Positions 1-64,000 of a stretch of 64,000 bases of DNA are shown one piece after another (within the stretch, counting starts at the first letter, position 1; each line of letters starts with the position of its first letter). Location: contig NZ_JBMFOX010000002.1 of NCBI RefSeq assembly GCF_049969415.1, positions 41,467-105,466 of the forward strand, read 5' to 3'. Under the pieces are notes generated by a model, which was not told where the DNA came from, ran no database searches, and was given only the letters and a program-made list of their open reading frames with translations. A program made the translations under genes and the position numbers. Source of the stretch: Candidatus Hadarchaeum sp. (GTDB lineage Archaea; Hadarchaeota; Hadarchaeia; Hadarchaeales; Hadarchaeaceae).

Positions 1-326
1 AGAGGGAGATGGAGCTTACTAGGCGCATGCTTAAGATAGCGGAAAACAGCAGAGTTGAAGTCTACGGTCCCAGAGGCTTGGAGCGGCGCGGAGGGGTGGT
101 TAGCTTCAACATCAGCGGGCTCAGCCCTCACGAGGTGGCCTCCATGCTCGATGAACTGGCCAAGATCGCCGTTCGTTCCGGGCACCACTGCGCCCAGCCC
201 ACCTTCAGGCATCTGAGGATCAACGGCACCGCCCGCGCCTCGGTTCACTATTTCAATCTGGAGAGCGAGGTAGAAAAGTTCGTGGAGCTGGTAGGAGAGA
301 TAGCTAAGGAGTTAGGGACTTTATAG
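1..326 (+). CDS. sufS: Cysteine desulfurase, SufS-type (C-terminal part; gene starts before the window)
   Basis: RSGHHCAQP catalytic-Cys motif of group II desulfurases, followed by GTARAS. Confidence 0.85.
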   Translation, partial: REMELTRRMLKIAENSRVEVYGPRGLERRGGVVSFNISGLSPHEVASMLDELAKIAVRSGHHCAQPTFRHLRINGTARASVHYFNLESEVEKFVELVGEIAKELGTL

Positions 327-1349
327 CGACCATTTCTCCGAGAGGGCCATTTTTACCTCATCGATTACTTTCAAATGATTTCTTACTTCCGGAGTAGCGA
401 ATTTTTCACCCTGCATTGCTCGAACTACATAGACAGCACCGCTGGCGAGGGCTTCTAGATCATATCCACCTTCGAGGAGAAAAACCACCCTTCCCTTACA
501 CCACTTCTCCGCTTGGTCAATCACGGTGCTGGACAGCCAACCGTAGGCTTGGGTGGATAGATGCAGTCCAGTCAGAGGATCGTCGAAGTGGGCGTCAAAT
601 CCCGCTGAAACGGCGAAGAACTCCGGCTTAAATTTTTCACAGAGCGGGATGAAGATTTCCCTCATTGCCCCCCAGTATTCCGCATCACCGCTGCCTGGCG
701 GCATCGGTACGTTGACCTTTAGCCCACGGCCTTTGCCCTCACCAATCTCGTCGGGAAATCCGGTACCGGGGTAGAGCGTCAGCGGGTGCTGGTGCAGTGA
801 CATGTAGAGCACGCTCGGGTCATCATAAAATATCTCCTGCGTCCCGTTCCCGTGATGGGCGTCGAAGTCGAGCACAAAAAACCGTTTCAGTTTGAAGTCT
901 CGCTTCAGGCGTTCAATCATTATCGCGACGTTGTTGAAGTAACAGAAACCTCCGCCGCGGCTTCGGCCAGCGTGGTGGCCCGGTGGCCTCACTAGGGCAA
1001 AGGCATTTTTGACCCGGCCTGACATCACGATGGTGCCGGCATCAATCGCCCCACCGGCGGCGAGCAGCGCCAGCTCAAAGGTATTTTTTTTCGTAGGGGT
1101 GTCGCCGTCGATCGGCCTTTCCATTGCACTCATTTTTTCCACGAGTGAGACGTATTCGGGGTCGTGGACCAGTTTGATGTCTTCGGGCTTGGCGGGGCGA
1201 GGCTCGATTACCCCGATTTCCGGCGTCTGCCAGAGATTGAACCTCTTCAGCCCGTTGACGATTGCCTTCAGACGTTCTGGCCTTTCCGGGTGACCTAGGC
1301 CCGGGTTATGTTCCAGATATTTTTCCGAGTAAACAAGCGCGGTTCTCAT
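321..1349 (-). CDS. Histone deacetylase/AcuC/AphA family deacetylase
   Basis: HPERPERL, RPPGHHA, GFCYFNN, DFDAHHGNGT, SAGFDAH, LEGGY motifs. Confidence 0.93.
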   Translation of the reverse strand: MRTALVYSEKYLEHNPGLGHPERPERLKAIVNGLKRFNLWQTPEIGVIEPRPAKPEDIKLVHDPEYVSLVEKMSAMERPIDGDTPTKKNTFELALLAAGGAIDAGTIVMSGRVKNAFALVRPPGHHAGRSRGGGFCYFNNVAIMIERLKRDFKLKRFFVLDFDAHHGNGTQEIFYDDPSVLYMSLHQHPLTLYPGTGFPDEIGEGKGRGLKVNVPMPPGSGDAEYWGAMREIFIPLCEKFKPEFFAVSAGFDAHFDDPLTGLHLSTQAYGWLSSTVIDQAEKWCKGRVVFLLEGGYDLEALASGAVYVVRAMQGEKFATPEVRNHLKVIDEVKMALSEKWSL

Positions 1350-1352
1350 GGT

Positions 1353-2030
1353 TCACTTCTCCACAAATTTAGCTTCCTTGATAAGTAAATACCCATTGGT
1401 CCCCGTCCAGATCTTTTCCACATTTACGGCTTCAATTCTTTTTTTAAAAAGAGGCGCGTCTAGAACGAAGCTCTCATATTCCCCGCCCTCGCCGCTAGGA
1501 TTTATCCCATACTTTTTACTCAACTTCTCCAGGTCCTCGATGGTCCCCTCGTCGATTCTCCTACCCAGCCAGCTCTGGTCAAATCCTTGGGCGGAGACGC
1601 TGGTGATAATGATTTCAAATCCTGTTTTAGTCATCTTATAAAGGATTTCAATAGGGTTGGATCCCCAGAGAGGAGAAAGGGAAACTAGGCCCAGCTCTCT
1701 GGCGATTAGGTCAATCCTGTTTTTCTGGTACGAGCTGGAGATGCTTCCGCTGACGATTCCCTCTATCTCTTTCCTCACCCCTTCGATGGCCTCTTTAAGG
1801 TCCCTGAGTTCGCTCTCTTTTTCACCGGGCGTCTGCCGGATAATCTGTTTGATCCCCATGGCCTCAGCTTGTAGCTTGGTGGCTTCGATGTTTACTGAGT
1901 GAAACATCCAAGAGTAGGGGTTCTTGGGGAACATCGTGATGAGGTATTTCACTTCCAGCCCCCTTTTGAGGGAGAGATAGGTGGCGTAAGTTGAGTCCTT
2001 TCCCCCGGTGAAGAGAACGGCGGCTTTCAT
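1353..2030 (-). CDS. dph6: Diphthine-ammonia ligase (PP-loop ATPase)
   Basis: FTGGKDS PP-loop, SWMFH, GEGGEYESFVLDAP. Confidence 0.85.
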   Translation of the reverse strand: MKAAVLFTGGKDSTYATYLSLKRGLEVKYLITMFPKNPYSWMFHSVNIEATKLQAEAMGIKQIIRQTPGEKESELRDLKEAIEGVRKEIEGIVSGSISSSYQKNRIDLIARELGLVSLSPLWGSNPIEILYKMTKTGFEIIITSVSAQGFDQSWLGRRIDEGTIEDLEKLSKKYGINPSGEGGEYESFVLDAPLFKKRIEAVNVEKIWTGTNGYLLIKEAKFVEK

Positions 2031-2103
2031 CTGAGCACGACCAATCAGGTGGATTTAATTTCAACTTTAAATAGATAGGTTCAGAATTAATTTCGGTGCC
2101 CGG

Positions 2104-2460
2104 GTGAAGAGACCGCTGGTAGCCCTTCTGGTTCTTGTGGCTGGAGTATTTTTGATGCTGGAAGGCTCAAAACTTTACACCGTTTCATTTTTGACCGATT
2201 TAATTCTGCTCATCGGCGGTGCCGTTCTCACCATATCCTACCTACCGCTAATGGGAGACTACCTTACAAAAAAATTCGGCGGAAACTCTGTCATAACTTA
2301 CCTCCCCGTTCTCGCAGTTTTAGGTGCTGGATTGATCTGGCAGTCGGGCTTTAGAATTCTGGCCTTGACGGACAGGATTATTTTTGTCGTTATTGGGGCA
2401 ATCTTACTGGCCGCTTCTTTGATTTATCTCCGTGGCATCATGAAATCTGGTTCGAAATGA
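2104..2460 (+). CDS. Small membrane protein, about 4 TM helices, unknown function
   Basis: Four hydrophobic segments; fills the gap after an AT-rich TATA-like region. Confidence 0.6.
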   Translation: MKRPLVALLVLVAGVFLMLEGSKLYTVSFLTDLILLIGGAVLTISYLPLMGDYLTKKFGGNSVITYLPVLAVLGAGLIWQSGFRILALTDRIIFVVIGAILLAASLIYLRGIMKSGSK

Positions 2461-2475
2461 TTCCACCGGCCAGAC

Positions 2476-4386
2476 TTAAATTACTCCCCGGTTAAAGTGT
2501 CCCGTTGTATAACCTTTCCTTATTTTGCAGTCGTCAAATGGTTCGAAGTTCAATATTTTTCGATAGATGCGTATGAACCTATCGACGTCCTTCTCTACGT
2601 CGATATAAAAATATTTTATGTCGGCTCGGACGTAGTCGCGAGCCTTGTTGAACAAACCCAGTTGTTTCCAGTTTAGTATTTCTGTTATGCCGTGGTTGTT
2701 TCTGACCCTGAAACGTCTGCCCTGCTCGTCGATGAGTTCCTTGGCCTTCAACTTCTGCCTACTGTTCATTAATACGATGTCACCGTGGATCATCACGATG
2801 AAACGCTTGTTCTTCAGCGAGACCATTTCTCGGAAATTTAGTTCTGGAGAGATGATGGGGATGCCCGGGTAGCAGCTGAGATCGACGTCGTTGAAACAGT
2901 TGAAGGAATAATCCAAGTGGATGTCGATCCCATTCAAAAATGGCAACAGCCCCCGATTACCGACCAGCACACCTTCGGGGCCTATTTGTTTTATTTCTTC
3001 AGCGATTTCAACCAGACGTTGATCCGAGATTATTCGCGGGGTGTAGACGAAGAATCTAGATTTCTTCACCAAGTTTTTAACTTCCCTGCAATCTTCCTTG
3101 AGGACATCGTAGTAAACCACGTCAGCACCAGCTTCTTCGGCGGCTATCGCCATTTCGCGATTGTAGACCTTAGCAAAGATTTTGACAGCCGAATTGTTTT
3201 CAACTGGTTTAAAGCTGGGCAGCGTGATTTTGTTCGTTTTCAAGGTTGCTTTTACAGGTTTTATTTCATCGCCCAGTTCAAGCCTAATGTCAACAGATGA
3301 GGTTTTGTATATCAGGGAGCCGTCATCCGCTCCCCTAGTGTCTATCTCAACCTCGTCACCGGCAAAAGCCTGTTCCACCTCAACGCCGTCTTTTAAAATT
3401 CTGCCTACCTTGTATCCCCGAATTTCCTCGTTGATCCAGATGGCCACCCCATCGCCGATTTTCAGGCCGGCCCTTAGTCTCAACTTGCCGCCCTTGATAC
3501 AGCCAAGAAACAGACCCCGGTTCTTCGGACTTTTTGAGTCCACGATGTTGTCGTTGAAGGCGAAGCCGGTGGTGAACCCCCTGTTGAAGACGACCATGAG
3601 GTCTTCGATGTCCTTTTTATCAACCTTGAAATTCCCCTGATAATAGGCGTCGATGTATTTGTGATAGATGCGAGCCACCGTGGCTACATAGAGCGGGCCC
3701 CTCAGCCGCCCCTCGACCTTCAGGGACTTAACGCCGGCCTCGATTATCTCGGGAAGCTTTGGCAATAGACAGAGGTCCATGGTACTCAGCGGATACTTGT
3801 TGTTGTATTTCTTCCGGCAGGGCTGGGCACACATTCCCCTGTTGCCGCTCCTGCCACCGGCGATTGAGGAGAAGAGACATTGCCCGCTGTAGCTAAAACA
3901 AAGTGCCCCGTGGACGAAGACTTCCGTGGGGAATTTTTGAGACATGGCCTTTACTTCCCCGTAGGATAGCTCCCTAGCGAGAATGACTCGGTCGATGCCC
4001 TTAGGTATCGAATAGCTGTTGACCGTTGTTGCCTGCGTGGAAAGATGGATCTCCAGACCGGGGAAGTTTTGCCTGATCAACGGGATGAGGCAATGGTCTT
4101 GGATAATGATGGCGTCAGCTCCAGCAGAATAGGCCACGTTAATCAGCTTGAAGTAGTCCTCAAGTTCATCATTTTTGACTAGGGTGTTGAATGCCACGTA
4201 AACCCTGACTTTTCTTTCGTGACAGTAATTCACGGCACTGAAGATGTTTTTCTCGTTGAAATTTTCGGCCAACATTCTGGCGTTGAATTTGCTCAGGCCG
4301 AGATAGACGGCGTCGGCTCCATTTTTTACCGCGGCCCTTAGGCACAGCTCATTGCCAGCAGGCAGAACCAGTTCCACTTTCGACAT
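2476..4386 (-). CDS. Peptidase U32 family Fe-S protein (RlhA/TrhP-like RNA hydroxylation)
   Basis: GADAVY, HLSTQ, EVFVHGALCFSYSGQC, GNRGMCAQPCR, SLKVEGR. Confidence 0.9.
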   Translation of the reverse strand: MSKVELVLPAGNELCLRAAVKNGADAVYLGLSKFNARMLAENFNEKNIFSAVNYCHERKVRVYVAFNTLVKNDELEDYFKLINVAYSAGADAIIIQDHCLIPLIRQNFPGLEIHLSTQATTVNSYSIPKGIDRVILARELSYGEVKAMSQKFPTEVFVHGALCFSYSGQCLFSSIAGGRSGNRGMCAQPCRKKYNNKYPLSTMDLCLLPKLPEIIEAGVKSLKVEGRLRGPLYVATVARIYHKYIDAYYQGNFKVDKKDIEDLMVVFNRGFTTGFAFNDNIVDSKSPKNRGLFLGCIKGGKLRLRAGLKIGDGVAIWINEEIRGYKVGRILKDGVEVEQAFAGDEVEIDTRGADDGSLIYKTSSVDIRLELGDEIKPVKATLKTNKITLPSFKPVENNSAVKIFAKVYNREMAIAAEEAGADVVYYDVLKEDCREVKNLVKKSRFFVYTPRIISDQRLVEIAEEIKQIGPEGVLVGNRGLLPFLNGIDIHLDYSFNCFNDVDLSCYPGIPIISPELNFREMVSLKNKRFIVMIHGDIVLMNSRQKLKAKELIDEQGRRFRVRNNHGITEILNWKQLGLFNKARDYVRADIKYFYIDVEKDVDRFIRIYRKILNFEPFDDCKIRKGYTTGHFNRGVI

Positions 4387-4484
4387 CCGAAAAGATAGTT
4401 GAACCTCTGTTTGTAAAAGGTTTGAACCAACTTAATATCGGCGCGCCGCCACTTATTTTGGAGGTCGAAATCAGGAGGGATCCG

Positions 4485-5342
4485 ATGAACATCTCAGCAG
4501 GGGTGCCTTTTGGGTTGGTGGCGATGCTTTCTTGGGGCATAGCCGATTTCTTTGCGGCCAGAGCGATTAGAAACGTAGGAGTGTTCAAAACGCTTGTCTG
4601 GGGGCAAACTATCGGCCTGCTGGTTTTGATTTTCACCTCTTTCTTGGTCGGAGTCTTCACCCCCACTATTGACATGATTGGGATTATTTTGCTTGCCGGA
4701 TTTCTTAACGTGGTCGCCTGTTTGTCTTTTTATCAGGGACTACAGGTCGGGAAGGTTTCCATAGTCAGTCCCGTTTCAGCTTCCTGGGTCGTAGTTACCG
4801 TCATTCTGAGCTTAATTTTCCTCGGAGAAACTCTTTCCTCATTGCAGGCCGCCGGCGTTGTTCTTACCATTTCTGGAATTTTTCTGATTTCTTTCAGATT
4901 GCGGGACCTCTTTGGTCTTAGGTTGAAAAACATCGCCGCCGGGGTGCAGTTTGCGGCAGTGTCGATGGTGGCCTGGGGAGTGCACTACATTTTCTTCGAT
5001 ATCCTTGTCGCTGGATGTGGCTGGTTCTTGCCTGTTTTAGCGGTCAAAGCTGTCACCGTGTCCTGCTTGTTGCTGTACGCAGGCTTTGCGAAGAGGGATG
5101 TCTCCTATCCGAGGAATGTAGCACCTCTGGTGATTATGGTTGGATTTTTAGAGGCCGCGGCTTTCTTGTCCTACGGAGCCGGAGTGTCCTTAGAGTTCAC
5201 GGCAATCGTGGCTCCAGTTGCGGCAACTTTTCCCTTGGTGACCATTGTGCTGGCTAGGATATTTTTCAAGGAGATGATGGAGGTTAACCAGAAAATTGGT
5301 ATCGGCGCGGTATTATTGGGCTTGGTTTTGCTATCAGTTTGA
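4485..5342 (+). CDS. EamA/DMT family transporter
   Basis: About 10 TM helices in two repeats; ATG at 4485 follows the SD-like AGGAGG. Confidence 0.85.
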   Translation: MNISAGVPFGLVAMLSWGIADFFAARAIRNVGVFKTLVWGQTIGLLVLIFTSFLVGVFTPTIDMIGIILLAGFLNVVACLSFYQGLQVGKVSIVSPVSASWVVVTVILSLIFLGETLSSLQAAGVVLTISGIFLISFRLRDLFGLRLKNIAAGVQFAAVSMVAWGVHYIFFDILVAGCGWFLPVLAVKAVTVSCLLLYAGFAKRDVSYPRNVAPLVIMVGFLEAAAFLSYGAGVSLEFTAIVAPVAATFPLVTIVLARIFFKEMMEVNQKIGIGAVLLGLVLLSV

Positions 5343-5345
5343 TTT

Positions 5346-6005
5346 TTAGCTTACCAAATTCAGTTTTTTCAATCCTGCCACGATTTGTTCAGTAATCAAC
5401 TCTGGAGGGGCATCCACGGAGTTGCAGGTGACGGTTATCACCGGTATCCTTTTCTTGTAATATTCCAGCAGAGGTTCGGTTTGTTTTTCATAAACCCGGA
5501 ATCTTTCCTCGATGACCGACTCTTTATCGTCGTCCCTCTGATAAAGAGGTCCGCCGCATTTATCGCAAATTTCATCAACCTTCGGCTTTAGTACAAGGAG
5601 GTTGTAGACCGCCCCGCAATTTTTACAGACCCTTCTCGCCGAAAGCCTTTTCACGATGATCTCCTTAGGTACCGACAAGTTGATGCAGGCGTCTATTTTC
5701 ACGATCTCATCTAGGGCCCTGGCCTGTTCCAGCGTTCGGGGAAAGCCGTCAAGGATGAAACCATTTTTACAGTCGGGCTGATTGATCCTTTCCCTTATCA
5801 CTTCAATCACGATTTTGTCCGGAACCAGCTGACCGCTGTCCAAATATTTTTTAATTTTTTTGCCCAGCTCCGTACTTTCTTTAATTTCATTCCTGAAGAT
5901 GTCTCCCGTGGAGATGGCCGGGATGTTAAATATTGATTTTAGCCTTGAGGTCTGGGTGCCTTTGCCCGATCCCGGTGCTCCCAGCATTATCAGTTTCACC
6001 CTCAT
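5346..6005 (-). CDS. adk: Adenylate kinase (bacterial-type, Zn-binding LID)
   Basis: GAPGSGKGT, ISTGDIFR, FILDGFPRT, CxxC...CxxC lid, QRDDD. Confidence 0.95.
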   Translation of the reverse strand: MRVKLIMLGAPGSGKGTQTSRLKSIFNIPAISTGDIFRNEIKESTELGKKIKKYLDSGQLVPDKIVIEVIRERINQPDCKNGFILDGFPRTLEQARALDEIVKIDACINLSVPKEIIVKRLSARRVCKNCGAVYNLLVLKPKVDEICDKCGGPLYQRDDDKESVIEERFRVYEKQTEPLLEYYKKRIPVITVTCNSVDAPPELITEQIVAGLKKLNLVS

Positions 6006-6063
6006 CGCCCCGTCAACGTTTTTGGTTCAAGAATCTATTTGAGCACCCCTATAATAAACTGTC

Positions 6064-6540
6064 GTGGGAAAGGCTCTTGGAGGTTCAAAACCGTGGTTTA
6101 TTGAAGGGGGTGAGCAGATCATTGAAGTAATAATTTTTATTCTGGGGCTGCTGCTGGGAATCGCCTTGGCTTTCATCTACTTAAGGGGACAGCTGGCGAT
6201 TCGGTTTGAGCGCTGGAAGTCAGAATTTGAGGAAAGGATCAGACAGGAGGTCCTCGAGAGAAGCCGCGCCGTGCTCAAGGGAAAGATAGCCGAACAGCTC
6301 GCCCCGCTGTTGCCCATGTTCAAGTATGAACCCGCCGACGCAAGATTTCTGGGTTCCCCTGTGGATTATGTGGTTTTCGAGGGTTACAAGGAGGGAGAAC
6401 CAAAAGGGGTGGTCTTCGTTGACATCAAGACGGGCAAGAGCGCCGATCTCACGCCGCTACAGCGGAAATTAAAGCAGGTGATTGAACAGGGAAGGGTGCA
6501 CTGGGAGACCATTCATCTGGGTGGCTTAGAAAGCGAATAA
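6064..6540 (+). CDS. Membrane-anchored PD-(D/E)xK endonuclease distantly related to Holliday junction resolvases; true start probably near 6118
   Basis: N-terminal TM, then SRAVLKGKIAEQLAP, RFLGSPVDYVVF, VDIKTG. Confidence 0.8.
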   Translation: MGKALGGSKPWFIEGGEQIIEVIIFILGLLLGIALAFIYLRGQLAIRFERWKSEFEERIRQEVLERSRAVLKGKIAEQLAPLLPMFKYEPADARFLGSPVDYVVFEGYKEGEPKGVVFVDIKTGKSADLTPLQRKLKQVIEQGRVHWETIHLGGLESE

Positions 6541-6554
6541 TTTTTTGGTGGTGC

Positions 6555-7781
6555 TTAGAGGCCGAGGATGTCCAAAGCGCTGCCTTTTACACCAGCAAAG
6601 AAGAGGATGCAGGGTACCATGAGCACTCCCATGGCGTGGGTCCTTTTGACCTTTGATACGGCGGGCAAAATCCCGATGGCCGTGGCGGTGGCGAGCACCA
6701 GAATTCCCATCACTCCGGAGCAGTGAATGGTGAGTGCGAGTATGAATACCATGACGGTGATACCGAGGCCACGATAGGGAAAACGGTCTATGTATCTTGC
6801 GGCAAGCTTCCCCAGCTGGAGCTGCAGGTTTGCTGCGATTCCTCCAGCAAGTAAAACCGCGCCGATGATTAGTAGCGGGGTGATGGTCCCTGTATCCATG
6901 ATCTTCTCGACGGCAACCGCGGCCCCGCTTCTGGCCCTCCCGATGGCGAAGATGGCAACGAAGGAGAAAACTGCCTTGGAGACGTTCACGCTGCTCACTG
7001 ATATTAGAAATTCTTCGTTGCCTTTGGAACGTACAGCCAGCTGGGCCAGCACGGTTCCCTGTGACGGACCGATGCTCGGCACGATTCCGGTCAAAATTCC
7101 TGCAGCGGCTCCCGCACACACGGGTTTTAATCCCGTTTTGATATTCACCGGTTCATCTTCAGTATGCTGTTCCGGAAGAGAGCTGCAGTTGAAGATGCTG
7201 GGCAACAGCACGCTAACTCCGAAAAGGCCGGAAAGCAGGGGCAGCAGAGAGGAGTCTGCAGGCATCAGTCCGGTGTCCAGTGAAAAAAGACCGAGTAATC
7301 CAGACATCAAAAAGATCGCCGCGGCCCAGACAATTTTCCTCAAGGAGCGCTCTAGAAAAATCATTATTCCGGCGACAGCGAGAAGCAACCAGTGCATCTG
7401 GGGCCTGATGGCGGCATAAATCGGTCCGATGACGGGCATGAGTGGCAAGGCCAGAGCCGCGGACAGCAACACTCCACCTAGGCACCCGGTTGTTGTGAGC
7501 CTTATTGCCTGATACCCCCTACCCTCAAGAAGAAGCCGGTGTGCGGGCAGCACGGACAACTCGTTGCCTTCTTCCGGGGCCGCCAAAAAGGTTGCCGGAA
7601 TGTAGCTGATGAAAGCGTTCGTGATCGACATGGCGACTATCAGAGCCGCCATCTCCGCCGAGGCACCGGTGGAAAGAGCGATTAGAATCGGAGCTAGGTT
7701 ATTGACGTGAAGGCCCGGAATCAGACCGGTCAGGGTCCCTAGAGCCACACCCGCCAAGACGTGGGCGAGCGTTTCCAGCAT
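6555..7781 (-). CDS. TctA-family (tripartite tricarboxylate transporter-like) permease, archaeal type
   Basis: GTLTGLIPGLHVN, PATFLAAP, LPAHRLLLEGRG; about 11 TM helices. Confidence 0.85.
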   Translation of the reverse strand: MLETLAHVLAGVALGTLTGLIPGLHVNNLAPILIALSTGASAEMAALIVAMSITNAFISYIPATFLAAPEEGNELSVLPAHRLLLEGRGYQAIRLTTTGCLGGVLLSAALALPLMPVIGPIYAAIRPQMHWLLLAVAGIMIFLERSLRKIVWAAAIFLMSGLLGLFSLDTGLMPADSSLLPLLSGLFGVSVLLPSIFNCSSLPEQHTEDEPVNIKTGLKPVCAGAAAGILTGIVPSIGPSQGTVLAQLAVRSKGNEEFLISVSSVNVSKAVFSFVAIFAIGRARSGAAVAVEKIMDTGTITPLLIIGAVLLAGGIAANLQLQLGKLAARYIDRFPYRGLGITVMVFILALTIHCSGVMGILVLATATAIGILPAVSKVKRTHAMGVLMVPCILFFAGVKGSALDILGL

Positions 7782-8447
7782 CTAGGCATCCTCGATCACA
7801 TGCAAATGCGAGGCGCTAGTTAACTTCAGCTCGACTTTTCCGTTGTAGAGCTGCACCCAGCCGTCCACTCGGACGGTATCACCGACGTGCACTTCGGGCA
7901 AGCCATCTTCGACAATCCAAGACGGAATGAAGACCTGTATCAGGTTACCGTCATCTTGTAGCGTCAGCACCAGATTTCCGCTCCCAACGATTTCACGCTT
8001 GGAGATTACACCTTGGACCTTGGCTGGAGAGCCGGCGTTTGCCTCGGTGATTTCGGACAACGCCACCGGCGCTGTATGCACGACTTTGATGTCTTCAGCT
8101 TCCTCTGGAATAACTTCAAACTCCCCTTGGTAGAGGGCGACCTCCCCCGTTATCTCCACGTTGTCCAGCAGCTCAATTAAGTCCTCAAGTTGGGCACGGG
8201 TTCGGGAGAAAATCGGCACGTTGACGAGGCTGCCGGACTTATCCTTCACCTTCAAAAAGAGGTGCCCCGCCTCATGTTCCCGATAGTCGATGACCTGTCC
8301 CGACACGGAGACCCTAAGACCGATGAAGCTCTCGTTCAGGCTAGCGATTGGCGTGATTCTAGGCCTGTTCGAGATCGCGGCCGCATATATGGCGGCCAAG
8401 CCCACCAAGGAACATATCAGGCTCAGCTTAGCCATGTTTCTTGCCAT
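7782..8447 (-). CDS. Membrane-anchored tandem OB-fold nucleic-acid-binding protein
   Basis: N-terminal hydrophobic anchor; two OB repeats (VSVSGQV..GHLFLKVKDKSG..YQGEFEV; KVQGVI..LTLQDD..YNGKVEL). Confidence 0.75.
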   Translation of the reverse strand: MARNMAKLSLICSLVGLAAIYAAAISNRPRITPIASLNESFIGLRVSVSGQVIDYREHEAGHLFLKVKDKSGSLVNVPIFSRTRAQLEDLIELLDNVEITGEVALYQGEFEVIPEEAEDIKVVHTAPVALSEITEANAGSPAKVQGVISKREIVGSGNLVLTLQDDGNLIQVFIPSWIVEDGLPEVHVGDTVRVDGWVQLYNGKVELKLTSASHLHVIEDA

Positions 8448-8554
8448 GTTTTACCCAGCGGTGCTTTGCGGGATGGTTTTTAATAAGTGAAAAAGCCGAG
8501 CAGCGGGGAGACGATAATTATTATAACCTGTGGGTTTAGTTAATTTTGATCTTC

Positions 8555-9166
8555 ATGTTTGGGTTCACCGGTACCGTAGTTGGTCTGAGATGCAAGGAAG
8601 GCATAGCGCTGGCATCGGACACCCGCGGTACTTCATATTACCTTGTGGTCAGCAAGAGGGTTCCTAAGTTGTTTAAGCTTGACGATTTCATCGGTGCCGC
8701 GATTGCGGGAAATTCTGGAGATATTCAGAGCTTTGTGAGCCTGCTCCGGGCCGAGGCCAACCTCTATCGGTTGAATCAAGGCCGCCACATCACGACAAAG
8801 GGCTTGGTGCAGGTGGCATCGAACCTCCTCTTCGGCAGGCGGGCTTTTCCCTACATTGTCGCCGGCATTATCTCCGGCATAGACCCAGAGGGACCCAACC
8901 TGTATTTCCTTGACCCGGTGGGCGGGAAGATTGAGGAGGAGAAGTTTGCCAGCGCTGGAACGGGGTCGACGATTGCCTACGGGGTCCTCGAGCAAATGTA
9001 CCGAGAGGACATGTCGTTGGAGGAATGTGCTAAGCTGGCGGCGCAGTCGATAAAAACGGCCATCGAGAGAGACGCAGCCACGGGTGAAAAAACAGTGGTG
9101 GCGATCATCGATAAAAATGGTTACCGGGAACTCTCTGACGAGGAGATCGCTAATTTACTCAGATAA
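8555..9166 (+). CDS. psmB: 20S proteasome beta subunit, probably non-catalytic
   Basis: GIALASDTR, K33, AGTGS, ERDAATG; position 1 is Gly, not Thr. Confidence 0.9.
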   Translation: MFGFTGTVVGLRCKEGIALASDTRGTSYYLVVSKRVPKLFKLDDFIGAAIAGNSGDIQSFVSLLRAEANLYRLNQGRHITTKGLVQVASNLLFGRRAFPYIVAGIISGIDPEGPNLYFLDPVGGKIEEEKFASAGTGSTIAYGVLEQMYREDMSLEECAKLAAQSIKTAIERDAATGEKTVVAIIDKNGYRELSDEEIANLLR

Positions 9167-9183
9167 TCAAGATTTTTAGGCAG

Positions 9184-10155
9184 CTAGCCAAAGATGGGGA
9201 GCAAGTAGTCAGTTTCCTTGCGGAGAATCTCCTTATAATTTATCGCCTGTTCGATGCTTTTGACCTCCGTTTCCACGACGACGGTCTCTGCCCTTTTTAT
9301 CTTAGCCAGCCTCGCATAGCGCTCGAGGTTGTAATGTTTTAGTAACCCCCATTCCAGATGCAATGGCGGTCGTAGGGTCATTTCTCCGGGAACGTAGTCG
9401 CTCAAATGAAGCTCCTTGATGTAATCGGGCGGTATTGGTTCAAGAGCGCTTTCCGGTTGTGGTGGCGTTTGGTGGGTAAATTCGGCATTGGTCAGCCAAT
9501 TTCCTATATCGAAGTTGAAGTAGATAGGGAGGTCCTGTTCCCTGAGCTTTTTCACCAGTTTGAGACATTCATCGATTTCGCTGCAGATGCCTTCAAAGGC
9601 AGTGTTGTTCTCCAAGTGAAGGGCCAAACCTAGCTCCCGGGAAAACTTTCCGAGTTCCACTAGGCTATTGATTAAGGCGTTGTGTACCATCTCTCGATAA
9701 TTATCAGTCCTGTTTTCTGCAGGGACGTTTCCTGGACGCAGATTTACGTATTTAGCCTCGACATCGGCGGCCAGTTGGATGTGTTTTTTCTGGATTTCTG
9801 TTGCGGCTTCCCTGTCTTCTTCCCGGAGCGAGCCGATGCCACCGTTGGCGAAAGAGTGGGGCAGGTTTACGGACAAGGTTATTCCGTTTGAGTTGGCGAG
9901 TTCTTTGATCCGTTTCCTTTTTTCAGGGTAAAAGTCCAAGTAGGCGTCGGTGGCGTCAAGTTCGATTTCAAGGTGTGGCATCCCGAGATCGGTGATGATT
10001 TTAATCTGCCGTTCAACGTTCAAAGTGGCCTTTTTAAAAACTTCAGGTTTAATCGATTTTAGGTCTAGGTTCCCCTTTATGAAGGCGAGCCTTTCCCTTT
10101 CGTCGAGGTGTTCTATCAGGAGACAGTTCTTGAAATTTCGGCCGAGGTTAACCAT
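9184..10155 (-). CDS. Sugar-phosphate isomerase/AP endonuclease 2-type TIM barrel with degenerate metal ligands
   Basis: LHLENN, FNFDIGN, ELHLSDY, VVVET motif spacing. Confidence 0.7.
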   Translation of the reverse strand: MVNLGRNFKNCLLIEHLDERERLAFIKGNLDLKSIKPEVFKKATLNVERQIKIITDLGMPHLEIELDATDAYLDFYPEKRKRIKELANSNGITLSVNLPHSFANGGIGSLREEDREAATEIQKKHIQLAADVEAKYVNLRPGNVPAENRTDNYREMVHNALINSLVELGKFSRELGLALHLENNTAFEGICSEIDECLKLVKKLREQDLPIYFNFDIGNWLTNAEFTHQTPPQPESALEPIPPDYIKELHLSDYVPGEMTLRPPLHLEWGLLKHYNLERYARLAKIKRAETVVVETEVKSIEQAINYKEILRKETDYLLPIFG

Positions 10156-10229
10156 TTTTATCCCAGTATAAACTATTGCGTTGCTTTTTACGCTTTACGG
10201 GGTTATCAGAAAAGAGTCTATTCCAGCTT

Positions 10230-10811
10230 TTATTCCAAGGCCTTACGTCCCAGCTCCGTCGGTTTGAGTCGGGAATCCAAGTATTCCAGTATCTGGAGCC
10301 TTCTTATCTGGCCCTTGGCAACGATTAGTGGCATGCCGGCAGCGGAAGCCGCTCGATCTATCGATGCCCCCTTATCCAGAGCTTTCATTATCGTTCGCCC
10401 GGCTTCGCCCACCAGAATTTCGTCGGCTATCCTCCTCTTCACCGCCGGGTCTATGTTGGGCCTAGCGTCCATTATCCTGGTGAGAAGCTCGAAGCCCTCC
10501 ACATCGCCGTATTTGCTGCGAAGCACCTTTTGAGAGATGGTCGAGCCAGCAATGGCTCCCCGAAGGCTCTCCAGGTCCCTGATGAATTGGAAGAGCTCTT
10601 GGTAGCGTCTCAGCTTGCCCTCTTCGCTGAGCCCAAGGGCGTTACGCAACGATTCGTTAGCTTCCCTCAGCACCCTCAGCTCTTCGCGTTGGGCCTCGAT
10701 TTCCTGTTGTAACTTGCGCTGGCGTGCCCCGCCACCGGAGTAAAGTATCCAGCCCAGAAGAATTAGGATGATTGCGACCAGAAATATTTCAATCCAGATA
10801 TCAACTGTCAT
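10230..10811 (-). CDS. Hypothetical protein: N-terminal TM, coiled coil, C-terminal winged-helix-like domain
   Basis: Hydrophobic segment, heptad-rich segment, C-terminal LQILEYLD..LKPTELGRKAL. Confidence 0.65.
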   Translation of the reverse strand: MTVDIWIEIFLVAIILILLGWILYSGGGARQRKLQQEIEAQREELRVLREANESLRNALGLSEEGKLRRYQELFQFIRDLESLRGAIAGSTISQKVLRSKYGDVEGFELLTRIMDARPNIDPAVKRRIADEILVGEAGRTIMKALDKGASIDRAASAAGMPLIVAKGQIRRLQILEYLDSRLKPTELGRKALE

Positions 10812-10901
10812 CCCATCTCCCATACAGGTTTGAGTGTCGGGGCATTTAAAACTACAGGGCACTTCATTATCTTAGGGTGCAAAGGGGGCGGAGGTGAAAT
10901 A

Positions 10902-12140
10902 TTGCCCTTTTCAGAGCTCAGATGTCTCCGGTGTGGAAAGGTGCATCGGCCAGCTAAGAATCTCTACGTCTGCGAGAAGTGCGGCGGGAAGCTTGAGGTG
11001 ATTTATGATTATCAGGTTATTGCAGAGAGTGTCAGCAAAAAGGAGCTGGTCAAAAGAAAGGGAGGGGTTTGGAAATATTTTGAGTTGTTGCCTTTGATGA
11101 ATAGAAAAAACATCGTCTCGCTTGGAGAGGGAGGCACGCCGCTGATTCTGGCGAAAAATCTGGCAAAGGAGCTGAAGATGAAGCAGCTGTACCTAAAGGA
11201 TGAGACTAGGAACCCGACCTCCTCGTTCAAGGATCGGCCCATGAGTGTGGGGGTGTCGAAGGCGGTGGAGTTTGGTGCCCGCGCGGTGGTCTGCGCTTCA
11301 AGCGGCAATGCTGCCATAGCTCTCTCCGCATATGCGGCCAAGGCGGGGATCAAATGTCACGCCTTTGTTCCCGCTGGTGCCCCGGAGAGCAAAGTGGCCC
11401 AGTTGCTGATGCACGGAGCCCACGTCGTCCAGCCCCAGGCGACCGGAGAAGGGGACCCGACCTATAGACTCATGTGTGAGGCTTGGAGAAAGTTCGGCTG
11501 GCATCCGATACCTAGTGGGGGGGCCTTTAACCCCTACCAACCTGAGGGCTCGAAGACGATTTCCTATGAAGTTTGCGAACAACTGGATTGGCAAGCACCT
11601 GACTGGGTAATTGTTCCCACCGGTGCCGGCACGCTTCTTTCCGGTACTGCTAAGGGCTATTTTGAGTTCGAAGAGATGGGGCTGATAAAAGAAGTGCCTA
11701 GGCTCGTCGCGGTTCAGGCAGAAGGCTGTGCACCCATCGTCAAGGCGTTCAGGGAAGGCACACTGCCTTATGAGATACCTACGTGGCCCAATCCGAAGAC
11801 AGTTGCGGGCGGGTTGGTCGATCCCTATCCTTGGGACGCCGACACGGCAATCCCTGCGATTAAGCGTTCAAATGGTACTGCCGAGGCCGTCAGCGACGCA
11901 GAAATACTAGAAGCTGTTAAGCGCTTGGCTAGAAGCGAGGGAATCTTCGCCGAGCCCTCCGGCGCTGCAGGTTTGGCGGGATTGATTAGATTACTGGACA
12001 AAGGCGTCATCTCCTCGTCTGACGTGGTCGTGGTTGAGATCACGGGCGGAGGTCTCAAGGACGTGGCCACAGCATTGAAGGTGGTTGAGAAACCGATAAC
12101 GATAGAGCCAAAGCTGGAACAGTTGGAAAATCTGTTGTAA
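10902..12140 (+). CDS. thrC: Threonine synthase (PLP, fold type II)
   Basis: LGEGGTPL, NPTSSFKDR, ASSGN, FAEPSGA; TTG start after SD GGAGGTGA. Confidence 0.9.
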   Translation: MPFSELRCLRCGKVHRPAKNLYVCEKCGGKLEVIYDYQVIAESVSKKELVKRKGGVWKYFELLPLMNRKNIVSLGEGGTPLILAKNLAKELKMKQLYLKDETRNPTSSFKDRPMSVGVSKAVEFGARAVVCASSGNAAIALSAYAAKAGIKCHAFVPAGAPESKVAQLLMHGAHVVQPQATGEGDPTYRLMCEAWRKFGWHPIPSGGAFNPYQPEGSKTISYEVCEQLDWQAPDWVIVPTGAGTLLSGTAKGYFEFEEMGLIKEVPRLVAVQAEGCAPIVKAFREGTLPYEIPTWPNPKTVAGGLVDPYPWDADTAIPAIKRSNGTAEAVSDAEILEAVKRLARSEGIFAEPSGAAGLAGLIRLLDKGVISSSDVVVVEITGGGLKDVATALKVVEKPITIEPKLEQLENLL

Positions 12141-12261
12141 AAGATTTGGGATTAGACGCAGGATTTGAAATCAGTTCCATATCTTAAGGAGCATGAGACC
12201 GCCCTTTCTTTTTCTCGTGTGCGGAGGTGTATCGTCCTCTTCCGAGTAGCTGAAATGCCGT

Positions 12262-15099
12262 TCAGGCGTCCCAAAAGCGCCTGGTGCGGGAATAAATTCT
12301 TTCCGCTTGGAGTATGGCTCGGTAAAATTTTTCATCCGATGGGTTGTTGCGGAGAATTCTGGTCGCCGTCTGCGGCCCGATGCCACGGCCGGAGAGAGCG
12401 ATTATCGCCCGTTTACCATAGGTCAGGACCAAGTTCGCGGCTTGAAAAGCCTTCTTCAATAGGCGTTCCTCCTCCTTGTTGAGCTTTTTTCCAGCAGCTT
12501 GCTTTCTTATTGCCGATAAAACCAAATTGCTCTCTCTTGGCAGCACGGTGATCAGCTTGGCCCCGCACTTCTTGCAGACGGGCGGATCCTGAACGCGGCC
12601 GACGCGGGTGGTAGCAGACCAGCCATTGCAGTTAAGGCAGTAAAGCCTGACGACCTGCTGGTCCAAGCGACGCATTAGCGCACGGACAATCTCACGTTCC
12701 GCTCGCTTGGGTAGGATTAATTCACCACCCGAGATTTCGTTCAGAACGGGCCAAGCCAACGGTGTCGGGCTTTCGCCGCTAAACGTGGAAATCCTGATTT
12801 TTCCGGATTGCAGCAGCCTGAATATTTCCACTGTTTTCTCGGCGTCCAATTTCTCGATCATCGTCTCCTTTAGGGCTTCTTCATAAATTGGCGTGCCTTC
12901 AAAATGTTTCACTAGACGGCGTAGGTTTATCTGGCCTAGTTCCGCGTCCCTCTTTATTGCCCCGAATCTCTTCGCTACCTGCACCAGACGCCAGCGGAAA
13001 ATGGAGCTGTCTTTTAAGGTTATTTTCAGGAGTGGCAACAGGTAATCCGGTTTCAGTTCCGTGATAATATTCTTAACGAGATTTGGATCGGCTTCAATCG
13101 GCAACTTGAAGGCGATTCGGTAGGGGTCAACTTTAACCGCGACGCTCGCCCCAATTCTAGCCGTCAGCAAGGCCGCAATCACCAGCGCCAGGGTCTGATT
13201 GACGAGGCTGCCGAAGCAGGCGTGCAGGACCAAGAAATTCTCGCTGGTTTCAATAAGTAGCAAATCATGGCAGGGGACCGCTCCTGAGGTGACCTGCTCG
13301 CTGACCTGTTCCACCAACCAACCCGCCGCTGGTTCGTTTACGGGATATTCTCGGCAAAGTGTTGCGACTATCTCTTCGAAGTTTTTACCCTCCTTGAGAA
13401 GTTGGGAGATTTTTGATCGGAGCGAACCGACCTCAAAAGCGACTTCAAATGGAACCGGGATTAGTTCTCCCTCCCAAGCAGGGATGGCTCCGAGAAGGTC
13501 GTTGCTGGGCTCAACTAGAACCTGTCTCCGTTCATCGTCAATCTCGATTATCCTCCAGACTTCGCCCTTCATTATGAAATTTAAATCCTGAACACCACAG
13601 GAGGCGACGAATTCCTCATCTAAGGAACCAACGGTTTTTCTGGAGGCGATGTCCTTTATAGTGTAGCGCCGGGTGTCCGGTATCATCGACAAATTGGTGA
13701 AATAATAAGAAAATCCGGGCCGGCGGAGGCTGAAGCTATCTTTTTCCAACCGCACCATACCTTCGGAGCCAAGCTGTCTCAGGACAAGTTGGGCGGAATC
13801 GACGTCTAGATCTCGGTAAGGCTGAGCTTTCCTTAACAACGTGACCGTCTCTTCGATATTACTCCTGCCTTGGTCTAAGGAGATCCCAACCAATTGGTGG
13901 GCCAGCACGTCCAGCGCCAGAAAGTGGAATTTCTCCAACTCCAGTTCACCTAACATGGCCTTCTTGCCGATGACCATCGCCTCAGCAATGTCATCCGGGT
14001 TGGCTGCAATTACGATTCCCTCGGAAATGGCCTCCGCACGGTGACCTGAGCGTCCTACCCTCTGGACCAGTCTGACCACCTGTCGCGGTGACATGTACTG
14101 TATAACCAAGTCTACCGCCCCGATGTCTATTCCAAGTTCCATAGAGGAGGTGCAGATGAGACCCTTCAAACGGCCGCTACGGAATCCCTCCTCGGCCTCT
14201 ATTCTGATATCCCTGGCTAAGGAGCCATGATGGATGCCTACCTTCAGCGATGGGTCCAGTAGTTTTAACCGAGATCCTAGCGTTTCCGCCGTCTCCCTCG
14301 TGTTGACGAAGATCAGGACTGAACGATATTTGTTAATTAGTTCATGGAGTCTTCTCAGCCTAGCCGCCATCGTAGGTTCTACATAGAGACGTTCCGCAAG
14401 AGCAACGTCATCTTTGGAGGGGATTGGGCTCTCAACTTTAATTTTAATCTCCTTCTCCATTGAGGCGTCTATAATCTCTACGTGGCGATTCGAGCCGGCT
14501 AAAAACCTTGCTACCTCGTCTTTTGAACCAACAGTGGCCGAGAGTCCAATGCGCTGGAACTCTCCAGCGATTTTAGCGAGTCGTTCCAGACCTACGGCAA
14601 GCTGAACACCTCGTTTGTCCGGGGCCAGCTCGTGTATTTCATCTACAATTACCCAGCGCACGGCTTTCAGGTGCTTTCCAATAATTTTGCCCGGGATTAT
14701 GGCTTGAAGAGTTTCCGGCGTCGTGATTAGCATATTTGGTGGTTCAATTGTCTGCTGCTGTCGTTCACCAGCCGTTGTATCCCCGTGCCTGACTGCAAGG
14801 GTAATCCCTAAATTCTTGCAGAGGCGCATAAGCCTCTTGAGCATGTCCCTGTTAAGCGCCCGCAGCGGCGCGATGTAGAGTATCTCGATTCCGGCATCTC
14901 GTTTCTGTGAGAGGTGGAGGCTGAACACCGGAAAAATGGCGGCCTCGGTTTTTCCGGTCCCCGTGGGCGCAATTAACAGCACATTTTTTCCGCTTAGAAT
15001 CGCGGGGATGGCCAGCTCCTGAGGCTTGGTTGGGCTGTTTATACCCAGTTCCCGGATTGCCAGCCTTACGGGCTCCATCATTTGGGAAAAAACATCCAT
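12262..15099 (-). CDS. lhr: Lhr-family ATP-dependent DEAD/H helicase
   Basis: APTGTGKT, DEIH, LSAT, QRVGRSGH, PAWEGE, C-terminal Zn ribbon and HhH (GRGIGPQTA). Confidence 0.93.
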   Translation of the reverse strand: MDVFSQMMEPVRLAIRELGINSPTKPQELAIPAILSGKNVLLIAPTGTGKTEAAIFPVFSLHLSQKRDAGIEILYIAPLRALNRDMLKRLMRLCKNLGITLAVRHGDTTAGERQQQTIEPPNMLITTPETLQAIIPGKIIGKHLKAVRWVIVDEIHELAPDKRGVQLAVGLERLAKIAGEFQRIGLSATVGSKDEVARFLAGSNRHVEIIDASMEKEIKIKVESPIPSKDDVALAERLYVEPTMAARLRRLHELINKYRSVLIFVNTRETAETLGSRLKLLDPSLKVGIHHGSLARDIRIEAEEGFRSGRLKGLICTSSMELGIDIGAVDLVIQYMSPRQVVRLVQRVGRSGHRAEAISEGIVIAANPDDIAEAMVIGKKAMLGELELEKFHFLALDVLAHQLVGISLDQGRSNIEETVTLLRKAQPYRDLDVDSAQLVLRQLGSEGMVRLEKDSFSLRRPGFSYYFTNLSMIPDTRRYTIKDIASRKTVGSLDEEFVASCGVQDLNFIMKGEVWRIIEIDDERRQVLVEPSNDLLGAIPAWEGELIPVPFEVAFEVGSLRSKISQLLKEGKNFEEIVATLCREYPVNEPAAGWLVEQVSEQVTSGAVPCHDLLLIETSENFLVLHACFGSLVNQTLALVIAALLTARIGASVAVKVDPYRIAFKLPIEADPNLVKNIITELKPDYLLPLLKITLKDSSIFRWRLVQVAKRFGAIKRDAELGQINLRRLVKHFEGTPIYEEALKETMIEKLDAEKTVEIFRLLQSGKIRISTFSGESPTPLAWPVLNEISGGELILPKRAEREIVRALMRRLDQQVVRLYCLNCNGWSATTRVGRVQDPPVCKKCGAKLITVLPRESNLVLSAIRKQAAGKKLNKEEERLLKKAFQAANLVLTYGKRAIIALSGRGIGPQTATRILRNNPSDEKFYRAILQAERIYSRTRRFWDA

Positions 15100-15158
15100 T
15101 TTATTCAGCTCAAACGATGTATTTAATTGAAGTTATAAATCAAACGATGTTGATCCAG

Positions 15159-15674
15159 ATGTGTGAGAATAAACCGCTGAAGTTGCCCGAAAATTTGCGT
15201 CCGAGACTTCAGTCCCCGCTAGGTCGGTTGTTTACTCATATTACCGATGTTTTTTACCACATCCAGAAGGTTAGGCCTACCCGGTTGATTACTGTTGGCG
15301 ACATGGTAACCTCTTGCTTTCTTAGCGCTGGATTTAAGCCCGACATCGCCGTGGTGGATTTAACCCTAATGAGGTCTCCGGTCAACGAGAAGATCAAATC
15401 TCTAATAGATTCTTTTGAGGCCAACGTGGTTAAAGTCGAAAATCCTGCCGCCACGATAACTCCGGAGCTTTGGCGGGCGCTGGAGTCAGCAAAATCTCCC
15501 ACCAAGATAATCGTGGTTGGTGAGGAGGATCTCGCCACCATTCCTGCGGTCCTCACTTCGCCTGATGGGTCGGTTGTGGTATACGGGCAACCTAGACAAG
15601 GGGTTGTTTTAGTTGAGGTCGATGAAAAAAAGCGTCAAGAGTTTCGTGAGATTCTGAGCCATTTTGTGAGGTGA
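15159..15674 (+). CDS. GTP-dependent dephospho-CoA kinase (DUF359)
   Basis: TVGD, NPAATIT, VGEEDL, YGQP; lies upstream of rps24e as usual in archaea. Confidence 0.88.
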   Translation: MCENKPLKLPENLRPRLQSPLGRLFTHITDVFYHIQKVRPTRLITVGDMVTSCFLSAGFKPDIAVVDLTLMRSPVNEKIKSLIDSFEANVVKVENPAATITPELWRALESAKSPTKIIVVGEEDLATIPAVLTSPDGSVVVYGQPRQGVVLVEVDEKKRQEFREILSHFVR

Positions 15675-15771
15675 TTAGGACTATCGGCTGGCTCTACTAT
15701 GGTGCCTCAGGCCAAATAATTTAAAACGTTGAGTTTATTTTAGTATAGCCTTATTGAAGAAAGGGATGAAA

Positions 15772-16128
15772 ATGAAAGTTGAAGTGATCAAGAGGACAGA
15801 AAACCCATTGCTTAAACGGGTCGAGGTTGAGTTTAGAATAGATCACGCCGGAGCACCGACACCAAGGCGACTTGAGGTCAAGTCGCAGTTAGCCGCCCTG
15901 CTGGGAACGTCCGAAGACCTCTTGGTAATCGAGAGGTTGACCAGCACGCACGGCCGCCAGATGGCAACAGGTGTGGCGCGGGTTTACAACACGCGCGAGC
16001 AACTGGAGGCGATGGAGCCCAAGTATTTGTTAAAGCGCGGATTGCCTAAGGAGGAAAAGGCCGCTGAGGCTAAGCCGGAGAAAAAGGCGCCGCCGGCAAA
16101 AAGTGAGTCAGGTAAAGGAGAGGGTTAA
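15772..16128 (+). CDS. rps24e: 30S ribosomal protein S24e
   Basis: [28 protein letters not shown]. Confidence 0.95.
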
Positions 16129-16130
16129 CT

Positions 16131-16298
16131 ATGGGTAAGAAGGTTAAGGCATCGAAATCAAAGCTCTACAAGTTGGATGGAAAATCGGTTAAGCGTCAGA
16201 GACCTCAGTGCCCCCGCTGTGGGCCGGGAGTTTTTATGGCGGACCACAAAAACCGATGGTCCTGCGGCAAATGCGGGTACACGGATTTTAAGAAGTGA
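16131..16298 (+). CDS. rps27ae: 30S ribosomal protein S27ae (55 aa, not in ORF track)
   Basis: Own translation: [55 protein letters not shown]. Confidence 0.96.
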
Positions 16299-17580
16299 TT
16301 TCTATCTTTGTGCCGAGGAGTTCACCGGCCGATTTCTGCAGAACATTCTTCTTAGAAACCAGCTCCTCGAGCATATCTCTGATTTTACTTTCGAGCTGTT
16401 CAATGGCATGCAGGGATTCCTTTCGCTCCTCTTCCAGCTTTTCTATCAGGTTTTCAAGTTTAACAACTTCTTCAAATAAGGGATTTTCGGAATCCCTTTT
16501 CATATTTTCAGCATTTTCCATCAGCATAGCTAGGTTCTTCTTGACTTCCTTTAACCTAGAGGGCAGAGAATGTGCTGCGGCTTCTAGGTTTTTCATTTCT
16601 CGTTTGTCTAGACCTATCTTACCACAACCGGCGAGTTCGAGAGTTCTCCGAAGAAGTTTATCAAAAGCGTTTAGGTTATCTTCTGAGGAGATTAGCTCTC
16701 CAGGTTCGTTTATGCAAATTTCCAGTATCTTCTCTAATTCAGGAACCGTCTGAAGTTCACCAGCCTTTAAGCTCTTTTCCAGCTTTCGGAATGGACGGTT
16801 TAGCTCGGAAATCAAGCAGACGGTACTTTCCCTCGCTTTGCTTATTTCGTGCCGTGTTCTCTCAAGTTCACCTGCCAAATCAGTTGCCCTTTTGAATTCC
16901 GGGCTTACTTTAATCCGAGCGATTTGAGAAGCAATTTCGTTGATTTCGATCTCAAGTTTTTTGACTTTATCTTGCAAATGGGCGATGTTCCCTTTGATCC
17001 TTTCCATCTCCATTTGGGTCAGCTTATAGGACGAAATTTCCGAAATCAGTCCATCTAAAGCGTTTATTTCAACGATTATGTGGTTGAGGGTTGGTTGAGT
17101 TTGAATGATTAACTCGTTCAGTTTGCGCAGGTGGAACTCAAACTCAGCGTATTTTTTTCCAAAAACTGCTCGCACATAGCGTCCATGCGCTTTCATCGCA
17201 TCGGCGATAATGGAGGTCGCTTTCGAAATTTTTTCGTTGAATTTAAGGAGAGAATCTGCAGTGAACTCTTGCGGGCACTCCATATTGGCGATGGCCCGCG
17301 AAATCTTTTCGTAAAAGAGCTTTCTCGCCTCCGTTGCCGATTTTACCAATCCGTGATGAACCTCGTCCTCTGGCTCCGATTGATAAAGATCTTTCAGGCT
17401 AAGAGAAAGCGGGGTACGTATTTTATTAATCTCTACAACCAGTGCGGCCAGTTGCGGCTTATTTTTTTCGATTTTTTCCTCCTTCATCCTTGTGGCACGG
17501 TTTCGCAGGGAATCTGGGTCTAGCCTTTCCAGAACAGGTTCGGGTGGTTGCGGTTTGCTGAAAATTCTCCTCAAGAACAT
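16288..17580 (-). CDS. Long coiled-coil hypothetical protein
   Basis: 430-aa ORF with E/K/L-rich heptads; no Walker motif seen. Confidence 0.7.
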
Positions 17581-17717
17581 TGATACAAATAGTCCTCCAA
17601 TGTTTTTTTAGTTTATTGCAGCAGTCGCTCATTTATGTCGTTGAACCGCGTAAAACTTTGGTTTTAAATCAATTTAAAAACGAAAAAGTTAAATGTTATG
17701 TCTTAAGATGTTTAACT

Positions 17718-18140
17718 ATGCATCTTCTAGTGCCGAGAAACGTACGCTTTGAGTGCCAGCGATGTGCCAGATGCTGTGGTGACACATCGCACCGTGGTAG
17801 AAATTTGCTTCTGACCAAGAGTGAGGTGGAAGAGATTTCCGAAAGGACCGGCTTGAACCCACTTTCCTTCGCCACGCCCATTTCAAACAAAGGAATTTAC
17901 CAATACAGGATGAAAAAGCGCGGGGGCAAGTGTATTTTTTTAGATGGTAAAGCATGTCGGATTTATGACATCCGCCCCTTGGTTTGTCGTTTTTATCCCT
18001 TTTCGGTTTGTAAAAAAGATGAAAAATACGTTTTCAATTTTGCTGAGGACTGTCCCGGTATTGGTTTGGGCGATGTGGTGGCGGAGGATGTTTTTGAAGA
18101 GTTAGTCACCGAGGCGCAGTTTAAATTAAGGACCAGCTAA
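17718..18140 (+). CDS. YkgJ/CxxCxxCC-family cysteine-cluster protein
   Basis: FECQRCARCC, CIFL..CRIY..RPLVCRFYPF, CPGIG. Confidence 0.88.
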   Translation: MHLLVPRNVRFECQRCARCCGDTSHRGRNLLLTKSEVEEISERTGLNPLSFATPISNKGIYQYRMKKRGGKCIFLDGKACRIYDIRPLVCRFYPFSVCKKDEKYVFNFAEDCPGIGLGDVVAEDVFEELVTEAQFKLRTS

Positions 18141-18162
18141 ATAATTGTTACTGGTGGTTTGA

Positions 18163-18444
18163 ATGAGGGAGGCCCCGATTTACCTAGAAGAAGATGAAGA
18201 CGATTTCGAGAGTGAGGAAGATCTTTCCATGGAGATCAAGAGAAGCGTTGTCGAGTTTGTCGTTAGGAGATTCGGGCTGTACAGTTCAGCTGACATCGCC
18301 AAGGCCCTGAACTGGAAGGTCAGAGAAGTCAATCGGGTTCTGAAGCATCTGGAGTGTTCGGGAAGAGTTAAGCGCGAAAAGATTGGGAAAACCTTCATTT
18401 GGATGCCGGTTGAGGAGCGCCACATCAGCCCCATGTACTACTAG
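18163..18444 (+). CDS. Small winged-helix protein with acidic N-terminus and C-terminal MYY
   Basis: SSADIAKALNW..EVNRVLKHLE.SGRV wHTH pattern. Confidence 0.7.
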   Translation: MREAPIYLEEDEDDFESEEDLSMEIKRSVVEFVVRRFGLYSSADIAKALNWKVREVNRVLKHLECSGRVKREKIGKTFIWMPVEERHISPMYY

Positions 18445-18528
18445 CGCCACTGGGTCAACAATTTTTTGCCCGATTCTAACACCACCCAAACTTATATTTT
18501 GTTTCAGTGATTTCTCTAAAGTGATGAC

Positions 18529-19008
18529 ATGGTTCGCATGGTCGACATAGGGCATAAGGAGGCAGTACCCAGAATGGCCCGGGCCAGCGGCCTTATCCGA
18601 CTTAAAGCGGAAACCCTGAAAAAAATAGAGGCTAGGGAAGTCCCGAAGGGAGATGTTCTTGCGGTCGCACAGACGGCGGCGATAATGGCTGTGAAGCGGA
18701 CAACCGAACTGATTCCACTTACTCACCCCATTCCGATAACCGGCGTTGACGTTGACCTTAAAATCGAAGAGAACGGTGTCCGTGCCGAGGTGGAGGTAAG
18801 GAGCCTCGGGAAGACCGGAGTTGAGATGGAGGCCTTGGCCGGAGTGATTGGGGCGCTTCTCAGCGTTTGGGATATGGTAAAGGGTTTGGAGAAGGATGAG
18901 GCCGGCCAATATCAGACAACTTGCCTCGAGGATATTCGCGTGGTCAAGAAGGTGAAAGGTTGGGTTTCGAAGAGCACAGGAAAAAAGCGCCGAAAAAGCT
19001 CAGGATAG
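18529..19008 (+). CDS. moaC: Cyclic pyranopterin monophosphate synthase
   Basis: MVDIGHK, KGDVL, LIPLTHP, KTGVEMEAL. Confidence 0.95.
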   Translation: MVRMVDIGHKEAVPRMARASGLIRLKAETLKKIEAREVPKGDVLAVAQTAAIMAVKRTTELIPLTHPIPITGVDVDLKIEENGVRAEVEVRSLGKTGVEMEALAGVIGALLSVWDMVKGLEKDEAGQYQTTCLEDIRVVKKVKGWVSKSTGKKRRKSSG

Positions 19009-19475
19009 CCGTGTTGGTGGTCAGCGACACGAGATCGGCGGCAATGGCGAAGGGATTGGATGAGGATATCTCGGGCAAGATCATCGTACAGAAGGCTCGC
19101 GAGGCCGGCCACGAGGCGGTGAGGACGATAGTCCCCGATGAAAAGGTAAAGATTCGCCGGGCCGTGACGGGGTTCGTGTCCGATGCCAGAATTGACGCGA
19201 TAATAATTACCGGAGGCACGGGAGTCGCGCGGAGAGACGTAACAATTGAAACAGTGGCTCCGCTCTATGATAAGGAGCTCCCCGGCTTTGGAGAGATTCT
19301 TCGCAGGGTCGGCTATGATATGGTGGGAACACCTGCTTTGCTCACACGGGCCTCCGCAGGCATCATTAAGGGAAAACCAGTATTCTGCCTGCCTGGGGCA
19401 CCAAACGCGGTTGAGACGGGCATGGGCATAATTCTTCCTGAACTGGGGCACATCATCAAGCATGCACGTGAGTAA
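18960..19475 (+). CDS. moaB: Molybdopterin adenylyltransferase MoaB/Mog
   Basis: TTG start after GGTGA; VSDTR, D.SG, TGGTG..RDVT, LPGFGE, LPGAP. Confidence 0.92.
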   Translation: MGFEEHRKKAPKKLRIAVLVVSDTRSAAMAKGLDEDISGKIIVQKAREAGHEAVRTIVPDEKVKIRRAVTGFVSDARIDAIIITGGTGVARRDVTIETVAPLYDKELPGFGEILRRVGYDMVGTPALLTRASAGIIKGKPVFCLPGAPNAVETGMGIILPELGHIIKHARE

Positions 19476-19476
19476 G

Positions 19477-20712
19477 ATGTCAGTCAGGATGCGCGGGTTC
19501 TCCCAGTACACTAGGCTTTCGGAGGCGCTCAAGGTAATACTCTCGAAAGTTCAACCGCTCGATCCGGAAAGCATACCTCTGGAAAAAGGATTAGGAAGCG
19601 TTCTAGCCGAGGACATTGTTTCCGAAGTGGATATTCCTCCATTTGACCGTTCCGCTGTCGATGGCTACGCAGTCAGGGCGGAGGATACCTTTGGGGCCAG
19701 CGCACAAAAGCCAGTAGAACTACGCGTGGTCGGCTCCGTTGAAATCGGCGTTCCGCCAAAGATTGGTCTGAAAAAAGGCGAGGCAGCGAAAATAATGACC
19801 GGCGCCGTGATGCCGCGCGGCTCTGACGCCGCGGTGATGGTTGAGAATACTAAGTTGGATGGTACTAGGCTTAAGGTTTTCGCGCCTGTAACCCCAGGTA
19901 AGAACGTCTCCGCCAGGGGTGAGGATGTCCGCGCTGGCGAGATCGCTTTGGCAAAGGGGCAGCTGCTCCGCCCGCCAGAGATAGGATTGTTGGCGGCGAT
20001 GGGCAAGTTAAGGATAAAAGTCGTTAGAAGACCTGTGGTCGGTGTCTTAGCCACAGGCAGTGAGCTGGTCGAGCCTGGGAAAAAACCGCCCCCAGCTAAG
20101 TTGGTCAACGCAAACACCCATTCATTATCTGCATGCGTTCAGAGCTGTGGCGCTGTGCCTAAGAGTTTAGGGATTGCTCCAGATGATCCTGAAGTTATCA
20201 AGACGATTCTACGCCGAAGCACTGTTTACGATATGGTCATCGTTTCTGGTGGCAGTTCCGTGGGGGAGAAGGATCTGGTTCCCGATGCCATAGCCGAAAC
20301 CGGTGAATTGCTTTTTCACGGAGTGGCAGCTCGACCCGGGAGCCCCTCGGGTTTTGGAATCGTTCGGGGAAAACCGGTTTTCGCTCTTTCAGGTTTCCCA
20401 GCGGCAGCGCTCGTGGGATTTGAGCTTCTGGTCAGACCGGCCCTTCTGGCGATGCAGTGTTTGCCGCCGGATTACGGTCGTTGCCGCATCCATGCTAAGC
20501 TGGCGCGCAAAGTTAGCTCCACCTTGGGTCGGCTGGAGGTGGTAAGAGTTAGCTTAAGGAGGGATAAGGGGGCAATTTTGGCCGAACCGATAGCGATAAC
20601 GGGCTCCAGCGCTTTCAGCTCCCTGACCCGGGCCGATGGGTATGTCATGGTGCCGGAAAACGTTGAGAGGCTTGAGGCAGGGCAAGAGGTCGAGGTGGTG
20701 CTGTACTCTTAG
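19477..20712 (+). CDS. moeA: Molybdopterin molybdo/tungstotransferase MoeA (paralogue 1)
   Basis: PPFDRSAVDGYAV, IMTGA, TGSEL, SGGSSVG. Confidence 0.95.
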   Translation: MSVRMRGFSQYTRLSEALKVILSKVQPLDPESIPLEKGLGSVLAEDIVSEVDIPPFDRSAVDGYAVRAEDTFGASAQKPVELRVVGSVEIGVPPKIGLKKGEAAKIMTGAVMPRGSDAAVMVENTKLDGTRLKVFAPVTPGKNVSARGEDVRAGEIALAKGQLLRPPEIGLLAAMGKLRIKVVRRPVVGVLATGSELVEPGKKPPPAKLVNANTHSLSACVQSCGAVPKSLGIAPDDPEVIKTILRRSTVYDMVIVSGGSSVGEKDLVPDAIAETGELLFHGVAARPGSPSGFGIVRGKPVFALSGFPAAALVGFELLVRPALLAMQCLPPDYGRCRIHAKLARKVSSTLGRLEVVRVSLRRDKGAILAEPIAITGSSAFSSLTRADGYVMVPENVERLEAGQEVEVVLYS

Positions 20713-20714
20713 GA

Positions 20715-21761
20715 TTAGATAAGCGGCTTGAGTTCCGGCGAGGATTGGAATACAAATCCCGGCGTGTTTTCCACTTCCCACCATGGAAGCATTTGGTAAA
20801 AGATGTTATAGTTACCGAACTGAACTCTCCAAACAGGATAGGTTGATACGTTCGTGGTCACTGCGGAGGCTTGGATTTTTGCGTCTGAGGGTATGGCCAC
20901 GATCAAGTTATCACTGACCTGGCTCCATGTTCTCGATCTCAGATGTTTGAGCACCGCTTCTGGTGAGTACAGCCAGCCGGTCAGATAAGCGTTGTCTGGT
21001 GAGGGACAGGAAATCCAGGAAAAGTTGTCCTTAAGTTCAACATTTTCCAGAAGTTCCACAACCCACCAGTTTTCGATAGCCCCGACCTTGGTTAGATTTT
21101 CCCTGCCTTCGGCGCGATTGATGGTAGTTTCGTCACCTTTCCTGATTTTTATCAGAATTGAGTCTGTATTTTCCCACACGTACGATACCACGATGACGTT
21201 TTCTCCTGAATGTGATCCCAAGGCGTTGAAGTAGGCTGCGGCTATGGCAGCGGCCTCTTTGGGAAACTGCTTGGAGAAGTGATAAAATTCGGGGGGCTCG
21301 GTGGGGGTGATTTTAACCACTTTTTCCGCCTTGGCCTCGATCGGTGAGGCGCTGGCGATGATCACATCACCATTGAACATGAAATAGACTTGGCCTCCGG
21401 GCGAGAATTTCCCGTCCTCTACAAGAATGGTCGAGTTAACTACGGCTGAATAAGAGGAACCCGACCTCCTTCCAGCCAAAATGCTCACCACAAAGATGCT
21501 GTTTTCCTTTACGCTTATGGAGTAGGTACTGCCCCCCAAGTACTCGGGTAGATTGATCGAGTGCAGGCCGCCTGATATTGAGGCAAAGGCGGTTTTGGCC
21601 AGTTCATCCGCGAGCGATTCAGCCTGCTGGTCAACCAAGGCGTTAAGCTGCTGGTCGTAGACAAAAAGGAACAGAGCGGCGAAAAGGATGGCCAGAATTG
21701 CGCCGAACAGTATTATCAGAGGAAGGTTGTGAGCGCCCTTTTCCTCAAGTTTTGCCGACAT
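20715..21761 (-). CDS. Surface protein with probable class III (pilin-type) signal peptide
   Basis: MSAKLEEKG|AHNLP followed by a long hydrophobic stretch. Confidence 0.6.
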   Translation of the reverse strand: MSAKLEEKGAHNLPLIILFGAILAILFAALFLFVYDQQLNALVDQQAESLADELAKTAFASISGGLHSINLPEYLGGSTYSISVKENSIFVVSILAGRRSGSSYSAVVNSTILVEDGKFSPGGQVYFMFNGDVIIASASPIEAKAEKVVKITPTEPPEFYHFSKQFPKEAAAIAAAYFNALGSHSGENVIVVSYVWENTDSILIKIRKGDETTINRAEGRENLTKVGAIENWWVVELLENVELKDNFSWISCPSPDNAYLTGWLYSPEAVLKHLRSRTWSQVSDNLIVAIPSDAKIQASAVTTNVSTYPVWRVQFGNYNIFYQMLPWWEVENTPGFVFQSSPELKPLI

Positions 21762-22110
21762 ACACCCCCTCCTCAACACGGCGAATGATAAGGTTTAAAT
21801 TTTGCCCGCTGTAGACCGGCCCGCTAACCGGAATGCCTACGGGAAAACTCTTTGCAACACCGCCGATTTTAATCGATACTGCGTTGTCAGAGAAGCTGAG
21901 TTCACAGCCAGCCGGAACGAAGATCTGGATATATTCAATCGACCCCACGTCCTGAGCCGCCATGGCTTGGATTCTTTCAGCTAGGAGTTGGGCTCGGTAC
22001 TCAAATTCCCTCTCCGCAGCCCCTTGCTGGTAGCTGAAATACATGGTGAAGCCAATGCCAATGAAAACGGCAGCGAGAACGGCCATGGCTAGGTAGTCTA
22101 GGGCCTCCAT
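21745..22110 (-). CDS. Small pilin-like membrane-anchored protein
   Basis: MEALDYLAMAVLAAVFIGIG hydrophobic N-terminus, helix, then beta-rich domain. Confidence 0.55.
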   Translation of the reverse strand: MEALDYLAMAVLAAVFIGIGFTMYFSYQQGAAEREFEYRAQLLAERIQAMAAQDVGSIEYIQIFVPAGCELSFSDNAVSIKIGGVAKSFPVGIPVSGPVYSGQNLNLIIRRVEEGVYVGKT

Positions 22111-22339
22111 GCGATCAAAGTTAATCTCGTCAAATGTTCTAAAAGGGTTAATGTGATTTCCAATTTTGTCGGCCATTCGGTTTGGTGAAGTTTGGCCAAG
22201 ACCTAATGAAGCTGTGAAATCATCTTAACTCTAGGCGAGATGGACCCAGCATGTTGAAAAATAATGTGTAAGAAGAGTTTAGTTCGCCCGACCAGAAATA
22301 AAAATAAGATTCAAGAGCTTACTCAAAATTGTGGTTGGG

Positions 22340-22864
22340 ATGGAAGCCATTGAGGCCATTCGGTTGCGGAGGTCGATCAGGTCGTATGAAAGGAGACCGG
22401 TCCCGAGGGATAAAATTGAAAAAATTCTAGAGGCCGCCCGTTTAGCACCTTCAGCGAAGAATGTTCAGCCTTGGTACTTCGTTGTGGTAACCGATGACGA
22501 GAAGAGGGAGAAGATCGCTAAAAGCGGCAGGTTCGCCGGCTTTATCAAGGAGGCCCCGGTTGTGATTGTGGGCTGCGGTGATACCAAGGCCTCGCCAAAG
22601 TGGCACGTGGTCGACGTTTCCATCGCGATGCAGAATATGGTCATCGCGGCCACGGCGGAGGGATTAGGGACCTGCTGGGTGGGCAGTTTTGACGAGCTTT
22701 TGGTTAAGGATATTTTGAAAATCCCGGAACACTACAAGGTGGTTGCCCTTCTGGCGTTGGGTTATCCTCGCAAAAAATTTGACTTGACGGCAAAGCTGCT
22801 CCACTTCACCCGCAGAAAGAAGCATTTAGATCAGATTGCAGGATTCGAGGAGTTCCAAGGCTGA
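22340..22864 (+). CDS. Nitroreductase family protein
   Basis: RRSIRSY, APSAKNVQPW, GLGTCWVG, LGYP. Confidence 0.92.
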   Translation: MEAIEAIRLRRSIRSYERRPVPRDKIEKILEAARLAPSAKNVQPWYFVVVTDDEKREKIAKSGRFAGFIKEAPVVIVGCGDTKASPKWHVVDVSIAMQNMVIAATAEGLGTCWVGSFDELLVKDILKIPEHYKVVALLALGYPRKKFDLTAKLLHFTRRKKHLDQIAGFEEFQG

Positions 22865-22877
22865 TTTAAGAATATAA

Positions 22878-24476
22878 TTAACCGCTCGGGCCGCTTGGTG
22901 GATTGTCGTTATCTTCATCGGCCCAGGCGTACTTTCGCTGTAACGTCTTGGGATAGTATTTCCTCCAGTCGTATCCAACCTTCTTGGCCCAGCTAACGAA
23001 GGCCCGGGGATCGATGTAGCTCTTGAGCGAGGTCCCGAGATTGTAATCTTTGGTGGCGGTCGCGAGCTCCACCTTCAGCTTGGCTTCCTTTATCTTTTCT
23101 TTTAGTTTTTTTATCTGTTTTTCACGCGCAGCCGTTTTCGGTTTTTTCATGACTTCTTCCAGTTTGGTTTCAAGCGTCCTTACCCTCTCCTTCTTTTTTT
23201 CTAGCGAGGTCTCCCAGTTTTTCGGAAGCTTCCTCTTGTGGTTGCAGGTGATTGCCGCTTCGAGGTTGGCCAAGGTGGCCACATATTTCTTTTTGAATTC
23301 AGGGTCCTCGGGTTTCACCTTGCTCTTGTTAAGACACTCCCGGACCACCTTGGTGGCATGGTAGGTTCGGAAAACCTTGGCCGTCAACCATGGGGCCACC
23401 TCGCCCAGAAAATCATTTACCATCTCCGAGCGGATGCCGTCGAAGATTGGTTCGTCGGGTCCCTTGATAAATGACTTCAGGTTTCTGATGACGACGGGCG
23501 GGGGCTTGATGCTTTTGGTCCACCTCACGGCGTCCTTCCCCAAAAAATCGAATTTCACCGTGTTCGAGTCCTCGAATTGAACGTGACAGCCCCGCAGGGT
23601 TGTGGCGCCCACAGTGTCGGCCTCATCCTCATCCTTTTCATCACCCACTCTCATCTTCAGCGTATCGATAAGATAGGCAACGGTAGCTATTTTGCGGCGC
23701 ATGATATCTTCCGATTCCAGATTTTCGTTTATGTGCTTCCGGACCTTGTCGATGCTTTTTTCCAGTTCATTGGCCTTGTCGAACTTGTCCTTCTCCCGCT
23801 CCTGTTTGAAAAAGGCGCTGTCAGCCACCCAGACGTATTTCAGTTCGCCGGTCAGCTTGTCTCTCCACTTGGCAATCCAGAGCGACTCGGGTTCGAAGAC
23901 CCTGCCCCCCCAGCTATGCTCGGGAGGAGTTTCTGGCGTTGGTGCGTCATCTGAGAGATTAAGGATGATATCTTCATAAGTTACCCTTGGTTTCCACCTG
24001 CCGCGTAGCGGGTGCAATCCCCGCCCCACGAAGATGCAAGGAGGCTCCACGGTATAGTTGGCGATTTCCACTAGTTGGCCGTTTACTTCGGCGTATCCAT
24101 ACTTTTGTTTGTTTTCCTCCTTGGCTTTCTTCCTCGCTTCGGCGAGCTTCTTTTTTTCCTCGCGGCTCATGCTTTCTTTTTTTGCCTTTTCGCTTTCGGC
24201 CCAGCGGATAATCTCAGAGAAGTCGAACTCCTCAATAGGAACGGGATCTTTGAAGCCAAGGGCCTTTGAGAAATCTTCGCCGAAGTTTTTCACAAAAACC
24301 GGGTCCTTAACGTAATCAGTTCCCAGCTTTTTGACCCAGGCCACGGCCATCTCTTCCTGTTCTGGGGTCAGCTTTATTGTTTTTCCCCTCCACCTAATGG
24401 AGAACCCCTTTGGCTCGTAGCTGGGGATGATGACTCCGTTGTGCCGCAGCCTTTCTATTTTGAACTCCGGCGCCAT
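22878..24476 (-). CDS. DNA topoisomerase IB (eukaryote-like)
   Basis: L.HNG, EPP..F.GRG.HP.RG, MRVGDEKD, DTVG..TLR, FDFLGKD, KVFRTY, CNH, TSLKSYIDPR: full catalytic R/K/R/H/Y set. Confidence 0.96.
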   Translation of the reverse strand: MAPEFKIERLRHNGVIIPSYEPKGFSIRWRGKTIKLTPEQEEMAVAWVKKLGTDYVKDPVFVKNFGEDFSKALGFKDPVPIEEFDFSEIIRWAESEKAKKESMSREEKKKLAEARKKAKEENKQKYGYAEVNGQLVEIANYTVEPPCIFVGRGLHPLRGRWKPRVTYEDIILNLSDDAPTPETPPEHSWGGRVFEPESLWIAKWRDKLTGELKYVWVADSAFFKQEREKDKFDKANELEKSIDKVRKHINENLESEDIMRRKIATVAYLIDTLKMRVGDEKDEDEADTVGATTLRGCHVQFEDSNTVKFDFLGKDAVRWTKSIKPPPVVIRNLKSFIKGPDEPIFDGIRSEMVNDFLGEVAPWLTAKVFRTYHATKVVRECLNKSKVKPEDPEFKKKYVATLANLEAAITCNHKRKLPKNWETSLEKKKERVRTLETKLEEVMKKPKTAAREKQIKKLKEKIKEAKLKVELATATKDYNLGTSLKSYIDPRAFVSWAKKVGYDWRKYYPKTLQRKYAWADEDNDNPPSGPSG

Positions 24477-24598
24477 ATTATCAACTTATCTTAAACTAAT
24501 CTTGAGGTATAAAAAACTGATTTCGGAATTTGCGGTTTTAGATTTCGTTACCAACACGCTATTTATAGTGGGAGACCATAAAGAAATCAGGCATATAT

Positions 24599-25057
24599 AT
24601 GGAACCAGCGACTGAAAGTGCTTCGGCACAAACGGTTAAGGTAAAAGATCTCACGCCGCAGTCAAGGCGAGTGAACCTCGTGGTTAAGGTGATTGGCGTG
24701 GGAGAGCCCAAGGAAATACCGGGCAGATTCGGTGGAGAACCAAAAAAGGTAGCCGACGCTCAGGTCGGGGACGAGACGGGCACGATCCTGCTCTCGCTTT
24801 GGCAGGAGCAGATCGGGTCGGTATGTGAAGGGGATGTTTTGTCGATAGAAAATGGCTACGTATCTCTGGTGCAGGGCCACATGCGCCTGAACATAGGCAA
24901 ATACGGAAAGATGACGAAGACGGATCAGGAGATGAAAGAGGTTAACACTGAAGTGGACCTCAGTGCCGCGGAGCACCCACGAGAAAGCAGACCGTTTAGA
25001 CCGAGGCGCGGCGGTTATCAAAGCCGCGGACGTTACGGCGGTAGCCGGAGATTCTGA
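24599..25057 (+). CDS. ssb: Single-OB-fold single-stranded DNA-binding protein with Arg/Gly-rich tail
   Basis: VNLVVKV, VGDETG.I.LSLW, IENGY, LNIGKYG. Confidence 0.88.
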   Translation: MEPATESASAQTVKVKDLTPQSRRVNLVVKVIGVGEPKEIPGRFGGEPKKVADAQVGDETGTILLSLWQEQIGSVCEGDVLSIENGYVSLVQGHMRLNIGKYGKMTKTDQEMKEVNTEVDLSAAEHPRESRPFRPRRGGYQSRGRYGGSRRF

Positions 25058-25105
25058 GCACTTTAAAGGAGAACCTCACCTATCGGGCTTTTAGCAGGTA
25101 GGCTT

Positions 25106-25522
25106 TCAGAAGACCTCAACTCTGCCGTCACCGCTGACGAAGATGATAAAGTCCTTAAGGGCCTTTCTGCGTCTGAGGCCAGATGTCCCGAGGACCTTGG
25201 TTATCAGCCTTACGATTTCGGAGTAATCGTGAGATATCTTAATTTTCTTTACATCAGCTTCGTGAAAAACTTTTTCTGAAATTTCGTACACGTTGGAACC
25301 AGCCTTGGCTTCTATTTTTATGGGCCAGTCTATCATCTCAATTAACTTCAGCGTGTTTTTGGATTTCCTAATGTTCTCCTCGGCGGTTTTGGCTATTGAG
25401 CTAACGTTGGCCCGGGTTGTGTGCAGTTCTCGGGCGATCTCGCTGAGGCTTTTACCGGCTATCCTCATCTTGAGAATTTCAAACTGTTTTTTGGTCAGGT
25501 GGGTTTTTTCTAGGTCAATCAT
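25106..25522 (-). CDS. tfx: Tfx-family DNA-binding protein
   Basis: THLTKKQFEILKMR..GKS..EIARELHTTRANVS..AEENIRKS..T. Confidence 0.85.
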   Translation of the reverse strand: MIDLEKTHLTKKQFEILKMRIAGKSLSEIARELHTTRANVSSIAKTAEENIRKSKNTLKLIEMIDWPIKIEAKAGSNVYEISEKVFHEADVKKIKISHDYSEIVRLITKVLGTSGLRRRKALKDFIIFVSGDGRVEVF

Positions 25523-25614
25523 CTCGAACTCTCACGTTTTCTTTGGTTTTGCTTTTTTAATGTTTTACTTAACCGCCGCACTTGTTTTTAATAAGCCGCG
25601 TTAGAATCAATATC

Positions 25615-26187
25615 GTGATCGGTGCGGTTATCTTGGGTGCGGGTGAATCGAGGCGGATGGGGACCCAGAAGCTGTTAATCGAGATAAGGGAAAAACCAAT
25701 GCTGGGATGGGTGGTAAGCTCCTTTCAGCAGGCAGTGGATGATATCGTGGTCGTCTTAGGACACAGGCCGGAAGTTCTTATCCCGCTTCTTAGGCAGCTG
25801 GGCGTTAAGTGGACGATTAATGTCAATTATCGGGATGGAATGATCACTTCGATTAAGGAAGGCCTGAAAATGCTGAAGGAATGCGATGCCGTTTTCGTGG
25901 CCCTGGGCGATCAGCCGTTGGTCGATGTTGACTTTCTGAAGAAGGCGATAGAAACTTGGAGAAAGGGGGCCAGAATAGTTTGTCCCATTGTCCGTGGTAA
26001 AAAGGGTCACCCCGTGTTATTCGATAAGAGTTTGTTTGACGAGATTTTGGCGCTGAGCAAAGACCAGTTCCTTAGGGACGTGATCCATAGGCACAAGGAT
26101 GAGCTGAAGACTATAGAAGCGGAGGAGTGGGCAATCACCGATATTGACACGCCGGAGGGCCTTGAGGCCTTTAAAAGGAAATTTTAA
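25615..26187 (+). CDS. MocA-like molybdenum cofactor cytidylyltransferase
   Basis: LGAGESRRMG.QKLL, GMITS, LGDQP, GHPVLF, DIDTP; next to an XdhC gene. Confidence 0.85.
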   Translation: MIGAVILGAGESRRMGTQKLLIEIREKPMLGWVVSSFQQAVDDIVVVLGHRPEVLIPLLRQLGVKWTINVNYRDGMITSIKEGLKMLKECDAVFVALGDQPLVDVDFLKKAIETWRKGARIVCPIVRGKKGHPVLFDKSLFDEILALSKDQFLRDVIHRHKDELKTIEAEEWAITDIDTPEGLEAFKRKF

Positions 26188-26965
26188 GACTGTTTCCGGT
26201 GGCGCCGGGCTTTCTGCGTTCCTTTATTATCTCAGCCATGATGCTGACGGCGATTTCCTCAGGAGTTTCAGCGCCTATGTCTAACCCGACCGGAGTATGT
26301 ACCGTTTTAACTTTATCCTCGGCAAAACCCTCTTCGATTAATTTTTTCAGAGTCACCGCTGCCTTTCTCTTGCTTCCGACCATCCCGATGTAAGTCGCGT
26401 TGGAGTTAATCACTGCCTTTAGGGCGTCCTCATCGTATTTGTGACCAGTAGCGATGACAACGTAAGTTTGTCTCGTAATCTCGACCATTTTCACACCGTT
26501 TTCCACAGGTTCTGGGATGACCTTAACGTATTCCGGTAAGTTTTCCTTTTTCACAGCCGGGTCGATAACGGTAACCTCAAAACCGATATCGTGGCCAAGC
26601 TTGGCTAGCTGGGCGCCGATGTTACCGCCGCCGATTATCAACAGCTTGGGTCTCGGGTTAATGACCTCGATATAGACTTCAGCCATTCCGCCGCATTTCA
26701 TCCCGATGCCACCTAGTTCCTCCTCCTTCAGGGCTACGGTGAATGTTTTCGGCTTGCCCTCCTTTAGAGCCTCGAGGGCCTCGGCCACCGCACCCGCCTC
26801 CACGCAGTCCCCGCCGATGGTCCCAAATGTTTTGCCGTCTGGTAGGACGATCATCCTCGCCCCGGCCTTTCTGGGCGTGGAGCCCTCGGTCTTAACTATA
26901 GTCACTACTGCGAAGGTCTCGCCTTTTTCCAAAAGTTCGTTGATTTTTCTATAAATCTCGTGCAT
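26171..26965 (-). CDS. xdhC: XdhC/CoxI family xanthine dehydrogenase maturation factor
   Basis: GSTPRKAGA, GTIGG.CVE, CGG, YIGMVGS, PVGLDIGAETPEEIAVSIMAEII. Confidence 0.93.
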   Translation of the reverse strand: MHEIYRKINELLEKGETFAVVTIVKTEGSTPRKAGARMIVLPDGKTFGTIGGDCVEAGAVAEALEALKEGKPKTFTVALKEEELGGIGMKCGGMAEVYIEVINPRPKLLIIGGGNIGAQLAKLGHDIGFEVTVIDPAVKKENLPEYVKVIPEPVENGVKMVEITRQTYVVIATGHKYDEDALKAVINSNATYIGMVGSKRKAAVTLKKLIEEGFAEDKVKTVHTPVGLDIGAETPEEIAVSIMAEIIKERRKPGATGNSLKISF

Positions 26966-27016
26966 AGTGGCAAATTTAGTTTCTTAACGGGCTATTTAAT
27001 CATTTGCCGTTTAAAT

Positions 27017-27547
27017 CTAGATTTTTCTTTTGGTTGCTCCTCGCATGTACCCACCGTGTAGGGCGTGAACGTCCATGATGGTGTAGAATGCCTTTTTGTC
27101 GTTGGCTTCGAGGGTTTTTAAGAAGCGGTGGGTATCCCTTCTTCTCAACACGATGTTATAAACGAATTCCGTTCCCTTCAGCCCTTCTCCCTCTATCACC
27201 GTCACCCCGAATCCGTGTTTCCTGAGAACGTCGGCAAGCTTGGTCCTTTTTTGGCTTGGGACAACGTAGGCAAAGCAGTAGCCCATTGCAATTTTCTCCT
27301 CCAGATAACTGCCGAGGTAATTTCCCGAGGCAAAGCCTAAGGCAAATGCGACGATGTAATACCATCGGTCCAGCTGGGTTATTACCCGGCTCACGGCCAG
27401 CACCCAGACCATTATCTCAAAGAAGGCTGAGAAGGCCGCTATGCCTCTTCTCCCCCTGATTAGAAGGATGGTGCGAAGGGTTCCCATTGAGACATCGGTC
27501 AGCCTGGCAAAGAAAATCAGCAGTGTCCACAGAATTGCCTCTTCCAT
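27017..27547 (-). CDS. UPF0316/DUF2179-family membrane protein
   Basis: IFFARLTDVSMGTLR, FFEIMVW, GFASGNYLG, GFGVT..EGEG. Confidence 0.85.
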   Translation of the reverse strand: MEEAILWTLLIFFARLTDVSMGTLRTILLIRGRRGIAAFSAFFEIMVWVLAVSRVITQLDRWYYIVAFALGFASGNYLGSYLEEKIAMGYCFAYVVPSQKRTKLADVLRKHGFGVTVIEGEGLKGTEFVYNIVLRRRDTHRFLKTLEANDKKAFYTIMDVHALHGGYMRGATKRKI

Positions 27548-27572
27548 GATTTCACCAACTGTTCAGTTAGTT

Positions 27573-28661
27573 TTAATACCTAATGGCGCGCGTGGGGCAA
27601 ACTGACACACAGAGGCCGCATTGGTAGCACCTAGCTGCGTCGACCTTTGCCACCTTACCGATAACCTTGATGGCGTTGTAGGGGCAGTGCCTCTCACAGA
27701 GCCCGCAGGCGGTGCATTTTGAGTTAATGACTTCGACTGGTTTCGGTGTCACGCGCAGAGGCTGCTCCGGGAGATGCCGCAGCGCTATGCCCTTGATGTC
27801 GTTTATGGTGTTGTAGCCCTTTGCCCTCATGAACTTGGCCATTTCATCGGCAATTATGCCGTAGATTTTATGCCCTCGAATAATCGCGGCGGTGCAGAGC
27901 TGCACCGCGGAGGCCCCGACCATGATGAACTCGATGGCATCCCTCCCGGAGGTAATTCCTCCAACACCGATTACCGGTATCTTGACCGCACGAGCTATGT
28001 CGGCCACGCATCGCACGGCCAGAGGCTTTATGGCCTGGCCTGAGAGCCAACCGTAACCATGGGGGCTCCCCAGCATAGGCATGGCGTTTTCTATTTCTAT
28101 GGCGAGGCATGGGCCCAAAGTGTTGATCGCGACAATGGCGTCCGCCCCTGCTTTTTCCGCCGCTTTGGCAAACTGACCGATGTCGAGAACATTCGGGCTG
28201 AGTTTGACGAAGACAGGTATGTTGACCACTTCCTTGGCAGACTTTACGGCCTCCGCGACTGGCGCCGGGTCGTTGCCGAGATAGTGGGTGGAAAGTTCCA
28301 GTGCGTCGACACCTGCCGCCGCTACCTTGGGCGCGAGTTCTCTGATTTCCTCGGGCTTGTAACCAATGCTTGCGATTAACGGCACGCCTGCCTGCTTGGC
28401 CTTTTTGTATTCCACCTTCAACCACTGTTCCAACGGTAAATCAGACCAGAGTTCAGCGTTTAGTATGCTGTCCTTTATCTTCACAATACAGGGACGAGGC
28501 ACTTGGGCCGGGGTGAGGCTCACGGTTTTGGCTACGAGTCCGCCGGCTCCTCCCTCCACGGCCAAGAGCATGCTGTTAGCATCGCGCACAGTGGGACCGG
28601 CGGCGGGCATTATCGGGTTCTTGAATTTCAACCCGCAGATTTCAACGGAGAGATCCACCAT
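27573..28661 (-). CDS. Dihydroorotate/dihydropyrimidine dehydrogenase-family flavoprotein with C-terminal 2x[4Fe-4S] ferredoxin (PreA-like)
   Basis: KNPIMPAAGP, KLSPN, INT, GWLSG..IKP, IGVGGI, two CxxCxxCxxxCP motifs. Confidence 0.85.
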   Translation of the reverse strand: MVDLSVEICGLKFKNPIMPAAGPTVRDANSMLLAVEGGAGGLVAKTVSLTPAQVPRPCIVKIKDSILNAELWSDLPLEQWLKVEYKKAKQAGVPLIASIGYKPEEIRELAPKVAAAGVDALELSTHYLGNDPAPVAEAVKSAKEVVNIPVFVKLSPNVLDIGQFAKAAEKAGADAIVAINTLGPCLAIEIENAMPMLGSPHGYGWLSGQAIKPLAVRCVADIARAVKIPVIGVGGITSGRDAIEFIMVGASAVQLCTAAIIRGHKIYGIIADEMAKFMRAKGYNTINDIKGIALRHLPEQPLRVTPKPVEVINSKCTACGLCERHCPYNAIKVIGKVAKVDAARCYQCGLCVSVCPTRAIRY

Positions 28662-28665
28662 CTTC

Positions 28666-30012
28666 TCACCTCTTTTTTATTGCTCCTAACTTCTGCCAGA
28701 GTTTCTCGGCAGATTTTCGAGAAATCTTGATTACCTCCTCCTCTTCCATCGATAGCATCTTCCGGTCACGCATAAGTATGTTTCCTCCCACGATTACGGT
28801 TTCGACGTCTTTACCGCAGACGGTGTTGACCAGATGTCCGACCACGCTTTCCGGTACTATTGGTGTCGGTGCTCTTTTTGGGTTGATAATGATGATGTCA
28901 GCCAGCTTTCCGGGTTCAATCGAGCCGAGTTCATTTTCGAGACCGTAAAGTTCTGCACCTTTGATGGTCGCCATCTCCAGCGCCTCCATGGCTGAGACCA
29001 CCCGAGGGTCCCTGAGCCCAATCTTGTGCAGCAGGAAAGCCGCCCGGATATTTTCAAAGCCGTCGAAGATATAGCCGTCGTTTCCCAGCCCAACGGGAAT
29101 TCCCATCGACAGCATCTTGACCACCGGCGCCACACCGACTGCGTTCAACATGTTGCTCATTGGGTTGTGGGCTACCTTGGCTCCGGTCTTCTTGATGATG
29201 GCCAGTTCGTCATCGTTGACGTGCACGCAGTGAGCCAGCACGGCATCGGGTCCGAGAACCTCGGCGTCCCGGAGCCGTTCGATGGTTCGCTTGCCGTAGC
29301 GTTCATAGTTGTGGTATAGGTCACATAGTCCCTCTGAGGTATGGACGGTCAGCGGAACCTTGTAGCGGCTGGCCAGCTCCCGGACATATCTGAAAAGCTC
29401 GTCGGACACGGTGAAGGAGGCATGAATGCTGAACATCCCATGAACCCGATGCTTCCTCTCCTTCTTCACCTTCAGGATGAAGCGCTCATTTTCCTTGATT
29501 CCCCTTGCCCCTTCGGTGTGGGTGTGTCTTTCGGTGGCTTCAAAGGAGATTATGCCCCGCATCCCGGACTCCTCCACGGCCGCCGCAATCCTGTCGAGAA
29601 CTCCTGAGAGAGCGTTGGGCCCCGAGAAGGTGTCAGCGAACAGCGTGGTCCCCGTCTTTATGAACTCAAGACATGAGATCAGGGCGCTGGCGTAGGCGTC
29701 ATCCTTGGTCATGGCTTCATCCATGGGCCACCAGACCCGCTGAAGAATCTGGGAAAAGTCGGTTGGCGGTTCTATCTTGAGAGGGGCAGCCCGGAGCAGC
29801 ATCCCGTAAAGATGCGTGTGCGAGCAAATGAGCCCTGGCATGACGATTTTTCCCTTGGCATCTATTACCTCCTCAGATTTACTTTTTCCAGCAAATCCCT
29901 TTTTGACGGACACGATGCGCCCCTCATCAATGGCTACGGAGCCATCGGCAATGATTCGACGATCTTTATCCATGGTCACAATGAGACCATTTTTTATCAA
30001 AAGTTCGACCAT
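28666..30012 (-). CDS. Amidohydrolase, SsnA/MtaD-like aminohydrolase
   Basis: MPGLICSHTHLY, HASFTVSD, HTSEG, LAHCVH, NPMSNM.NAVG, GLGNDG. Confidence 0.85.
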   Translation of the reverse strand: MVELLIKNGLIVTMDKDRRIIADGSVAIDEGRIVSVKKGFAGKSKSEEVIDAKGKIVMPGLICSHTHLYGMLLRAAPLKIEPPTDFSQILQRVWWPMDEAMTKDDAYASALISCLEFIKTGTTLFADTFSGPNALSGVLDRIAAAVEESGMRGIISFEATERHTHTEGARGIKENERFILKVKKERKHRVHGMFSIHASFTVSDELFRYVRELASRYKVPLTVHTSEGLCDLYHNYERYGKRTIERLRDAEVLGPDAVLAHCVHVNDDELAIIKKTGAKVAHNPMSNMLNAVGVAPVVKMLSMGIPVGLGNDGYIFDGFENIRAAFLLHKIGLRDPRVVSAMEALEMATIKGAELYGLENELGSIEPGKLADIIIINPKRAPTPIVPESVVGHLVNTVCGKDVETVIVGGNILMRDRKMLSMEEEEVIKISRKSAEKLWQKLGAIKKR

Positions 30013-30106
30013 TCAACCCCTTTAGTGAAATGGTTGTGGTAGGTTTAAACCTTAATGAGCGAACAACAGGCTAAAATATCGGGATGTTTCACTAACATAA
30101 GAGAAA

Positions 30107-30319
30107 ATGCCGGAGTTTTTGCAAGCCACCATGGTCAAGTTGATAAAGAAAGCCGCCAAGGTCCGCGTCTCGCGCGACGCCGCGCTAGAGTTGAGCATCT
30201 TGATTGAGGATTATGCGCTGCGGGTGGCCACAGAGGCACTGAAGCTCAGGGACCATCGAGGTGCCAAGACCTTAAGCAAAGAGGATATAAAAGCGGCCGC
30301 GACTGCCATAACGAGATAG
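30107..30319 (+). CDS. Archaeal histone (HMf-like, divergent)
   Basis: RVS.DA, EA.KL..H.G.KT...EDI histone-fold pattern. Confidence 0.85.
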   Translation: MPEFLQATMVKLIKKAAKVRVSRDAALELSILIEDYALRVATEALKLRDHRGAKTLSKEDIKAAATAITR

Positions 30320-30334
30320 ACTTTGGGTGATTTT

Positions 30335-31663
30335 TTGGTTGGTCTAGTCTTGCGTAACGGAAGAATAGTTCTACCTGAGGGCATAGTGGATGGTGAGATC
30401 TCGGTAGACAACGGGAAAATAAGTAAGATTGCTGTTAGCGGTCTTCCCAAAGGTGAGACCGAAATAGATGTCAGGGGCAGGACGGTAATACCCGGGGTGG
30501 TGGACGTTCACGTCCATTTTCACGATAAAAAGTTTCTGAACCGTGAGGATTTTGCCGGCGGTAGCACAGCGGCCGCCGCAGGAGGAGTGACGACGGTAAT
30601 CGTCATGCCTTGGGACACGCCGGTTGTTTCAGGCCCGAGCATAGAGGAGACCATAGAGTTAGGCTGCAGGATGAGCATCGTAGACTTTTCCTTGCATGCT
30701 GGCAACATGAGCCCAGAATCGATAAAGAAAGTTCCAGAGATCAACTCCTTTGGTATAAAGTCGTTTAAGGCATTTACCTGCGATCCTTACCTAATGTCCT
30801 ACGAGCAAATTGAGGAACTGATGTGTTACGTTAGGGCAATCGGTGGAGTCACTTTTATACATGCCGAGGATCAGAAGACTCTAAGCAAAAATTTGAGGGC
30901 CCTGAAGAAGAGGAAAGATCCGCTGGCCCATGCCCTGTCTCGCCCAGCCGAGGCCGAAGAAAAAGCGATAAAAAAAGTCCTTAAATCAGCGGAAAGGACA
31001 GGGTGCCGCACGCATATCGCCCATGTCACCACGCGCGAGGGATGTGAAGCGATTCAAAAGGCAAAGAAAAGGGGAGTGCACGTCAGCGCTGAAACATGTC
31101 CTCATTACCTGATTTTCAAAAGAGAGGACATGGAAAAGCTTGGACCTTACTTGAAGGTTAATCCTTCCCTTAAGTCAGATAGCGATCGCGCCGCGCTTTG
31201 GCAGGCATTGGCCGAAGGCATCGTAGACATCGTCTCGACGGACCATGCACCTGCCTCAAAAGAAGAAAAGGATAGAGGATGGATCGATATCTGGGAGGTA
31301 CCTTCAGGAGTTCCTGGCGTTGAGACCAGTTTACCTCTAATGCTCAGCGAGGGAGTTTCCAAGGGCAGGTTGACGCTGGAGCAGCTGGTCAACTGCATGT
31401 GCACCAAACCCGCGATACTGTTCGGCCTCTACCCGCGCAAAGGAGTGATCCAGGAGGGATCCGACGCCGACCTGATTATTTTGGATCTTAAGGAGGAGGC
31501 CCAGATATCGGCAGAGAGGTTGCACTATAAGGTGGGCTGGACGCCCTTCGAGGGCATGAGGGTCAAAGGGATCCCTGTCATGACGATCTTGAGGGGAACG
31601 ATAATTGCCGAAGGAGGCAAAGTTATCGGGTCATCAGGCTATGGCCAATTTTTACCCCGTTGA
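30335..31663 (+). CDS. Cyclic amidohydrolase (allantoinase/dihydropyrimidinase/dihydroorotase family)
   Basis: PGVVDVHVH, AAAGGVTT, SFK, HAED, HIAHVT, ETCPHYL, KVNP, STDHAP. Confidence 0.9.
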   Translation: MVGLVLRNGRIVLPEGIVDGEISVDNGKISKIAVSGLPKGETEIDVRGRTVIPGVVDVHVHFHDKKFLNREDFAGGSTAAAAGGVTTVIVMPWDTPVVSGPSIEETIELGCRMSIVDFSLHAGNMSPESIKKVPEINSFGIKSFKAFTCDPYLMSYEQIEELMCYVRAIGGVTFIHAEDQKTLSKNLRALKKRKDPLAHALSRPAEAEEKAIKKVLKSAERTGCRTHIAHVTTREGCEAIQKAKKRGVHVSAETCPHYLIFKREDMEKLGPYLKVNPSLKSDSDRAALWQALAEGIVDIVSTDHAPASKEEKDRGWIDIWEVPSGVPGVETSLPLMLSEGVSKGRLTLEQLVNCMCTKPAILFGLYPRKGVIQEGSDADLIILDLKEEAQISAERLHYKVGWTPFEGMRVKGIPVMTILRGTIIAEGGKVIGSSGYGQFLPR

Positions 31664-32977
31664 TTTTATGCCTTGAGGTCTTCTAATCTGTTTTCCCCAA
31701 GATTTTAGGATGCCTATTGCTTCCACGGCTTCCTCGATCTGGGTGTAGATGGGCAGGGTCGATTTGGAAACGATTTCCCTTAAACCCTCGCTATTATCGG
31801 CACAAAGCGCGGCATCGACCACGGGCTTTTCTTTGGATTTTTTGGCGACATCGGTGATTTTCCTGAGGTCGTCCATTTCGAACCGTGTGGCCTTCATTGA
31901 ATTTATCATCATTATCCCGTCCACTTTTTCATCCGAGAGTAACAATTCCGCAGCCCGTTTGTATGCGTCAGCCCCAGCCGCCTTTCCCAGATTGATAAAA
32001 TTGGATATTTTAGCTGCGGGGTGATTTTTCTGTAGTTTTTCTACGGTTTCGGTGGAAGGCTTGGCCAGCGAAATACCTTTTTCTAAGAGATATTTTTCAG
32101 AAAGTTCTGCAGGTCCGGTGACGTTGGTGATAATCGCGATTCTTTCTCCAAGAAGCGGTGGTTGTTTTGCCACCGCAGCGCCCCCGTTTAACATCTCGCG
32201 GACGTGGTGGGCTATTATTCCTCCCGCCTGCTTCACGGCGGCCTCCAATATTTCCGTGCCAGCAATTGTTCCGCTGAGAACAATTACAGGTTTTTCAGCA
32301 ACGGCGTCAGCCAAAGTTTTTATGAATCTCCGGCCGCCCCTGACTTTTTTTAGGTAAATGCAGATGCATTTGGTTTCTTTATCCTTGGATAGATAGCTTA
32401 GGAAATCGGACTCATCGGTTCCAAAGTTTTCGTTGATATTCACCAATTTGCTGATTCCGAAGTTTGTGGCCAGACGGAGTATATTCCGGGCGATACAGCT
32501 GTCCTGTGAAATAACGGCCACATCCCCCCCGAAAATCTGCCACTTTTCGGGAACAGCGATTAATCCAGTTTTTGTGTTGATAATCCCGATTGAATCCGGA
32601 CCGACGATTATCGTCGTTTTTCTCTTCATCATCTTAACCAATTCCTCACTCATTTTTTCCTCCAACTCGTCCACCATCAACAAAAGCGACTTTGGCTGGC
32701 GTGAGACCAATTTATGTAGGTTTTTGGCCAGCGATTTTTCAGGCAGCAAAACAATCGCCAGATCCAGACCAACCTTGACCATGTTCAAGTTGTTGCAGCT
32801 GCCCGGAATTTTTCCACTTAAGTCAATGAGGAAAACTTTACCTCGTTTATAGCCAGATAAATTTTGCACCAGCAGATGGAAAAGATCTGAATAGATCCTA
32901 TCCTCTCCGGTTAGTTCTGAATTTCCAACTAGAAAAATCGATCTGGGTTCAAAGAGCGGTTTTAGCTCAGCTGACAT
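31652..32977 (-). CDS. ADP-forming acyl-CoA synthetase alpha-subunit-like protein, degenerate
   Basis: LKPLFEPRSI, IVGPDSIG, VAVISQ, KPVIVL, RIAIITNVTGP; no SHTG phospho-His segment. Confidence 0.75.
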   Translation of the reverse strand: MSAELKPLFEPRSIFLVGNSELTGEDRIYSDLFHLLVQNLSGYKRGKVFLIDLSGKIPGSCNNLNMVKVGLDLAIVLLPEKSLAKNLHKLVSRQPKSLLLMVDELEEKMSEELVKMMKRKTTIIVGPDSIGIINTKTGLIAVPEKWQIFGGDVAVISQDSCIARNILRLATNFGISKLVNINENFGTDESDFLSYLSKDKETKCICIYLKKVRGGRRFIKTLADAVAEKPVIVLSGTIAGTEILEAAVKQAGGIIAHHVREMLNGGAAVAKQPPLLGERIAIITNVTGPAELSEKYLLEKGISLAKPSTETVEKLQKNHPAAKISNFINLGKAAGADAYKRAAELLLSDEKVDGIMMINSMKATRFEMDDLRKITDVAKKSKEKPVVDAALCADNSEGLREIVSKSTLPIYTQIEEAVEAIGILKSWGKQIRRPQGIKSTG

Positions 32978-33708
32978 TACTTGCCCTCTCCAAGGACAAT
33001 CCGAGCATCCACGGCGACCGCCCCCTTACCCTTGTCGAAAACGAACACTGGATTTAAATCCATCTCGGCAATCTCTGGGAACTCATAGGCCAGTTGCCCC
33101 ACCTTTTGAATTAATCCAGCCATCGCGTCGATATCCGCTGGCGGAGTACCTCGAATTCCCGCCAAGACGGGATAACCCTTTATCTCTTTGATCATTTCCT
33201 TGGCTTCTTCGATGGTAAGAGGTGCGAGCCTGAAGCTGATGTCTTTGAGGACTTCAACCCAGATTCCGCCCAACCCGAACATAACGGTGGCGCCGAAGGA
33301 TGGGTCCTGTATCGCCCCAACGATGACCTCGCGGGCAGGTGGCAAGTACTCCTGTATCGTCACCCCGAGTATTCTCGCATCGGGGTTGTATTCCCGCGCA
33401 TTTTTCATGATTTCATTAAAAGCCTGTTTCAGCTCCAGCTCCGAGCTTATCCCCACCATAACACCCTTGGCATCACTCTTATGGATGATATCCGGGGAGG
33501 CTATTTTTATTACCAAAGGATAATGAATTTCTCGCCCGATCCTGATCGCTTCATCAACGTTTCTGGCTAGGGCGGTGCGGCTCACTGGTATCCCCCAAGC
33601 TTCGAGCACACGTTTTGATTCTATTTCCGAAAGGTGTCGGCGGTTTTCACTTCTGACCGAATTTAAAATTTCCATTATTTTTTCCTTGTTGGACGCCAAG
33701 CGAATCAC
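32977..33708 (-). CDS. ADP-forming acyl-CoA synthetase beta subunit (ATP-grasp)
   Basis: YPLVIKIASPDIIHKSD, EVIVG..DPSFG..MFGLGG, EMDLNP, DARI. Confidence 0.92.
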   Translation of the reverse strand: MIRLASNKEKIMEILNSVRSENRRHLSEIESKRVLEAWGIPVSRTALARNVDEAIRIGREIHYPLVIKIASPDIIHKSDAKGVMVGISSELELKQAFNEIMKNAREYNPDARILGVTIQEYLPPAREVIVGAIQDPSFGATVMFGLGGIWVEVLKDISFRLAPLTIEEAKEMIKEIKGYPVLAGIRGTPPADIDAMAGLIQKVGQLAYEFPEIAEMDLNPVFVFDKGKGAVAVDARIVLGEGK

Positions 33709-33827
33709 CGGGAATCAAAATTACTTGGCATTGATTCATATAAGTTTTTTTACGAGGGAATGATCGAGCTAAGATTAAGCAAACACTTTTAATATCGGCA
33801 ACTACTCTCTTACTTTTAGGTGTTTGT

Positions 33828-34484
33828 ATGAAGTTACTGGCAGCAGCTGACTTTCACGGCAACTCAGGTGCTGAAAATAACCTCTCTAAACTGCTTCGAG
33901 GTGGGCATGATTGCTTGGTCTTGATCGGAGACCTTACCAATTTTGGCCCGCCGGAAGTGGCAGAGAGCCTGCTGGACTTGGTTAAGGCGCACGGAATCAC
34001 CTGTTTTTGTGTGCCAGGCAACTGTGATCCTAAGTCGATACTTCAAGTGCTGGATAGGAGGGGTGTGAACCTCCACGGTAGATGCAGTAGACTGGGCGAG
34101 TTCAACTTTTTAGGACTGGGCGGTTCTAACCTCACCCCATTTAACACCCCATTTGAGCTTACTGAGGCGGAAATCCAGGAGGAGCTAGCCACGGCCTCTT
34201 GCGATACTGTCGGGGAGCTGATTCTGGTGACCCACGCACCGCCCCATGGGACCGAGGTCGATAGGATCAGGGAGGGAACCCACGTGGGAAGCAAGAGCAT
34301 ACGCCAGTTTATCGAGAAAAGACAACCGTTGCTCTCCCTCTGCGCCCACGTTCATGAAGGTCGTGGGGTCGACCAGCTAGGTCGCACGCTTGTCATCAAT
34401 CCTGGGCCAATGACGAAGGGTTTTGCGGCTGAGATTGAAATTGGCGAAAACAATCAGGTTAACTTTCGGTTGTTAGAGATCTGA
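33828..34484 (+). CDS. Icc-like metallophosphoesterase
   Basis: DFHG, GDLT, PGNCD, THAPP, HVHE. Confidence 0.9.
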   Translation: MKLLAAADFHGNSGAENNLSKLLRGGHDCLVLIGDLTNFGPPEVAESLLDLVKAHGITCFCVPGNCDPKSILQVLDRRGVNLHGRCSRLGEFNFLGLGGSNLTPFNTPFELTEAEIQEELATASCDTVGELILVTHAPPHGTEVDRIREGTHVGSKSIRQFIEKRQPLLSLCAHVHEGRGVDQLGRTLVINPGPMTKGFAAEIEIGENNQVNFRLLEI

Positions 34485-34493
34485 GGTAAAAAT

Positions 34494-34697
34494 TTGAAAT
34501 CAAGGAGAAATTCCACCCACTGTCCTAGATGTGGCTCAGGTAGGTTAAAGTGGGCGTCCGGGCTGCCCCAGCTTTGGTCGGTTTATGACTGTGAGGAATG
34601 CGGTTATCGGGGCCCGCTTATCATTGAGAATGGAGAACTGGCCAAGAAAATTAGGAAGCGTTGGCTGAGTAAACGAGGCAAGCAGACGGTCGGTTGA
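34494..34697 (+). CDS. Small Zn-ribbon protein
   Basis: CPRCGS...YDCEECGYRGP; SD GAGGT upstream. Confidence 0.7.
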   Translation: MKSRRNSTHCPRCGSGRLKWASGLPQLWSVYDCEECGYRGPLIIENGELAKKIRKRWLSKRGKQTVG

Positions 34698-34707
34698 AGA
34701 TGCCCTT

Positions 34708-35568
34708 TTATTCCGCAGATTTAAGCTCGAGGTCTAGGGCGATGTGGTAGCATCGGGTGGCGTAAGAACGGATTTTTCTCGCGCCCAGCATTTTTGCCTC
34801 AAACCTTTTTTTGGAGGCCTCGGTTTTGACGAAATCTATCGAAGGTCCGAAAATATCAGGTTCCTCTCCATAGTCGTAGAAATGGATTATACCCCCGGTG
34901 GGCTTCAGGGCTTTCAGGGCCACATCAAAAAAATTATGGGAAAGCTCGGGTAAGGGCATGAGAACACGATCGGCCTTTCCAGCCAATTCCCTTTCCACAA
35001 CCTCGCGAGCATCACCGAGGATAGCGATTACTCGATCTCCAACTTTGTTTATCCGGATGTTGGTCTGCATGTATTCAAACGCGTGGGGATTAATGTCGAT
35101 GGAGTAAATGAGAGCTGCCTTGCCTTGCTTGGCGATGATGATTGAGTAGCTGCCAACCCCGGCGAAAAGGTTCACCACGGTTTCGCCCGGCTTTACCATT
35201 TTGGCAATTCGCAGCCTTTCTGTCGCCAGCCTCGGGGAAAAGTAGACCTTTGCCAGATCGACTTTGAAGGCACAGCCAGATTCGCGGTAGATTGTTTCGG
35301 TCCTGTTTTCACCGGCGATTACCTCCAGTTCCCGGGTGCGAAACTCACCTTTTACTGGAGAAAGTTGATTAAGCACCACACGCACGTTTTTTTGAACCTC
35401 CATTAGAGCTTTACCGATGATGTGTTTTTTAGGAAGCAGGTGTTCGGGTAACTTGACGATAGCGATATCGCCGACCACATCAAATGCCCTTATTAACCTT
35501 AGCTCGTCTTCGGAAAGGTAGCCCCTCAATCTTGTGCGCAAATCTTTCGCCATATCTCTCAAAAGCAA
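34708..35568 (-). CDS. Trm5/Taw2-family tRNA SAM-dependent transferase
   Basis: FDVVGDIAI, GEFRTR, VYFSPRL.TER, LFAGVG, DINP, DRVLMPLP. Confidence 0.9.
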   Translation of the reverse strand: MLLRDMAKDLRTRLRGYLSEDELRLIRAFDVVGDIAIVKLPEHLLPKKHIIGKALMEVQKNVRVVLNQLSPVKGEFRTRELEVIAGENRTETIYRESGCAFKVDLAKVYFSPRLATERLRIAKMVKPGETVVNLFAGVGSYSIIIAKQGKAALIYSIDINPHAFEYMQTNIRINKVGDRVIAILGDAREVVERELAGKADRVLMPLPELSHNFFDVALKALKPTGGIIHFYDYGEEPDIFGPSIDFVKTEASKKRFEAKMLGARKIRSYATRCYHIALDLELKSAE

Positions 35569-35657
35569 TTACCTTATGGAGAAAAAGAACTTTTTTAAGC
35601 TTGGGAATGAGTGCTTTTTCGATGGAGGCAGCTTTATTTTGTTGTTACTAGATTATT

Positions 35658-37886
35658 ATGGTCGGTATGGAATGCCCAAGTTTGGAAATTAAAGATTCAG
35701 GACCGTTAAAGGTAGCCGAGTTTGACTGTCATGGTTGCAATTTTCCCGGGACGCTTAACGAATCAAAGTGTCGTTACTGCGTTTTAAGTCGGTTGCGCAT
35801 GGAGGCCGAGGTTGACCGGGTCGTACTTCTACAACCTTTGGTGAGAATCTATCACACCCGGGAGCTTTCCCAGCTGGCCAGAACAATCGCGGCGGCAGAA
35901 CAGCTTGCCTTGGACCGTACCCTTTACGGTGGAAAGGAAGGAGATGCAAAGTGTAAAAAGTGCATAGAAACCCGTATGGCAGCCCTGACCGATGCCTTAG
36001 ACAAGATAACTTCAGAACCGCATGATCTCAGCCCGCTTGACAACAGCTTGGTTATCTCCAGAATCAAGAGCAGCCCTGATTGCAAAAAGTGCAGTGAGGA
36101 AAACTACTTCAAGCTGGTTGATACCGTAAAAGCCACGTTGAAAAGCAACCCCATATTCCGGCGTCTTTCACCGAAAAATTATGACGAGGTTTTTTCCGCT
36201 AGAGCTAAGCCTTTTTTCATTGAGGGCTTGTGGAATCCACCACCTCGTGATGCTCGCCTGATTGAAAGCTATGGGCTGTCCGATGGTCGTGGTCGGGTGA
36301 ATATTTATGAGCAGCGCGACCACCCTGTTCCTTTTTATGAATTGGTCTTGCCTGAGTTTAACCTCCCCGCTGACCAGCTGGAGATGTTGGATTCCGCCTA
36401 CAGGTTTAAGATTGAGGAGGCACCAGGACATGCCCGGTTTGCCTACTCCACCCGCACCCATTCGTTCGCCGAGGAGTGGTATCACGCGCTACTCCACATG
36501 TTGCGGGAGAAGAAAGGTTCGGTTCCCGCCGCCGTTCGCAAGTTGGCGGAGCTAATGGCCAGCTGGTTGACTTACCGTCTCCTTGAGCCTTTTAGCCACG
36601 ATGACCACATTACCGATATCTTTGTCCCGGCTCCTCCCGAGATACAGCCCATATATGTGGAACATGAGCGCTGGGGGAGGTTAGAGACCGGCATATACTG
36701 GACCACACCGGCGCTGCTTGGTTTGGGCGAGACGCTGGCTTCTCGATTGGGAACTTCTTTTGACGAGATCCGGCCCCAACTTGATGCTGAGATACCGGAG
36801 CTAGGTATGCGTCTGTTCTTGAGCCGTTATCCTGCCATATGGACACGGAGCGTCGAGATCGCGGTTCGCAAGCGTCGTTCTAGGCCATGGACGCAACCAC
36901 TCTTTCTGGAACGAGGAACACTTTCGCCCTTAGCAAGTTCCTTTCTGGGCAATGTATTGAGGCTCGGCTCCAGCGCCTTCGTCATCGGGGAAATGGGGAC
37001 GGCAAAGACCTCCCAAGTTGAGACCTACGTTCCAGAAATAGGTCCGCACAACCGAATAGTGGCCTTTCAGGACACCGAGGAGTTGCACATTGAGGACTTC
37101 ATTTCCCACGGCTATAAGCTGGCCAACGTAAGGGTTTCGGACCCAGAGCAGCTTGAGCGACAGGTAAATGCCTTTCTCCGGGGCGGTCCCAGTTACTGGC
37201 TGATCACCGAAGTTCGGGCGGCCGAGGCGGTGAGAGCAGCGCTAGGTGCCGCTGCGAGGCAGGGTTCTCAGCCAGTGGTGGCGAGCTTTCATGCTAGGAG
37301 TAAGATGGAGATGTTTGACCTCATCGTGCATATTATGGGACTGCACCCGGCTACCTTCAAGTATATCGACTTTATCATCAGCACGGCGAGGTTCACCACC
37401 CCCAGCGGCACTGTTAGGAGAATCGTTGAGATTTCCGAGGTGCTTAAGGACTGGAAGGATGAGCCGAAATATTCCGAGCTATTTGTCGATGACCGCAAGA
37501 GAGATAAGTTGATTCAGTCAAAGCTTCTCAGCGGACCGAAAGGGTTGGTCAAAAAACTGAACTCCAGCGATCTCTCGTCCGTGAACGTAAATGGTGTGGT
37601 TAAAGCGGTCAGATTTCTGCCTCCGGAAAAGGGCGGCAGCCAGTTGATACCGAGACTTTGCCGTCGGCTGGCGATTGATGAGGAGGAATTTCTAGCCTCA
37701 ATTTTGGCCGAGGCAAAGATGAAGTCCGAACTTTTGATGCTGGCTAGGAAATCAGGGGATTCCAGCTATCTTGAGTTGCCCTTCGTAAGCAGGGCCTACA
37801 ATGCCTACTTCTACCTGCAGAAGCAGAATGCCCCGAACTATTCCAAGGTGCTGGAGGCTTGGCGAGCTTGGCTGAAAAGGACCTAA
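35658..37886 (+). CDS. Type II/IV secretion (VirB11/TadA-like) ATPase, divergent
   Basis: D..ITDIFV, Walker A GEMGTAKTS, QDTEEL, TEVR, SFHA; Cys-rich N-terminus. Confidence 0.8.
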   Translation: MVGMECPSLEIKDSGPLKVAEFDCHGCNFPGTLNESKCRYCVLSRLRMEAEVDRVVLLQPLVRIYHTRELSQLARTIAAAEQLALDRTLYGGKEGDAKCKKCIETRMAALTDALDKITSEPHDLSPLDNSLVISRIKSSPDCKKCSEENYFKLVDTVKATLKSNPIFRRLSPKNYDEVFSARAKPFFIEGLWNPPPRDARLIESYGLSDGRGRVNIYEQRDHPVPFYELVLPEFNLPADQLEMLDSAYRFKIEEAPGHARFAYSTRTHSFAEEWYHALLHMLREKKGSVPAAVRKLAELMASWLTYRLLEPFSHDDHITDIFVPAPPEIQPIYVEHERWGRLETGIYWTTPALLGLGETLASRLGTSFDEIRPQLDAEIPELGMRLFLSRYPAIWTRSVEIAVRKRRSRPWTQPLFLERGTLSPLASSFLGNVLRLGSSAFVIGEMGTAKTSQVETYVPEIGPHNRIVAFQDTEELHIEDFISHGYKLANVRVSDPEQLERQVNAFLRGGPSYWLITEVRAAEAVRAALGAAARQGSQPVVASFHARSKMEMFDLIVHIMGLHPATFKYIDFIISTARFTTPSGTVRRIVEISEVLKDWKDEPKYSELFVDDRKRDKLIQSKLLSGPKGLVKKLNSSDLSSVNVNGVVKAVRFLPPEKGGSQLIPRLCRRLAIDEEEFLASILAEAKMKSELLMLARKSGDSSYLELPFVSRAYNAYFYLQKQNAPNYSKVLEAWRAWLKRT

Positions 37887-39841
37887 AACCGCTGCCGGAA
37901 AGGTTTCCGGTGCCGAGCGACGTCCGCCAGGCCCTGCAGAGGATTCTCGGGCCGAGGAAGAAAGGATTTTATGAAAAGTTTTGTTTTGCGGCCGGCAGGG
38001 TCTTCGGTGTTTTCACGAAAAATTCGAAGCTGAGCCAGAAAACCCTGCGTAATTTGAAAGAGGCCGGGATAAAGGTTGAGCCCAGAGAATGGGCGGCCGG
38101 ATTGATACTTTCCCTGACAATACCGGCGCTGTTTTCAGTCTTAGTTTGGCTGTGGATTATTCTCTCCGGCGGGGATTTCCTCGGCTCCCTGTACTTGCCA
38201 ATAGCCGGATTTTTAATTGGAGGAATTCTAATGATGGCCTTCCAGAGCTATCCGGTTTCTGTAGCAGCCCAGCGCCGCGCTGATGCCCAAGCCAAGGCCA
38301 TCGGGACGGTGATGTTGCTCAGTTTCTCCCTTTATCATCGTCCCGATCTCAGAGGGGCTACCGTGCAGGCGGCCGATATGAGCGAGGGCAAGCTGGCCGA
38401 GGACCTTCAGAAAGGATTGTTGGAACTCGAGGAGCGACGGAGATATGATACTGTGCGTCATCTTCTGACGGTGGTGGCCAACGATTGGGGAGAAATAGAT
38501 GACAGCGTTCGGCAGGCCATTTTCGACCTGCTTAGATCTACTGGGGCAAAGGAGGAGGCGGCAAGGCTGGCCGATGTCGCCAAGGCTCCGGAGCGGGTCT
38601 TGGAGGGTGCCGAGGAGCAGCTCACCAACCGCCTCAACCGCCTCATTCTGCCCACGCTGGCCTTTCTTACCTTCAGCTCGCTGGCCATAATCAGCGTTGT
38701 GGGTCTGTCCCCGATTTTTGGAGTGATCGGGCTTAACTTCGTCGACCTGAAATTTTTTGCCGCGATAGCGCTGGGTCTGATAGTCGCCTTTCTGGCGTTT
38801 ACCCAGCTCATGTTGGGCAATCGGCCGGCCACCATCCAGATTCAGAGCCTTCCTGAGGATGATCCGCGTCTACCGCCGCCGGGAAAGTTCACGATATTCG
38901 GAAGAAAAATCCCGTTATTAATTATTCCCATAATAGTTTTTGCCGCAGTGGCCTGGCCAGGGGTTTTATATTTGATTGGAGAAAACGGCGGGCCGCTGGG
39001 ATTTATATCTTTCAGTTTTTCGACCTTCTGGTTCGTCTGGGCCGTAGCCGCGGCCATTGGTGTTTACGCGTATCTTTACGTTTCGGGAAGGACCAAGATA
39101 CGGGAGGAGGAGAGGCGAAAGCTGGTCGACTGGGGCAACGCGCTGAACACCATTGGCTCGAGAATGCTGGATGGTAAGCCGATGCCCCAGGCGATGGACG
39201 AGGCGGCCAACCTGATGGCGGGTTCTCCGTTAGCCGTTGAGCTAAAGGAGGTGAGCCGGAGAATGGGTTATTACGGGATGAACCTCCAAGAGGCTATGTT
39301 TGAGCGGCGCTCCGGCAGTCCGTATAACCCGATGATAAAGAGCTTTTTGCAGATCATCTCCCGGATCAGGCGTGACAGTGAGGCAGCGGCGGGCCGGGCC
39401 TGCATGATGGCCGCAGAATTTTTGCGGACACTTCACCGCGTTGAACGGCGTTTCCGAGAGAGGATTGATGAGGCAATGGGAAACCTCTGGCTGGTGGCCG
39501 CGGTGCTCATACCCGTGGTGTGTGCGATGTCGGTGTGGGTGATGGACTTTATGTCGGGCATGAAGTTCTCAATGGCGGCGCAGGCGGCAACGGCAGGTGT
39601 TACCGGGATTCCCTTTCTCATTGGTGTGATGAGTGTTATGGAGATCGCCCTGCTCCGGCTGATCATGGGAATCACCGCGGTGGCGCTGAGCTTTATAATC
39701 GCTAGATATATAGCCAACATCAGGGCCGCGGGTGATCAGGTGGAGCTCTGGTCCTCTGTGGCAAAATCAGCCTTGGTTTCGGCAGCTATATTTACCGTCA
39801 CGAGCTTCTTGCTAACGTTAATAACTGTCGGAGGTGGTTGA
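37859..39841 (+). CDS. TadB/TadC-like (type II secretion F) membrane platform protein
   Basis: Multiple TM blocks alternating with two helical cytoplasmic domains; follows the ATPase. Confidence 0.7.
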   Translation: MASLAEKDLKPLPERFPVPSDVRQALQRILGPRKKGFYEKFCFAAGRVFGVFTKNSKLSQKTLRNLKEAGIKVEPREWAAGLILSLTIPALFSVLVWLWIILSGGDFLGSLYLPIAGFLIGGILMMAFQSYPVSVAAQRRADAQAKAIGTVMLLSFSLYHRPDLRGATVQAADMSEGKLAEDLQKGLLELEERRRYDTVRHLLTVVANDWGEIDDSVRQAIFDLLRSTGAKEEAARLADVAKAPERVLEGAEEQLTNRLNRLILPTLAFLTFSSLAIISVVGLSPIFGVIGLNFVDLKFFAAIALGLIVAFLAFTQLMLGNRPATIQIQSLPEDDPRLPPPGKFTIFGRKIPLLIIPIIVFAAVAWPGVLYLIGENGGPLGFISFSFSTFWFVWAVAAAIGVYAYLYVSGRTKIREEERRKLVDWGNALNTIGSRMLDGKPMPQAMDEAANLMAGSPLAVELKEVSRRMGYYGMNLQEAMFERRSGSPYNPMIKSFLQIISRIRRDSEAAAGRACMMAAEFLRTLHRVERRFRERIDEAMGNLWLVAAVLIPVVCAMSVWVMDFMSGMKFSMAAQAATAGVTGIPFLIGVMSVMEIALLRLIMGITAVALSFIIARYIANIRAAGDQVELWSSVAKSALVSAAIFTVTSFLLTLITVGGG

Positions 39842-40279
39842 GTGGCGAAGGGACTGGATCAGCGTGGCGTTGAGCCTCTGGCGATGAAGCTTTTTGCCGG
39901 CATCGTACTCTTGGTCATCGGCTTGGGAATCGGCTATGCAGTTTATACTTGGGCTGGTAGGGAAGCCACCGGGATGCTCTCATTCACAGTTAGCGTTTCG
40001 CCCACAAGCGCCACGGTCAGCGCGGGAAGCACGATAACCGTCAGCGTGTCGGTGCAACGCATCGGGCCCTACGATAAGGAAGTGACGCTGTCGGCATCAG
40101 GCGTTCCGGAAAACGTTACGGTTAACTTTGCGCCTCCTAGTGGGGTACCAGCATTTGGATCAACGATGACGATTGTGGTCGGAGACTCAGCACAGACGGG
40201 AACTACTACGATTACCATCAGGGCAACTGGCACTGATGGCGTCCAGCAGACGGCAAATTTTGAGCTGACGGTGGAGTAG
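39842..40279 (+). CDS. Pilin-like protein with class III signal peptide and Ig-like domain
   Basis: DQRG|VEPLAM plus hydrophobic helix; Thr/Ser/Val-rich beta domain. Confidence 0.75.
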   Translation: MAKGLDQRGVEPLAMKLFAGIVLLVIGLGIGYAVYTWAGREATGMLSFTVSVSPTSATVSAGSTITVSVSVQRIGPYDKEVTLSASGVPENVTVNFAPPSGVPAFGSTMTIVVGDSAQTGTTTITIRATGTDGVQQTANFELTVE

Positions 40280-40285
40280 ATCTTC

Positions 40286-40648
40286 ATGCCGGCGTTGCGT
40301 ACCCTTGGCTTAGTTATCCTAAGTGCTTTCGCTGTCGCGGTTGGGATATTCGGTTTCTTTTTAATCCGTGGGTTGGCGGATGAGGGGGTTGCCAGAGAGG
40401 CAGCCTTGAAGGTGGCTGAAGCCTGTGGCACGGTGATAGCTACAGGTGGCACGCAGAATGTCAGGGTGAACATCCCGGGAAACTATCACATGAGATTTAT
40501 TGATAACCGGATTTTCGTCGACGGTTATGGTGTCCCGGAAGACGGCTTTGTGCTGCCATTTTCTGAAGACTCGCCTGAGCTGGGACCCGGTAGCTACGAT
40601 CTCTCAATTTTCATCAGCGATGGTAGGCTGGTGGTAAGACGGACCTGA
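40286..40648 (+). CDS. Pilin-like membrane-anchored protein
   Basis: N-terminal hydrophobic helix; within the pilus operon. Confidence 0.6.
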   Translation: MPALRTLGLVILSAFAVAVGIFGFFLIRGLADEGVAREAALKVAEACGTVIATGGTQNVRVNIPGNYHMRFIDNRIFVDGYGVPEDGFVLPFSEDSPELGPGSYDLSIFISDGRLVVRRT

Positions 40649-41070
40649 TAAGGATTTTCAAATCAGTCTTAGCAATCTTGTTGGTGATAGTTTTTCTTTT
40701 CCTGCTAGTCTCAGCTTACAGCCAACACCAGAGTATGCTGGCGACAGCAGGTTTGATTGATACCGCGACATCGATTACAAACAACCTAGTCCTTAACCGC
40801 TTGGCCCATGTTGAGGGGACTAGGCTACAGGAATATGTCGTCGATGTGGAAAGGATATCATCGCTGGAATTTAGACAAGAAATCGGCGGGGAGAATTACT
40901 CTTACCAAATAACAATTTTGTTCAACCCTGAGGCCGGGGTTGTTTTCGGGCCCTTCGGTCCCTCCCCTCCGGATGACAATCCGGTGAGCGCAATCTCAGT
41001 GCCGATTACCCTTTATCAAAACGGGCGCTTGGTCTACGCTAAGATGGAGGTTAAAGTGTGGCGGGCCTGA
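40645..41070 (+). CDS. Pilin-like membrane-anchored protein (start uncertain: CTG 40645 or TTG 40678)
   Basis: Hydrophobic N-terminus; frame is open back to a CTG overlapping the previous TGA. Confidence 0.6.
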   Translation: MIRIFKSVLAILLVIVFLFLLVSAYSQHQSMLATAGLIDTATSITNNLVLNRLAHVEGTRLQEYVVDVERISSLEFRQEIGGENYSYQITILFNPEAGVVFGPFGPSPPDDNPVSAISVPITLYQNGRLVYAKMEVKVWRA

Positions 41071-41579
41071 GACGCGGCATAATAACCGAGAGGAAAGGAG
41101 TAAGTGATGTTTTATCAATAGCTTTCATGTTTTTGATAGTAGTCTTTGCCGGGGTTCTTTTGCACAGCTATCGTCTTGGGGCGATAGATTCAGCAGTCAG
41201 CCGGCAGATGCAGCTGAAAGCCGAGTACCTTTACAGGGCCCTTGAACTATCCCAAGTGGAAAACTACTCACTCAGCTATCTTGCCGCCGTTGCCGAGAAC
41301 GTGATTGGGGTATCACCCCAAGTAGTCCCAGGAGACTATCTCCGGTCTCGGCTTGATGTTCTTTTGTCTTATTTGCGTCCTTCCGGCTATGGGGTTGTTT
41401 TTGAGGTCAGGCACGAGAACTCAGTTTGGGTCCAGATCAGCCCTAGCGACAGTGGACCACCTAGCCCTAACGTGGAGAAGTTTTCCTTTTCAGGAAAGTA
41501 TACTATTGTGGTCGCAGGCTTGGCTGAAAACAGAGTGGCGCAGGCCGAAGCCACCATAACGCTGTTCAGAAAGGGGTGA
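41058..41579 (+). CDS. Pilin-like protein with class III signal peptide
   Basis: ERKG|VSDVL plus hydrophobic helix. Confidence 0.75.
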   Translation: MAGLRRGIITERKGVSDVLSIAFMFLIVVFAGVLLHSYRLGAIDSAVSRQMQLKAEYLYRALELSQVENYSLSYLAAVAENVIGVSPQVVPGDYLRSRLDVLLSYLRPSGYGVVFEVRHENSVWVQISPSDSGPPSPNVEKFSFSGKYTIVVAGLAENRVAQAEATITLFRKG

Positions 41580-41585
41580 TAGTGA

Positions 41586-42263
41586 ATGGATGAGTTGGGA
41601 TCAGCCGAACTGCTGGCGATATTCACGGTCTTTGTAATTCTTTCCAGTCTTGCGGCACTGAATACCTTTGAATCCGGTTACACGCGCCAGATCGAGTTGT
41701 TGCAAGAAAGGATGGCGGTTGACACCACTAGGGCCGTGGCTCTTGCTGTTGAAGCGGAACTGAATGATTCCCTTAGATCCGCAGTGGCCGCGGCCATGTT
41801 TGAGGCCGGTAAGTTTGCCGGATCAAAGGCAGAGGTGGAGTCACGCTTGCGAAACTACTTTAACCAGCGCATTGCCGCAGGGTGGTCCTACTCCAATTTC
41901 GATAATATCTACGTCCCGTTGAGCGATGAAAACTCGTTACAAATTGAGTGGCTACCTGATGGAGGCGTCCGCGTCTACGGCTATCTGGGGGCGAGCTTTA
42001 GCCATGTGTCCGGGGCCAAGGCCTTTGGAGTCAAGCTGGATGCTGGCGTTACCCCCCGCTACGGAAGAATGCTTTATCTAGCCAACTTGGCCTACGGCTG
42101 GGCACAGAAGGCAGCGGATATCGAGGCATTGGAAAGGGAGCTCAACGAGAACTATGCGGCGGAGATGTTTTCGTTCCACATTTACCGCGAAAACGGTGCC
42201 TTGAAGCTGACCATTACGGAGCTGTACGGCGGGCGGGCGATAACCCCGGAAGGCGAGGGCTGA
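41586..42263 (+). CDS. Pilin-like protein with probable class III signal peptide
   Basis: MDELG|SAELL plus hydrophobic helix. Confidence 0.65.
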   Translation: MDELGSAELLAIFTVFVILSSLAALNTFESGYTRQIELLQERMAVDTTRAVALAVEAELNDSLRSAVAAAMFEAGKFAGSKAEVESRLRNYFNQRIAAGWSYSNFDNIYVPLSDENSLQIEWLPDGGVRVYGYLGASFSHVSGAKAFGVKLDAGVTPRYGRMLYLANLAYGWAQKAADIEALERELNENYAAEMFSFHIYRENGALKLTITELYGGRAITPEGEG

Positions 42264-42318
42264 ATCTTGTATATTCCGCCGTATAGAATCGCCAGTTATA
42301 AATACCGAGGGCAAGGAG

Positions 42319-43659
42319 ATGAGAAGGGTTGAGATATTGACCAAGGACGAGATAATCCAGACGGTGGAAAAGGAAGGCATCAAGTTCATCCAGATGCAGT
42401 TCACCGACATTTTGGGCACGGTGAAAAATGTCACCATTCCCGCCACCAAGATCGAAAAGGCGTTGGACGAAGGAGTCTTCTTTGATGGTTCTTCTGTTTT
42501 AGGCTATGCCACCATCGAGGAATCTGACATGCGCCTGATGCCGGATCCGGAGACTTTCGTGATCATTCCATGGTTGCAGGACAATCTTAAGACGGCGCGG
42601 ATGGTCTGCGATGTGTATGACCATGAGGGCAATCCATTTGAAGGAGATCCGCGGGCGGCATTAAAGCGGCAGCTGGAAAGGGCTAGGAAAAAGGGGTGGA
42701 TTTTTAACACGGCTCCTGAGTACGAGTTCTTTTTCTTGATGTTGGATGAACAGGGGCTGCCCACAACCAGACCTTCAGATTCCGGCGGTTACTTTGACCT
42801 CATGCGGGACAGGGGAGACCTCATCAGAAAGGAAATAGTTAACTACCTTAATCTGATGGGATTCGATGTGGAGGCTTCGCATCATGAGGTTGCCCCCGGA
42901 CAGCATGAGATAGACCTCATGTACACCGATGCCATGACCTCAGCCGATAGGGTGGCCATGATGAAGTACGTCACCAAGAATATTGCCTACCGCCACGGGC
43001 TCTACGCCACCTTCATGCCCAAGCCAATTTACGGCGTCAACGGCTCGGGAATGCACGTTCATCAGTCGCTCATGACGCTTGAAGGGAAAAATGTGTTTTA
43101 CGATCCTAAGGGTCCGTACAAGCTGAGCAAGTATGCGCTTTACTTCATCGGTGGGCTCCTGAAGCACGCCAAGGAAACCTGTGCCATTTTGGCTTCGACG
43201 GTTAACTCCTACAAGAGGCTGGTTCCCGGATATGAGGCCCCAGTTTACATTTCTTGGGCGAACAGAAACAGGAGCGCTTACATTCGCGTTCCGGCGGGCA
43301 GGGAATCCCACACCCGCATTGAGTTGCGAAACCCTGACCCTGCAGGCAACCCCTACCTCCAGTTCACGGTGATGTTAGCCGCCGGGCTAAAGGGGATCGA
43401 GGAGAAGATAGAGCCTCCGGAGCCTGTGGAAAAGGACATCTACCACATGGGCACCGAGGAGCGCGAGGCTTTAGGCATCGAATCGCTTCCGGAGAACTTG
43501 GGGCAGGCGCTGGATTATATGCGCCGGAGCCAGCTGGTAATGGATGCGCTGGGTGAGCATCTGTTCAAGCACTTTATCCATGTCAAGGAGAAGGAGTGGG
43601 AGAGCTATCGAGCCCACGTGAGCGATTGGGAACACAAATTTTTGTTGCCAGCGCTGTAA
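42319..43659 (+). CDS. glnA: Glutamine synthetase type I
   Basis: FDGSS, HHEVAPGQHEI, TFMPKP..NGSGMH.HQS, NSYKRLVPGYEAP, RIELR.PD. Confidence 0.98.
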   Translation: MRRVEILTKDEIIQTVEKEGIKFIQMQFTDILGTVKNVTIPATKIEKALDEGVFFDGSSVLGYATIEESDMRLMPDPETFVIIPWLQDNLKTARMVCDVYDHEGNPFEGDPRAALKRQLERARKKGWIFNTAPEYEFFFLMLDEQGLPTTRPSDSGGYFDLMRDRGDLIRKEIVNYLNLMGFDVEASHHEVAPGQHEIDLMYTDAMTSADRVAMMKYVTKNIAYRHGLYATFMPKPIYGVNGSGMHVHQSLMTLEGKNVFYDPKGPYKLSKYALYFIGGLLKHAKETCAILASTVNSYKRLVPGYEAPVYISWANRNRSAYIRVPAGRESHTRIELRNPDPAGNPYLQFTVMLAAGLKGIEEKIEPPEPVEKDIYHMGTEEREALGIESLPENLGQALDYMRRSQLVMDALGEHLFKHFIHVKEKEWESYRAHVSDWEHKFLLPAL

Positions 43660-43689
43660 TCAAAAAATTTAGTATTTTTGATTTTTGGC

Positions 43690-43889
43690 GCGGGGACGAT
43701 CGCGAAACTACTCCGCGGCGGCTCGGTTACCCAGCCGCGCTTTCGTTTCGAGATCTTTATCCGACATCCATGCTTCGGTACACACTGCCGTGACCTTATC
43801 CACGGCCTCCCCCAGCTGCGCTGAGTTTTTCCGTGGATCCCCCGAACCCGTGGGTTCGAGTTCAGCCTGTTCTGTCGGCTTATCCCCGC
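43690..43889 (-). ncRNA. Unassigned structured ncRNA, copy 1 (200 nt)
   Basis: GC-rich island in an AT-rich spacer; terminal 7-bp stem GCGGGGA/UCCCCGC; nested stems with GNRA loops on the minus strand; own promoter; structural paralogue at 58616-58849. Confidence 0.8.
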
Positions 43890-43912
43890 AATTTCCATTT
43901 AACAAATTTTTA

Positions 43913-43927
43913 ATAATAAATTTTTCG
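43913..43927 (-). promoter_or_regulatory. BRE + TATA promoter of ncRNA copy 1
   Basis: Minus strand CGAAAAA TTTATTAT, with the TATA at -31 to -24 from the first G of the terminal stem. Confidence 0.7.
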
Positions 43928-43989
43928 ATAATGTTTCAGCGTTTTTTGACGTTGAAAGTCTAGTTTTTGATCAACATTTGTGTTCTAGT

Positions 43990-45252
43990 TTACGGGAAGA
44001 GACCCAGTCTTTCTTGGGCGTCTATTACCCTTTTGACACCGAGGATGTAGGCGCCTGTGGGCAAATCAACTTGGTATTCATTCGCAGTCTTTGAAGCGTC
44101 GTGGTAAGCTTTCACCATGTGATTTTCTAGTTTTTGGTTGACCTCGCTTTCGCTCCAGTGCTCTCGGTGGAGGTTTTGTATCCATTCAAAATAGCTGACG
44201 GTAACCCCACCTGCGTTGGCCAGGATATCGGGAACGACGAGCACTCCCTGCTCGTGCAATATTTCCCTAGCTTTTGGCGTGCTGGGACCATTCGCGCCCT
44301 CAGATATGATTTTTGCCTTGATTTTGCTCGCGTTCGCCTCGGTTATCACGTTTTCCATCGCCGCCGGTACCAGAATATCGCACTCTAGCTGTAGGAGTTC
44401 TTCATTGGTAATCTCCTCTCCGCGGCCGAACCCACGCAACTTACCTGTTTTCTCCTTGTGTTTTATCGCGGCTTTGACATCAAATCCCTTCGGATCGTAG
44501 ATGCCGCAGGTTGAGTCGCTCAAGCCAATTATCTTACAACCCATCTCTTCGAGGACCGCCGCTGCCCACTGGCCGACGTTGCCAAAGCCCTGAACCACGG
44601 CCGTTAGTCCTTTCATTTTCAGCCCCAGTTGTTTGGCGGCCTCTCTGGCACAGATGGCCGCACCGCGTCCGGTCGCTTGTTTTCTCCCCTCAGAACCGCC
44701 GAGTTCAATCGGCTTTCCGGTGACGACTTCAGGTACCATATAACCCCTGAGCTGGCTGTAAGTGTCCATTATCCAGGCCATCGTTTGGGCATCGGTGTAC
44801 ATATCCGGAGCCGGCACATCTTTGAAGGGGCCGATGTCGTCAAAGATCATGGCAGTATATCTTCTCGTCAATCTTTCAATTTCACCCTTCGACAACTGTT
44901 TTGTATCCACAGTTACGCCACCCTTGGCCCCGCCGTAGGGTATATCAACCACGGCGCATTTCCAAGTCATCCACATCGCCAGTGCCTTGACTTCGTCCAT
45001 GTCGACTTTCGGATGGTATCTTATGCCTCCCTTGAAAGGACCTCTAGCGTGGCAATGCTGGACTCGGTAGCCGGTAAAAACCTTTATTTCCCCGTTGTCC
45101 ATGCGCACGGGAACGGAGACAATAATTGTTCGGCGTGGGTGTTTTAATCTTATAGTTACACAAGGGTCCAACTTCAATATTTCTTCAATAATTTCCAATT
45201 GTTCTACCGCGGCTTTGTATGGGTTTAAATTGCTTGCCGTAATGTCACCCAA
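43990..45252 (-). CDS. gdhA: Glutamate dehydrogenase
   Basis: RGPFKGGIRYHP, MTWKCA, GGAKGG, DVPAPD, VQGFGNVG, NAGGVTVSYFEW. Confidence 0.97.
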   Translation of the reverse strand: MGDITASNLNPYKAAVEQLEIIEEILKLDPCVTIRLKHPRRTIIVSVPVRMDNGEIKVFTGYRVQHCHARGPFKGGIRYHPKVDMDEVKALAMWMTWKCAVVDIPYGGAKGGVTVDTKQLSKGEIERLTRRYTAMIFDDIGPFKDVPAPDMYTDAQTMAWIMDTYSQLRGYMVPEVVTGKPIELGGSEGRKQATGRGAAICAREAAKQLGLKMKGLTAVVQGFGNVGQWAAAVLEEMGCKIIGLSDSTCGIYDPKGFDVKAAIKHKEKTGKLRGFGRGEEITNEELLQLECDILVPAAMENVITEANASKIKAKIISEGANGPSTPKAREILHEQGVLVVPDILANAGGVTVSYFEWIQNLHREHWSESEVNQKLENHMVKAYHDASKTANEYQVDLPTGAYILGVKRVIDAQERLGLFP

Positions 45253-45393
45253 AGAGAGTAGCTACAACTATTTATAAGATTTATCAAAAGCACCTAACTG
45301 GTATTTTTAGGATTATATTGGGGAAATGTTAATCACAAGTACTTAACCAAAAGCAAGATAATAAGCCCTTGCGTTTAATATTAAGAGGATAAC

Positions 45394-46638
45394 GTGAACG
45401 ATTTCACCCATGTGGTAACGCTGGAATCGGCCAAGGCAGCGTTGGAAGAAAAATGGCGGCCCAAGCCCCGCGATGTAGTTATTCCGGCCGCTTCCGCAGT
45501 TGGTCGGGTTTTGTCAAAGGATATAATTTCCAAAATAGACGTTCCTCCGTTTGACCGGGCGACCTATGATGGCTACGCAGTAAAAGCCTCAGATACCTTT
45601 GGTGCTACCGAGCGCTCGCCCATTGAACTTAGGCTGGCGGGAAGGGTTGTGGCGGGAACTTGGCCAAAGATGGTTCTGAGGTCGGGATTCTGTGCTGAGA
45701 TAACTACGGGGGCACCGCTGCCACGAGGAGCAGATGCAGTGGTAATGTCGGAATACGTTGTGCCGGCGGATGGTTCGGTAACTTGCTACCGAGCTGTATC
45801 CCCCGGGGAGAACGTTACCAAGAGGGGCTCCGATATCAGAAAAGGACAGCCGGTGCTCAGGAGATTAAAACGGCTTAATTACCTTGATGTTGCTGTTCTT
45901 GCGGCGGCGGGGGTTGATAAAGTCATGGTTAGGGACAGGCCAAGGGTGGCGATTATCTCTACTGGTTCGGAGCTGGTGGAGCCAGGAGCAAGGCTTAGGC
46001 CGGGAAAGATCTACGACGTTAATGCGACATCACTCTCGGAGTCGGTGAGGGCCTGCGGTGCCGAACCAATTTTTCTTGGCATTGTGCCTGACAGATTTTC
46101 GGCCATCAAAGCCGCGGTAAGTAAAGGAATCAAAGCCACCAACATAGTCCTGATCTCTGGCGGTTCTTCCGTGGGTGTGGGGGACATTACCCCTGGAGCG
46201 GTAGCCAGCTTGGGTAAACCGGGCATCATCGTTCATGGTATCGCCATGAAACCGGGTAAACCGACTTTCATTGCCGTGGTCAAAAATAAGCCCGTCTTCG
46301 GCCTTCCAGGCTACCCCGTTTCTGCTCTCATGGTATTTGACCAGCTCGTCGCCGATTACCTGCATGAACTCTCAGGAGTCCCGCGGAGCCCGCGGCGTAT
46401 TGTCCCGGCAAAGCTCGCGTCCAGGATTCTTTCGGCTAAGGGCAGGAAGGAACTCGTCCCGGTCAGACTGGTGAAAAAAAACGGCCAGAATTTTGCCGAG
46501 CCGGTTCTTAAGGGATCGGGGGCCATCACTTCTCTCTCAACCGCCGACGGCTACATTGAGGTGCCGCTGGAGCGAGAAATCGTTGACGAGGGCGAGGTTG
46601 TTGAGGTGAAGCTTTTTGAAGGGGTCGACCATACCTAG
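45394..46638 (+). CDS. moeA: MoeA (paralogue 2)
   Basis: PPFDRATYDGYAV, STGSEL, SGGSSVG, MKPGKP, LPGYPVS. Confidence 0.95.
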   Translation: MNDFTHVVTLESAKAALEEKWRPKPRDVVIPAASAVGRVLSKDIISKIDVPPFDRATYDGYAVKASDTFGATERSPIELRLAGRVVAGTWPKMVLRSGFCAEITTGAPLPRGADAVVMSEYVVPADGSVTCYRAVSPGENVTKRGSDIRKGQPVLRRLKRLNYLDVAVLAAAGVDKVMVRDRPRVAIISTGSELVEPGARLRPGKIYDVNATSLSESVRACGAEPIFLGIVPDRFSAIKAAVSKGIKATNIVLISGGSSVGVGDITPGAVASLGKPGIIVHGIAMKPGKPTFIAVVKNKPVFGLPGYPVSALMVFDQLVADYLHELSGVPRSPRRIVPAKLASRILSAKGRKELVPVRLVKKNGQNFAEPVLKGSGAITSLSTADGYIEVPLEREIVDEGEVVEVKLFEGVDHT

Positions 46639-47365
46639 GGCCGTTTCAGTTGTTGGCTTTCATGGCGCGGGAAAGACGAAACTGGTGGTCTCGATTATCA
46701 AGGAGCTGGTTAGACGCGGTTACCGAGTGGGCACGGTGAAACACATCCCGGAAAGAAATTTCACCATTGATCAGGCCGGTAAGGATACATGGACGCACGC
46801 TAGGGCCGGTGCCGAGCTGGTGGTTTCCCTTGCCCCTGGCGAGTTGGCCAGAATTGAAAAACGTTCGGGAGGGCTAGATGAAATTCTAGGGGGCTTGTCT
46901 GGGATCGACTTTGTTATCGTTGAGGGTTTCAAAAGTTTCAGAGGTCTCGCAAGGATAATCGTGGCGAGGAACCGAGCCGAGGTCAACGAACTCGCGGACG
47001 AGTTCACCATTGCCTGCGTGGGGTTTAGCTCCTCCTCGATTCCGTCCTTTGATTTCAAGCAGGTTAAAGAGATAGTGGATTTAATCGAGCAAAGGTCCTT
47101 TCCACCTCTTCCGGGCATCGACTGTAAACACTGCGGCTTTGAGAGCTGCGAGAAGTTTGCCATCGCTGTAGTTTCCGGTAGGAGACGGTGGGAGGAATGC
47201 CAAGCGCTTGCCAGAGAGGTAGTTTTGAAAATAGATGGCAGGCAGATTCCCCTCAAACCATTTGTCCAAGAATTTCTGGCCGGAGCGATTAAGGGGATGG
47301 TAAGCTCGCTCAAGGATACCCAAGGCAGAAACATCGAGATAATGGTGATAAATCGTGATGGATAG
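46616..47365 (+). CDS. mobB: Molybdopterin-guanine dinucleotide biosynthesis protein B with C-terminal Fe-S domain
   Basis: GFHGAGKT, VKH, GKDT, VEGFK, LPGIDCKHCGFESC...C. Confidence 0.9.
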   Translation: MKGSTIPRAVSVVGFHGAGKTKLVVSIIKELVRRGYRVGTVKHIPERNFTIDQAGKDTWTHARAGAELVVSLAPGELARIEKRSGGLDEILGGLSGIDFVIVEGFKSFRGLARIIVARNRAEVNELADEFTIACVGFSSSSIPSFDFKQVKEIVDLIEQRSFPPLPGIDCKHCGFESCEKFAIAVVSGRRRWEECQALAREVVLKIDGRQIPLKPFVQEFLAGAIKGMVSSLKDTQGRNIEIMVINRDG

Positions 47366-48287
47366 ATACGGGCGTTCAGTCAATGGACTCAGGGTCTCGG
47401 TGACCGAGGCCTGCAATTTCAACTGCTTTTACTGCCATCGCGAGGGCTGCCCGGAGAGTTCCCGGGAGATGTCTTCCGAGGAAGTGGGCTGCATAATAGA
47501 GATAGCGGCGGGGTTCGGCGTGGAGAAGGTCAAGATTACTGGAGGGGAGCCGCTGCTCCGCCGGGATATAGTTGATATTGTCGCCGCCTCGGTGAAGCCC
47601 GGGATAAAAGAGGTTTCCATGACGACCAATGGTGCCCTGCTTTCCGAAAAGGCGCAGGAGCTTGCAGAGGCAGGCCTTAATCGGGTCAACATCAGCCTAG
47701 ACACCCTTGATGCCGAAAAATTTGCTAGGATTACCCATAACGGGTCATTGGGGAAAGTACTTGACGGGATAGACGCCGCACTTGAGGCCAAGCTTGTTCC
47801 CATTAAGTTGAATATGGTGTTGCTCAAGGGAATAAATGAAGATGAGGTCGACCGAATGATTGACTTTGCTGGCAAGCGGGGCATGATACTGCAGCTCATC
47901 GAGCTGGTGGACTTGAACGGAGCTGATTTTAGGGAGCATCACCTCGCCCTCGAGGAAATCGAACGTAGCCTTGCCGCCCGAGCCACCGTTGTCAGAACAA
48001 GGCGATTGATGCAGTCCCGCAAGAGGTACCTGTTGCCTAATGGAGAGGTTGAGGTGGTGCGCCCGATGCACAACACGAAGTTCTGCGCCCACTGCCATCG
48101 GCTACGGCTGACACCCGACGGCTACCTCAAACCGTGTTTAATGAGGAACGACAACTTGGTAGATATTCTGTCGCATGTTCGGGAGGGAGACCTTAATGGG
48201 GCAAGGAGGGCGTTTGTCGAGGCGGTGCGGAGGCGGGAACCGTTTTTTAAGAGAACGGAGCGGGAGAGATGTCCGCACGCGCTGTGA
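47355..48287 (+). CDS. moaA: GTP 3',8-cyclase (radical SAM)
   Basis: LRVSVT..CNFNCFYCH, TGGEP, FCAHCHRLRLT.DG.LKPCL. Confidence 0.96.
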   Translation: MMDRYGRSVNGLRVSVTEACNFNCFYCHREGCPESSREMSSEEVGCIIEIAAGFGVEKVKITGGEPLLRRDIVDIVAASVKPGIKEVSMTTNGALLSEKAQELAEAGLNRVNISLDTLDAEKFARITHNGSLGKVLDGIDAALEAKLVPIKLNMVLLKGINEDEVDRMIDFAGKRGMILQLIELVDLNGADFREHHLALEEIERSLAARATVVRTRRLMQSRKRYLLPNGEVEVVRPMHNTKFCAHCHRLRLTPDGYLKPCLMRNDNLVDILSHVREGDLNGARRAFVEAVRRREPFFKRTERERCPHAL

Positions 48288-48384
48288 TCTGCGACGCGGT
48301 GGCAGCCTAAGATTTCCGGTTTTGGCGGTCCGGCCATAGGTGGTGATTTATAGATTAAAATCGAGGATTCCACTTGGTGTGGTG

Positions 48385-49482
48385 ATGGGGGGAAATACCT
48401 TCGGCAAGATTTTTAAGATAACCACCTTTGGAGAAAGCCATGGGCTGGCGGTTGGGGTGGTGGTCGATGGCGTGCCCGCAGGGATGCCGCTGAGCGAGGC
48501 CGATGTCCAGCGTGAACTTGACCGACGGCGCCCTGGTCAATCGATTTTAACAACGCAACGGAAGGAGCGAGATAAAGTGGAAATCCTCTCCGGAGTTTTT
48601 AAGGGGAGGACGATAGGCACCCCAATCTGCATGATCGTTCGCAATCTCGACGTTGATTCTCGGCCCTATGAAAAAGTCAGAACAAAGCCGCGCCCGGGCC
48701 ATGCCGATCTCACCTACTGGTTGAAGTATGGTCATGTTGATTATCGGGGAGGAGGGAGAAGCTCCGCTCGAGAGACGATAGGGAGGGTAGCGGCCGGGGC
48801 CGTTGCAAAGAAGCTCTTGGCGGCGTACGGTGTAGAGATCTTGGGCCACACCGTGGAGGCAGCGGGCGTGGCCATCGACCGGCAGCCAACGCTGAAGGAG
48901 ATTAAAAGGAACGTGGAGAAAAATCCGGTAAGGTGTGCCATACCTGAAAAAGCGGAGATGATGCTAAAGGCGATTTTACAGGCCGCCGCCGAAGGTGACA
49001 GTACTGGCGGCGTCGTCGAGGTGCAGGCGCACGGTGTCCCTGCCGGACTAGGTGAGCCTGTGTTTGGGAAGCTGGATGCTGAGATAGCTGCCGCGATGAT
49101 GTCTATCGGTTCCGTCAAGGCGGTTGTCATCGGGGAGGGAGACAAACTTGCGCGCTTGCGGGGCTCTGAGGCCAACGATGCGATTGTAATTCGAAAAGGA
49201 AGGATAGTCACCGCCACCAACCGGGCGGGCGGCGTTCTGGGAGGAATCTCCACCGGGATGCCAATTGTGGTGCGTCTGATGGTTAAGCCCACACCTTCGA
49301 TATCGAAACCGCAGCGGACCGTTGACTTGGTAAAAATGGAGGAAGCTGAGATCAGTCTCGAGGGGCGCTTTGACCCCAACATCTGTCCGCGGATAGTGCC
49401 CGTGGCCGAGGCGATGCTGGCGCTGGTCTTGGCCGACCACATGATCCGCGCTGGAAAAATTAATCCCGACAGATTTGTCTGA
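48385..49482 (+). CDS. aroC: Chorismate synthase
   Basis: [40 protein letters not shown]. Confidence 0.97.
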
Positions 49483-50368
49483 GGGAGGGGCTGGTTTGGG
49501 GAGAGGAGTCGGTATCGCTTCTGCCTGCGCTTCAGCCACCGTGGTCAACGCCATCGCGGCCGGAAAGGGCGCGGCCTTCGGGATTGATTTGAGAGTTCAG
49601 GCGACGGTAAGAATAACCAAGCAAAGGAAGATATCCGGTAGAATCTTGGGTGAGAAAAAAGAAAGCCCGAAGCTGATCGAGACTTGCGTCCGGCGGGTTC
49701 TGGAAAGCATTGGCCTAGAAAAAAGCGGGGCCGTTGTCGAGACCACATCTGAAATCCCAATTGCGGCGGGGTTGTCGAGCAGCAGCGCAGCCGCCAACGC
49801 AACGGTTCTGGCAACTTTCGCAGCCTGTGATCAACGGCCCACGCCGGAGCAGGTACTGGAACTGGGAATTGAATCGGCCTTCGAAGCCGGAGTCACGGTG
49901 ACAGGGGCTCTCGATGACGCGGCGGCATCATTCTTCGGTTGCGGTGTGATTACCGATAATTTGAAGCGAAGGATTTTGAAGAAATTTAAGGTGGATCCGC
50001 ACCTGATGGTGGTGATTCACGTTCCGCCGAAGAAGTTTTACACTTCTAAAGTCAGCCCAGAAAAACTGCACCATCTGCGTGGCCCGATTAAGTCGGTTCA
50101 TCGCATGGCCAGTCGCGGCGAAATCTGGAAGGCCCTGACCATCAATGGTCTGCTTTATTCCACCGCGCTTGGCCATGACTCGATGATTGCAATCGAGGCC
50201 ATTTCCCAGGGCGCTGTGGCCGCCGGGCTGACCGGCACTGGATCCGCCACCGTCGCGGTCGCAGAACCGGATAAAGTTGTGGACATAGTCAAGGCCTGGC
50301 GAAATTGGCCGGGCAGGATATTGATCACCCGGCCCGCAGTTGAGGGCGCGAGGGTGGAGGGAGTCTGA
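49475..50368 (+). CDS. aroK: Archaeal shikimate kinase (GHMP family)
   Basis: [38 protein letters not shown]. Confidence 0.92.
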
Positions 50369-51156
50369 TGGCTGGCGGTGATTTAAAGGAGATTCGGCGC
50401 AGGATAGATGAGATCGATGAAAATCTGATCAAGCTGCTCGCGGAAAGGCTCAGGATCTCTCGGGACATCGCCGTTTTGAAAAAGAAGCTTGGCGCTAAGA
50501 TTAGGGACGAGGTGCGGGAACGCTATGTGATTGATCGTGCCCGCAATCTGGCGCGGGAACTTGGCATAGATCCTGATTTTATTGAAAGCGTGATGAGGTT
50601 GGTCATGGCCCAGATGGTTGGCGAGGAGAAGTTGCATCTGGGCGGCGTGGGGGTCTGGAACTGGGTTCAGCAGGCCTTCAGGGATTATCCCGCCCAGATG
50701 AGCGTGGCAAGGGTGATGTTCAAATATGGTCTCAGGGTTCTTGAGGATGGCACGATTGCCTGTGGCAACATCAGAATCCCCGCGGTTCAAATAGCTAAGG
50801 AGGCCGGGGTTGACCGGAGGGTTGTTGATGCCACCGCCCGTCGTATCCTCAACAACCGGAAGCTACGCGAGATCTTTGAGAATCTGGAGCCCATCGCCTA
50901 TCTCAAGGGTTTTGCGCAGCAGCTCGGGCTAGGGGTAATCGAGATAATCCCCGAAGATGCTTCTAGGCCAGGGATACTGGAGGAGGTTACCGGGGTTATT
51001 GCCAAATTTGGACTTAGCATCAGGCAGTCGGTGACTGATGACCCCCATTTCGTGCCGCAGCCAAAGTTAACCATCATCACCGATGAACCGGTGAAGGGAA
51101 AGGTTATCGAGGCGCTGAGGAGGCTGCCCAGCGTCAGAAGCGTGATAGTTTATTAA
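50368..51156 (+). CDS. Chorismate mutase (AroQ) fused to an archaeal HTH-ACT amino-acid-metabolism regulator
   Basis: LKEIRRRIDEID..LLAER..K...RD..RE, then IAKEAGVDRRVV and ACT PGIL..V...ISIRQ....DP. Confidence 0.8.
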   Translation: MAGGDLKEIRRRIDEIDENLIKLLAERLRISRDIAVLKKKLGAKIRDEVRERYVIDRARNLARELGIDPDFIESVMRLVMAQMVGEEKLHLGGVGVWNWVQQAFRDYPAQMSVARVMFKYGLRVLEDGTIACGNIRIPAVQIAKEAGVDRRVVDATARRILNNRKLREIFENLEPIAYLKGFAQQLGLGVIEIIPEDASRPGILEEVTGVIAKFGLSIRQSVTDDPHFVPQPKLTIITDEPVKGKVIEALRRLPSVRSVIVY

Positions 51157-51163
51157 TTCAGAT

Positions 51164-51454
51164 TCAGAGCCTGACTAGCTGGGCGTGTGGCACCCCCGCT
51201 ATTCTGAGCACGTTTCTTTTTTCGATAATTCCGGCATCAATCGCGTGGTCCACTATTGAGCCTAGCAGGTTGGCGATGGTGGCGTTACGCAGGGCTTGAA
51301 TGCACTCGTCAATGGTGGCCTCCCTCCCGCAATAAAAAGATTCCTTGACCTCGATCTGAAATTTACCTTCCTTGAATTTTTTCCCCAAAAGCTCGCGGTC
51401 GCAGATGATGACCAGATTTTCGCCTTGAGTTTGGATGATTCTTAGTAAGGGCAG
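51164..51454 (-). CDS. DUF424 family protein (probable CTG start at 51454)
   Basis: ENLVIICDRELLGKKF.EG...V.ESFY.G, ANLLG, GVPHAQ; conserved N-terminus lies upstream of the track's TTG. Confidence 0.85.
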   Translation of the reverse strand: MPLLRIIQTQGENLVIICDRELLGKKFKEGKFQIEVKESFYCGREATIDECIQALRNATIANLLGSIVDHAIDAGIIEKRNVLRIAGVPHAQLVRL

Positions 51455-51456
51455 AT

Positions 51457-51867
51457 TTACACTCCCCTGACCGGATTGCGTGCCCCGCAGGCTTCACACC
51501 TCAGGACGTAAACCCGTTCCCGCTTTTCCAGCCTGGTGTCTGGTTTTCCGCATTCCTTGCAGAGTACGAACTCTTCAGCATAGCGTCGGATTCTATCCTG
51601 AACCACGACGGCCGAGAACTTTCCCTGAAACACGGCTTGGGCCCCTTGGATATCGCCGGCTGCTCCGAGCTCCCTAAGAAGATACTTCATCAGGTGCTCC
51701 GGCTCACGGTTGAAGGCCGCCGCAATGCTTTTGAAATTTCTGAGGATGGTTCGGTTGCCCACCGTGGCTACGTCGGCCTCGGGAATCTGAAAACGGGAGC
51801 TCTCAAAGACAGTTTTGGGCACCTGCTCGATTGCCCTTTCCAGCAACTTTTCGTAGTCCTCTTCCAT
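51457..51867 (-). CDS. eif2b: Translation initiation factor aIF-2 beta
   Basis: YEKLLERA, RFQIP, GNRTILRNF, HLMKYLLRELG, CKECGKPDT..CEACGA. Confidence 0.95.
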   Translation of the reverse strand: MEEDYEKLLERAIEQVPKTVFESSRFQIPEADVATVGNRTILRNFKSIAAAFNREPEHLMKYLLRELGAAGDIQGAQAVFQGKFSAVVVQDRIRRYAEEFVLCKECGKPDTRLEKRERVYVLRCEACGARNPVRGV

Positions 51868-51871
51868 CCCC

Positions 51872-52582
51872 TCACCTCGCCAGCCTGAACTTACCCGCTG
51901 TTGGTTCAAATACATCACCCTCGACGAACATAACCCTGAGGATGTCGTTGACTTGGGAAAGGCTCAGGTTCAGCTCGTTGGCTATCTTGATGGGCTCCAC
52001 TCCCGAGCCCGTGTCGAGCTTATCAATCGCGATGGCCACTTTCTTCTTGAGTTCGTCGGGGACAACCGGAAGAGGCTCCTCCTCAGCCTCTGCGGCCTCG
52101 GTGCCTACTTCTTGAGTGGCGGTTATCTTCAGTTCCTTGGGCTCCAGCCTGGCGAACTTTGGTCGCACTCCCGCGGCAATTGCCTCCCGCCTTGTAGCAA
52201 TTATCTCGAGTTCCCTCACCAGCTCCCAGTTGAGGTCTTCGACACGGATGAGAAGTTCCGGCGTGAGATAGATCTCCCCTTGAAATTCTCTCACCCTCCC
52301 GATGACGTCCACGGTGTCACCCAAGTTGAATTTGTCGAACTCCTTGGCGCCCTCCTGCCAAGCCCTGAGGCTGATCGTTTCACTTCCGTCGTCTATCCTC
52401 AGCGTCGCGTAGTTTTGGTCCTCCCGGATGAATTTATCGACCAAAGTCCCCATCACCCGAACCCTAGTGACCTGCTCACCCCAAGGCGTTAGAAGGAAGC
52501 TTGGCTGCGTGCCGTCGGGGGAGCGGATATACCGGCCCAGCACGATGTCCTCTATCTTCATCTTATAAGCCACGGGTCGCAT
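51872..52582 (-). CDS. RPA2/RPA32-like subunit (OB fold + C-terminal winged helix)
   Basis: RVRVMGTLV, IDDGSETI, VIGRVREF, C-terminal EGDVFEP..G. Confidence 0.8.
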   Translation of the reverse strand: MRPVAYKMKIEDIVLGRYIRSPDGTQPSFLLTPWGEQVTRVRVMGTLVDKFIREDQNYATLRIDDGSETISLRAWQEGAKEFDKFNLGDTVDVIGRVREFQGEIYLTPELLIRVEDLNWELVRELEIIATRREAIAAGVRPKFARLEPKELKITATQEVGTEAAEAEEEPLPVVPDELKKKVAIAIDKLDTGSGVEPIKIANELNLSLSQVNDILRVMFVEGDVFEPTAGKFRLAR

Positions 52583-52608
52583 TATAATCGTGGAATATCT
52601 GGGGTCGA

Positions 52609-53184
52609 ATGCTTATGAGCTTTCCGCGCCGGGTCAAGATTTTCAAGATCAGGACCACAACCGGGGTTAGGTTTCTTGGTCTGGCGGCGGGCATCTTCAT
52701 GGTGGACAGCGTGGATGATTTCATCAGGAGGATGGTCCAAATGGACGCCGAGATGGATACCGTCACTCAAGCCTTTAACGCCTCTCGGGTTGCTGGGGCT
52801 GAGCATCTTGTCCATTCCTCACGTTTGGCCATTATCGCGAATGAAAGAGGATGCGGCTTTGCCGATTGCCTTGCCGTCGAGCTCATCTGCTGGGCCGCCG
52901 CCGAGCGTCAGATTTACCGGGCCTTCGAGAAGATTGGTGTTCGCCAAGGTAGAAATGCTCTCGCGGTGGCCTCAGTTGGTCGCCCTGAGGTCAGGGTGAA
53001 AAAGACGGTCGGAAAAATTTTTGATGAATTTGGAGCTGAATGGGATAACTCGTTGATGGACTTCCGGCAGGAAAAATCCTTGGGATTGCAGCGGATTTTT
53101 TCAATAACCCCTGAGGAAACTGCGGTGGCACCCCTCCAGAAAATAGTGCTTGAAAGGGTGGCGCTGCTGGCGCTGGCGAAATGA
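52609..53184 (+). CDS. cgi121: KEOPS complex subunit Cgi121 (start uncertain)
   Basis: QAFNA..VAG.EHL, E.ICWAAAERQI..A.EKIG, VLERVALL. Confidence 0.82.
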   Translation: MLMSFPRRVKIFKIRTTTGVRFLGLAAGIFMVDSVDDFIRRMVQMDAEMDTVTQAFNASRVAGAEHLVHSSRLAIIANERGCGFADCLAVELICWAAAERQIYRAFEKIGVRQGRNALAVASVGRPEVRVKKTVGKIFDEFGAEWDNSLMDFRQEKSLGLQRIFSITPEETAVAPLQKIVLERVALLALAK

Positions 53185-53185
53185 G

Positions 53186-53488
53186 TTAAACGAGTCTGAG
53201 CTGCGTCAATAATTCTTCAAACTCCTCGTCCTTGGCCACGCCGACGATCCTCGAGCATGCAGGCATGATGGGTTTGTCTGAGGTCACAATTTTTCCCTCA
53301 TCGTCTATGGTGGCATATTTTCCCGAGAGCTTTTCCTTAGCTTCTGTCACGAGGCAGACAACTTCCCTTTCCGATCCCACATAAAGGTAATAGTAGTGTT
53401 TTCCTTGGTGGTGGTAATAAAAGAGCCAGCCCTGGTTGCGGGCGATGCTCAGCAGATCCTCTATTTCATTGCACCAGATAGTTCGCAT
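53186..53488 (-). CDS. Hypothetical protein
   Basis: 100-aa ORF filling the gap, same strand as the upstream operon. Confidence 0.55.
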   Translation of the reverse strand: MRTIWCNEIEDLLSIARNQGWLFYYHHQGKHYYYLYVGSEREVVCLVTEAKEKLSGKYATIDDEGKIVTSDKPIMPACSRIVGVAKDEEFEELLTQLRLV

Positions 53489-54654
53489 ATGGCGCAGGCC
53501 TCCTTCTGGAACTTTTCAATGCCCTCAAATGATCCGCGCACGAGGACGATGTCGTTGGCCCTTAACTTAACGTTTCCTCCTGGGGTGATGATGTGCTTTC
53601 CGTCCCTCTTTATCACCAGCACATAGACTCCGACCGTGCCCCAGAGGTTCAGCTTTTCGAGTGTTTTGTTGACGAATCTCGAATTCGGAGATATTTTAAC
53701 CCGGCAGATTTTTTCCAGCGACTCTGAAAGGGCCTTGGCGAAGACCGGGTGTAGCTCTATTTTTCTAATGACGATATCGACTATCGAGTCGGCGGCGTCA
53801 GTTATCGATTCCATATATCTCGCCAGCTGGAGGACACTGTTCAATTCCGCGATGTTTCTCCTTTCCCTTGCCGCGATTTTCAGGGTGTCCAGCCAGGCCT
53901 GGTAGTTGAACCTGTTGAAAGCCTCCTCTATTTCCCTGACTTCTTCAGCGACTTCGGTAGAGCCCAACATAAGTGAAGAGTAGGCTAGGTCCACGGCGAT
54001 GTCGCTCAAGTCGCGCATTTTTGAAAGTTCTTTGCGGAGTTTTTTCAGTTTAGTTTCGATAGTTAATGGCCCCATCGGCGTCCCGGCCATTTCATGAATA
54101 ATTCTCATCCCATAGGGCGGGCCTTTGACCACCAGCTCATCTTCTGCCAAGAGCTGAGCGTCCTTAGCTATTGGAGCCATCCATTCGTTTTTCCTCTTGA
54201 TGGCCATGACCCAGACCCCAATGCTGGAGGGCAGCCTAAGGTCGCGTAAAGATTTGCTGTCGAGCGAAGATCCGGGCGAGATCTTCAGCTTGCATATCTT
54301 TTCGTCTGCAGCTTTCAGGGCGTCCTTTATCACCGGGTGAATGCCGATTTTCATTTTGATGAGGTCAGCAATGTCACCGGCGGCGTTAGAAATGGCCTCT
54401 GCCGAACTGGCTACTTGCAGGATTCCAGTTATCTTATGCGCCTCCCTGACGTTTCGGGCCGCGACAGCTGCCATGATTCTTATCGTGTACATCAGCTCGT
54501 CCATCTTTGACTCCAACTGATGCACTAAATCGGCCAGCTCGCTGCTTTCGTAGAGCAAAGCCGCGTAAGCTAGGTCCACCATCAGGTCGGAGGTGTCTTT
54601 CATCTCCGTCAGGAGCTCGCGCACGCTCCGTGGTTTATATTCTGGAGGTTGCAT
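53461..54654 (-). CDS. PhoU/TrkA-C tandem-repeat protein (ion-transport regulator)
   Basis: Two repeats of EMKD.S.L.VDLAY..L, each followed by an RCK_C-like domain. Confidence 0.85.
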   Translation of the reverse strand: MQPPEYKPRSVRELLTEMKDTSDLMVDLAYAALLYESSELADLVHQLESKMDELMYTIRIMAAVAARNVREAHKITGILQVASSAEAISNAAGDIADLIKMKIGIHPVIKDALKAADEKICKLKISPGSSLDSKSLRDLRLPSSIGVWVMAIKRKNEWMAPIAKDAQLLAEDELVVKGPPYGMRIIHEMAGTPMGPLTIETKLKKLRKELSKMRDLSDIAVDLAYSSLMLGSTEVAEEVREIEEAFNRFNYQAWLDTLKIAARERRNIAELNSVLQLARYMESITDAADSIVDIVIRKIELHPVFAKALSESLEKICRVKISPNSRFVNKTLEKLNLWGTVGVYVLVIKRDGKHIITPGGNVKLRANDIVLVRGSFEGIEKFQKEACAICELSGAMK

Positions 54655-54656
54655 TT

Positions 54657-55226
54657 TTACACTCCTATTATTTTCATCGCTATAATTAAGCATGTAACCC
54701 CAGCTATGTCCCCAATTGAGGTGACAATGGGAATCACTACGTTGTCGGGATCCAGACCTCTAGAGAACGAGACAAAGGCCAGCCAGATCGTGCAGAAAAT
54801 GGTCACGCCTATCGCCGCCATGCTGGCCAAGAAAAACGCTGCTATAATGGTCAAAGATTGAAACAGGTTTATTCCGGAGATCAGTGATAAGATAAAAAAT
54901 ATTGCGCTGGTAAACAGGAAGACGCCGATGCTCATGATCCAGGTGGCGCGGATATTTCTCCTAAGAGCCACCTGCCTGCCGAACTTGGGCTCAATGGTAC
55001 CGATGTGGAGCGCTGAAGTAAGCCTTGAGCCAAGGATGCTGCAGACGTTGTTGTTGATGCCGTTTATCGGCGGCACCATCGTTAGGATCAGTGGTAGCGT
55101 TTTGATGCTTTCCAGCTGTGAGCTGAGGATAAGACCGGCGGTGAGCGAGATAACTGCGCAGAGGATGAGCACCGGGTAGCTCTCCCACAAAATTCTCCTC
55201 AGGTTGTACGCGGTCATGAGTATCAC
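54657..55226 (-). CDS. MgtE-family (SLC41-like) membrane domain protein
   Basis: GSRLTSALHIG, GLDPDNVVIP..TSIGD. Confidence 0.88.
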   Translation of the reverse strand: MILMTAYNLRRILWESYPVLILCAVISLTAGLILSSQLESIKTLPLILTMVPPINGINNNVCSILGSRLTSALHIGTIEPKFGRQVALRRNIRATWIMSIGVFLFTSAIFFILSLISGINLFQSLTIIAAFFLASMAAIGVTIFCTIWLAFVSFSRGLDPDNVVIPIVTSIGDIAGVTCLIIAMKIIGV

Positions 55227-55783
55227 ACAAACAATACTACGATGAAAATGGAGATCATAGTGATTAGATCCCCGATGGTAGCCATCAGCGGAGCCGTGAT
55301 GTTGTCAGGGTCCCAGCCCCTAACGTAAGAGAATACGGAAATGAAGATGGTTAGGGCGGTGAGGATAACTCCGGAAATGAAACCGGCTGCCACCGCGATG
55401 ATGATGAGGGAAACAAAGTTGATGGCGCCCATCCCAAGGACGAGGCCAATTAACGAGGCGATTAGTCCAATGGTGGCCGAGGCGGCGAGGTTGAGGATTA
55501 ACGAGGAGATGACGTTTACCTTGAGTTCGTCGGTCATCGAGAGCTTAGGTTCCAGAATACCGGTGTGGAGGGCGGTGCCAAGCCGTGAAGCCAACGCACC
55601 GTTGACGTTTCCTCTCAAATCCAGCAGAGGCGGAATAATTAGGATAAGTCCGGGAAGGGTGACGGTGACACGTTCCTTCATCCCCTCCAAAACACTTCCG
55701 GCCAAGATTTCGATGATGGCGCAGATGACTAGGATGAAAAGCCCTTGAATGACTACCGCCCTAACGTCGACGCTCTGGGGCAT
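55223..55783 (-). CDS. MgtE-family (SLC41-like) membrane domain protein
   Basis: RGNV.GALASRLGTALHTG, GWDPDNI.AP..ATIGD. Confidence 0.88.
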   Translation of the reverse strand: MPQSVDVRAVVIQGLFILVICAIIEILAGSVLEGMKERVTVTLPGLILIIPPLLDLRGNVNGALASRLGTALHTGILEPKLSMTDELKVNVISSLILNLAASATIGLIASLIGLVLGMGAINFVSLIIIAVAAGFISGVILTALTIFISVFSYVRGWDPDNITAPLMATIGDLITMISIFIVVLFV

Positions 55784-56254
55784 AGGTTCACCTTTAAAGG
55801 CGTTGGTCTTCATTCTATAATACATTTTATAATTGAAGGCTCAAACCAGATGCTTTAGATGCGAGGCCGGTCTGAGCCTTTAGAATCAAAAGTTTTCCCG
55901 CGTTGCTTCGGAGAGCGTACAGACCACCAAGAATTATTTTTGGCAGTGACGTTGTAGAAATTACAGACGCGGTCTGTTTTAACATCGGATTTTCTTCCCG
56001 AGCGCAGCTCCTTGACTGCCTTCACGTATAACTCGTGATTGAACTTCTCGGCTCTCAAGGTTCCGGTATCGCCCGCAGTTCCTTTCAGACCAAAAACAGA
56101 TCACGATTCGAGACAGAACTATTCTTTGGGCTTCTAAGAAAGGCCAGATATCTTCGGTGGGGTTGAGTTTCCAATTCCACGTATCGTTCGTTGAGACAGT
56201 TTTACCATGGTGAACGATAGGTTTTATATTATAACATGGTTATAGTTTATCCTG

Positions 56255-56497
56255 ATGACAACGATCACTGAAAAACCAAAAATCACGTTGGATTGCTTAG
56301 GGCTGTACTGCCCTGAGCCCGTGTTCCGAACGCGTTTGGAGTTGGACAAGCTCGATTCTGGGGATGTCTTGGAAGTGCTGGCTGACGATCCGGCTGCGGT
56401 GGAGGATATCGGAAGTCTGATCAAGCACCTTGGTCATGAACTCTTGAATTTGACTAGGGAGGGCGATGTCATCCGGTTTTTAATCAGAAAAAAGTGA
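56255..56497 (+). CDS. tusA: Sulfur carrier TusA/SirA
   Basis: LDCLGLYCPEP, LEVLADDPAA..DI. Confidence 0.93.
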   Translation: MTTITEKPKITLDCLGLYCPEPVFRTRLELDKLDSGDVLEVLADDPAAVEDIGSLIKHLGHELLNLTREGDVIRFLIRKK

Positions 56498-56506
56498 GGT
56501 GATTTT

Positions 56507-56869
56507 ATGGGAAAGAAGATCCTGTATCTCCAGACCAGTGGGGTTGACACACCTGAGCGCACATATGCACCCTTTATCTTGGCGACCACGGCGGCAGCGA
56601 TGGGGATAGAGGCAACGATTTACTTTTTGATAAAGGGAGTTACCTTGGTCAAGAAGGGCGAGGCGGAGAAAATTAAATTGGGAAGTTTTCCCCCACTGAA
56701 GCAGGTGATGGATCAAGCGGTTCGGGCTGGCGTGAAGCTTGAGGTCTGTGAGCAGAGCTGTCAGCTGCTGGGGTTGGGTCGCGGAGACTTTGTAGAGCCA
56801 GCCAAGATTGTTGGTGCGGCAACGTTAAACGATCGAGTTCTGGAAGCCGATGCGGTCCTGTGCTTCTGA
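56507..56869 (+). CDS. DsrE/F-like protein
   Basis: APFILATTAAAMG, FLIKGV, VCEQS, IVGAAT. Confidence 0.85.
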   Translation: MGKKILYLQTSGVDTPERTYAPFILATTAAAMGIEATIYFLIKGVTLVKKGEAEKIKLGSFPPLKQVMDQAVRAGVKLEVCEQSCQLLGLGRGDFVEPAKIVGAATLNDRVLEADAVLCF

Positions 56870-56879
56870 AGGGACGGTA

Positions 56880-58064
56880 ATGATGAGAAGGGTTTACTTG
56901 GATCATGCCGCTGGTAGGCCGGTAGATGCCCGCGTCATCGAGGCCATGCTCCCTTACTTCATCCAGAAGTACGGGAATCCTTCCCTGGTCCACACCCCTG
57001 GCAATGAAGCCCGCGAGGCGATTGAAGTAGCTCGTGAAAAAGTGGCGAGGCTAATCGGGGCTTCCAAAAAGGAGGAGATCGTTTTTACCTCTGGAGCCAC
57101 GGAGAGCAATAATCTGGCCCTGAAGGGGGTGGCGTTGAGAAACCGTGACCGCGGCAATCACATTATCACTAGTTCCATCGAGCACATGTCGGTGATCAAC
57201 GTCTGTAAGGATCTGGCGAAGCAGGGGTTTGAGATCACCTATCTGCCCGTGGACAGATACGGCGTGGTCGATGTTGAGGCCCTGAAAAAGGAGATGACGG
57301 AGAGAACGGTTCTGGTGTCGATAATGTACGCCAACGGCGAAATCGGGACCATCGAGCCGATTAAAGAGATCAGCGACGTAGTTCACGACCACGGCGCATT
57401 GCTGCACGTGGATGCCGTGGCCGCCGCAGGACAGATTCCGATAGATGTCGAGGCGGAGCATGTCGATTTGCTTTCGCTTTCGTCCAACGATATTTACGGC
57501 CCCCGCGGTGTGGGAGCCCTCTACATCAGGTCGGGAACCCGGATCATGCCAATTTTGCAAGGGGGCGGTCAGGAGCGGGGACTGAGGTCGGGGACGGAGA
57601 ACTTGCCCGGCATCGTTGGAATGGGCAAGGCCGCTGAGATTGCTGGCGCTGAGATGGAGGTAGAATCGCGAAGGTTGACAGTGTTGCGGGATAGGTTGAT
57701 CCGAGGCATTCTGGAGACCATCCCGGTTTCCTTTCTCAACGGACATCCGACTAACCGGCTGCCAAACAACGCCAACGTCCGGTTTAGCTACATCGAAGGC
57801 GAGGCCCTGATATTGAGCTTGGACATGGAGGGTGTGGTCTGCTCCTCCGGTTCTGCCTGCACCTCGAAGACGCTCGAGCCCTCCCACGTGTTGCTGGCCA
57901 CAGGACTGAAGCACGAGGAGGCGCACGGGTCGCTCCTGTTTACTCTCGGGAGGCAGAACACTGAAGAGGATATGGAGTACGTGTTGGGTTTATTACCTGG
58001 AATTGTGAAAAGGTTGCGGGTAATGTCTCCGCTCACGCCGAAGGAGTTGGTTGCTGATGTATAG
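56880..58064 (+). CDS. iscS: Cysteine desulfurase IscS/NifS
   Basis: YLDHAA, GNPS, FTSGATESNN, RSGTEN, SSGSAC; PLP-site reads SSNDIYGP instead of S.HK.YGP. Confidence 0.9.
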   Translation: MMRRVYLDHAAGRPVDARVIEAMLPYFIQKYGNPSLVHTPGNEAREAIEVAREKVARLIGASKKEEIVFTSGATESNNLALKGVALRNRDRGNHIITSSIEHMSVINVCKDLAKQGFEITYLPVDRYGVVDVEALKKEMTERTVLVSIMYANGEIGTIEPIKEISDVVHDHGALLHVDAVAAAGQIPIDVEAEHVDLLSLSSNDIYGPRGVGALYIRSGTRIMPILQGGGQERGLRSGTENLPGIVGMGKAAEIAGAEMEVESRRLTVLRDRLIRGILETIPVSFLNGHPTNRLPNNANVRFSYIEGEALILSLDMEGVVCSSGSACTSKTLEPSHVLLATGLKHEEAHGSLLFTLGRQNTEEDMEYVLGLLPGIVKRLRVMSPLTPKELVADV

Positions 58065-58434
58065 CGATAAGGTGATGGAACACTTCAGGAACCCGCGCAA
58101 CATGGGGGAGATTCCGGATGCCGATGGCGTTGGCACCGTGGGCAACCCCGTCTGCGGGGACATGATGACGATCTACATCAAGGTAAAGGACAACAGGATC
58201 GCCGACATCAAGTTCAAGACCTTTGGCTGCGGTGCCGCGATAGCTACCAGCAGCATGACCACCGAGCTGGCCAAGGGCAAGACCATTGAGGAGGCGCTGC
58301 GGATCACCAGGGAGGATGTGGCCAGGGATTTGGGAGGACTGCCTCCCGTGAAGATGCACTGTTCCAATCTGGCCGCGGACGCGTTGCATGCAGCGATAAA
58401 GGATTACCTGCAAAAGGAGGTAAAAAATGACTGA
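58057..58434 (+). CDS. iscU: Fe-S cluster scaffold IscU/NifU
   Basis: HFRNPRN, NPVCGD, FGCGAAIA, LPPVKMHCS. Confidence 0.96.
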   Translation: MYSDKVMEHFRNPRNMGEIPDADGVGTVGNPVCGDMMTIYIKVKDNRIADIKFKTFGCGAAIATSSMTTELAKGKTIEEALRITREDVARDLGGLPPVKMHCSNLAADALHAAIKDYLQKEVKND

Positions 58435-58582
58435 GTTTGTAAGGTGCCGGATGTGTGGCTTGGAGCTGCGTGGCGAGAAGTGCCTCTTTGCCACACATCG
58501 AAGGGTGATTGGTGGTAGAGAATATCTCTTTTGTTGCGAAAAGCATGCTGAGGAATTTGAGAAGAAAATGGCGAAAAAGTAA
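58427..58582 (+). CDS. Small TRASH/YHS-like metal-binding protein (51 aa, not in ORF track)
   Basis: Own translation MTEFVRCRMCGLELRGEKCLFATHRRVIGGREYLFCCEKHAEEFEKKMAKK; SD AAGGAGGT; overlaps the iscU end. Confidence 0.8.
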   Translation: MTEFVRCRMCGLELRGEKCLFATHRRVIGGREYLFCCEKHAEEFEKKMAKK

Positions 58583-58605
58583 AGTCAGATTTTTTCTCTA
58601 AATCC

Positions 58606-58615
58606 CAAATAAAAA
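58606..58615 (-). terminator. Oligo-U terminator of ncRNA copy 2
   Basis: Minus strand UUUUUAUUUG directly after the terminal stem. Confidence 0.55.
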
Positions 58616-58849
58616 GCGGCAGGGACTCGATCCCTCCACTACTCGTCCAGCGAGCTTGCGAATCTCGACCACTTCGCTCACTCGCCGTCTTTTCGTGTTG
58701 GGATCTTTTTCCTGCAGTCGCTGTCTCGTCCCGTTCCCCCACGGGACTTACCCGCGTCCTTCCCCGGTTTTTCGCCCGGGTTTTTACACGGGTCCCCGTT
58801 GCCCGTAGGCTCCGGTTCGACCACCTCTGCAGGCTTTGATCCCTGCCGC
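58616..58849 (-). ncRNA. Unassigned structured ncRNA, copy 2 (234 nt)
   Basis: 10-bp terminal stem GCGGCAGGGA/UCCCUGCCGC; cUACGg tetraloop; same stem order and junction motifs as 43690-43889; own promoter and U-tract. Confidence 0.8.
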
Positions 58850-58870
58850 ACTATTATCTACGTGTCTTTG

Positions 58871-58886
58871 TTTTTAAAGATTTTTT
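58871..58886 (-). promoter_or_regulatory. BRE + TATA promoter of ncRNA copy 2
   Basis: Minus strand AAAAAATC TTTAAAAA, with the TATA at about -29 to -22 from the first G. Confidence 0.65.
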
Positions 58887-59032
58887 GCCAAGTTGAGATA
58901 TTTCAGAATTGGGAAATGTGAAAAAAGATGATTGTTTCAGTAATTCGGATTTTATTTCACCCGATTTTGTAATTTTGCATTTTTATTTGGCCGGAAGAAG
59001 AAGCGATTGGAAAAGAGCAAAAATAACTGAAC

Positions 59033-60070
59033 TTACGAATCGAAATATGCCGGGCTGTCACTTTGCGATGATTTCAAAATCGCCAGCGACATCTCCAGCG
59101 CTTTTTTGGCGTCTGAGAGTTTCACCAGCGGCTCTTCGCCTTTTAGCGCCACCGACTTGAGAAAATATTCGTCCTCGGGCTTGTGCCCCCATTTCTCAGG
59201 CCGTGACAGCTTTAGCGGGTACTCCGTCACCCTTCCGCCCGATTTCAGGATTACCTTCTCCGGACCGTCCACGATTATGGTGCCGCTTTCGCCCGTGATT
59301 TCCATCCTAAGCGGTGGCCCCGGGACGCTGCTATCCTCACTGGCAAACATGTTGGTCCAGACGACGTCGTTTCTGAACTTGATGGCGTTGAAAACCCGGT
59401 ACCCCCAGGTGCCGTACTTGGGCAGCTCCAGCCAATCAATCTTTGCTGTCAGCGAGGCCGGCTCCGAGTTCAGCACCCATCGAGTCAGGTCCATGCAGAA
59501 GATGGTCATCGTTATTATCGGGCCTCCGGTGGCCCTGTTCCAGGCCCATGATCCCGGCGCCCATTGCCTTGCTAGGCTGTCCGCGGGCACAAATTCGGTA
59601 AAGCTAATGGATATCGGATTGCCGATTTCACCCGCGTCGAGGAGATCCTTTACTTTTCGGAAACAGGGGGCGAACCGGTAGCAGAGCCCAGGCATCACCC
59701 GAACGTTTTTGGTCCTTGCCAGTTCACTGAGGCGGTCTATTCCTTGAGGCGTGTCTGAAGGGGGACATTCCAGAAGGGCGGTCTTACCGGCCCGCAAGAT
59801 TCCACTGGCGATGGTCTCCATGAATCTTGGAGGCACGGCGCAGATGACCGCCTCGACATCAGGGTCGTTGGTCATCTCTTCAATTTCAGTGTAAAACTTT
59901 TTCACCTTGAACCCCAAGCCGGCGGCGAACTCCTTAAACTTTTCGTGTTCTGCGGGAAACTTGGACCAGGCGGCAACTATTTCTGCTTTCGGTATCTCGG
60001 CCAGGGCCCTGGAATGGATCCGGGCCATAAATCCCAAGCCGGCAAGCCCAATCCCAACTTTTTCCATCAA
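59033..60070 (-). CDS. Gfo/Idh/MocA family oxidoreductase
   Basis: GLAGLGFMA Rossmann fold, LLECPP (EKP-like), RFAP, GEIG. Confidence 0.85.
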   Translation of the reverse strand: MMEKVGIGLAGLGFMARIHSRALAEIPKAEIVAAWSKFPAEHEKFKEFAAGLGFKVKKFYTEIEEMTNDPDVEAVICAVPPRFMETIASGILRAGKTALLECPPSDTPQGIDRLSELARTKNVRVMPGLCYRFAPCFRKVKDLLDAGEIGNPISISFTEFVPADSLARQWAPGSWAWNRATGGPIITMTIFCMDLTRWVLNSEPASLTAKIDWLELPKYGTWGYRVFNAIKFRNDVVWTNMFASEDSSVPGPPLRMEITGESGTIIVDGPEKVILKSGGRVTEYPLKLSRPEKWGHKPEDEYFLKSVALKGEEPLVKLSDAKKALEMSLAILKSSQSDSPAYFDS

Positions 60071-60136
60071 AAAATAGTTTGGAGAGGTTGGTTTAAAATT
60101 TCCGAGCCTTTTTTCTTTTGGAAGCAGAAACAGAAG

Positions 60137-60889
60137 ATGATGATAAAGATCGGTTGCTGCGGTTGGGGTTTCTACAAAGGCGGGCTAAAGGCCTATGCGC
60201 AAAAGTTTTCACTGGTTGAGTGTCAGCAGACTTTCTACAAGCTACCTATGGTAAAGACCGCCCAGAGGTGGCGTGACGAGGTCCCGAAGGATTTTGAGAT
60301 AACCGTGAAGGCCTGGCAGACCATCACCCACCACCCCTCGAGCCCGACCTGGAGGCGCTCCGGGCTGAAGCTGACGCCGGAGCAGGAGAGAAATTACGGC
60401 TGGCTCCGGCCTACCAAGGAAAATTTTGGGGCTTGGCAGCGCGTCAGGGAGATTTGCGTTGCCCTGAGGGCGGAAATTTGCGTCCTGCAGACACCCCCGA
60501 ACTTCGGATGCACCGATGAGAACATTAAGAACCTGAGCCGTTTTTTGGATAATATCGACCGAAGGGGCCTTGTTCTGGCTTGGGAACCACGCGGCGACTG
60601 GCGCGAAAATGAGGCCAAGGTCAAGAAACTCTGCCGGGATTTAGACCTCGTCCACGTGGTTGACCTCATGCGCCGTTATCCCGTGTCGGAAGCCTCGATC
60701 GCTTATACCAGACTACACGGCCTGAACCCGCGCGAGTATGACTACCGTTACTATTACACGAAGGAGGAACTCAGGGAGTTGGCGAGGCGGGTTAAGGAAC
60801 TGGAAAAAGTTCATGAGAAGGTTTACGTTATGTTCAACAACACAGAAATGTACCAGAATGCTCTGGAGCTGGTAGAATTAATTAAATGA
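60137..60889 (+). CDS. DUF72 family protein
   Basis: IGCCGW, VECQQTFY, VKAWQTITH, LQTPPNF, WEPRG, YTRLHG, MFNN. Confidence 0.9.
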   Translation: MMIKIGCCGWGFYKGGLKAYAQKFSLVECQQTFYKLPMVKTAQRWRDEVPKDFEITVKAWQTITHHPSSPTWRRSGLKLTPEQERNYGWLRPTKENFGAWQRVREICVALRAEICVLQTPPNFGCTDENIKNLSRFLDNIDRRGLVLAWEPRGDWRENEAKVKKLCRDLDLVHVVDLMRRYPVSEASIAYTRLHGLNPREYDYRYYYTKEELRELARRVKELEKVHEKVYVMFNNTEMYQNALELVELIK

Positions 60890-60956
60890 GGTTCCTTGGC
60901 ACGCGTCTTTCAAGCAGTCGGCCGGTTAACGCTTATTTTTTGCGGTTCTCTTGGAG

Positions 60957-61460
60957 CTATGGATAGGTGGATTCTGGAGGGATTACTCCGTCTCTACCAA
61001 TTCTTACTAGCTCGTAGATAATGCCTAGGAGGGGCTCCGTGTCCAAGTAGTAGAACTCGACGCCCTTGCATTTGCCGCTCATAAGGACTTTGATTCCCAT
61101 GGCCTCAAACGCGGCGAGTTCCTTTTTCAGGTCCTCTTTTTGATATTTAGCTAGGTGGTGGATGCCCTCACCTTTCTTCTCCAGAAATTCTTCATAGATG
61201 TTTGGCCCCGTTAACGGTTCTATCAGTTCTAGCTCTATGCCGCCCACCCTCGCCAGCGCTATCTTCATAGAATATTCCGCGGGCACCCCCCGCAGTTTGG
61301 TGTTTCTGAGGTCCGGTGGCGCGTAGCGATGAATTCTCCAGGGCCCAATTCCCAAAGTTTCCCAATATCTCTTAACCGCAACATCAATGTTTTTTGTGAC
61401 AATTCCTATCTGCGAAATTTTGCTAACCCTAATTTTTGGCCTGCCGGGATTGTTGGGCAT
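60957..61460 (-). CDS. VOC/glyoxalase family (methylmalonyl-CoA epimerase-like)
   Basis: QIGIV, LGIGPW, ELELIEP, GEGIHHL, YLDT..G..YEL. Confidence 0.85.
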   Translation of the reverse strand: MPNNPGRPKIRVSKISQIGIVTKNIDVAVKRYWETLGIGPWRIHRYAPPDLRNTKLRGVPAEYSMKIALARVGGIELELIEPLTGPNIYEEFLEKKGEGIHHLAKYQKEDLKKELAAFEAMGIKVLMSGKCKGVEFYYLDTEPLLGIIYELVRIGRDGVIPPESTYP

Positions 61461-61549
61461 TCAGATCAATTCAACTCAGGTCCAAAGGTAAAAAGAGTTA
61501 AGGTTGCGTGCAGTTCAAATGTCGTCTTTGGAATTCTTAAATCCCACAT

Positions 61550-61650
61550 TGGTGCGGGGGAGGGGATTTGAACCCCCGAACTCCTAAGAGACCAGATCTT
61601 GAGTTACGCCCGGCTGTCTGGCGCCGTTGACCTGGCTTGGCTACCCCCGC
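61550..61650 (-). tRNA. tRNA-Leu(CAA) with encoded CCA and a 13-nt intron at position 30/31 (61605-61617)
   Basis: GCGGGGG acceptor, D-loop, anticodon arm CCAGA-CUCAAGA-UCUGG after intron removal, long variable arm, GUUCAAAUC T-loop. Confidence 0.95.
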
Positions 61651-61694
61651 AGTAAAGAGTTTTTGTTATGGGTTAATTAAATATGCGGGGAAAC

Positions 61695-62861
61695 ATGGCA
61701 GAGTTCGAGTCCCGGAGCGCCTTTGAGCATATAGACAAGCTGGCCTACGAGATCGGCCCCCGTCTGGCCGGAAGCCGCGGTGACCGACAGGCGGCCGATT
61801 ACATCCGCAAGCAGTTTGAGAACCTCGGGCTCAAGGTTAGGATTCAGGAGTTTAAGTTCGTTGGTCACACCCTTCGCACTAAGGTTGCGGCGGCGCTATT
61901 GGCATTAGCCTTCCTTCTCACCTTGTTTTTGTCGCCGGAGTTTTCGCTGCTTTCTTGGCTGGCAGCGTTGGTGCTGTGGCGCTATCTGGAAAAACTGCTG
62001 CCCAAGCGCGTCAGCCAGAACATTATCGCGGTCAAGGAGGTCGAGGCGCCTAAGAAACGGGTGGCCCTGACCGCCCACTACGACTCCGCTCCTTGCACGA
62101 TTAGCTTCAGGCTCAGCCTCCTCGTCAGGTTTACCTTCTTGCCGCTAGTCCTTGTGGTCACGGCATCGCTTTTGCTAAGGGTGGCGGGAATGATCCCGGA
62201 TTGGCCGCTGGTGTGGGCAGTTCTGGCGATTTTCTTCCTACCAGTCTGCGGGGCGAGCTTCATAGCCGCGGGCGGCAGGCGCGTCTCCCCGGGTGCGGAA
62301 GACAACGCCTCCGGGGTGGCGGTGATGCTGGAATCGGCCCGTGTCCTTACTGAACAACCGCTTCCGGAAACCACGATGTTCTTCATCGCCTTTGGGGCTG
62401 AGGAGCAGGGATTGATTGGATCAAAAAGGCTGGCTCGGGAAAAACTCATCCCCAAGGACACGTTGGTGCTGAACTTGGACATGGTTGGAGCCAGCAACCA
62501 GCCCTACGTCATCGAGGGCAACGGGATCATCAGGCGGGTGAGGACCTCGGAAGCCCTGAACCAGAAGCTGCTCGTTGCCATCAGCAATCTTGGCCTCAAA
62601 CCAAAGCTCTGGTGGGCCGCCCTAGCCGGACACGACCACATCCCGCTGCTTCGGGCCGGCATCCAGGCCACCACCTTTACCTTTGACGCGGTGGGGGTGG
62701 ATAAACTCGGCCAGAGAATCGCGAGGTTCTTCAGGCTGCCGAACGCAAGAATCAGAGGCTATCGGTACCTCCACAGCTACTACGACCTTCCCGACCACGT
62801 CAACGTCGAGACCATTGAGAGGGCCGGGGCGGTTGTGGCCGAGTTCCTTAAAATGATTTAA
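61695..62861 (+). CDS. M28-family metallopeptidase with internal TM helices
   Basis: IGPRLAGS, TAHYDS, GAEDNASG, GAEEQGL.GS, NLDMVG, DH, H...D. Confidence 0.88.
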   Translation: MAEFESRSAFEHIDKLAYEIGPRLAGSRGDRQAADYIRKQFENLGLKVRIQEFKFVGHTLRTKVAAALLALAFLLTLFLSPEFSLLSWLAALVLWRYLEKLLPKRVSQNIIAVKEVEAPKKRVALTAHYDSAPCTISFRLSLLVRFTFLPLVLVVTASLLLRVAGMIPDWPLVWAVLAIFFLPVCGASFIAAGGRRVSPGAEDNASGVAVMLESARVLTEQPLPETTMFFIAFGAEEQGLIGSKRLAREKLIPKDTLVLNLDMVGASNQPYVIEGNGIIRRVRTSEALNQKLLVAISNLGLKPKLWWAALAGHDHIPLLRAGIQATTFTFDAVGVDKLGQRIARFFRLPNARIRGYRYLHSYYDLPDHVNVETIERAGAVVAEFLKMI

Positions 62862-62890
62862 ACCGCGGCGCAGAGTAGTCTCGGGGTTCC

Positions 62891-63385
62891 TTGGCGCTAA
62901 TCGGGCTGATGTCGGACACGCACGACAAGCTGGATGCGGTCGAAAGGGCCATAGCATTTTTCAACCAAGCCAAGGTCACCCACGTCCTCCACGCCGGGGA
63001 TCTGAACTCTCCTTTCGTGGTCCCGAAATTTTCCAAGCTGAAAGCGAGGCTCCACTATGTGTGGGGAAACAATGACGGCGACCGGGAGACGATAGCCGCG
63101 AGGTTTGATGAGCTTGGCTTGCCCGAGCCGCAGAACTTTGCCTCGTTGCGTCTGGGGGGCCGCAGGATTGCCCTGCTTCACGGAACCCATCCGGAGATAA
63201 TCGAGGCCATCATCAGGTCAGGAAAATATGATGTGGTGGTCCGGGGCCACACCCACCGGGTCAAGGTGTTTGGACGGAAGCCGCTGGTGGTTAATCCCGG
63301 GGAGGTCTGCGGCTATTTGACCGGCAGGGAGACGGTGGCCACGCTTGACCTGGAAAGGTTGCGCGTGAGGATCGTGGAACTGTAG
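62891..63385 (+). CDS. YfcE/MJ0936-family phosphodiesterase
   Basis: SDTHD, HAGD, GNND, HG, GHTH, NPGE. Confidence 0.92.
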   Translation: MALIGLMSDTHDKLDAVERAIAFFNQAKVTHVLHAGDLNSPFVVPKFSKLKARLHYVWGNNDGDRETIAARFDELGLPEPQNFASLRLGGRRIALLHGTHPEIIEAIIRSGKYDVVVRGHTHRVKVFGRKPLVVNPGEVCGYLTGRETVATLDLERLRVRIVEL

Positions 63386-63427
63386 GGAATTATTAACTTC
63401 AGAAGATAACTCGATTGGGCGAACCCA

Positions 63428-64000
63428 TTGATCGAGATCATGATTCTGGCCGTGGCCTTTTTCTTGGTCTGGAACCTAGGCGCCAACAACACCGCCAATT
63501 GCGTTGGGGTCTCGGTCGGCGGCGGGGTCATCGGATATCGCCGAGCGATTGCAATCGTGATAATTTTTGTTCTCCTAGGCGCGGTTCTCGAGGGTTGGAA
63601 GAACATGAGGACGGTCGGTGAGGGGATTATCCTACCTACAGCTTCGGGAATGAATCCGCTCTCCCTCTTTCCCCGGGCAGCTTTGGCCAGCCTCACCGCC
63701 GCCGCTGCGTGGATGTTTGCGGCTACCTTTTTCGGCATTCCGATGTCGGTTTCTCTTTCCACGGTCAGCGCGGTTGTCGGAGCAGGCCTGGCGATGAGCT
63801 TCACTCATCCTGAGCTCGTCTTGGGCCTGCAGTACTCCAGACTTTCGGCAATCGTCATTTCTTGGGCGCTGAACCCCGTCTTTTCGGCCCTCATGTCGTT
63901 TCTGATCTACCGGATTGTCGCCGCCAGCCTGCGCCGAATCAAAAACATGCTCCTTTTTAACCGAGCCCTAAAAGTTCTCCTCTTGGTCGCCTCCGCCTAC
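63428..64000 (+). CDS. PiT-family inorganic phosphate transporter (runs off the window end; not in ORF track)
   Basis: Own translation LIEIMILAVAFFLVWNLGANNTANCVGVSVGGG...ATFFGIPMSVS..SWALNP; frame open to 64000. Confidence 0.85.
   Translation, partial: MIEIMILAVAFFLVWNLGANNTANCVGVSVGGGVIGYRRAIAIVIIFVLLGAVLEGWKNMRTVGEGIILPTASGMNPLSLFPRAALASLTAAAAWMFAATFFGIPMSVSLSTVSAVVGAGLAMSFTHPELVLGLQYSRLSAIVISWALNPVFSALMSFLIYRIVAASLRRIKNMLLFNRALKVLLLVASAY

What the first reader, a model, noticed from the sequence alone, without database searches (positions are those of the whole stretch)
43690..43889. ncRNA copy 1: independent transcript between convergent glnA and gdhA
A 200-nt GC-rich island in an AT-rich spacer. 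The minus strand has GNRA loops (CAC-GGCA-GUG, GG-GUAA-CC) and A-rich junctions, a BRE/TATA at -31 to -24 and a T-run shortly downstream. Its place between the two ammonia-assimilation genes suggests nitrogen-linked regulation, but copy 2 has an unrelated neighbourhood, so the link is weak inference.
Basis: partly seen in the sequence, partly recalled or inferred. Interest (0 to 1): 0.8.

Follow-up and report, generated by a model that had tools for sequence, protein, structure and literature searches.

The report
New structured RNA family in Hadarchaeota
The GC-rich island between glnA and gdhA is a stand-alone gene for a tightly folded RNA of about 205 bases, one member of a previously undescribed multi-copy RNA family found here only in Hadarchaeota archaea; its function is unknown.

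Summary
Window 43690-43889 (minus strand) runs exactly from the 5' to the 3' strand of a closing helix. Inside lies a 12-helix fold: a three-way junction, a four-way junction and a loop-E-like internal loop (MFE -101 kcal/mol, z -6.5). It has a BRE/TATA at -31 to -24 and a T6 run 23-28 nt downstream. No Rfam 15 family matches. The genome holds its RNase P RNA, SRP RNA and 5S rRNA elsewhere.

A covariance model finds three copies in this genome, two of them in the window (copy 2 at 58616-58848, minus strand). It hits 51 of 66 Hadarchaeota genomes, with 1-5 copies each, and none of about 160 genomes from three other archaeal phyla. Covariation is strong: 47 of 60 pairs carry compensatory changes.

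Three classes exist:
- **Class A:** this copy, usually near glnA.
- **Class B:** about 233 nt, probably ancestral. It is the only copy in two other families, where it sits just upstream of polB.
- **Class C:** about 208 nt, often in tandem with a class-B copy.

Nearly every copy has its own TATA box and oligo-T stop.

I read it as a new family of stand-alone RNAs, most likely acting in trans. That mechanism is inferred. A nitrogen link rests on synteny alone, and I could obtain no expression data.

The parts
43913..43927 (-). BRE-like CGAAAAA followed by TATA box TTTATTAT, at -38 to -24 from the first base of helix P1
   Evidence: Read. An equivalent TATA-like hexamer lies at -25 to -36 in 50 of 53 family loci.
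43690..43889 (-). Class-A RNA, from the 5' strand of closing helix P1 to its 3' strand (about 200 nt core)
   Evidence: Fold z -6.5. Model R1 scores 211.4 bits. Covariation.
43884..43889 (-). P1 5' strand (GCGGGG); probable transcription start at or just before 43889
   Evidence: Pairs with 43690-43695. All 7 pairs of helix 1 show changes on both sides, 99% of cells paired. The start site is inferred from TATA spacing only.
43761..43878 (-). 5' domain: P2 (43878-43874 with 43765-43761) and P3 (43866-43864 with 43774-43772), enclosing a four-way junction with hairpins P4 (43860-43842), P5/P5a (43836-43800, 5+5 internal loop AAAAA/GGAGG) and P6 (43795-43777)
   Evidence: MFE. Consensus structures. 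Helices 2-7 are 92-99% paired, with 27 of 36 pairs changed on both sides.
43698..43755 (-). 3' domain: P7 (43755-43744 with 43708-43698), a loop-E-like internal loop (GAAAG opposite GGAGUAG, 43744-43740 and 43714-43708), and P8 capped by GG-GUAA-CC (43732-43725)
   Evidence: The AGUA/GAA arrangement is conserved in classes A, B and C. Calling it loop E/bulged-G is a recalled motif, not a tested one.
43662..43667 (-). T6 run, probable transcription stop, giving a primary transcript of about 225 nt; it overlaps the glnA terminator region on the other strand
   Evidence: Read. In 45 of 53 family loci a run of at least 4 T follows P1 directly; the 8 without are all class A.
58616..58848 (-). Copy 2: class-B paralogue (233 nt) with extended P8/P8a and an invariant loop UGGUCGAG
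   Evidence: R1 scores 96.7-100.9 bits, E 5e-25. MFE -122.9 kcal/mol, z -9.0, with the same helices as the covariation model.
58871..58880 (-). TATA box of copy 2 (TCTTTAAAAA), -33 to -24 from P1
58895..58905 (-). ATAT-centred quasi-palindrome (TGAAATATCTC) at about -59, an upstream element specific to class-B genes
   Evidence: Present at -58 to -62 in 17 of 19 class-B loci of the family. In this genome it stands in a promoter setting only at the two class-B genes.
58611..58615 (-). T5 run directly after P1 of copy 2

Best explanation
Window 43690-43889 (minus strand) is a stand-alone gene for a highly structured non-coding RNA of about 205 nt (primary transcript about 225 nt). It is the class-A member of a previously undescribed RNA family found in this work only in the archaeal phylum Hadarchaeota. 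Inferred from sequence: it is transcribed from its own BRE/TATA promoter and stops at an oligo-T run. Shown by covariation: it folds into a closing helix P1 that holds a three-way junction. One arm (P2-P3) opens into a four-way junction with three hairpins. The other arm (P7-P8) carries a loop-E-like internal loop and a GNRA cap. Purine-rich junction strands are conserved across all classes. Inferred function: the folded RNA acts in trans as a stable particle, either a ribonucleoprotein or an RNA-only assembly, rather than as a cis-regulator of glnA or gdhA. The family began as a single class-B gene next to polB. In the family that holds this genome it was duplicated into classes A, B and C, which have since stayed in separate conserved neighbourhoods. 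What the particle binds or catalyses is unknown.
For: Real structured RNA:
- Fold z -6.5; copy 2 z -9.0.
- 47 of 60 pairs have compensatory changes, 92.5% of cells are paired against 36-42% in slid controls, and 0 of 500 shuffles reach the observed values.
- A structure-blind MAFFT alignment of 27 class-B sequences gives 97.4% paired and 38 of 60 pairs changed on both sides.

Not coding:
- No frame stays open across the 19 orthologues, and indels are 1-2 nt.
- None of the 5 ORFs tested over the two window copies has a Pfam match.

Own transcription unit:
- TATA-like hexamer at -25 to -36 in 50 of 53 loci, and a T run after P1 in 45 of 53.

Not a known RNA:
- 0 Rfam matches at gathering score in the window, and only sub-threshold noise around three copies.
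- The genome has RNase P RNA (196 bits), SRP RNA (157 bits) and 5S rRNA (93 and 80 bits) elsewhere.
- ARAGORN, with and without introns, calls no tRNA at the loci.

Family and spread:
- 3 copies in this genome.
- 40 of 46 genomes of the family, 51 of 65 of the order and 51 of 66 of the phylum have a hit.
- All 35 exact-pattern hits among 185,579 species genomes are titled Hadarchaeota/Hadesarchaea or 'uncultured archaeon'.

Trans rather than cis:
- Copy 1 converges on glnA.
- The classes sit in unrelated but class-specific neighbourhoods, often tail-to-tail with the next gene.
- No transposase, reverse transcriptase or Cas gene appears among the 153 flanking ORFs scanned.
Against: No expression data exist, so the transcript, its ends and its abundance are inferred from sequence alone. 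No partner protein, ligand or target was identified.

In the two other families where the RNA is single-copy, it lies 27-45 nt upstream of polB on the same strand, with little room for a separate polB promoter. That fits a leader or cis role at least as well as a trans role.

Five genomes of 90-95% completeness in two genera have no detectable copy. The RNA is therefore not indispensable to the phylum, or it has diverged beyond the models.

Class A keeps glnA nearby in 7 of 9 loci, so a link to nitrogen metabolism is not excluded.
Confidence: 0.6

Rival explanations
1. Leader or riboswitch-like cis-regulator. The ancestral class-B RNA is the 5' leader of polB and controls read-through of the oligo-T stop or translation, by binding a ligand or a protein such as the polymerase itself. 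Stand-alone copies like this one are orphaned duplicates, or regulate by other means.
For: Co-oriented polB starts 27-45 nt after the RNA in 5 of 5 loci from families f2 and f5 where the downstream sequence was fetched and scanned (L092, L093, L094, L097, L101), and in one locus of the own family (L089). The T run follows P1 directly. The many conserved unpaired purines are typical of ligand-binding RNAs.
Against: Copy 1, copy 2 and the GGR-linked copies have no co-oriented downstream gene. polB of this genome has no copy upstream. In two loci a HAD gene on the other strand lies between the RNA and polB. No alternative pairing with the polB start region was evident by eye. 205-235 nt is large for an aptamer.
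Confidence: 0.15
2. A new ribozyme: the conserved junction purines form an active site for cleaving or ligating itself or another RNA.
For: The multi-junction fold has invariant unpaired nucleotides in every junction across classes. The size is like small group I introns or RNase P type T (recalled).
Against: No match to any ribozyme family in Rfam. The junction strands do not fit the hammerhead core (by eye, recalled consensus). No host gene is interrupted. No covarying pseudoknot was found.
Confidence: 0.08
3. Nitrogen-linked regulatory RNA. Class A senses or responds to nitrogen status and modulates glnA/gdhA, for example through overlapping convergent 3' ends.
For: glnA lies within 1.5 kb in 7 of 9 class-A loci. 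gdhA is adjacent in 2, and a glutamate-synthase-like gene in 1 more. The RNA's 3' tail overlaps the glnA terminator region on the opposite strand.
Against: It is convergent, not upstream. Intervening genes occur in 3 of the 7 glnA-linked loci. The fold is shared with classes B and C in unrelated neighbourhoods. Rfam's glutamine riboswitch did not match.
Confidence: 0.07
4. A very divergent form of a known housekeeping or guide RNA: RNase P, SRP, 5S, tRNA-like, H/ACA or C/D.
For: The size and GC-rich island are typical of archaeal stable RNAs. The three-way junction with a loop-E arm recalls 5S rRNA topology.
Against: All three housekeeping RNAs are present elsewhere with high scores. There is no sub-threshold match to them here and no tRNA call. 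By eye there are no C/D boxes, no K-turn, and no ANA box at the H/ACA distance.
Confidence: 0.03
5. RNA of a mobile element (omega/bridge/retron-type guide RNA), or a small protein gene.
For: The family is multi-copy, with some copies in tandem about 85 nt apart. Mechanical ORFs of 65-97 aa overlap it.
Against: Each class has stable synteny. None of the 153 flanking ORFs matched a transposase, TnpB/IscB, reverse-transcriptase or Cas Pfam family. 0 hits in viral contigs. The ORFs are not conserved and have no Pfam match.
Confidence: 0.02

Closest known systems
5S rRNA (Rfam RF00001)
   Same: A closing helix formed by the two ends, a three-way junction, and one arm with a loop-E-type internal loop ending in a small capped hairpin.
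   Different: No match to the 5S model even at E up to 10. It is about twice as long. The other arm is a four-way junction. Bona fide 5S genes lie on contigs C6 and C119. The likeness is topological only, and partly recalled.
Orphan structured RNAs found as GC-rich islands or by comparative genomics (the Hgc RNAs of hyperthermophilic archaea; OLE, raiA, ROOL and GOLLD of bacteria)
   Same: Stand-alone genes with complex covarying folds, conserved unpaired purines, no known function at discovery, and sometimes several copies per genome. The GC-island signal in an AT-rich spacer is the one used for the Hgc RNAs (recalled).
   Different: No Rfam family matched at the thresholds used, so none of those held in Rfam did. 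It occurs in a different phylum and has a different architecture. A 2024 preprint on RNA-only assemblies of such RNAs was seen only as a search listing and abstract (10.1101/2024.12.08.627333).
Riboswitch or leader RNAs
   Same: In families f2 and f5 the RNA sits directly upstream of one gene (polB) and is followed by a U run.
   Different: Most copies in this family, including this one, have no gene downstream on their strand. They carry their own promoter and stop, and no expression platform was recognised.
Archaeal RNase P RNA and SRP RNA
   Same: Stable, GC-rich, multi-helix archaeal RNAs of 200-320 nt with their own promoters.
   Different: Both are present elsewhere in the genome. RNase P type T also gave no match above its cut-off. 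The new RNA is limited to one phylum and is missing from some good genomes.
Paralogous small RNP RNAs of eukaryotes and bacteria (Y RNAs, vault RNAs, 6S-1/6S-2)
   Same: Several diverged paralogues per genome share one core fold and differ in one module (here the P8 tip).
   Different: No sequence or structural relationship was tested or seen. This is an analogy from recall only.

Membership tests
Archaeal RNase P RNA (RF00373) / type T (RF02357) | Match to the covariance model (conserved regions and P4 pseudoknot) | tested here: not met
   No match at the locus. The genome's RNase P RNA is at C1:28967-29254, 196.1 bits. The best RF02357 match in the genome is 12.9 bits, elsewhere.
Archaeal SRP RNA (RF01857) | Match to the covariance model | tested here: not met
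   No match at the locus. SRP RNA is at C16:17850-18157, 156.9 bits.
5S rRNA (RF00001) | Match to the covariance model; about 120 nt; helices I-V | tested here: not met
   No match at E up to 10 on three copies. 5S genes are on C6 and C119.
tRNA / tRNA with introns | Cloverleaf with anticodon arm | tested here: not met
   ARAGORN finds 0 tRNAs in the window. With introns allowed it makes no call at any of the three loci. The long-range helices P2 and P3 covary, which excludes a D-arm reading.
H/ACA and C/D guide sRNAs | K-turn or K-loop; ANA box about 14-15 nt from the pocket, or C/D boxes; variable guide strands | tested here: not met
   By eye on alignments A4 and A6: no C/D boxes and no tandem G-A K-turn that holds across sequences. 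The internal-loop strands are invariant rather than guide-like. The consensus features are recalled.
Riboswitch / cis leader | Lies in the 5' UTR of the regulated gene, on the same strand | tested here: not met
   Copy 1 converges on glnA with no co-oriented gene downstream. The feature is met only for polB-linked copies in other genomes.
Riboswitch / cis leader | Ligand binding with an alternative expression-platform structure | not testable with these tools
   Needs in-line probing or transcription assays.
Glutamine riboswitch (Rfam glnA RNA) | Match to the covariance model | tested here: not met
   Not among the matches at E up to 10, nor at gathering score.
Transposon-encoded guide RNAs (omega RNA, bridge RNA) | Adjacent TnpB/IscB/IS110 gene and element ends | tested here: not met
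   None of the 153 flanking ORFs scanned matched such a Pfam family. Each class has stable synteny.
New Hadarchaeota RNA family (defined here by models R1/R2) | P1 closing a three-way junction; P3 four-way junction; loop-E-like AGUA/GAA loop in the P7-P8 arm; own TATA box and oligo-T | tested here: met
   211.4 bits to R1, although this sequence was one of the 19 used to build R1. Independent support comes from copy 2 and the class B/C copies, which were not in R1, and from covariation.

The most novel reading that the evidence does not exclude
These RNAs are the core of a new kind of archaeal RNA particle. It would be a phylum-specific ribonucleoprotein, RNA-only assembly or ribozyme with its own dedicated promoter element. 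Its paralogues (classes A, B, C) have specialised, and its ancestral gene is co-transcribed with the replicative family-B DNA polymerase. That points to a role in DNA replication or nucleotide metabolism that no known RNA class fills.
Probability: 0.3. Interest if true: 0.9.

Novelty: categorically new. Interest (0 to 1): 0.78.

Why it matters
Very few large structured RNA classes are known in archaea beyond rRNA, tRNA, RNase P, SRP and guide sRNAs. This is a 205-235 nt RNA with 12 covarying helices, conserved junctions, its own promoter architecture and up to five diverged paralogues per 1-1.5 Mb genome. It is kept across most of an uncultured, deep-subsurface and hot-spring phylum.

RNAs of this complexity have usually turned out to be ribozymes, ligand sensors or cores of RNPs. 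The family is small, thermostable and well defined, so it is directly amenable to in vitro folding, cryo-EM and binding screens. The adjacency to polB gives a concrete first hypothesis to test.

It also shows that the glnA/gdhA position of this copy should not be read as evidence for a nitrogen riboswitch.

Tried and rejected
- **Known RNA families.** Rfam 15 at gathering score over the window gave 0 matches. E-value mode around copy 1, copy 2 and a copy from another family gave only matches of 11-19 bits to unrelated families.
- **Housekeeping RNAs.** RNase P, RNase P type T, SRP and 5S were searched in the whole genome. The first, third and fourth are present elsewhere, and none lies at this locus.
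- **tRNA.** ARAGORN without and with introns made no call at the loci.
- **Second copy by BLAST.** Only short chance matches in the own genome. The paralogues needed the covariance model.
- **Bacterial-type signals.** The sigma-70 and hairpin-terminator scan is not informative for an archaeon.
- **Protein coding.** Rejected.
- **Mobile-element or defence RNA.** Rejected on neighbours and on 0 hits in viral contigs with the class-B pattern.
- **Pseudoknots or tertiary pairs.** The covariation screen found only register shifts of known helices.
- **Motifs checked by eye and dropped.** K-turn, hammerhead core, H/ACA and C/D features, and a tRNA T-loop-like reading of the P7/P1 linker. The linker shrinks to 1-2 nt in this genus.
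- **Upstream palindrome as a regulon marker.** In this genome it marks only the two class-B genes.
- **Expression.** The look-up of sequencing runs listed no RNA holder.
- **Literature.** No paper holds both 'Hadarchaeota' and 'ncRNA'. Five hold 'Hadesarchaea' and 'noncoding', and none is about such an RNA by title or abstract (listing only). A general search on structured archaeal RNAs and a badly posed one gave nothing relevant. Supplements were not available. Subscription papers and RNA catalogues outside Rfam were not searched, so prior description cannot be excluded.

Full report
**1. The observation**

The window is part of contig C2 of a 1.47 Mb, 138-contig archaeal genome. glnA (42319-43659, plus strand) and gdhA (43990-45252, minus strand) were confirmed by Pfam.

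Between them lies a stretch of GC 0.60 (43685-43891). The spacer towards gdhA has GC 0.27-0.35.

On the minus strand, GCGGGG at 43889-43884 pairs with CCCCGC at 43695-43690. That strand folds at -101 kcal/mol, against -72.1 +/- 4.4 for 200 shuffles (z -6.5, 0 of 200 as good). The plus strand is much weaker (z -3.2).

The promoter-like TTTATTAT at -31 to -24, the preceding CGAAAAA, the GUAA-capped mini-hairpin and the T6 run (43667-43662) are all present. One detail is loose: the GGCA loop of P6 is not a strict GNRA loop, and it varies among orthologues.

**2. It is a conserved, covarying RNA, not a protein gene**

BLAST with the 216-nt stretch found one hit in each of 21 of 36 other genomes of the same family and none in 24 more distant genomes.

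The alignment shows compensatory changes throughout. RNAalifold predicted 46 pairs, 25 of them with changes on both sides.

Mechanical ORFs of 65-97 aa overlap the region, but coding is ruled out:
- No frame stays open in all 19 orthologues.
- Indels are 1-2 nt.
- The ORFs have no Pfam match.

**3. It is none of the known RNAs**

- Rfam 15 gave 0 matches at gathering score in the whole window. Only 11-19-bit noise appeared around copy 1, copy 2 and a copy from another family.
- The genome has its RNase P RNA (C1, 196 bits), SRP RNA (C16, 157 bits) and 5S rRNA (C6 at 93 bits, C119 at 80 bits) elsewhere.
- The type-T RNase P model found nothing above its cut-off.
- ARAGORN, with or without introns, calls no tRNA at the loci.

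**4. A multi-copy family**

A covariance model (R1) was built from 19 orthologues: 210 positions, 60 pairs. Run over the window without filters, it found copy 1 (211 bits) and a second copy at 58619-58847, minus strand (96.7 bits, E 5e-25). The next best match scored 10.4 bits.

The whole genome holds three copies, the third on contig C13. Copy 2 folds on its own at -122.9 kcal/mol (z -9.0) into the same helices as the comparative model.

Spread across genomes:

| Group searched | Genomes with a hit |
|---|---|
| Own family (f1) | 40 of 46, 1-5 copies each |
| Order | 51 of 65 |
| Phylum | 51 of 66 |
| Families f2, f5, f3 | 6 of 6, 3 of 3, 1 of 1 (one copy each) |
| Family f4 | 1 of 9 |
| Only genome of the sister order | 0 of 1 |

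Five genomes of 90-95% completeness in two genera gave nothing significant even at E up to 1 with the second model (one match at 11 bits, E 0.7). The RNA is therefore not universal in the phylum.

**5. Taxon and limits of the family**

An exact pattern from the class-B 3' domain was scanned over one genome for each of 185,579 species. It hit 35 stretches. All are titled Hadesarchaea, Hadarchaeota, Hadarchaeales, Hadarchaeum or Hodarchaeaceae, or (two) 'uncultured archaeon'. The organism is thus a member of the phylum Hadarchaeota, probably the genus Candidatus Hadarchaeum.

Searches outside the phylum:
- R1 found nothing significant in four genomes from other phyla or in the single sister-order genome of its own phylum; the only match at E up to 10 scored 8.5 bits.
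- The class-B model R2 found nothing in 38, 61 and 61 genomes of three other archaeal phyla.
- Viral contigs gave 0 hits with the class-B pattern.

These are samples and a strict pattern. The right wording is 'not found outside Hadarchaeota in what was searched'.

**6. Structure**

On 44 copies of all classes aligned to the model:
- 92.5% of cells form standard pairs, against 36-42% when partners are slid by 1-3 columns.
- 47 of 60 pairs show changes on both sides.
- 0 of 500 shuffles reach the observed values.

That alignment is fitted to the model. As an independent check, a plain MAFFT alignment of 27 class-B sequences gave 97.4% paired, 38 of 60 pairs changed on both sides and 0 of 500 shuffles.

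The architecture is:
- **P1**, 6-9 bp, formed by the two ends, closing a three-way junction.
- **Arm 1:** P2 then P3, opening into a four-way junction with three hairpins.
  - P4 has a stable tetraloop.
  - P5/P5a has a symmetric A-rich/G-rich internal loop.
  - P6 is the third hairpin.
- **Arm 2:** P7, then an internal loop with GAAA(A) opposite GAGUA, then P8. I read that loop as a loop-E/bulged-G motif from recall.

Class A and C cap P8 with a 2-bp GNRA mini-hairpin. Class B extends it by P8a, whose 10-11 nt loop contains an invariant UGGUCGAG.

Junction strands are purine-rich and conserved in all classes (AAG before P2, GAAC, GGGGAG, AUAAG, GAAAAAG before P7). A covariation screen for further pairings found none.

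**7. Classes and history**

Classes were separated by score, length and a FastTree tree of 46 copies. The tree is midpoint-rooted with no support values shown, so it is only a guide.

- **Class A:** 205-212 nt. This includes copy 1, plus divergent forms in two genera.
- **Class C:** about 208 nt.
- **Class B:** about 233 nt, split into two clades.
  - A polB-linked clade, holding the single copies of families f2 and f5.
  - A clade lying between a geranylgeranyl-reductase-like gene and a DRG-type GTPase gene.

Window copy 2, next to IscS/NifU, groups with the GGR-linked copies of its genus and looks like a genus-level duplicate. Class B and C genes stand in tandem about 85 nt apart in nine genomes.

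**8. Neighbourhoods**

Pfam scans covered 135 and 18 flanking ORFs.

| Class | Loci examined | Neighbours |
|---|---|---|
| A | 9 | glnA adjacent in 4 and one gene away in 3, always tail-to-tail. gdhA adjacent in 2 (this genome and one congener). A glutamate-synthase-like gene in 1. Other flanks: MoeA, topoisomerase IB, aldehyde:ferredoxin oxidoreductase, a cation-efflux gene. |
| B, families f2 and f5 | 5 with the downstream side fetched and scanned | polB downstream on the same strand, starting 27-45 nt after P1, in all 5 |
| B, own family | 1 (L089) | Same polB arrangement |
| B, own family | 2 | A HAD gene lies between the RNA and polB |

polB of this genome (C2:24993-27428, outside the window) has no copy upstream. 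No transposase, TnpB/IscB, reverse-transcriptase or Cas gene was seen.

**9. Transcription signals**

Across 53 distinct loci:
- A TATA-like hexamer starts 25-36 nt before P1 in 50.
- A run of at least four T begins within a few bases of the end of P1 in 45.
- The 8 exceptions are all class A, including copy 1. Its T6 run lies 23-28 nt further on, where it also abuts the glnA stop codon.

Class-B genes of this family carry an extra ATAT-centred quasi-palindrome at -58 to -62 in 17 of 19 loci. Related but not identical motifs stand upstream in the other families. In this genome the motif occurs in a promoter setting only at the two class-B genes.

These features argue for independent, possibly regulated, transcription units. 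They are sequence inference only.

**10. What it most likely does**

Shown: a real, conserved, covarying RNA fold; a gene family with class-specific synteny; promoter- and terminator-like signals at the right distances; no membership in any Rfam family.

Inferred: it is a stable RNA acting in trans as a folded particle. The grounds are that most copies have no gene to regulate in cis, that paralogues keep one core while swapping one peripheral module, and that the junctions are conserved the way protein-, ligand- or RNA-binding cores are.

The strongest rival is a leader function for polB in the ancestral arrangement. I cannot exclude it, and it could coexist with a trans role.

A nitrogen role for class A has only synteny behind it. 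No ligand, partner or target can be named from the data.

**11. Novelty**

Nothing in Rfam 15 matched. The paper library gave no description of such an RNA in Hadarchaeota (listings and abstracts only; supplements closed; subscription journals not covered).

I therefore rate it a new RNA family that cannot be filed under any known class. The caveat is that 'orphan structured RNA' is itself a familiar situation.

**12. Limits**

- No RNA-seq run holding this sequence was listed, so expression is untested.
- Most genomes are incomplete MAGs, so missing copies are weak evidence.
- Related genomes are not independent, and counts across them overstate support.
- E-values from the shortened calibration are rough.
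- The loop-E call and the comparisons with 5S rRNA and with Y, vault and Hgc RNAs rest on recall.

Noticed in passing
L092:2973-3001, L093, L094:3233-3275, L097, L101 (families f2 and f5); L089:3233-3240: In other Hadarchaeota families the single RNA gene is followed after only 27-45 nt, most of it a T run, by the start of a family-B DNA polymerase gene on the same strand. This leaves little room for a separate polB promoter.
   Followed up: partly
window 58895-58905 (-); G000 C13 about 3965-3975; L079-L091 at -58 to -62: An ATAT-centred quasi-palindrome (GGAGATATCTCC-like) sits upstream of the BRE/TATA of class-B RNA genes. It is a candidate binding site for a dimeric transcription factor and was not seen at other promoters of this genome.
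   Followed up: partly
G036:C85:7878-8402, G064:C168:6064-6588, G031:C64:45629-46153 and six more genomes: Class C and class B genes stand head-to-tail about 85 nt apart, each with its own TATA box and T run.
   Followed up: partly
L045:1-1365 (-): A eukaryote-type topoisomerase IB gene (Topoisom_I and Topoisom_I_N, E 1e-65 and 1e-58) lies next to the class-A RNA in one Hadarchaeota genome.
   Followed up: no
window 61550-61650 (G000 C2:103016-103116, minus strand): ARAGORN calls a tRNA-Leu(CAA) with a 13-nt intron here only when introns are allowed. Neither Rfam at gathering score nor ARAGORN without introns reports a tRNA anywhere in the 64-kb window.
   Followed up: no
window 41586-42263 (+); L061:694-1398 (-); L065:1818-2504 (+): A conserved 225-234 aa protein with a hydrophobic N-terminus and no Pfam match (40% identity between genera) travels with the glnA/class-A RNA neighbourhood.
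   Followed up: partly
window 43662-43689: The 3' tail of the class-A RNA and the glnA terminator region occupy the same bases on opposite strands, so the two convergent transcripts could overlap by 10-25 nt.
   Followed up: no
G000 C6:21605-21725 and C119:401-515: Two 5S rRNA genes with different scores (93 and 80 bits) sit on separate contigs of a genome with an estimated 2% contamination. They could be two loci or a strain or contaminant variant.
   Followed up: no

Follow-up and report, generated by a model that had tools for sequence, protein, structure and literature searches.

A stand-alone structured RNA gene family of Hadarchaeota that may act in trans as a ribonucleoprotein core

Two loci in the window, the 64,000-nt stretch of Candidatus Hadarchaeum sp. 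DNA analysed here, encode members of an RNA family that almost certainly exists and is stand-alone, its products being rich in G+C, about 195-235 nt long and intricate in their folding. The family is a genuine new orphan RNA class, previously uncatalogued. The best explanation as a whole, which we put forward somewhat tentatively, is a new Hadarchaeota RNA gene family whose products act in trans as the core of a ribonucleoprotein (RNP). The original prediction had described two paralogous copies: both stand in the window, as listed below, and the total did not, a covariance-model search finding a third copy outside the window (G000:C13:3685-3915) and hence at least three in the genome.

43690..43889, minus strand: copy 1, short type, 200 nt (sequence; fold z -6.93; covariance-model match of 214.5 bits; short-type alignment)
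58616..58849, minus strand: copy 2, long type, 234 nt (sequence; fold z -10.57; covariance-model match of 266.9 bits; covariation; RNA-library contigs)

The minimum free energies of the two copies were -99.4 kcal/mol and -125.9 kcal/mol, respectively, and 0 of 200 shuffles reached the native fold energy of either. Both loci read in sequence as had been described, and the folds reproduced the stems that had been proposed: P1, P2/P2b, a four-way junction of P3, P4 (carrying a 5x5 internal loop of purines) and P5, and P6 with its GAAA/GAGUA module. In copy 1, P1 closes a three-way junction; a four-way junction with P3, P4 and P5 sits at the end of the P2/P2b arm, and the P6 arm carries the GAAA/GAGUA S-turn module and a tip capped by GUAA. 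The elements of copy 2, whose apical loop is the conserved AGUGGUCGAGAU, are given below from sequence and fold, with RNA nt n corresponding to window position 58850-n.

nt 1-11/224-234, minus strand: P1
nt 17-23/133-139, minus strand: P2
nt 26-130, minus strand: four-way-junction domain
nt 145-221, minus strand: P6
nt 156-159 (GAAA) opposite nt 206-210 (GAGUA), minus strand: S-turn

The same architecture was found throughout the family. P1, a G+C-rich helix of 7-11 bp, closes a three-way junction whose arms are P2/P2b and P6. Within the four-way junction, P3 consists of tandem G.A/A.A pairs and a UNCG cap, P4 contains the 5x5 purine internal loop and P5 ends in a GGRRGA loop; the P6 arm combines the GAAA/GAGUA module, which is of sarcin-ricin type, with a tandem A.A/G.A step. 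Covariation is seen in the stems and conservation in the purines of junctions and loops, and differences between subtypes are limited to the P4 tip, the P6 tip (a GNRA tip is present in the short type) and the promoters. Conserved junction nucleotides together with variable peripheral tips are equally typical of ligand-binding and catalytic RNAs.

Selection on RNA structure, which had been argued from the two window copies, is borne out by the alignments of homologues. When the two window sequences were compared with each other, 13 of their 44 consensus pairs were changed on both sides and remained paired. Among 56 distinct long-type copies 57 pairs were predicted, of which 39 showed compensatory change; 97.5% of cells were paired versus 85.6% in shuffles, and double-change cells numbered 380 versus 98.6 in shuffles (0 of 500 shuffles equalled 380) and at most 56 in a control in which the partners were slid. 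The 13 short-type copies, copy 1 among them, gave compensatory change at 30 of 52 pairs.

Each window copy is accompanied by its own transcription signals, as follows from the sequence.

43912..43921, minus strand: TATA-like box TTTATTATTA of copy 1, about -32 to -23 from the first nt of P1
43662..43667, minus strand: T6 run, probable terminator of copy 1, 22 nt after P1
58871..58887, minus strand: BRE (CAAAAAA) and TATA (TCTTTAAAAA) of copy 2, about -38 to -22 from P1
58611..58615, minus strand: T5 run, oligo-T terminator of copy 2, directly after the last nt of P1
58894..58905, no strand assigned: palindrome TGAAATATCTCA of copy 2, about -56 to -45, upstream of the BRE

The TATA-like box of copy 1 is preceded by an A-rich BRE-like stretch, its spacing serving to place the probable transcription start, and the T6 run sits in an A/T hairpin adjoining the glnA stop; the BRE/TATA elements ascribed to both copies were thus confirmed. 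Across the family the BRE/TATA lies about 24-25 nt before P1, with a TATA-like match in 44/55 long-type copies (at -40 to -19) and 8/14 short-type copies, and TTTT occurs no more than 15 nt downstream in 53/55 and 10/14, respectively. A promoter that ends some 24 nt ahead of P1 and an oligo-T run downstream of this helix imply that both RNA ends are locked in it. This recurrent arrangement also upholds the view that these are stand-alone genes rather than 5′ leaders, and, again as foreseen, both window copies face the 3′ end of an opposite gene (glnA for copy 1, a 51-aa ORF after nifU for copy 2). The palindrome of copy 2, presumed to be a transcription-factor site, has a family consensus of about TGGAAATATCTCCA; the pattern NNNN-ATAT-NNNN was found at -80 to -31 in 30/55 long-type copies, 1/14 short-type copies and 29/5000 random genome windows, and the palindrome-plus-TATA layout is confined to the two long copies in the genome of the window.

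A covariance model built from the two window copies and searched in their own genome and its relatives returned the three copies mentioned above and matches in 43/61 relatives, so that the further, covarying homologues that had been expected do exist. In total, the RNA was present in 51/66 genomes of the phylum Hadarchaeota, which are subsurface archaea, at 1-6 copies each; the carriers belong to families f1, f2, f3 and f5 plus one f4 genome, all of one order, and no match was obtained in 5/5 genomes outside that order. In the other 15 of the 66 phylum genomes, one of which is 95% complete, consists of 9 contigs and belongs to the same family, the RNA was not found; it is therefore not universally required. 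The P3 pattern occurred in 59 stretches of public genomes, 57 of them from MAGs with labels of Hadesarchaea/Hadarchaeota type, one as 'Methanobacteriota archaeon' and one as 'uncultured archaeon', and in 0 viral contigs.

RNA-library contigs matching 58616-58855 at 85% likeness or more were obtained from four runs of three studies, with very high summed word depths of up to about 97,000 (X16), 255,000 (X17) and 45,000 (X20). The RNA is therefore represented in RNA libraries, as assembled contigs that do not show ends, strand or level and from a type of library that can contain DNA.

Comparison with Rfam 15 (4227 models, membership being a score at or above the gathering threshold) gave 0 matches in the 64-kb window, in agreement with the predicted absence of the family from that database. 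Matches to the copies at E up to 10 were at chance level only, the best scoring 19.2 bits against a gathering threshold of 115, followed by 13.9, 12.9 and 9.2 bits against 70, 49.5 and 55, and 20 diverse homologue loci yielded one chance match (E 0.9) outside the RNA. The earlier failure to match the copies to tRNA, 5S, SRP or RNase P RNA is likewise borne out, since neither a model nor ARAGORN matched them and the genome encodes the last three elsewhere: canonical 5S rRNA (RF00001) at G000:C6:21605-21725 and C119:401-515, archaeal SRP RNA (RF01857) at C16:17850-18157 (156.9 bits) and RNase P RNA (RF00373) at C1:28967-29254 (196.1 bits). ARAGORN found 0 tRNA or tmRNA genes in the window, and canonical 5S rRNA was also found in 53/61 relatives. 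A Y RNA/YrlA-type Ro RNP RNA was rejected as well: no Y-RNA model matched the copies, and Ro60 (TROVE) protein PF05731 had 0 matches in the 95%-complete genome.

Several known RNAs nevertheless resemble the family in part. As in 5S rRNA, the 5′ and 3′ ends are brought together by a terminal helix, there is a three-way junction, and a module of loop-E/sarcin-ricin type lies in one of the arms; the RNA is twice the size of the 120-nt 5S rRNA and its other arm forms a four-way junction. The Hgc RNAs of Methanocaldococcus/Pyrococcus (Rfam RF00058 and RF00062-64) are orphan structured ncRNAs whose high G+C content makes them conspicuous among A+T-rich spacers. They share with the Hadarchaeota RNA a stand-alone, G+C-rich, stable fold, their own promoters, their orphan status and, in some cases, multiple copies, whereas the Hadarchaeota RNA is larger, combines a three-way and a four-way junction with an S-turn arm, and matches no Rfam family, the Hgc families included, at any threshold applied. 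The OLE, raiA, ROOL and GOLLD RNAs are comparable in their ornate covariation-supported folds, conserved junctions, abundance, lineage restriction and a genomic context uninformative on function (for ROOL and GOLLD, see 10.1101/2024.12.08.627333). In contrast to these bacterial RNAs, the Hadarchaeota RNA is archaeal, smaller and present as several paralogous subtypes per genome, with no similarity in sequence or covariance model.

The original prediction offered an RNP scaffold, a ribozyme or a ligand/protein sponge as possible functions. The most likely mechanism, suggested more tentatively than the explanation as a whole, is that of a trans-acting RNA forming the stable, compact core of an RNP. 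The S-turn, tandem G.A steps and purine-rich junctions would serve as platforms for proteins and tertiary contacts, a role in which S-turns and tandem G.A pairs are generally known from RNA structure. The paralogues may be differently regulated versions, because the long types carry the upstream palindromic operator and the short types do not, and part of the RNA pool may be end-joined into circles. The conserved neighbours were a DRG-type GTPase, a geranylgeranyl-reductase-like flavoprotein, AOR, PolB and moeA, none of them an RNA-binding partner. When gene content was contrasted between genomes with and without the RNA, 70 of 108 proteins were scanned, none of which was an RNA-binding candidate.

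The main rival, to which we give perhaps one chance in several, is a metabolite- or cofactor-binding RNA of tungsten/molybdenum-pterin (Tuco/Moco) metabolism with the junction core as ligand pocket. It owes that position to the divergent placement of the short type next to moeA and to the long copies that follow AOR genes. Such an RNA could work as a sensor, buffer or sponge in trans, or through a divergent promoter region shared with moeA, as a functional analogue rather than a homologue of the bacterial Moco/Tuco riboswitch. In the window the relevant genes are as follows.

43990-45252, minus strand: gdhA, between copy 1 and moeA
45394..46638, plus strand: moeA, divergent from copy 1 (Pfam MoeA_N/MoCF_biosynth/MoeA_C)

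A short-type RNA and a moeA paralogue shared one contig, always divergently, in 16/51 RNA-positive genomes. The gap from the RNA start to the opposite-strand MoeA_N match was 119-283 nt in eight genomes (G004, G006, G023, G028, G032, G027, G069 and G035) and 1.5-4.4 kb in eight, among them that of the window with its intervening gdhA; the intergenic spacer between RNA and moeA measured 96-234 nt in L118, L116, L125 and L128. Linkage within one family may be inherited synteny, as kin are not independent. AOR, of the tungstopterin enzyme family, adjoined 10/75 unique copies and lay upstream on the same strand in seven, although AOR genes are numerous and some adjacency is expected. The commonest locus has no cofactor link, being flanked by the DRG GTPase and the reductase (an upstream neighbour of the single DRG GTPase cluster in 27/75 copies; a downstream neighbour of the reductase-like cluster c0 in 34/75). 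The RNA-negative genome G016 lacked MoeA, MoaE, MobB and ThiS-family proteins (possible MoaD), as well as a TupA-like fragment and six AOR-family ORFs (one a chimeric call) of the window's own genome, G000; all of these were shared by G000 and G037. MoeA_N was found in 48/51 RNA-positive and 10/15 RNA-negative genomes, and all five cases negative for both RNA and MoeA fit the cofactor reading, but the ten RNA-negative genomes that keep moeA, including 6/7 of genus g15, do not.

PMC2408646 describes the Moco motif as a conserved multistem junction with a GNRA/receptor pair, and the family resembles it in its P1-closed multistem junction, junction-centred conservation of purines and, in the short type, a GNRA tip, in addition to the association with moeA and AOR-type genes. 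It differs in length (about 200-235 nt versus about 130-140 nt for the riboswitch) and in being archaeal rather than bacterial. Neither RF01055 nor any other riboswitch model matched the copies, even at E up to 10, and RF01055 did not match the 20 homologue loci at E up to 1. The riboswitch is placed in a 5′ UTR, on the same strand as the Moco/Tuco genes that follow it, with an expression platform, whereas this RNA is divergent to moeA and has its own TATA and oligo-T, with no coupled platform or downstream ORF.

Rather improbable is a ribozyme, in which the conserved core would catalyse, for example, self-processing and end-joining, with circular or permuted forms following naturally. A large globular-looking fold, invariant junction nucleotides and subtype-specific peripheral elements suit this idea, as do head-to-tail joints in contigs of the runs X16 and X17, both from a single study: 58844->58616, 58842->58624 and 58836->58627, where 3 or 9 letters intervene. 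In a further contig of that study the 5′ end region continued into a homologue's 3′ end in reverse complement, and no such joints were listed for X18 or X20. Also in favour, no Rnl3-type RNA ligase was found in the 95%-complete genome, its sole PF09414 match (29.5 bits) being a 571-aa ATP-dependent DNA ligase. Against catalysis, the permuted joints come from a single study, the same joints would arise if the reverse transcriptase switched templates, the RNA being very abundant, or if a protein ligase such as RtcB had acted, no Rfam match to known self-cleaving or self-splicing families was obtained, and no conserved cleavage-site signature was identified. Circularised stable RNAs of archaea include C/D box sRNAs, rRNA intermediates and omega RNAs, according to PMC3326292, PMC9014305 and PMC12558985; the Hadarchaeota RNA is similar in its end-holding terminal helix and in the head-to-tail joints of some RNA-library contigs, and it belongs to none of these three kinds.

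It is very improbable that the RNA is a cis-acting 5′ leader or riboswitch of a same-strand downstream gene such as PolB. PolB follows on the same strand in 11/75 unique copies, 10-129 nt from the called ORF start, the order AOR, RNA, PolB was confirmed at L075, and the PolB-locus copy is the only one in families f2 and f5. However, these copies also have an oligo-T after P1 and then a further TATA-like box before PolB, and at both window copies, as at the commonest locus, the RNA points at a convergent gene.

The least credible readings, a divergent or expanded universal RNA (5S, SRP, RNase P or tRNA-like), a mobile-element RNA/MITE or a small protein gene, are largely refuted: the 5S-like outline is offset by the canonical RNAs encoded elsewhere and the lack of ARAGORN matches; multiple copies with P1 as a terminal inverted repeat are offset by a few conserved loci syntenic across genera, no transposase or nuclease among the neighbours of 75 unique copies and the 0 viral-contig matches; and an open frame of at least 70 codons, kept in 28/56 long copies, does not fit with internal gaps that among those 56 are all single nucleotides and with substitutions that are pairwise compensatory, which disfavours coding sequence.

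The trans-acting RNP core thus remains the reading we prefer for this family. Unlikely, though bolder, is the reading in which the RNA is a new functional class with a chemistry of its own rather than a passive scaffold. It would then be either a ribozyme or a trans-acting sensor or buffer for the tungsten/molybdenum pterin cofactor pathway, the first such in archaea, and a substantial share of the molecules would be covalently closed or permuted in vivo.

Copy 1 (43690-43889, minus strand) and copy 2 (58616-58849, minus strand) have exactly the sequences given for them in the original prediction, and each copy alone folds into the architecture proposed there. The MFE was -99.4 kcal/mol (z -6.93) for copy 1 (200 nt) and -125.9 kcal/mol (z -10.57) for copy 2 (234 nt), with 0/200 dinucleotide shuffles as good in either case. 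The further proposal that the stems differ while their pairing is kept was borne out by covariation. The consensus of the two copies showed both-sided changes with pairing kept in 13 of 44 pairs, and for a MAFFT alignment of 56 distinct copies of the long type (that of copy 2), made independently of the covariance model, RNAalifold predicted 57 pairs, of which 39 showed compensatory double changes. Paired cells in this alignment amounted to 97.5% compared with 85.6% in shuffles, and double-change cells numbered 380 against 98.6 in shuffles (0/500 shuffles reached 380); a slid control, with partners shifted by 1-3 columns, left no more than 56 double-change cells and no more than 46% of cells paired. 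Covariation was present in every long-type helix except the nearly invariant P3, which reads CCC/GGG instead of CCG/CGG in family f5. For the short type, 30/52 pairs were compensatory among 13 copies including copy 1. The conserved nucleotides of the family are those of the junctions and loops, and its helices are arranged as follows.

Helices P1-P6 of the RNA family
P1: 7-11 bp, often 2 bp beyond the model hit; closes a three-way junction
P2/P2b: arm leading to a four-way junction with P3, P4 and P5
P3: tandem GA/AA step and UNCG cap
P4: AAAAA opposite GRAGG
P5: GGRRGA loop
P6: AA/GA step and sarcin-ricin-type GAAA/GAGUA module

A loop-loop pairing between the P4 and P6 tips, sought by eye, was rejected, the only match being a 3-bp CGA/UCG that is uncompensated in variants.

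These copies belong to a conserved family of stand-alone structured RNA genes that is limited to Hadarchaeota. The covariance model search suggested in the original prediction, carried out with a model built from the two window copies on their own genome (G000; 1.47 Mb, 95% complete) and on relatives, found further homologues with covariation. Both predicted copies are real, but they are not the full complement of the genome, which holds a third at G000:C13:3685-3915. The model matched 43/61 related genomes and 51/66 genomes of the phylum, with 1-6 copies per positive genome. Positives by family, excluding G000, were 39/45 in f1, 6/6 in f2, 1/1 in f3, 3/3 in f5, 1/9 in f4 (0/7 in its genus g15) and 0/1 in f6, and five genomes outside the order gave 0/5. 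The absence is real in some close relatives, among them a 95%-complete genome of the same family in 9 contigs. An exact IUPAC pattern of the P3 region was searched in 185,579 species, represented by one genome apiece, and was found in 59 stretches; 57 were labelled Hadesarchaea, Hadarchaeota, Hadarchaeum or Hodarchaeaceae, and the others "Methanobacteriota archaeon" and "uncultured archaeon". Copy 2 and the C13 copy are long forms (~228-235 nt), whose P4 tip measures 8 nt and whose 12-nt P6 loop, AGUGGUCGAGAU, is near-invariant, while short forms of ~194-219 nt (copy 1) have a P4 tip of 3-4 nt and a short P6 tip, mostly GUAA or GAAA; variants beyond these two types also exist. Two copies in genome G006 (L116:1501-1703 and L121:1501-1733; GC 0.49) have many broken pairs and MFEs of -55 and -57 kcal/mol, compared with about -100 to -126 elsewhere, and look like decaying pseudogenes.

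Each window copy was found to have a promoter of its own, as originally predicted, and is followed by an oligo-T run.

58894-58905: palindrome upstream of the copy 2 BRE/TATA
58871-58887, minus strand: BRE/TATA of copy 2
58611-58615, minus strand: T5 run of copy 2
about 43912-43921, minus strand: TATA of copy 1
43662-43667, minus strand: T6 run of copy 1

Gene anatomy of unique copies whose flanks were long enough (55 long-type, 14 short-type)
TATA-like box at -40 to -19: long 44/55; short 8/14
TTTT at most 15 nt after P1: long 53/55; short 10/14
NNNN-ATAT-NNNN palindrome at -80 to -31: long 30/55; short 1/14; random genome windows 29/5000

To judge from the TATA spacing, transcription would start at P1. 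The palindrome (consensus about TGGAAATATCTCCA) is located shortly before the BRE/TATA and, with its single short-type occurrence, is essentially a long-type trait; it recurs at G000:C13:3964-3975 and before long-type copies elsewhere (e.g. L054, L062 and L089). A scan of G000 for the palindrome followed by a TATA box found this combination only at the two long copies, on which ground a regulon motif was rejected; from its sequence and placement the palindrome looks like a dedicated operator of a putative regulator.

Contigs assembled from four RNA-library runs of three studies (X16 and X17 from one study, X18 and X20), placed at a likeness of at least 85%, cover 58616-58855; 20 other runs with small shares were left out of the placement and used for no inference on habitat or expression. 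Summed word depth reached about 97,000 in X16, 255,000 in X17, 45,000 in X20 and 6.75 in X18. The very high depth in three of the four runs (sediment RNA libraries) agrees with a highly abundant RNA, and the RNA is probably highly expressed, although contigs reveal neither strand nor ends nor level, and RNA libraries may contain DNA. The flanks 58400-58615 and 58856-59100 had no contig from any of the four runs, a lack of cover that was not counted as evidence. Several X16/X17 contigs were permuted head to tail, with joints going back by 210, 219 and 229; none were listed for X18 or X20. One contig of 241 nt runs through RNA nt 46-234 and then nt 6-57 (nt n of copy 2 being window position 58850-n), which implies a 229-nt circle. 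Another comprises nt 138-223, 9 letters and nt 14-102, with P1 absent, and in a loose end the 5' end region continues into the reverse complement of a homologue's 3' end. The permuted contigs could represent circular RNA, a permuted form or template switching. An Rnl3-type ligase was rejected as the circulariser, the sole PF09414 match in G000 being a DNA ligase. Joints skipping 72-80 (58678 to 58759 and 58694 to 58767) may reflect other paralogues or assembly chimeras.

A survey of 75 unique copies showed that a few syntenic loci recur. At one, a divergent DRG-type GTPase gene lies upstream of the RNA (27/75) and a convergent FAD-dependent geranylgeranyl-reductase-like gene, assigned by Pfam, 6-15 nt downstream (34/75). 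In genus g8 and its kin (L016:1214-1732, L023, L021, L020, L096, L072 and L049) short and long copies stand in tandem on one strand between these two genes, ~86 nt apart, each with its TATA and oligo-T. Copy 2 of the window represents a nifS-nifU locus found in genus g1. Directly after nifU and convergent with copy 2 is a 51-aa cysteine-rich ORF (58427-58582, plus strand; CxxC ... CC), for which Pfam gave no match at 1e-5 and which, by eye, may encode a small metal-binding protein.

The RNA is conserved, occurs in multiple copies, has its own regulated promoters and reaches very high word depth, and thus probably does something important for Hadarchaeota cells. Our tentative choice, and the most likely of the readings considered, is that it forms the stable core of a trans-acting RNP. 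The S-turn, the G.A steps and the purine-rich junctions would serve as binding platforms, and the paralogues would be differently regulated.

A possible but less likely alternative is a cofactor- or metabolite-binding RNA tied to tungsten/molybdenum-pterin metabolism, which is favoured by the position of RNA genes next to moeA and genes of the tungstopterin enzyme family AOR. A short-type RNA and a moeA paralogue share a contig in 16 genomes, always divergent, with gaps of 119-283 nt in eight and 1.5-4.4 kb in eight; spacers of 96-234 nt were read at four loci. The window falls in the latter group, with gdhA between the RNA and moeA (45394-46638); gdhA looks like an insertion into this spacer in the window's genus, the short-type RNA and moeA being directly divergent in other genera. 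The region beside copy 1 (43990-47365) carries gdhA, then moeA and mobB; the window also has another moeA at 19462-20712. We also contrasted the gene content of the RNA-positive genomes G000 and G037 with that of the RNA-negative G016. Of 1629 crude G000 ORFs, 723 had no tblastn match in G016, and 108 of these were present in G037. Pfam was scanned with 70 of the 108 (38 were left out), and 16 without a family were rescanned against NCBIfam and a looser Pfam. The scanned set was mainly metabolic and transport-related (AOR, Moco/Tuco synthesis, the DnaK system, corrinoid proteins, cobalt and cation transport), with pilin-like proteins and a PHP-family protein. ORFs of tungsten/molybdenum-pterin metabolism were numerous among the 70; AOR (AFOR) domains occurred in six, one of them a chimeric call, and MoeA and the ThiS family (possibly MoaD) in two each, alongside MobB, MoaE and a TupA-like fragment. 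No RNA-binding partner protein was evident among the 70/108 scanned. G016 lacks MoeA, MobB, MoaE, the ThiS family, a TupA/TupB-like transporter and the six AOR-family ORFs common to G000 and G037, a pattern that looks like loss of the whole of its tungsten-cofactor metabolism; DnaK/DnaJ/GrpE are also absent from it. Small-ORF runs with hydrophobic N-termini at 40678-42263 (plus strand) and at L257:4-4109 (G000:C19) are possible type IV pilin-like operons. A scan of the five C19 ORFs gave these matches: weak class III signal-peptide (1), weak ComGE-like (1), weak DUF only (2) and none (2). L257:14483-16643 (G000:C19) has two LAGLIDADG homing-endonuclease-like ORFs (PF14528 and PF03161), present in G037 and not in G016.

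Across the phylum MoeA_N was found in 48/51 RNA-positive yet also in 10/15 RNA-negative genomes, so MoeA presence is a weak discriminator and the link to the cofactor pathway, drawn mainly from gene position in related and hence not independent genomes, is suggestive and not discriminating. The bacterial Moco/Tuco riboswitch (PMC2408646) offers a functional analogy only: its model gave no match, and the RNA is not a 5' leader. Our literature search on a tungsten regulator found nothing.

That the RNA acts as a ribozyme is doubtful. A cis-acting leader is very improbable: an AOR, ferredoxin or DUF362-like gene, the RNA and PolB do follow one another on one strand in 11/75 copies (the order AOR, RNA, PolB was confirmed at L075), and families f2 and f5 have no copy other than this one, but between the RNA and PolB stand an oligo-T and a second TATA.

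A known RNA, a mobile element or an ORF is hardly credible. Rfam 15 (4227 models) gave no match in the whole window at gathering thresholds, only chance-level matches for both copies at E up to 10 (best score 19.2 bits, with the threshold at 115), and, permissively, a single match (E 0.9) outside the RNA among 20 diverse homologue loci, so the predicted lack of a known relative held throughout. A divergent 5S, SRP or RNase P RNA was rejected because canonical versions sit elsewhere in G000, and a tRNA because ARAGORN found no tRNA or tmRNA in the window. A Y-RNA-like identity was set aside with no TROVE protein found in G000, and a viral origin with no P3-pattern match in viral contigs. All internal gaps among the 56 long copies are single nucleotides, which makes the family ill-suited to coding; frame openness was indecisive, an open frame being kept in 28/56. 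A search of the literature, supplementary listings apart, brought up no account of the RNA. The RNA forms a new orphan class, assignable to no known family or kind. To our knowledge, large covariation-backed structured RNAs without known relatives are rare, and archaeal ones very few.

The RNA has been kept across most of an uncultured subsurface phylum, and is now defined as a family with alignments, a structure, clear subtypes and gene boundaries. The moeA/AOR linkage and the possible circular forms provide two concrete leads. Should it prove to bind a cofactor or to be catalytic, the RNA would extend riboswitch or ribozyme biology into archaea; if it is the core of an RNP, it would point to a cellular machine not yet known.

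What the first reader, a model, noticed from the sequence alone, without database searches (positions are those of the whole stretch)
58616..58849. ncRNA copy 2: independent transcript downstream of the Isc operon
A 234-nt element with a perfect 10-bp terminal stem, a cUACGg tetraloop, a TATA at about -29 to -22 and UUUUU immediately after. The octamer GUGGUCGA occurs twice, in P2b and in the distal P6 loop, which could allow alternative pairing (inference). The ORF-track frames overlapping it have no protein-like features.
Basis: partly seen in the sequence, partly recalled or inferred. Interest (0 to 1): 0.8.

Follow-up and report, generated by a model that had tools for sequence, protein, structure and literature searches.

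The report
New structured RNA family of Hadesarchaea
This is a real gene for a roughly 234-base, tightly folded non-coding RNA that belongs to a previously undescribed multi-copy RNA family found only in the deep-subsurface and hot-spring archaea called Hadesarchaea; its job is still unknown.

Summary
The element is real. It lies on the minus strand (RNA 5' end 58849, 3' end 58616). It folds far better than shuffles (z -10.6). It has an archaeal BRE/TATA promoter and an oligo-T terminator.

It is one of three paralogs in this genome.

A covariance model finds the family in 51 of 66 genomes of the phylum, with 1-6 matches each. A pattern scan of 185,579 species genomes hit only Hadarchaeota-type records. 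On an independent metagenome set, 52 of 60 base pairs show compensatory changes.

No Rfam 15 family matches. The genome has normal RNase P, SRP and 5S RNAs elsewhere.

In a sediment metatranscriptome, contigs at least 90% identical cover only the element and stop at its ends. Two of them join the 3' end back to the 5' end, which hints at a circular form; an artefact is not excluded.

Function is not established. My best reading is a stable, trans-acting, protein-binding RNA. The repeated-octamer idea is not conserved (4 of 58 members).

The parts
58616..58849 (-). The RNA gene (type A family member, 234 nt). P1 closes a three-way junction that carries the P2-P5 arm and the long P6 arm.
   Evidence: MFE -125.9, z -10.6. 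CM score 244.4 bits, E 1e-64. Covariation.
58871..58878 (-). TATA box (TTTAAAAA), at -29..-22 relative to G1.
   Evidence: Sequence. A/T-rich TATA at -30..-23 relative to the conserved G3 in 68 family members.
58879..58888 (-). A-rich BRE-like stretch (GGCAAAAAATC) just upstream of the TATA box.
   Evidence: A-rich at -39..-33 across 68 members. The name BRE is an inference from established archaeal promoter anatomy.
58889..58898 (-). Upstream element CTCAACTTGG, matching the family-wide tCCAyTTTy block at about -50..-41.
   Evidence: Seen by eye in many of the 68 upstream regions, from different loci; not counted. Function not tested.
58611..58615 (-). Oligo-T terminator (UUUUU) directly after P1.
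   Evidence: T4 within 12 nt after P1 in 67 of 68 members.
58839..58849 (-). P1, 5' strand (RNA 1-11).
   Evidence: Pairs with 58616-58626. All 7 modelled P1 pairs have compensatory changes; 99.0% of cells are paired.
58616..58626 (-). P1, 3' strand (RNA 224-234).
58711..58833 (-). P2-P5 arm (RNA 17-139). P2/P2b close a four-way junction with the P3 hairpin (cUACGg loop at 58804-58807), P4 (5x5 A-rich internal loop, GCGAAAAA loop) and P5.
   Evidence: Helices 2-7 are 93.6-99.0% paired, with compensatory changes in 28 of 34 pairs.
58706..58710 (-). J2/6 linker AAAAA, within the conserved GGGAAAAAGRYCC.
   Evidence: Invariant or near-invariant columns G138-C149.
58629..58705 (-). P6 arm (RNA 145-221). 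It carries an internal loop GAAAA (58690-58694) opposite AGUA (58640-58643) and an apical 10-nt loop.
   Evidence: helices 8-11. A157-A160, A207, U209 and A210 are invariant in 58 sequences. The likeness to a loop-E/bulged-G motif is recalled, not tested.
58663..58672 (-). P6 apical loop GUGGUCGAGA (RNA 178-187). Its core UGGUCGA is invariant in type A members and absent from type B.
   Evidence: U179-A185 are invariant in 58 of 58. Type B alignment.
43687..43892 (-). It has the same core but a different, shorter P6 tip. It lies between glnA (42319-43659, +) and gdh (43990-45252, -).
   Evidence: CM 106.7 bits, E 1.4e-27. Sequence. Neighbours.

Best explanation
Window 58849->58616 (minus strand) is a stand-alone gene for a roughly 234-nt highly structured non-coding RNA. 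It belongs to a multi-copy RNA family that, in the collections searched, occurs only in Hadarchaeota (Hadesarchaea).

SHOWN:
- The family has a conserved archaeal promoter, with BRE/TATA placed so that transcription should start at about G1-G3, and an oligo-T terminator.
- The fold is fixed by covariation. P1 joins the two ends. One arm is a four-way junction (P2-P5). The other is a long P6 helix with a GAAAA/AGUA internal loop and, in type A members, an invariant UGGUCGA loop.
- Genomes hold 1-6 matches, at three or more conserved locus classes.
- Sequences at least 90% identical are present in RNA libraries as pieces that stop at the element's ends.

INFERRED (about 35% likely): the RNA acts in trans as a stable protein-binding or RNP-scaffold RNA. 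The invariant purine-rich junctions, the loop-E-like motif and the P6 tip would be the contact sites.

INFERRED (about 45% likely): the two ends, held together by P1, are ligated after removal of a few 5' nucleotides. This would give a roughly 229-nt circle that resists exonucleases at high temperature, as reported for other archaeal non-coding RNAs.
For: Fold: z -10.57.

Covariation:
- 44 of 60 pairs are compensatory in 58 genome copies.
- On 85 distinct metagenome copies, 96.4% of cells are paired against 80.6 +/- 0.3 in shuffles, and 52 of 60 pairs are compensatory against 38.1 +/- 2.3 (0 of 500 shuffles reach either value). Slid controls give 32.6-45.5% paired.
- Many G-U pairs fit only the minus strand.

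Promoter and terminator: the A-rich BRE, the TATA at -30..-23 and T4 within 12 nt are found in 67 of 68 members.

Distribution:
- 3 members in the own genome.
- 51 of 65 genomes of the order and 51 of 66 of the phylum.
- 70 of 70 pattern hits among 185,579 species genomes are archaeal MAGs: 64 titled Hadarchae*/Hadesarchaea, 4 Hodarchaeaceae, 1 Methanobacteriota archaeon and 1 uncultured archaeon.
- 0 hits in viral contigs.

Not a known RNA:
- 0 Rfam matches at gathering threshold in the window.
- Nothing relevant at E<=10.
- 0 of 20 diverse members hit any family at the element.
- Bona fide RNase P RNA, SRP RNA and 5S rRNA lie elsewhere in the genome.

Expression:
- In run X4 (sediment RNA-Seq), 32 contigs were laid, all within 58610-58857. 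Only 0.02 of them run on into unlike sequence, and the flanks have depth 0.
- In run X10, 1 contig covers 58683-58832.
- By contrast the probably-DNA run X3 runs on into flanks (share 1).

Circle:
- X4 contigs join 58844 to 58616 (241-nt contig, depth 715) and 58836 to 58627 with 3 letters between (203-nt contig, depth 680).
- No such head-to-tail junction is found in DNA of JGI metagenome contigs.
- Precedent: circular C/D box, RNase P and 7S RNAs, with heterogeneous junctions, in Sulfolobus and Pyrococcus (PMC3326292, abstract and passages read).
Against: No function was tested and no partner protein was found.

- Gene neighbours are ordinary housekeeping genes and differ between locus classes.
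- The 2 proteins and 2 Pfam families tried order-wide for a matching presence/absence pattern gave no candidate.
- The family is absent from some fairly complete genomes: G016 (95% complete, 9 contigs), G029, G033, G050 and G045, with no match even at E<=1. It is therefore not essential to every member of the order.

The RNA evidence comes from relatives (90-99% identity), not proven to be this organism, and from contigs. Contigs cannot give strand, ends or level.

The head-to-tail joints could come from reverse-transcriptase template switching on a very abundant RNA, kept by the assembler. The two joints differ from each other. The one raw-read run tried (X13) laid no read.

With a start at G1-G3 there is no leader to form a bulge-helix-bulge site, so the route to a circle is unexplained.
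Confidence: 0.6

Rival explanations
1. A trans-acting base-pairing regulator or guide. The invariant P6 loop (GUGGUCGAGA) pairs with an mRNA, tRNA or rRNA target.
For: The 7-nt core UGGUCGA is invariant in 58 of 58 type A members while the stem below it covaries. This is what a recognition loop looks like.
Against: No complementary site (10-14-mers, at most 1 mismatch) exists in the genome's own 16S, 23S or 5S rRNA. None of the 32 predicted tRNAs ends in ...UCGA(CCA). The genome-wide count of the complement is about 3 times a uniform-composition estimate on both strands alike, so it is uninformative. Type B members lack the loop yet keep the core. An RNA this large and rigid is atypical for an antisense regulator.
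Confidence: 0.15
2. A ribozyme or self-processing RNA. Its conserved four-way junction and internal loops would form an active site, for example for trimming or joining its own ends.
For: There are invariant purine-rich junction nucleotides. The core is compact and multi-helix, with two conserved internal loops. Head-to-tail joints occur in an RNA library.
Against: No match to any self-cleaving ribozyme family of Rfam 15. There is almost no leader or trailer to remove. No cleavage site is defined. Nothing was tested biochemically.
Confidence: 0.1
3. A cis-acting element of a neighbouring gene: a 3' UTR, terminator, leader or riboswitch.
For: Twenty instances lie about 52 nt upstream of PolB on the same strand, and 11 of 109 lie 125-260 nt downstream of an aldehyde:ferredoxin oxidoreductase gene on the same strand.
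Against: The element has its own promoter and terminator in 67 of 68 members. In the window it is convergent with the Isc genes. In the most conserved locus it is divergent from a DRG-type GTPase and convergent with a geranylgeranyl-reductase-like gene. The neighbours have no common function. RNA contigs stop at the element's ends.
Confidence: 0.05
4. A mobile or selfish repeat, such as a MITE with terminal inverted repeats or a viroid-like or satellite element.
For: Terminal 10-bp inverted repeat; several copies per genome. The site between the reductase and GTPase genes is empty in G016, with a 29-nt spacer.
Against: Copies sit at conserved syntenic sites across genera (32, 24 and 20 instances per neighbour class). 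Substitutions preserve RNA pairing throughout, not only at the ends. The promoter is conserved. There are 0 hits in viral contigs. No transposase lies nearby.
Confidence: 0.03
5. A small protein-coding gene.
For: Stop-free runs of at least 60 codons are common on the antisense strand of members (43-46 of 58).
Against: One-nucleotide indels inside the element give lengths of 230, 234, 235 and 236 nt. The substitution pattern is pair-preserving. No Pfam match for any overlapping ORF. The stop-free runs follow from the purine-rich composition.
Confidence: 0.01

Closest known systems
Archaeal housekeeping structured RNAs (RNase P RNA, SRP 7S RNA, 5S rRNA)
   Same: Own promoter and terminator. A terminal helix joins the 5' and 3' ends. 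Several helices are fixed by covariation. The sequence is prominent in an RNA library. P6 carries an AGUA/GAA-type internal loop like loop E of 5S rRNA (that likeness is recalled, not tested).
   Different: No covariance-model match to RF00373, RF01857 or RF00001. All three are present elsewhere in the genome. This family is multi-copy, restricted to one phylum and missing from some fairly complete genomes.
Orphan large or ornate non-coding RNAs known from bacteria (OLE, ROOL, GOLLD, raiA) and the Hgc/SscA RNAs of Thermococcales/Methanococcales (names recalled; OLE abstract seen in the listing)
   Same: Lineage-restricted and strongly structured, with a function not deducible from gene context. 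OLE is reported as very highly expressed and bound by a partner protein (PMC3413148, abstract in listing only).
   Different: No sequence or structure match in Rfam 15. The host is archaeal. Several paralogous types occur per genome. No linked protein gene was found.
Circular non-coding RNAs of hyperthermophilic archaea (C/D box sRNAs, segments of RNase P and 7S RNA; Danan et al. 2012, PMC3326292)
   Same: Head-to-tail junction in RNA data. The ends are juxtaposed by a terminal helix. Junction position is heterogeneous. Relatives live in hot or deep habitats (passages read).
   Different: Here the evidence is two assembled contigs from one library, not permuted reads or RT-PCR. No boxes C/D or ACA are present in the sequence (read directly). 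No bulge-helix-bulge site can be drawn at P1.
Y RNA / bacterial YrlA (recalled from memory)
   Same: Small families of paralogous RNAs in which a long stem formed by both ends carries a variable upper module; they act as protein-bound scaffolds.
   Different: No Rfam match. A Ro60/TROVE protein was not searched for here. The internal architecture is much larger.

Membership tests
Archaeal RNase P RNA (RF00373) | Match to the family covariance model (P4 pseudoknot, CR-I/CR-V) | tested here: not met
   No RNase P match in 58300-59200 at E<=10, nor in the window at gathering threshold. The genome's RNase P RNA is on contig C1, 196 bits.
Archaeal SRP RNA (RF01857) | Match to the family covariance model | tested here: not met
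   No match. The genome's SRP RNA is on contig C16, 156.9 bits.
5S rRNA (RF00001) | Match to the model; about 120 nt; three-way junction | tested here: not met
   No match. Normal 5S genes are present in 5 of 5 genomes tested, including two without this RNA.
Any Rfam 15 family (4227 models) | A score at or near the gathering threshold, reproducible across members | tested here: not met
   0 matches in the 64-kb window. Across 20 diverse members, 4 weak matches (E 0.98-8.3) appeared, none at the element.
C/D box or H/ACA guide sRNA | Boxes C (RUGAUGA) and D (CUGA), or an ACA 3 nt from the 3' end with a pseudouridylation pocket | tested here: not met
   Read directly from the 234-nt sequence: no UGAUGA, no CUGA, no 3' ACA. 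The box sequences are recalled.
Riboswitch / cis-regulatory leader | Lies in the 5' UTR of the regulated gene on the same strand; gene context recurs functionally | tested here: not met
   Own promoter and terminator. Convergent with its neighbours in the window and in the main locus class. Only the PolB class (20 of 82 instances) has a same-strand downstream gene.
Bulge-helix-bulge processed circular RNA | Two 3-nt bulges separated by a 4-bp helix at the cut sites | tested here: not met
   P1 is a continuous helix and the promoter leaves no leader. The motif definition is recalled.
Bulge-helix-bulge processed circular RNA | Junction-spanning reads in RNA but not in DNA | tested here: inconclusive
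   Two junction contigs in one RNA run. 0 junction matches in JGI metagenome contigs. The raw-read run laid nothing.
MITE / mobile repeat | Variable insertion sites, terminal inverted repeats, target-site duplications | tested here: not met
   Syntenic sites are conserved across genera. Pair-preserving evolution extends along the whole element. Target-site duplications were not examined.
tRNA-like / tmRNA-like element | Detected by a tRNA/tmRNA finder or the Rfam tRNA/tmRNA models; acceptor plus T-arm | tested here: not met
   No Rfam tRNA/tmRNA match. Aragorn on the whole genome lists 32 tRNAs, none at C2:100082-100315. The local GGGAUCGAGUCCC hairpin competes with P1/P6, which covariation supports.

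The most novel reading that the evidence does not exclude
A new class of abundant, covalently circular, catalytic or substrate-binding RNA that is unique to Hadarchaeota. One version: the invariant UGGU... loop of P6 could grip the ACCA 3' ends of tRNAs, in the way that T-box RNAs and bacterial RNase P RNA do (a recalled analogy). Another version: the conserved four-way-junction core is an active site that also matures the RNA's own ends.
Probability: 0.07. Interest if true: 0.9.

Novelty: categorically new. Interest (0 to 1): 0.75.

Why it matters
Very few large structured RNA classes are known from archaea beyond the universal ones. This one comes from an uncultured phylum that is known only from metagenomes.

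The family has a well-determined secondary structure with 52 of 60 pairs covarying. It has invariant junction nucleotides, several paralogous types per roughly 1-Mb genome, and a strong signal in an environmental RNA library. Such features usually mark an RNA with a biochemical job, either in an RNP or as a ribozyme.

It offers three things:
- a ready covariance model for annotating Hadarchaeota genomes;
- a specific and abundant transcript marker for these organisms in metatranscriptomes;
- a tractable target for structure determination and partner hunting, including the question of whether and how archaea circularise such RNAs without a bulge-helix-bulge site.

Novelty caveat: it rests on Rfam 15 and on four full-text searches. 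Subscription-journal papers and supplements were not visible.

Tried and rejected
1. BLAST for 'copy 1' inside the window found nothing. The covariance model found it.

2. Targets of the invariant loop:
   - the genome-wide count of its complement is inflated about 3-fold on both strands, so it is uninformative;
   - there is no complementarity to the own 16S, 23S or 5S rRNA;
   - 0 of 32 tRNAs end in UCGA(CCA).

3. Partner protein by presence/absence.
   - I fetched a whole genome without the RNA (G016) and a distant one with it (G037).
   - Of 1638 crude ORFs of the own genome, 705 had no tblastn hit in G016. Of those, 106 hit G037 over at least half their length.
   - Pfam was run on 70 of the 106. 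The other 36 were not scanned.
   - Two candidates were tested order-wide. A conserved 413-aa protein of no family was found in 53 of 65 genomes: in 6 of 7 of genus g15, which lacks the RNA, and in 0 of 3 of family f5, which has it. A KH-domain ATPase was found in 41 of 65, including 7 of 7 of g15. Neither tracks the RNA.
   - Aldehyde:ferredoxin oxidoreductase (62 of 65) does not track it either.
   - PF09414 (RNA ligase) gave only 26-33-bit hits inside frames of 335-821 aa (mostly 540-600 aa). These probably reflect the related domain of DNA ligase (inference), so they are uninformative.

4. A head-to-tail junction pattern in JGI metagenome contigs gave 0 hits. This does not test RNA.

5. 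The raw-read RNA run X13 laid 0 reads out of about 10.1 million records read (about 12% of the run), so it is no test.

6. The upstream regions of PolB in five genomes without the RNA could not be cut out.

7. The K-turn, T-loop, tmRNA-like and hairpin-ribozyme likenesses I considered by eye did not fit the sequence. I do not claim them.

Full report
OBSERVATION

The RNA 5' end is at 58849 and the 3' end at 58616.

All listed details check out:
- The terminal stem is 10 bp and perfect, followed by one G.U pair.
- There is a cUACGg hairpin.
- TTTAAAAA lies at -29..-22.
- UUUUU follows directly after the element.
- GUGGUCGA is present at RNA 26-33 and 178-185.

The minus-strand RNA folds to -125.9 kcal/mol. 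Two hundred dinucleotide shuffles give -78.4 +/- 4.5 (z -10.57, none as good). The plus strand folds less well (z -7.06).

The predicted shape has P1 closing a three-way junction.
- One arm (P2/P2b) opens into a four-way junction with three hairpins: P3, P4 and P5.
- The other arm is a long helix, P6, with an internal loop and a 10-nt apical loop.

SURROUNDINGS

On the plus strand, upstream, lie four genes:
- a DsrE-like gene;
- IscS (56850-58064);
- IscU (58051-58434);
- a 51-aa ORF with a weak TRASH-domain match (58427-58582).

The RNA gene is convergent with them. On the RNA's own strand the preceding gene is a GFO/IDH/MocA oxidoreductase, which ends at 59033, 183 nt before the RNA start. 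The RNA is therefore beside the Isc genes and not part of their transcript.

IT IS A FAMILY

BLAST finds a second copy in the same genome, on contig C13, at 82% identity. BLAST also finds copies in 42 of 61 related genomes.

I aligned 58 copies (A1). RNAalifold gives 60 pairs, and 44 of them have compensatory double changes.

A covariance model built from this alignment (R1) scores the window copy at 244 bits. It also reveals a third, divergent member in the window at 43687-43892(-): 206 nt, 106.7 bits, E 1.4e-27. BLAST had missed it. This 'type B' form keeps P1-P5 and the base of P6 but has a different, shorter P6 tip.

With R1, the family is found in 51 of 65 genomes of the order and 51 of 66 of the phylum.

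| Group | Genomes with a match |
|---|---|
| f1, besides the window's own genome | 39 of 45 |
| f2 | 6 of 6 |
| f3 | 1 of 1 |
| f5 | 3 of 3 |
| f4 | 1 of 9 |
| At least 90% complete | 20 of 25 |

Each genome with the family has 1-6 matches, though matches are not copy numbers. In one genus a type B and a type A gene stand in tandem about 84 nt apart.

Five genomes gave nothing even at E<=1: three of genus g10, one of which is 95% complete in 9 contigs, and two of g15.

TAXON

I scanned one genome from each of 185,579 prokaryote species with an exact degenerate pattern that matches 51 of the 58 aligned copies. The scan gave 70 stretches, all from archaeal MAGs:

| Record title | Stretches |
|---|---|
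| Hadarchaeota / Hadarchaeales / Hadarchaeum / Hadesarchaea | 64 |
| Candidatus Hodarchaeaceae | 4 |
| Methanobacteriota archaeon | 1 |
| uncultured archaeon | 1 |

The most similar named records, at 96-97% identity and with the same promoter, are titled Candidatus Hadarchaeum. Viral contigs gave 0 hits.

INDEPENDENT TEST OF THE STRUCTURE

R1 found 90 matches in 80 metagenome loci plus two controls. Pairs were then counted on the 85 distinct rows:

| Measure | Observed | 500 shuffles (mean +/- sd; shuffles reaching observed) | Partner slid 1-3 columns |
|---|---|---|---|
| Cells paired | 96.4% | 80.6 +/- 0.3 (0 of 500) | 32.6-45.5% |
| Pairs with changes on both sides (of 60) | 52 | 38.1 +/- 2.3 (0 of 500) | 22-32 |

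The alignment was fitted to the model, which favours the structure. The margin is nonetheless large. All eleven helices show double changes. Frequent G-U pairs fix the strand as minus.

PROMOTER AND TERMINATOR

For 68 non-redundant members with 50 nt of upstream sequence:
- An A-rich block lies at -39..-33 and an A/T block (CTTAAATA or TTATTTATAG types) at -30..-23, both relative to the conserved first G of P1 (G3 of the window copy). This is the spacing of an archaeal BRE/TATA promoter (established knowledge). It puts the start at about G1-G3.
- A further conserved block, tCCAyTTTy, lies at about -50..-41. It recurs at different loci and is unexplained.
- Four or more T's follow P1 within 12 nt in 67 of 68 members.

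NOT A KNOWN RNA

- No Rfam 15 family reaches its gathering score anywhere in the window.
- At E<=10 the region gives only five chance-level matches to unrelated eukaryotic or bacterial families.
- Twenty diverse members give no match at the element.
- The genome has its own RNase P RNA, SRP RNA and 5S rRNA.
- The sequence has no C/D boxes and no ACA box.
- The overlapping ORFs have no Pfam match, and 1-nt indels break every frame.
- Four full-text searches combining Hadesarchaea/Hadarchaeota with noncoding RNA, Rfam, RNA motif and similar terms returned nothing on such an RNA, judged from listings and abstracts only.

EXPRESSION

Twelve public runs hold a small share of the words of 58300-59200, and five of them are on record as RNA. 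I laid four runs at 90% identity or better.

| Run | Type | What was laid |
|---|---|---|
| X4 | sediment RNA-Seq, contigs | 32 contigs, all inside 58610-58857 |
| X10 | microbial-mat RNA | 1 contig, 58683-58832 |
| X3 | probably DNA | 2 contigs that run on into flanks (share 1) |
| X13 | RNA, raw reads | nothing laid, so no test |

Details for X4:
- Seven contigs are at least 99% identical, 16 are 95-99% and 9 are 90-95%.
- Only 0.02 of them run on into unlike sequence, and the flanking genes have depth 0.
- The two long contigs have k-mer depths of 715 and 680.
- The conserved core sums to tens of thousands over many short variant contigs.

Contigs cannot give strand, ends or level, and these sequences come from relatives. 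Even so, pieces that stop at the element's borders in an RNA library are what a discrete and abundant transcript predicts. DNA contigs, by contrast, continue into the flanks.

A POSSIBLE CIRCLE

Two X4 contigs join the 3' end back to the 5' end.
- One joins 58844 to 58616 directly. With 2 ambiguous letters, this corresponds to RNA 232-234 joined to RNA 4-6, a circle of 229 nt.
- The other joins 58836 to 58627 with three letters between, so it lacks P1.

No head-to-tail arrangement exists in the DNA loci examined. The closest tandem genes are about 84 nt apart. A junction pattern found nothing in JGI metagenome contigs.

Circular forms of non-coding RNAs have been reported for Sulfolobus and Pyrococcus. 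Their junctions vary by a few nucleotides, and the authors suggest that circularisation stabilises the RNAs at high temperature (PMC3326292, passages read).

Against a circle:
- A rare template-switch product of a very abundant RNA could be kept by an assembler.
- The two joints differ.
- No bulge-helix-bulge site can be drawn, because the promoter leaves no leader.

I put the circle at about 45%.

GENOMIC CONTEXT

I examined 82 non-redundant instances (65 type A, 9 type B, 8 partial). Three recurrent locus classes appear:

| Locus class | Arrangement | Instances |
|---|---|---|
| Reductase / GTPase | Between a geranylgeranyl-reductase-like gene (convergent, about 7 nt away) and a DRG-type GTPase (divergent) | 32 (reductase) and 24 (GTPase) |
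| PolB | About 52 nt upstream of family-B DNA polymerase, same strand | 20 |
| AFOR | 125-260 nt downstream of an aldehyde:ferredoxin oxidoreductase gene | 11 of 109 type A, in the larger set |

The own genome's C13 copy belongs to the first class. The window copy's Isc context is shared by only 5 instances, so it is a recent, genus-level paralog.

In the RNA-less genome G016:
- The reductase and GTPase genes are separated by only 29 nt.
- The PolB site holds a 148-nt element that keeps the promoter-like A/T block and the P1 stem (GGCGGGGAGG...CCTCCCCGCC). Its interior is unrelated and A/T-rich.

SEARCH FOR A MECHANISM

The loop's complement is not in the rRNAs or at tRNA 3' ends.

A presence/absence screen compared the own genome with G016 (no RNA) and G037 (RNA present). 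It gave 106 candidate proteins, of which 70 were named by Pfam. The two candidates most likely to bind RNA, or of unknown function, do not track the RNA across the order. Neither does AFOR. An RNA-ligase family search gave only marginal hits. No partner is therefore identified.

What remains is anatomy.
- Invariant purines line both multi-helix junctions.
- P4 carries a conserved 5x5 A-rich internal loop.
- P6 carries a GAAAA/AGUA internal loop, a motif that elsewhere binds proteins or docks helices (recalled).
- The apical loop is invariant in type A and replaced in type B.

These traits, together with multi-copy paralogy and apparent abundance, fit a protein-bound scaffold RNA best (about 35%). 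A base-pairing regulator (15%) and a ribozyme (10%) are next.

VERDICT

This is a genuine, independently transcribed structured RNA gene. It is a member of a Hadarchaeota-specific family that is not in Rfam 15 and that I could not find in print. The repeated-octamer idea does not: both copies are present in only 4 of 58 members.

Noticed in passing
window 43687-43892 (-): Divergent 206-nt 'type B' paralog of the same RNA family, lying between glutamine synthetase (42319-43659, +) and glutamate dehydrogenase (43990-45252, -). It has a TATA-like TTTATTATTAAAAA upstream but no T-run directly after P1; the next T6 run is about 25 nt downstream.
   Followed up: partly
G016:C1:74935-75082 (fetched as L258-L289; upstream of PolB): In a genome that lacks the family, the syntenic PolB-upstream site holds a 148-nt element. 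It has the same P1 stem and a promoter-like A/T block, but its interior is unrelated and A/T-rich and contains a T7 run. It could be a decayed copy, or a different cargo in the same 'frame'.
   Followed up: partly
family-wide, about -50..-41 upstream of P1 (window 58889-58898): A conserved tCCAyTTTy block lies upstream of the BRE and recurs at unrelated loci. It may be a shared transcription-factor site or an extended promoter.
   Followed up: no
genus g8 genomes, e.g. G036:C85:7878-8084 and 8168-8402; L010, L012, L018, L019: Type B and type A genes stand in tandem on the same strand about 84 nt apart, each with its own promoter-like block and T-run.
   Followed up: partly
own genome, contigs C19, C41, C62, C68, C69, C73, C74, C80, C84, C85, C87: The bin holds several SSU and LSU rRNA genes and fragments (5 SSU and 22 LSU matches), more than one organism should have. 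The 23S gene on C19 spans 4673 nt for a 2987-position model and contains two LAGLIDADG endonuclease ORFs, so it probably carries introns.
   Followed up: no
G016 compared with the own genome and G037: The RNA-less genome G016 gave no tblastn match to the own genome's aldehyde:ferredoxin oxidoreductase paralogs, molybdopterin/tungsten cofactor genes (MoeA, MobB, MoaE, MoaD/ThiS, ThiF, MobA-like), DnaK/DnaJ/GrpE or CbiMNQ.
   Followed up: partly
L014, L028-L030, L063, L075, L113, L184, L199, L204, L206: One locus class places the RNA 125-260 nt downstream of an aldehyde:ferredoxin oxidoreductase gene on the same strand (11 of 109 type A members). Several type B copies in the order-wide lists lie within about 50-70 nt of such genes in convergent orientation (by eye).
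   Followed up: partly
window 58427-58582 (+): A 51-aa ORF overlaps the end of IscU by 8 nt. It has a weak archaeal TRASH-domain match (E 4e-4, below the curated cut-off) and may be a small metal-binding protein at the end of the Isc cluster.
   Followed up: no
G016:C1:74820-74900: Just upstream of the 148-nt element lies another G+C-rich stretch whose ends pair (GGGGCGAC...GTCGCCCC). It may be another small RNA. Not analysed.
   Followed up: no
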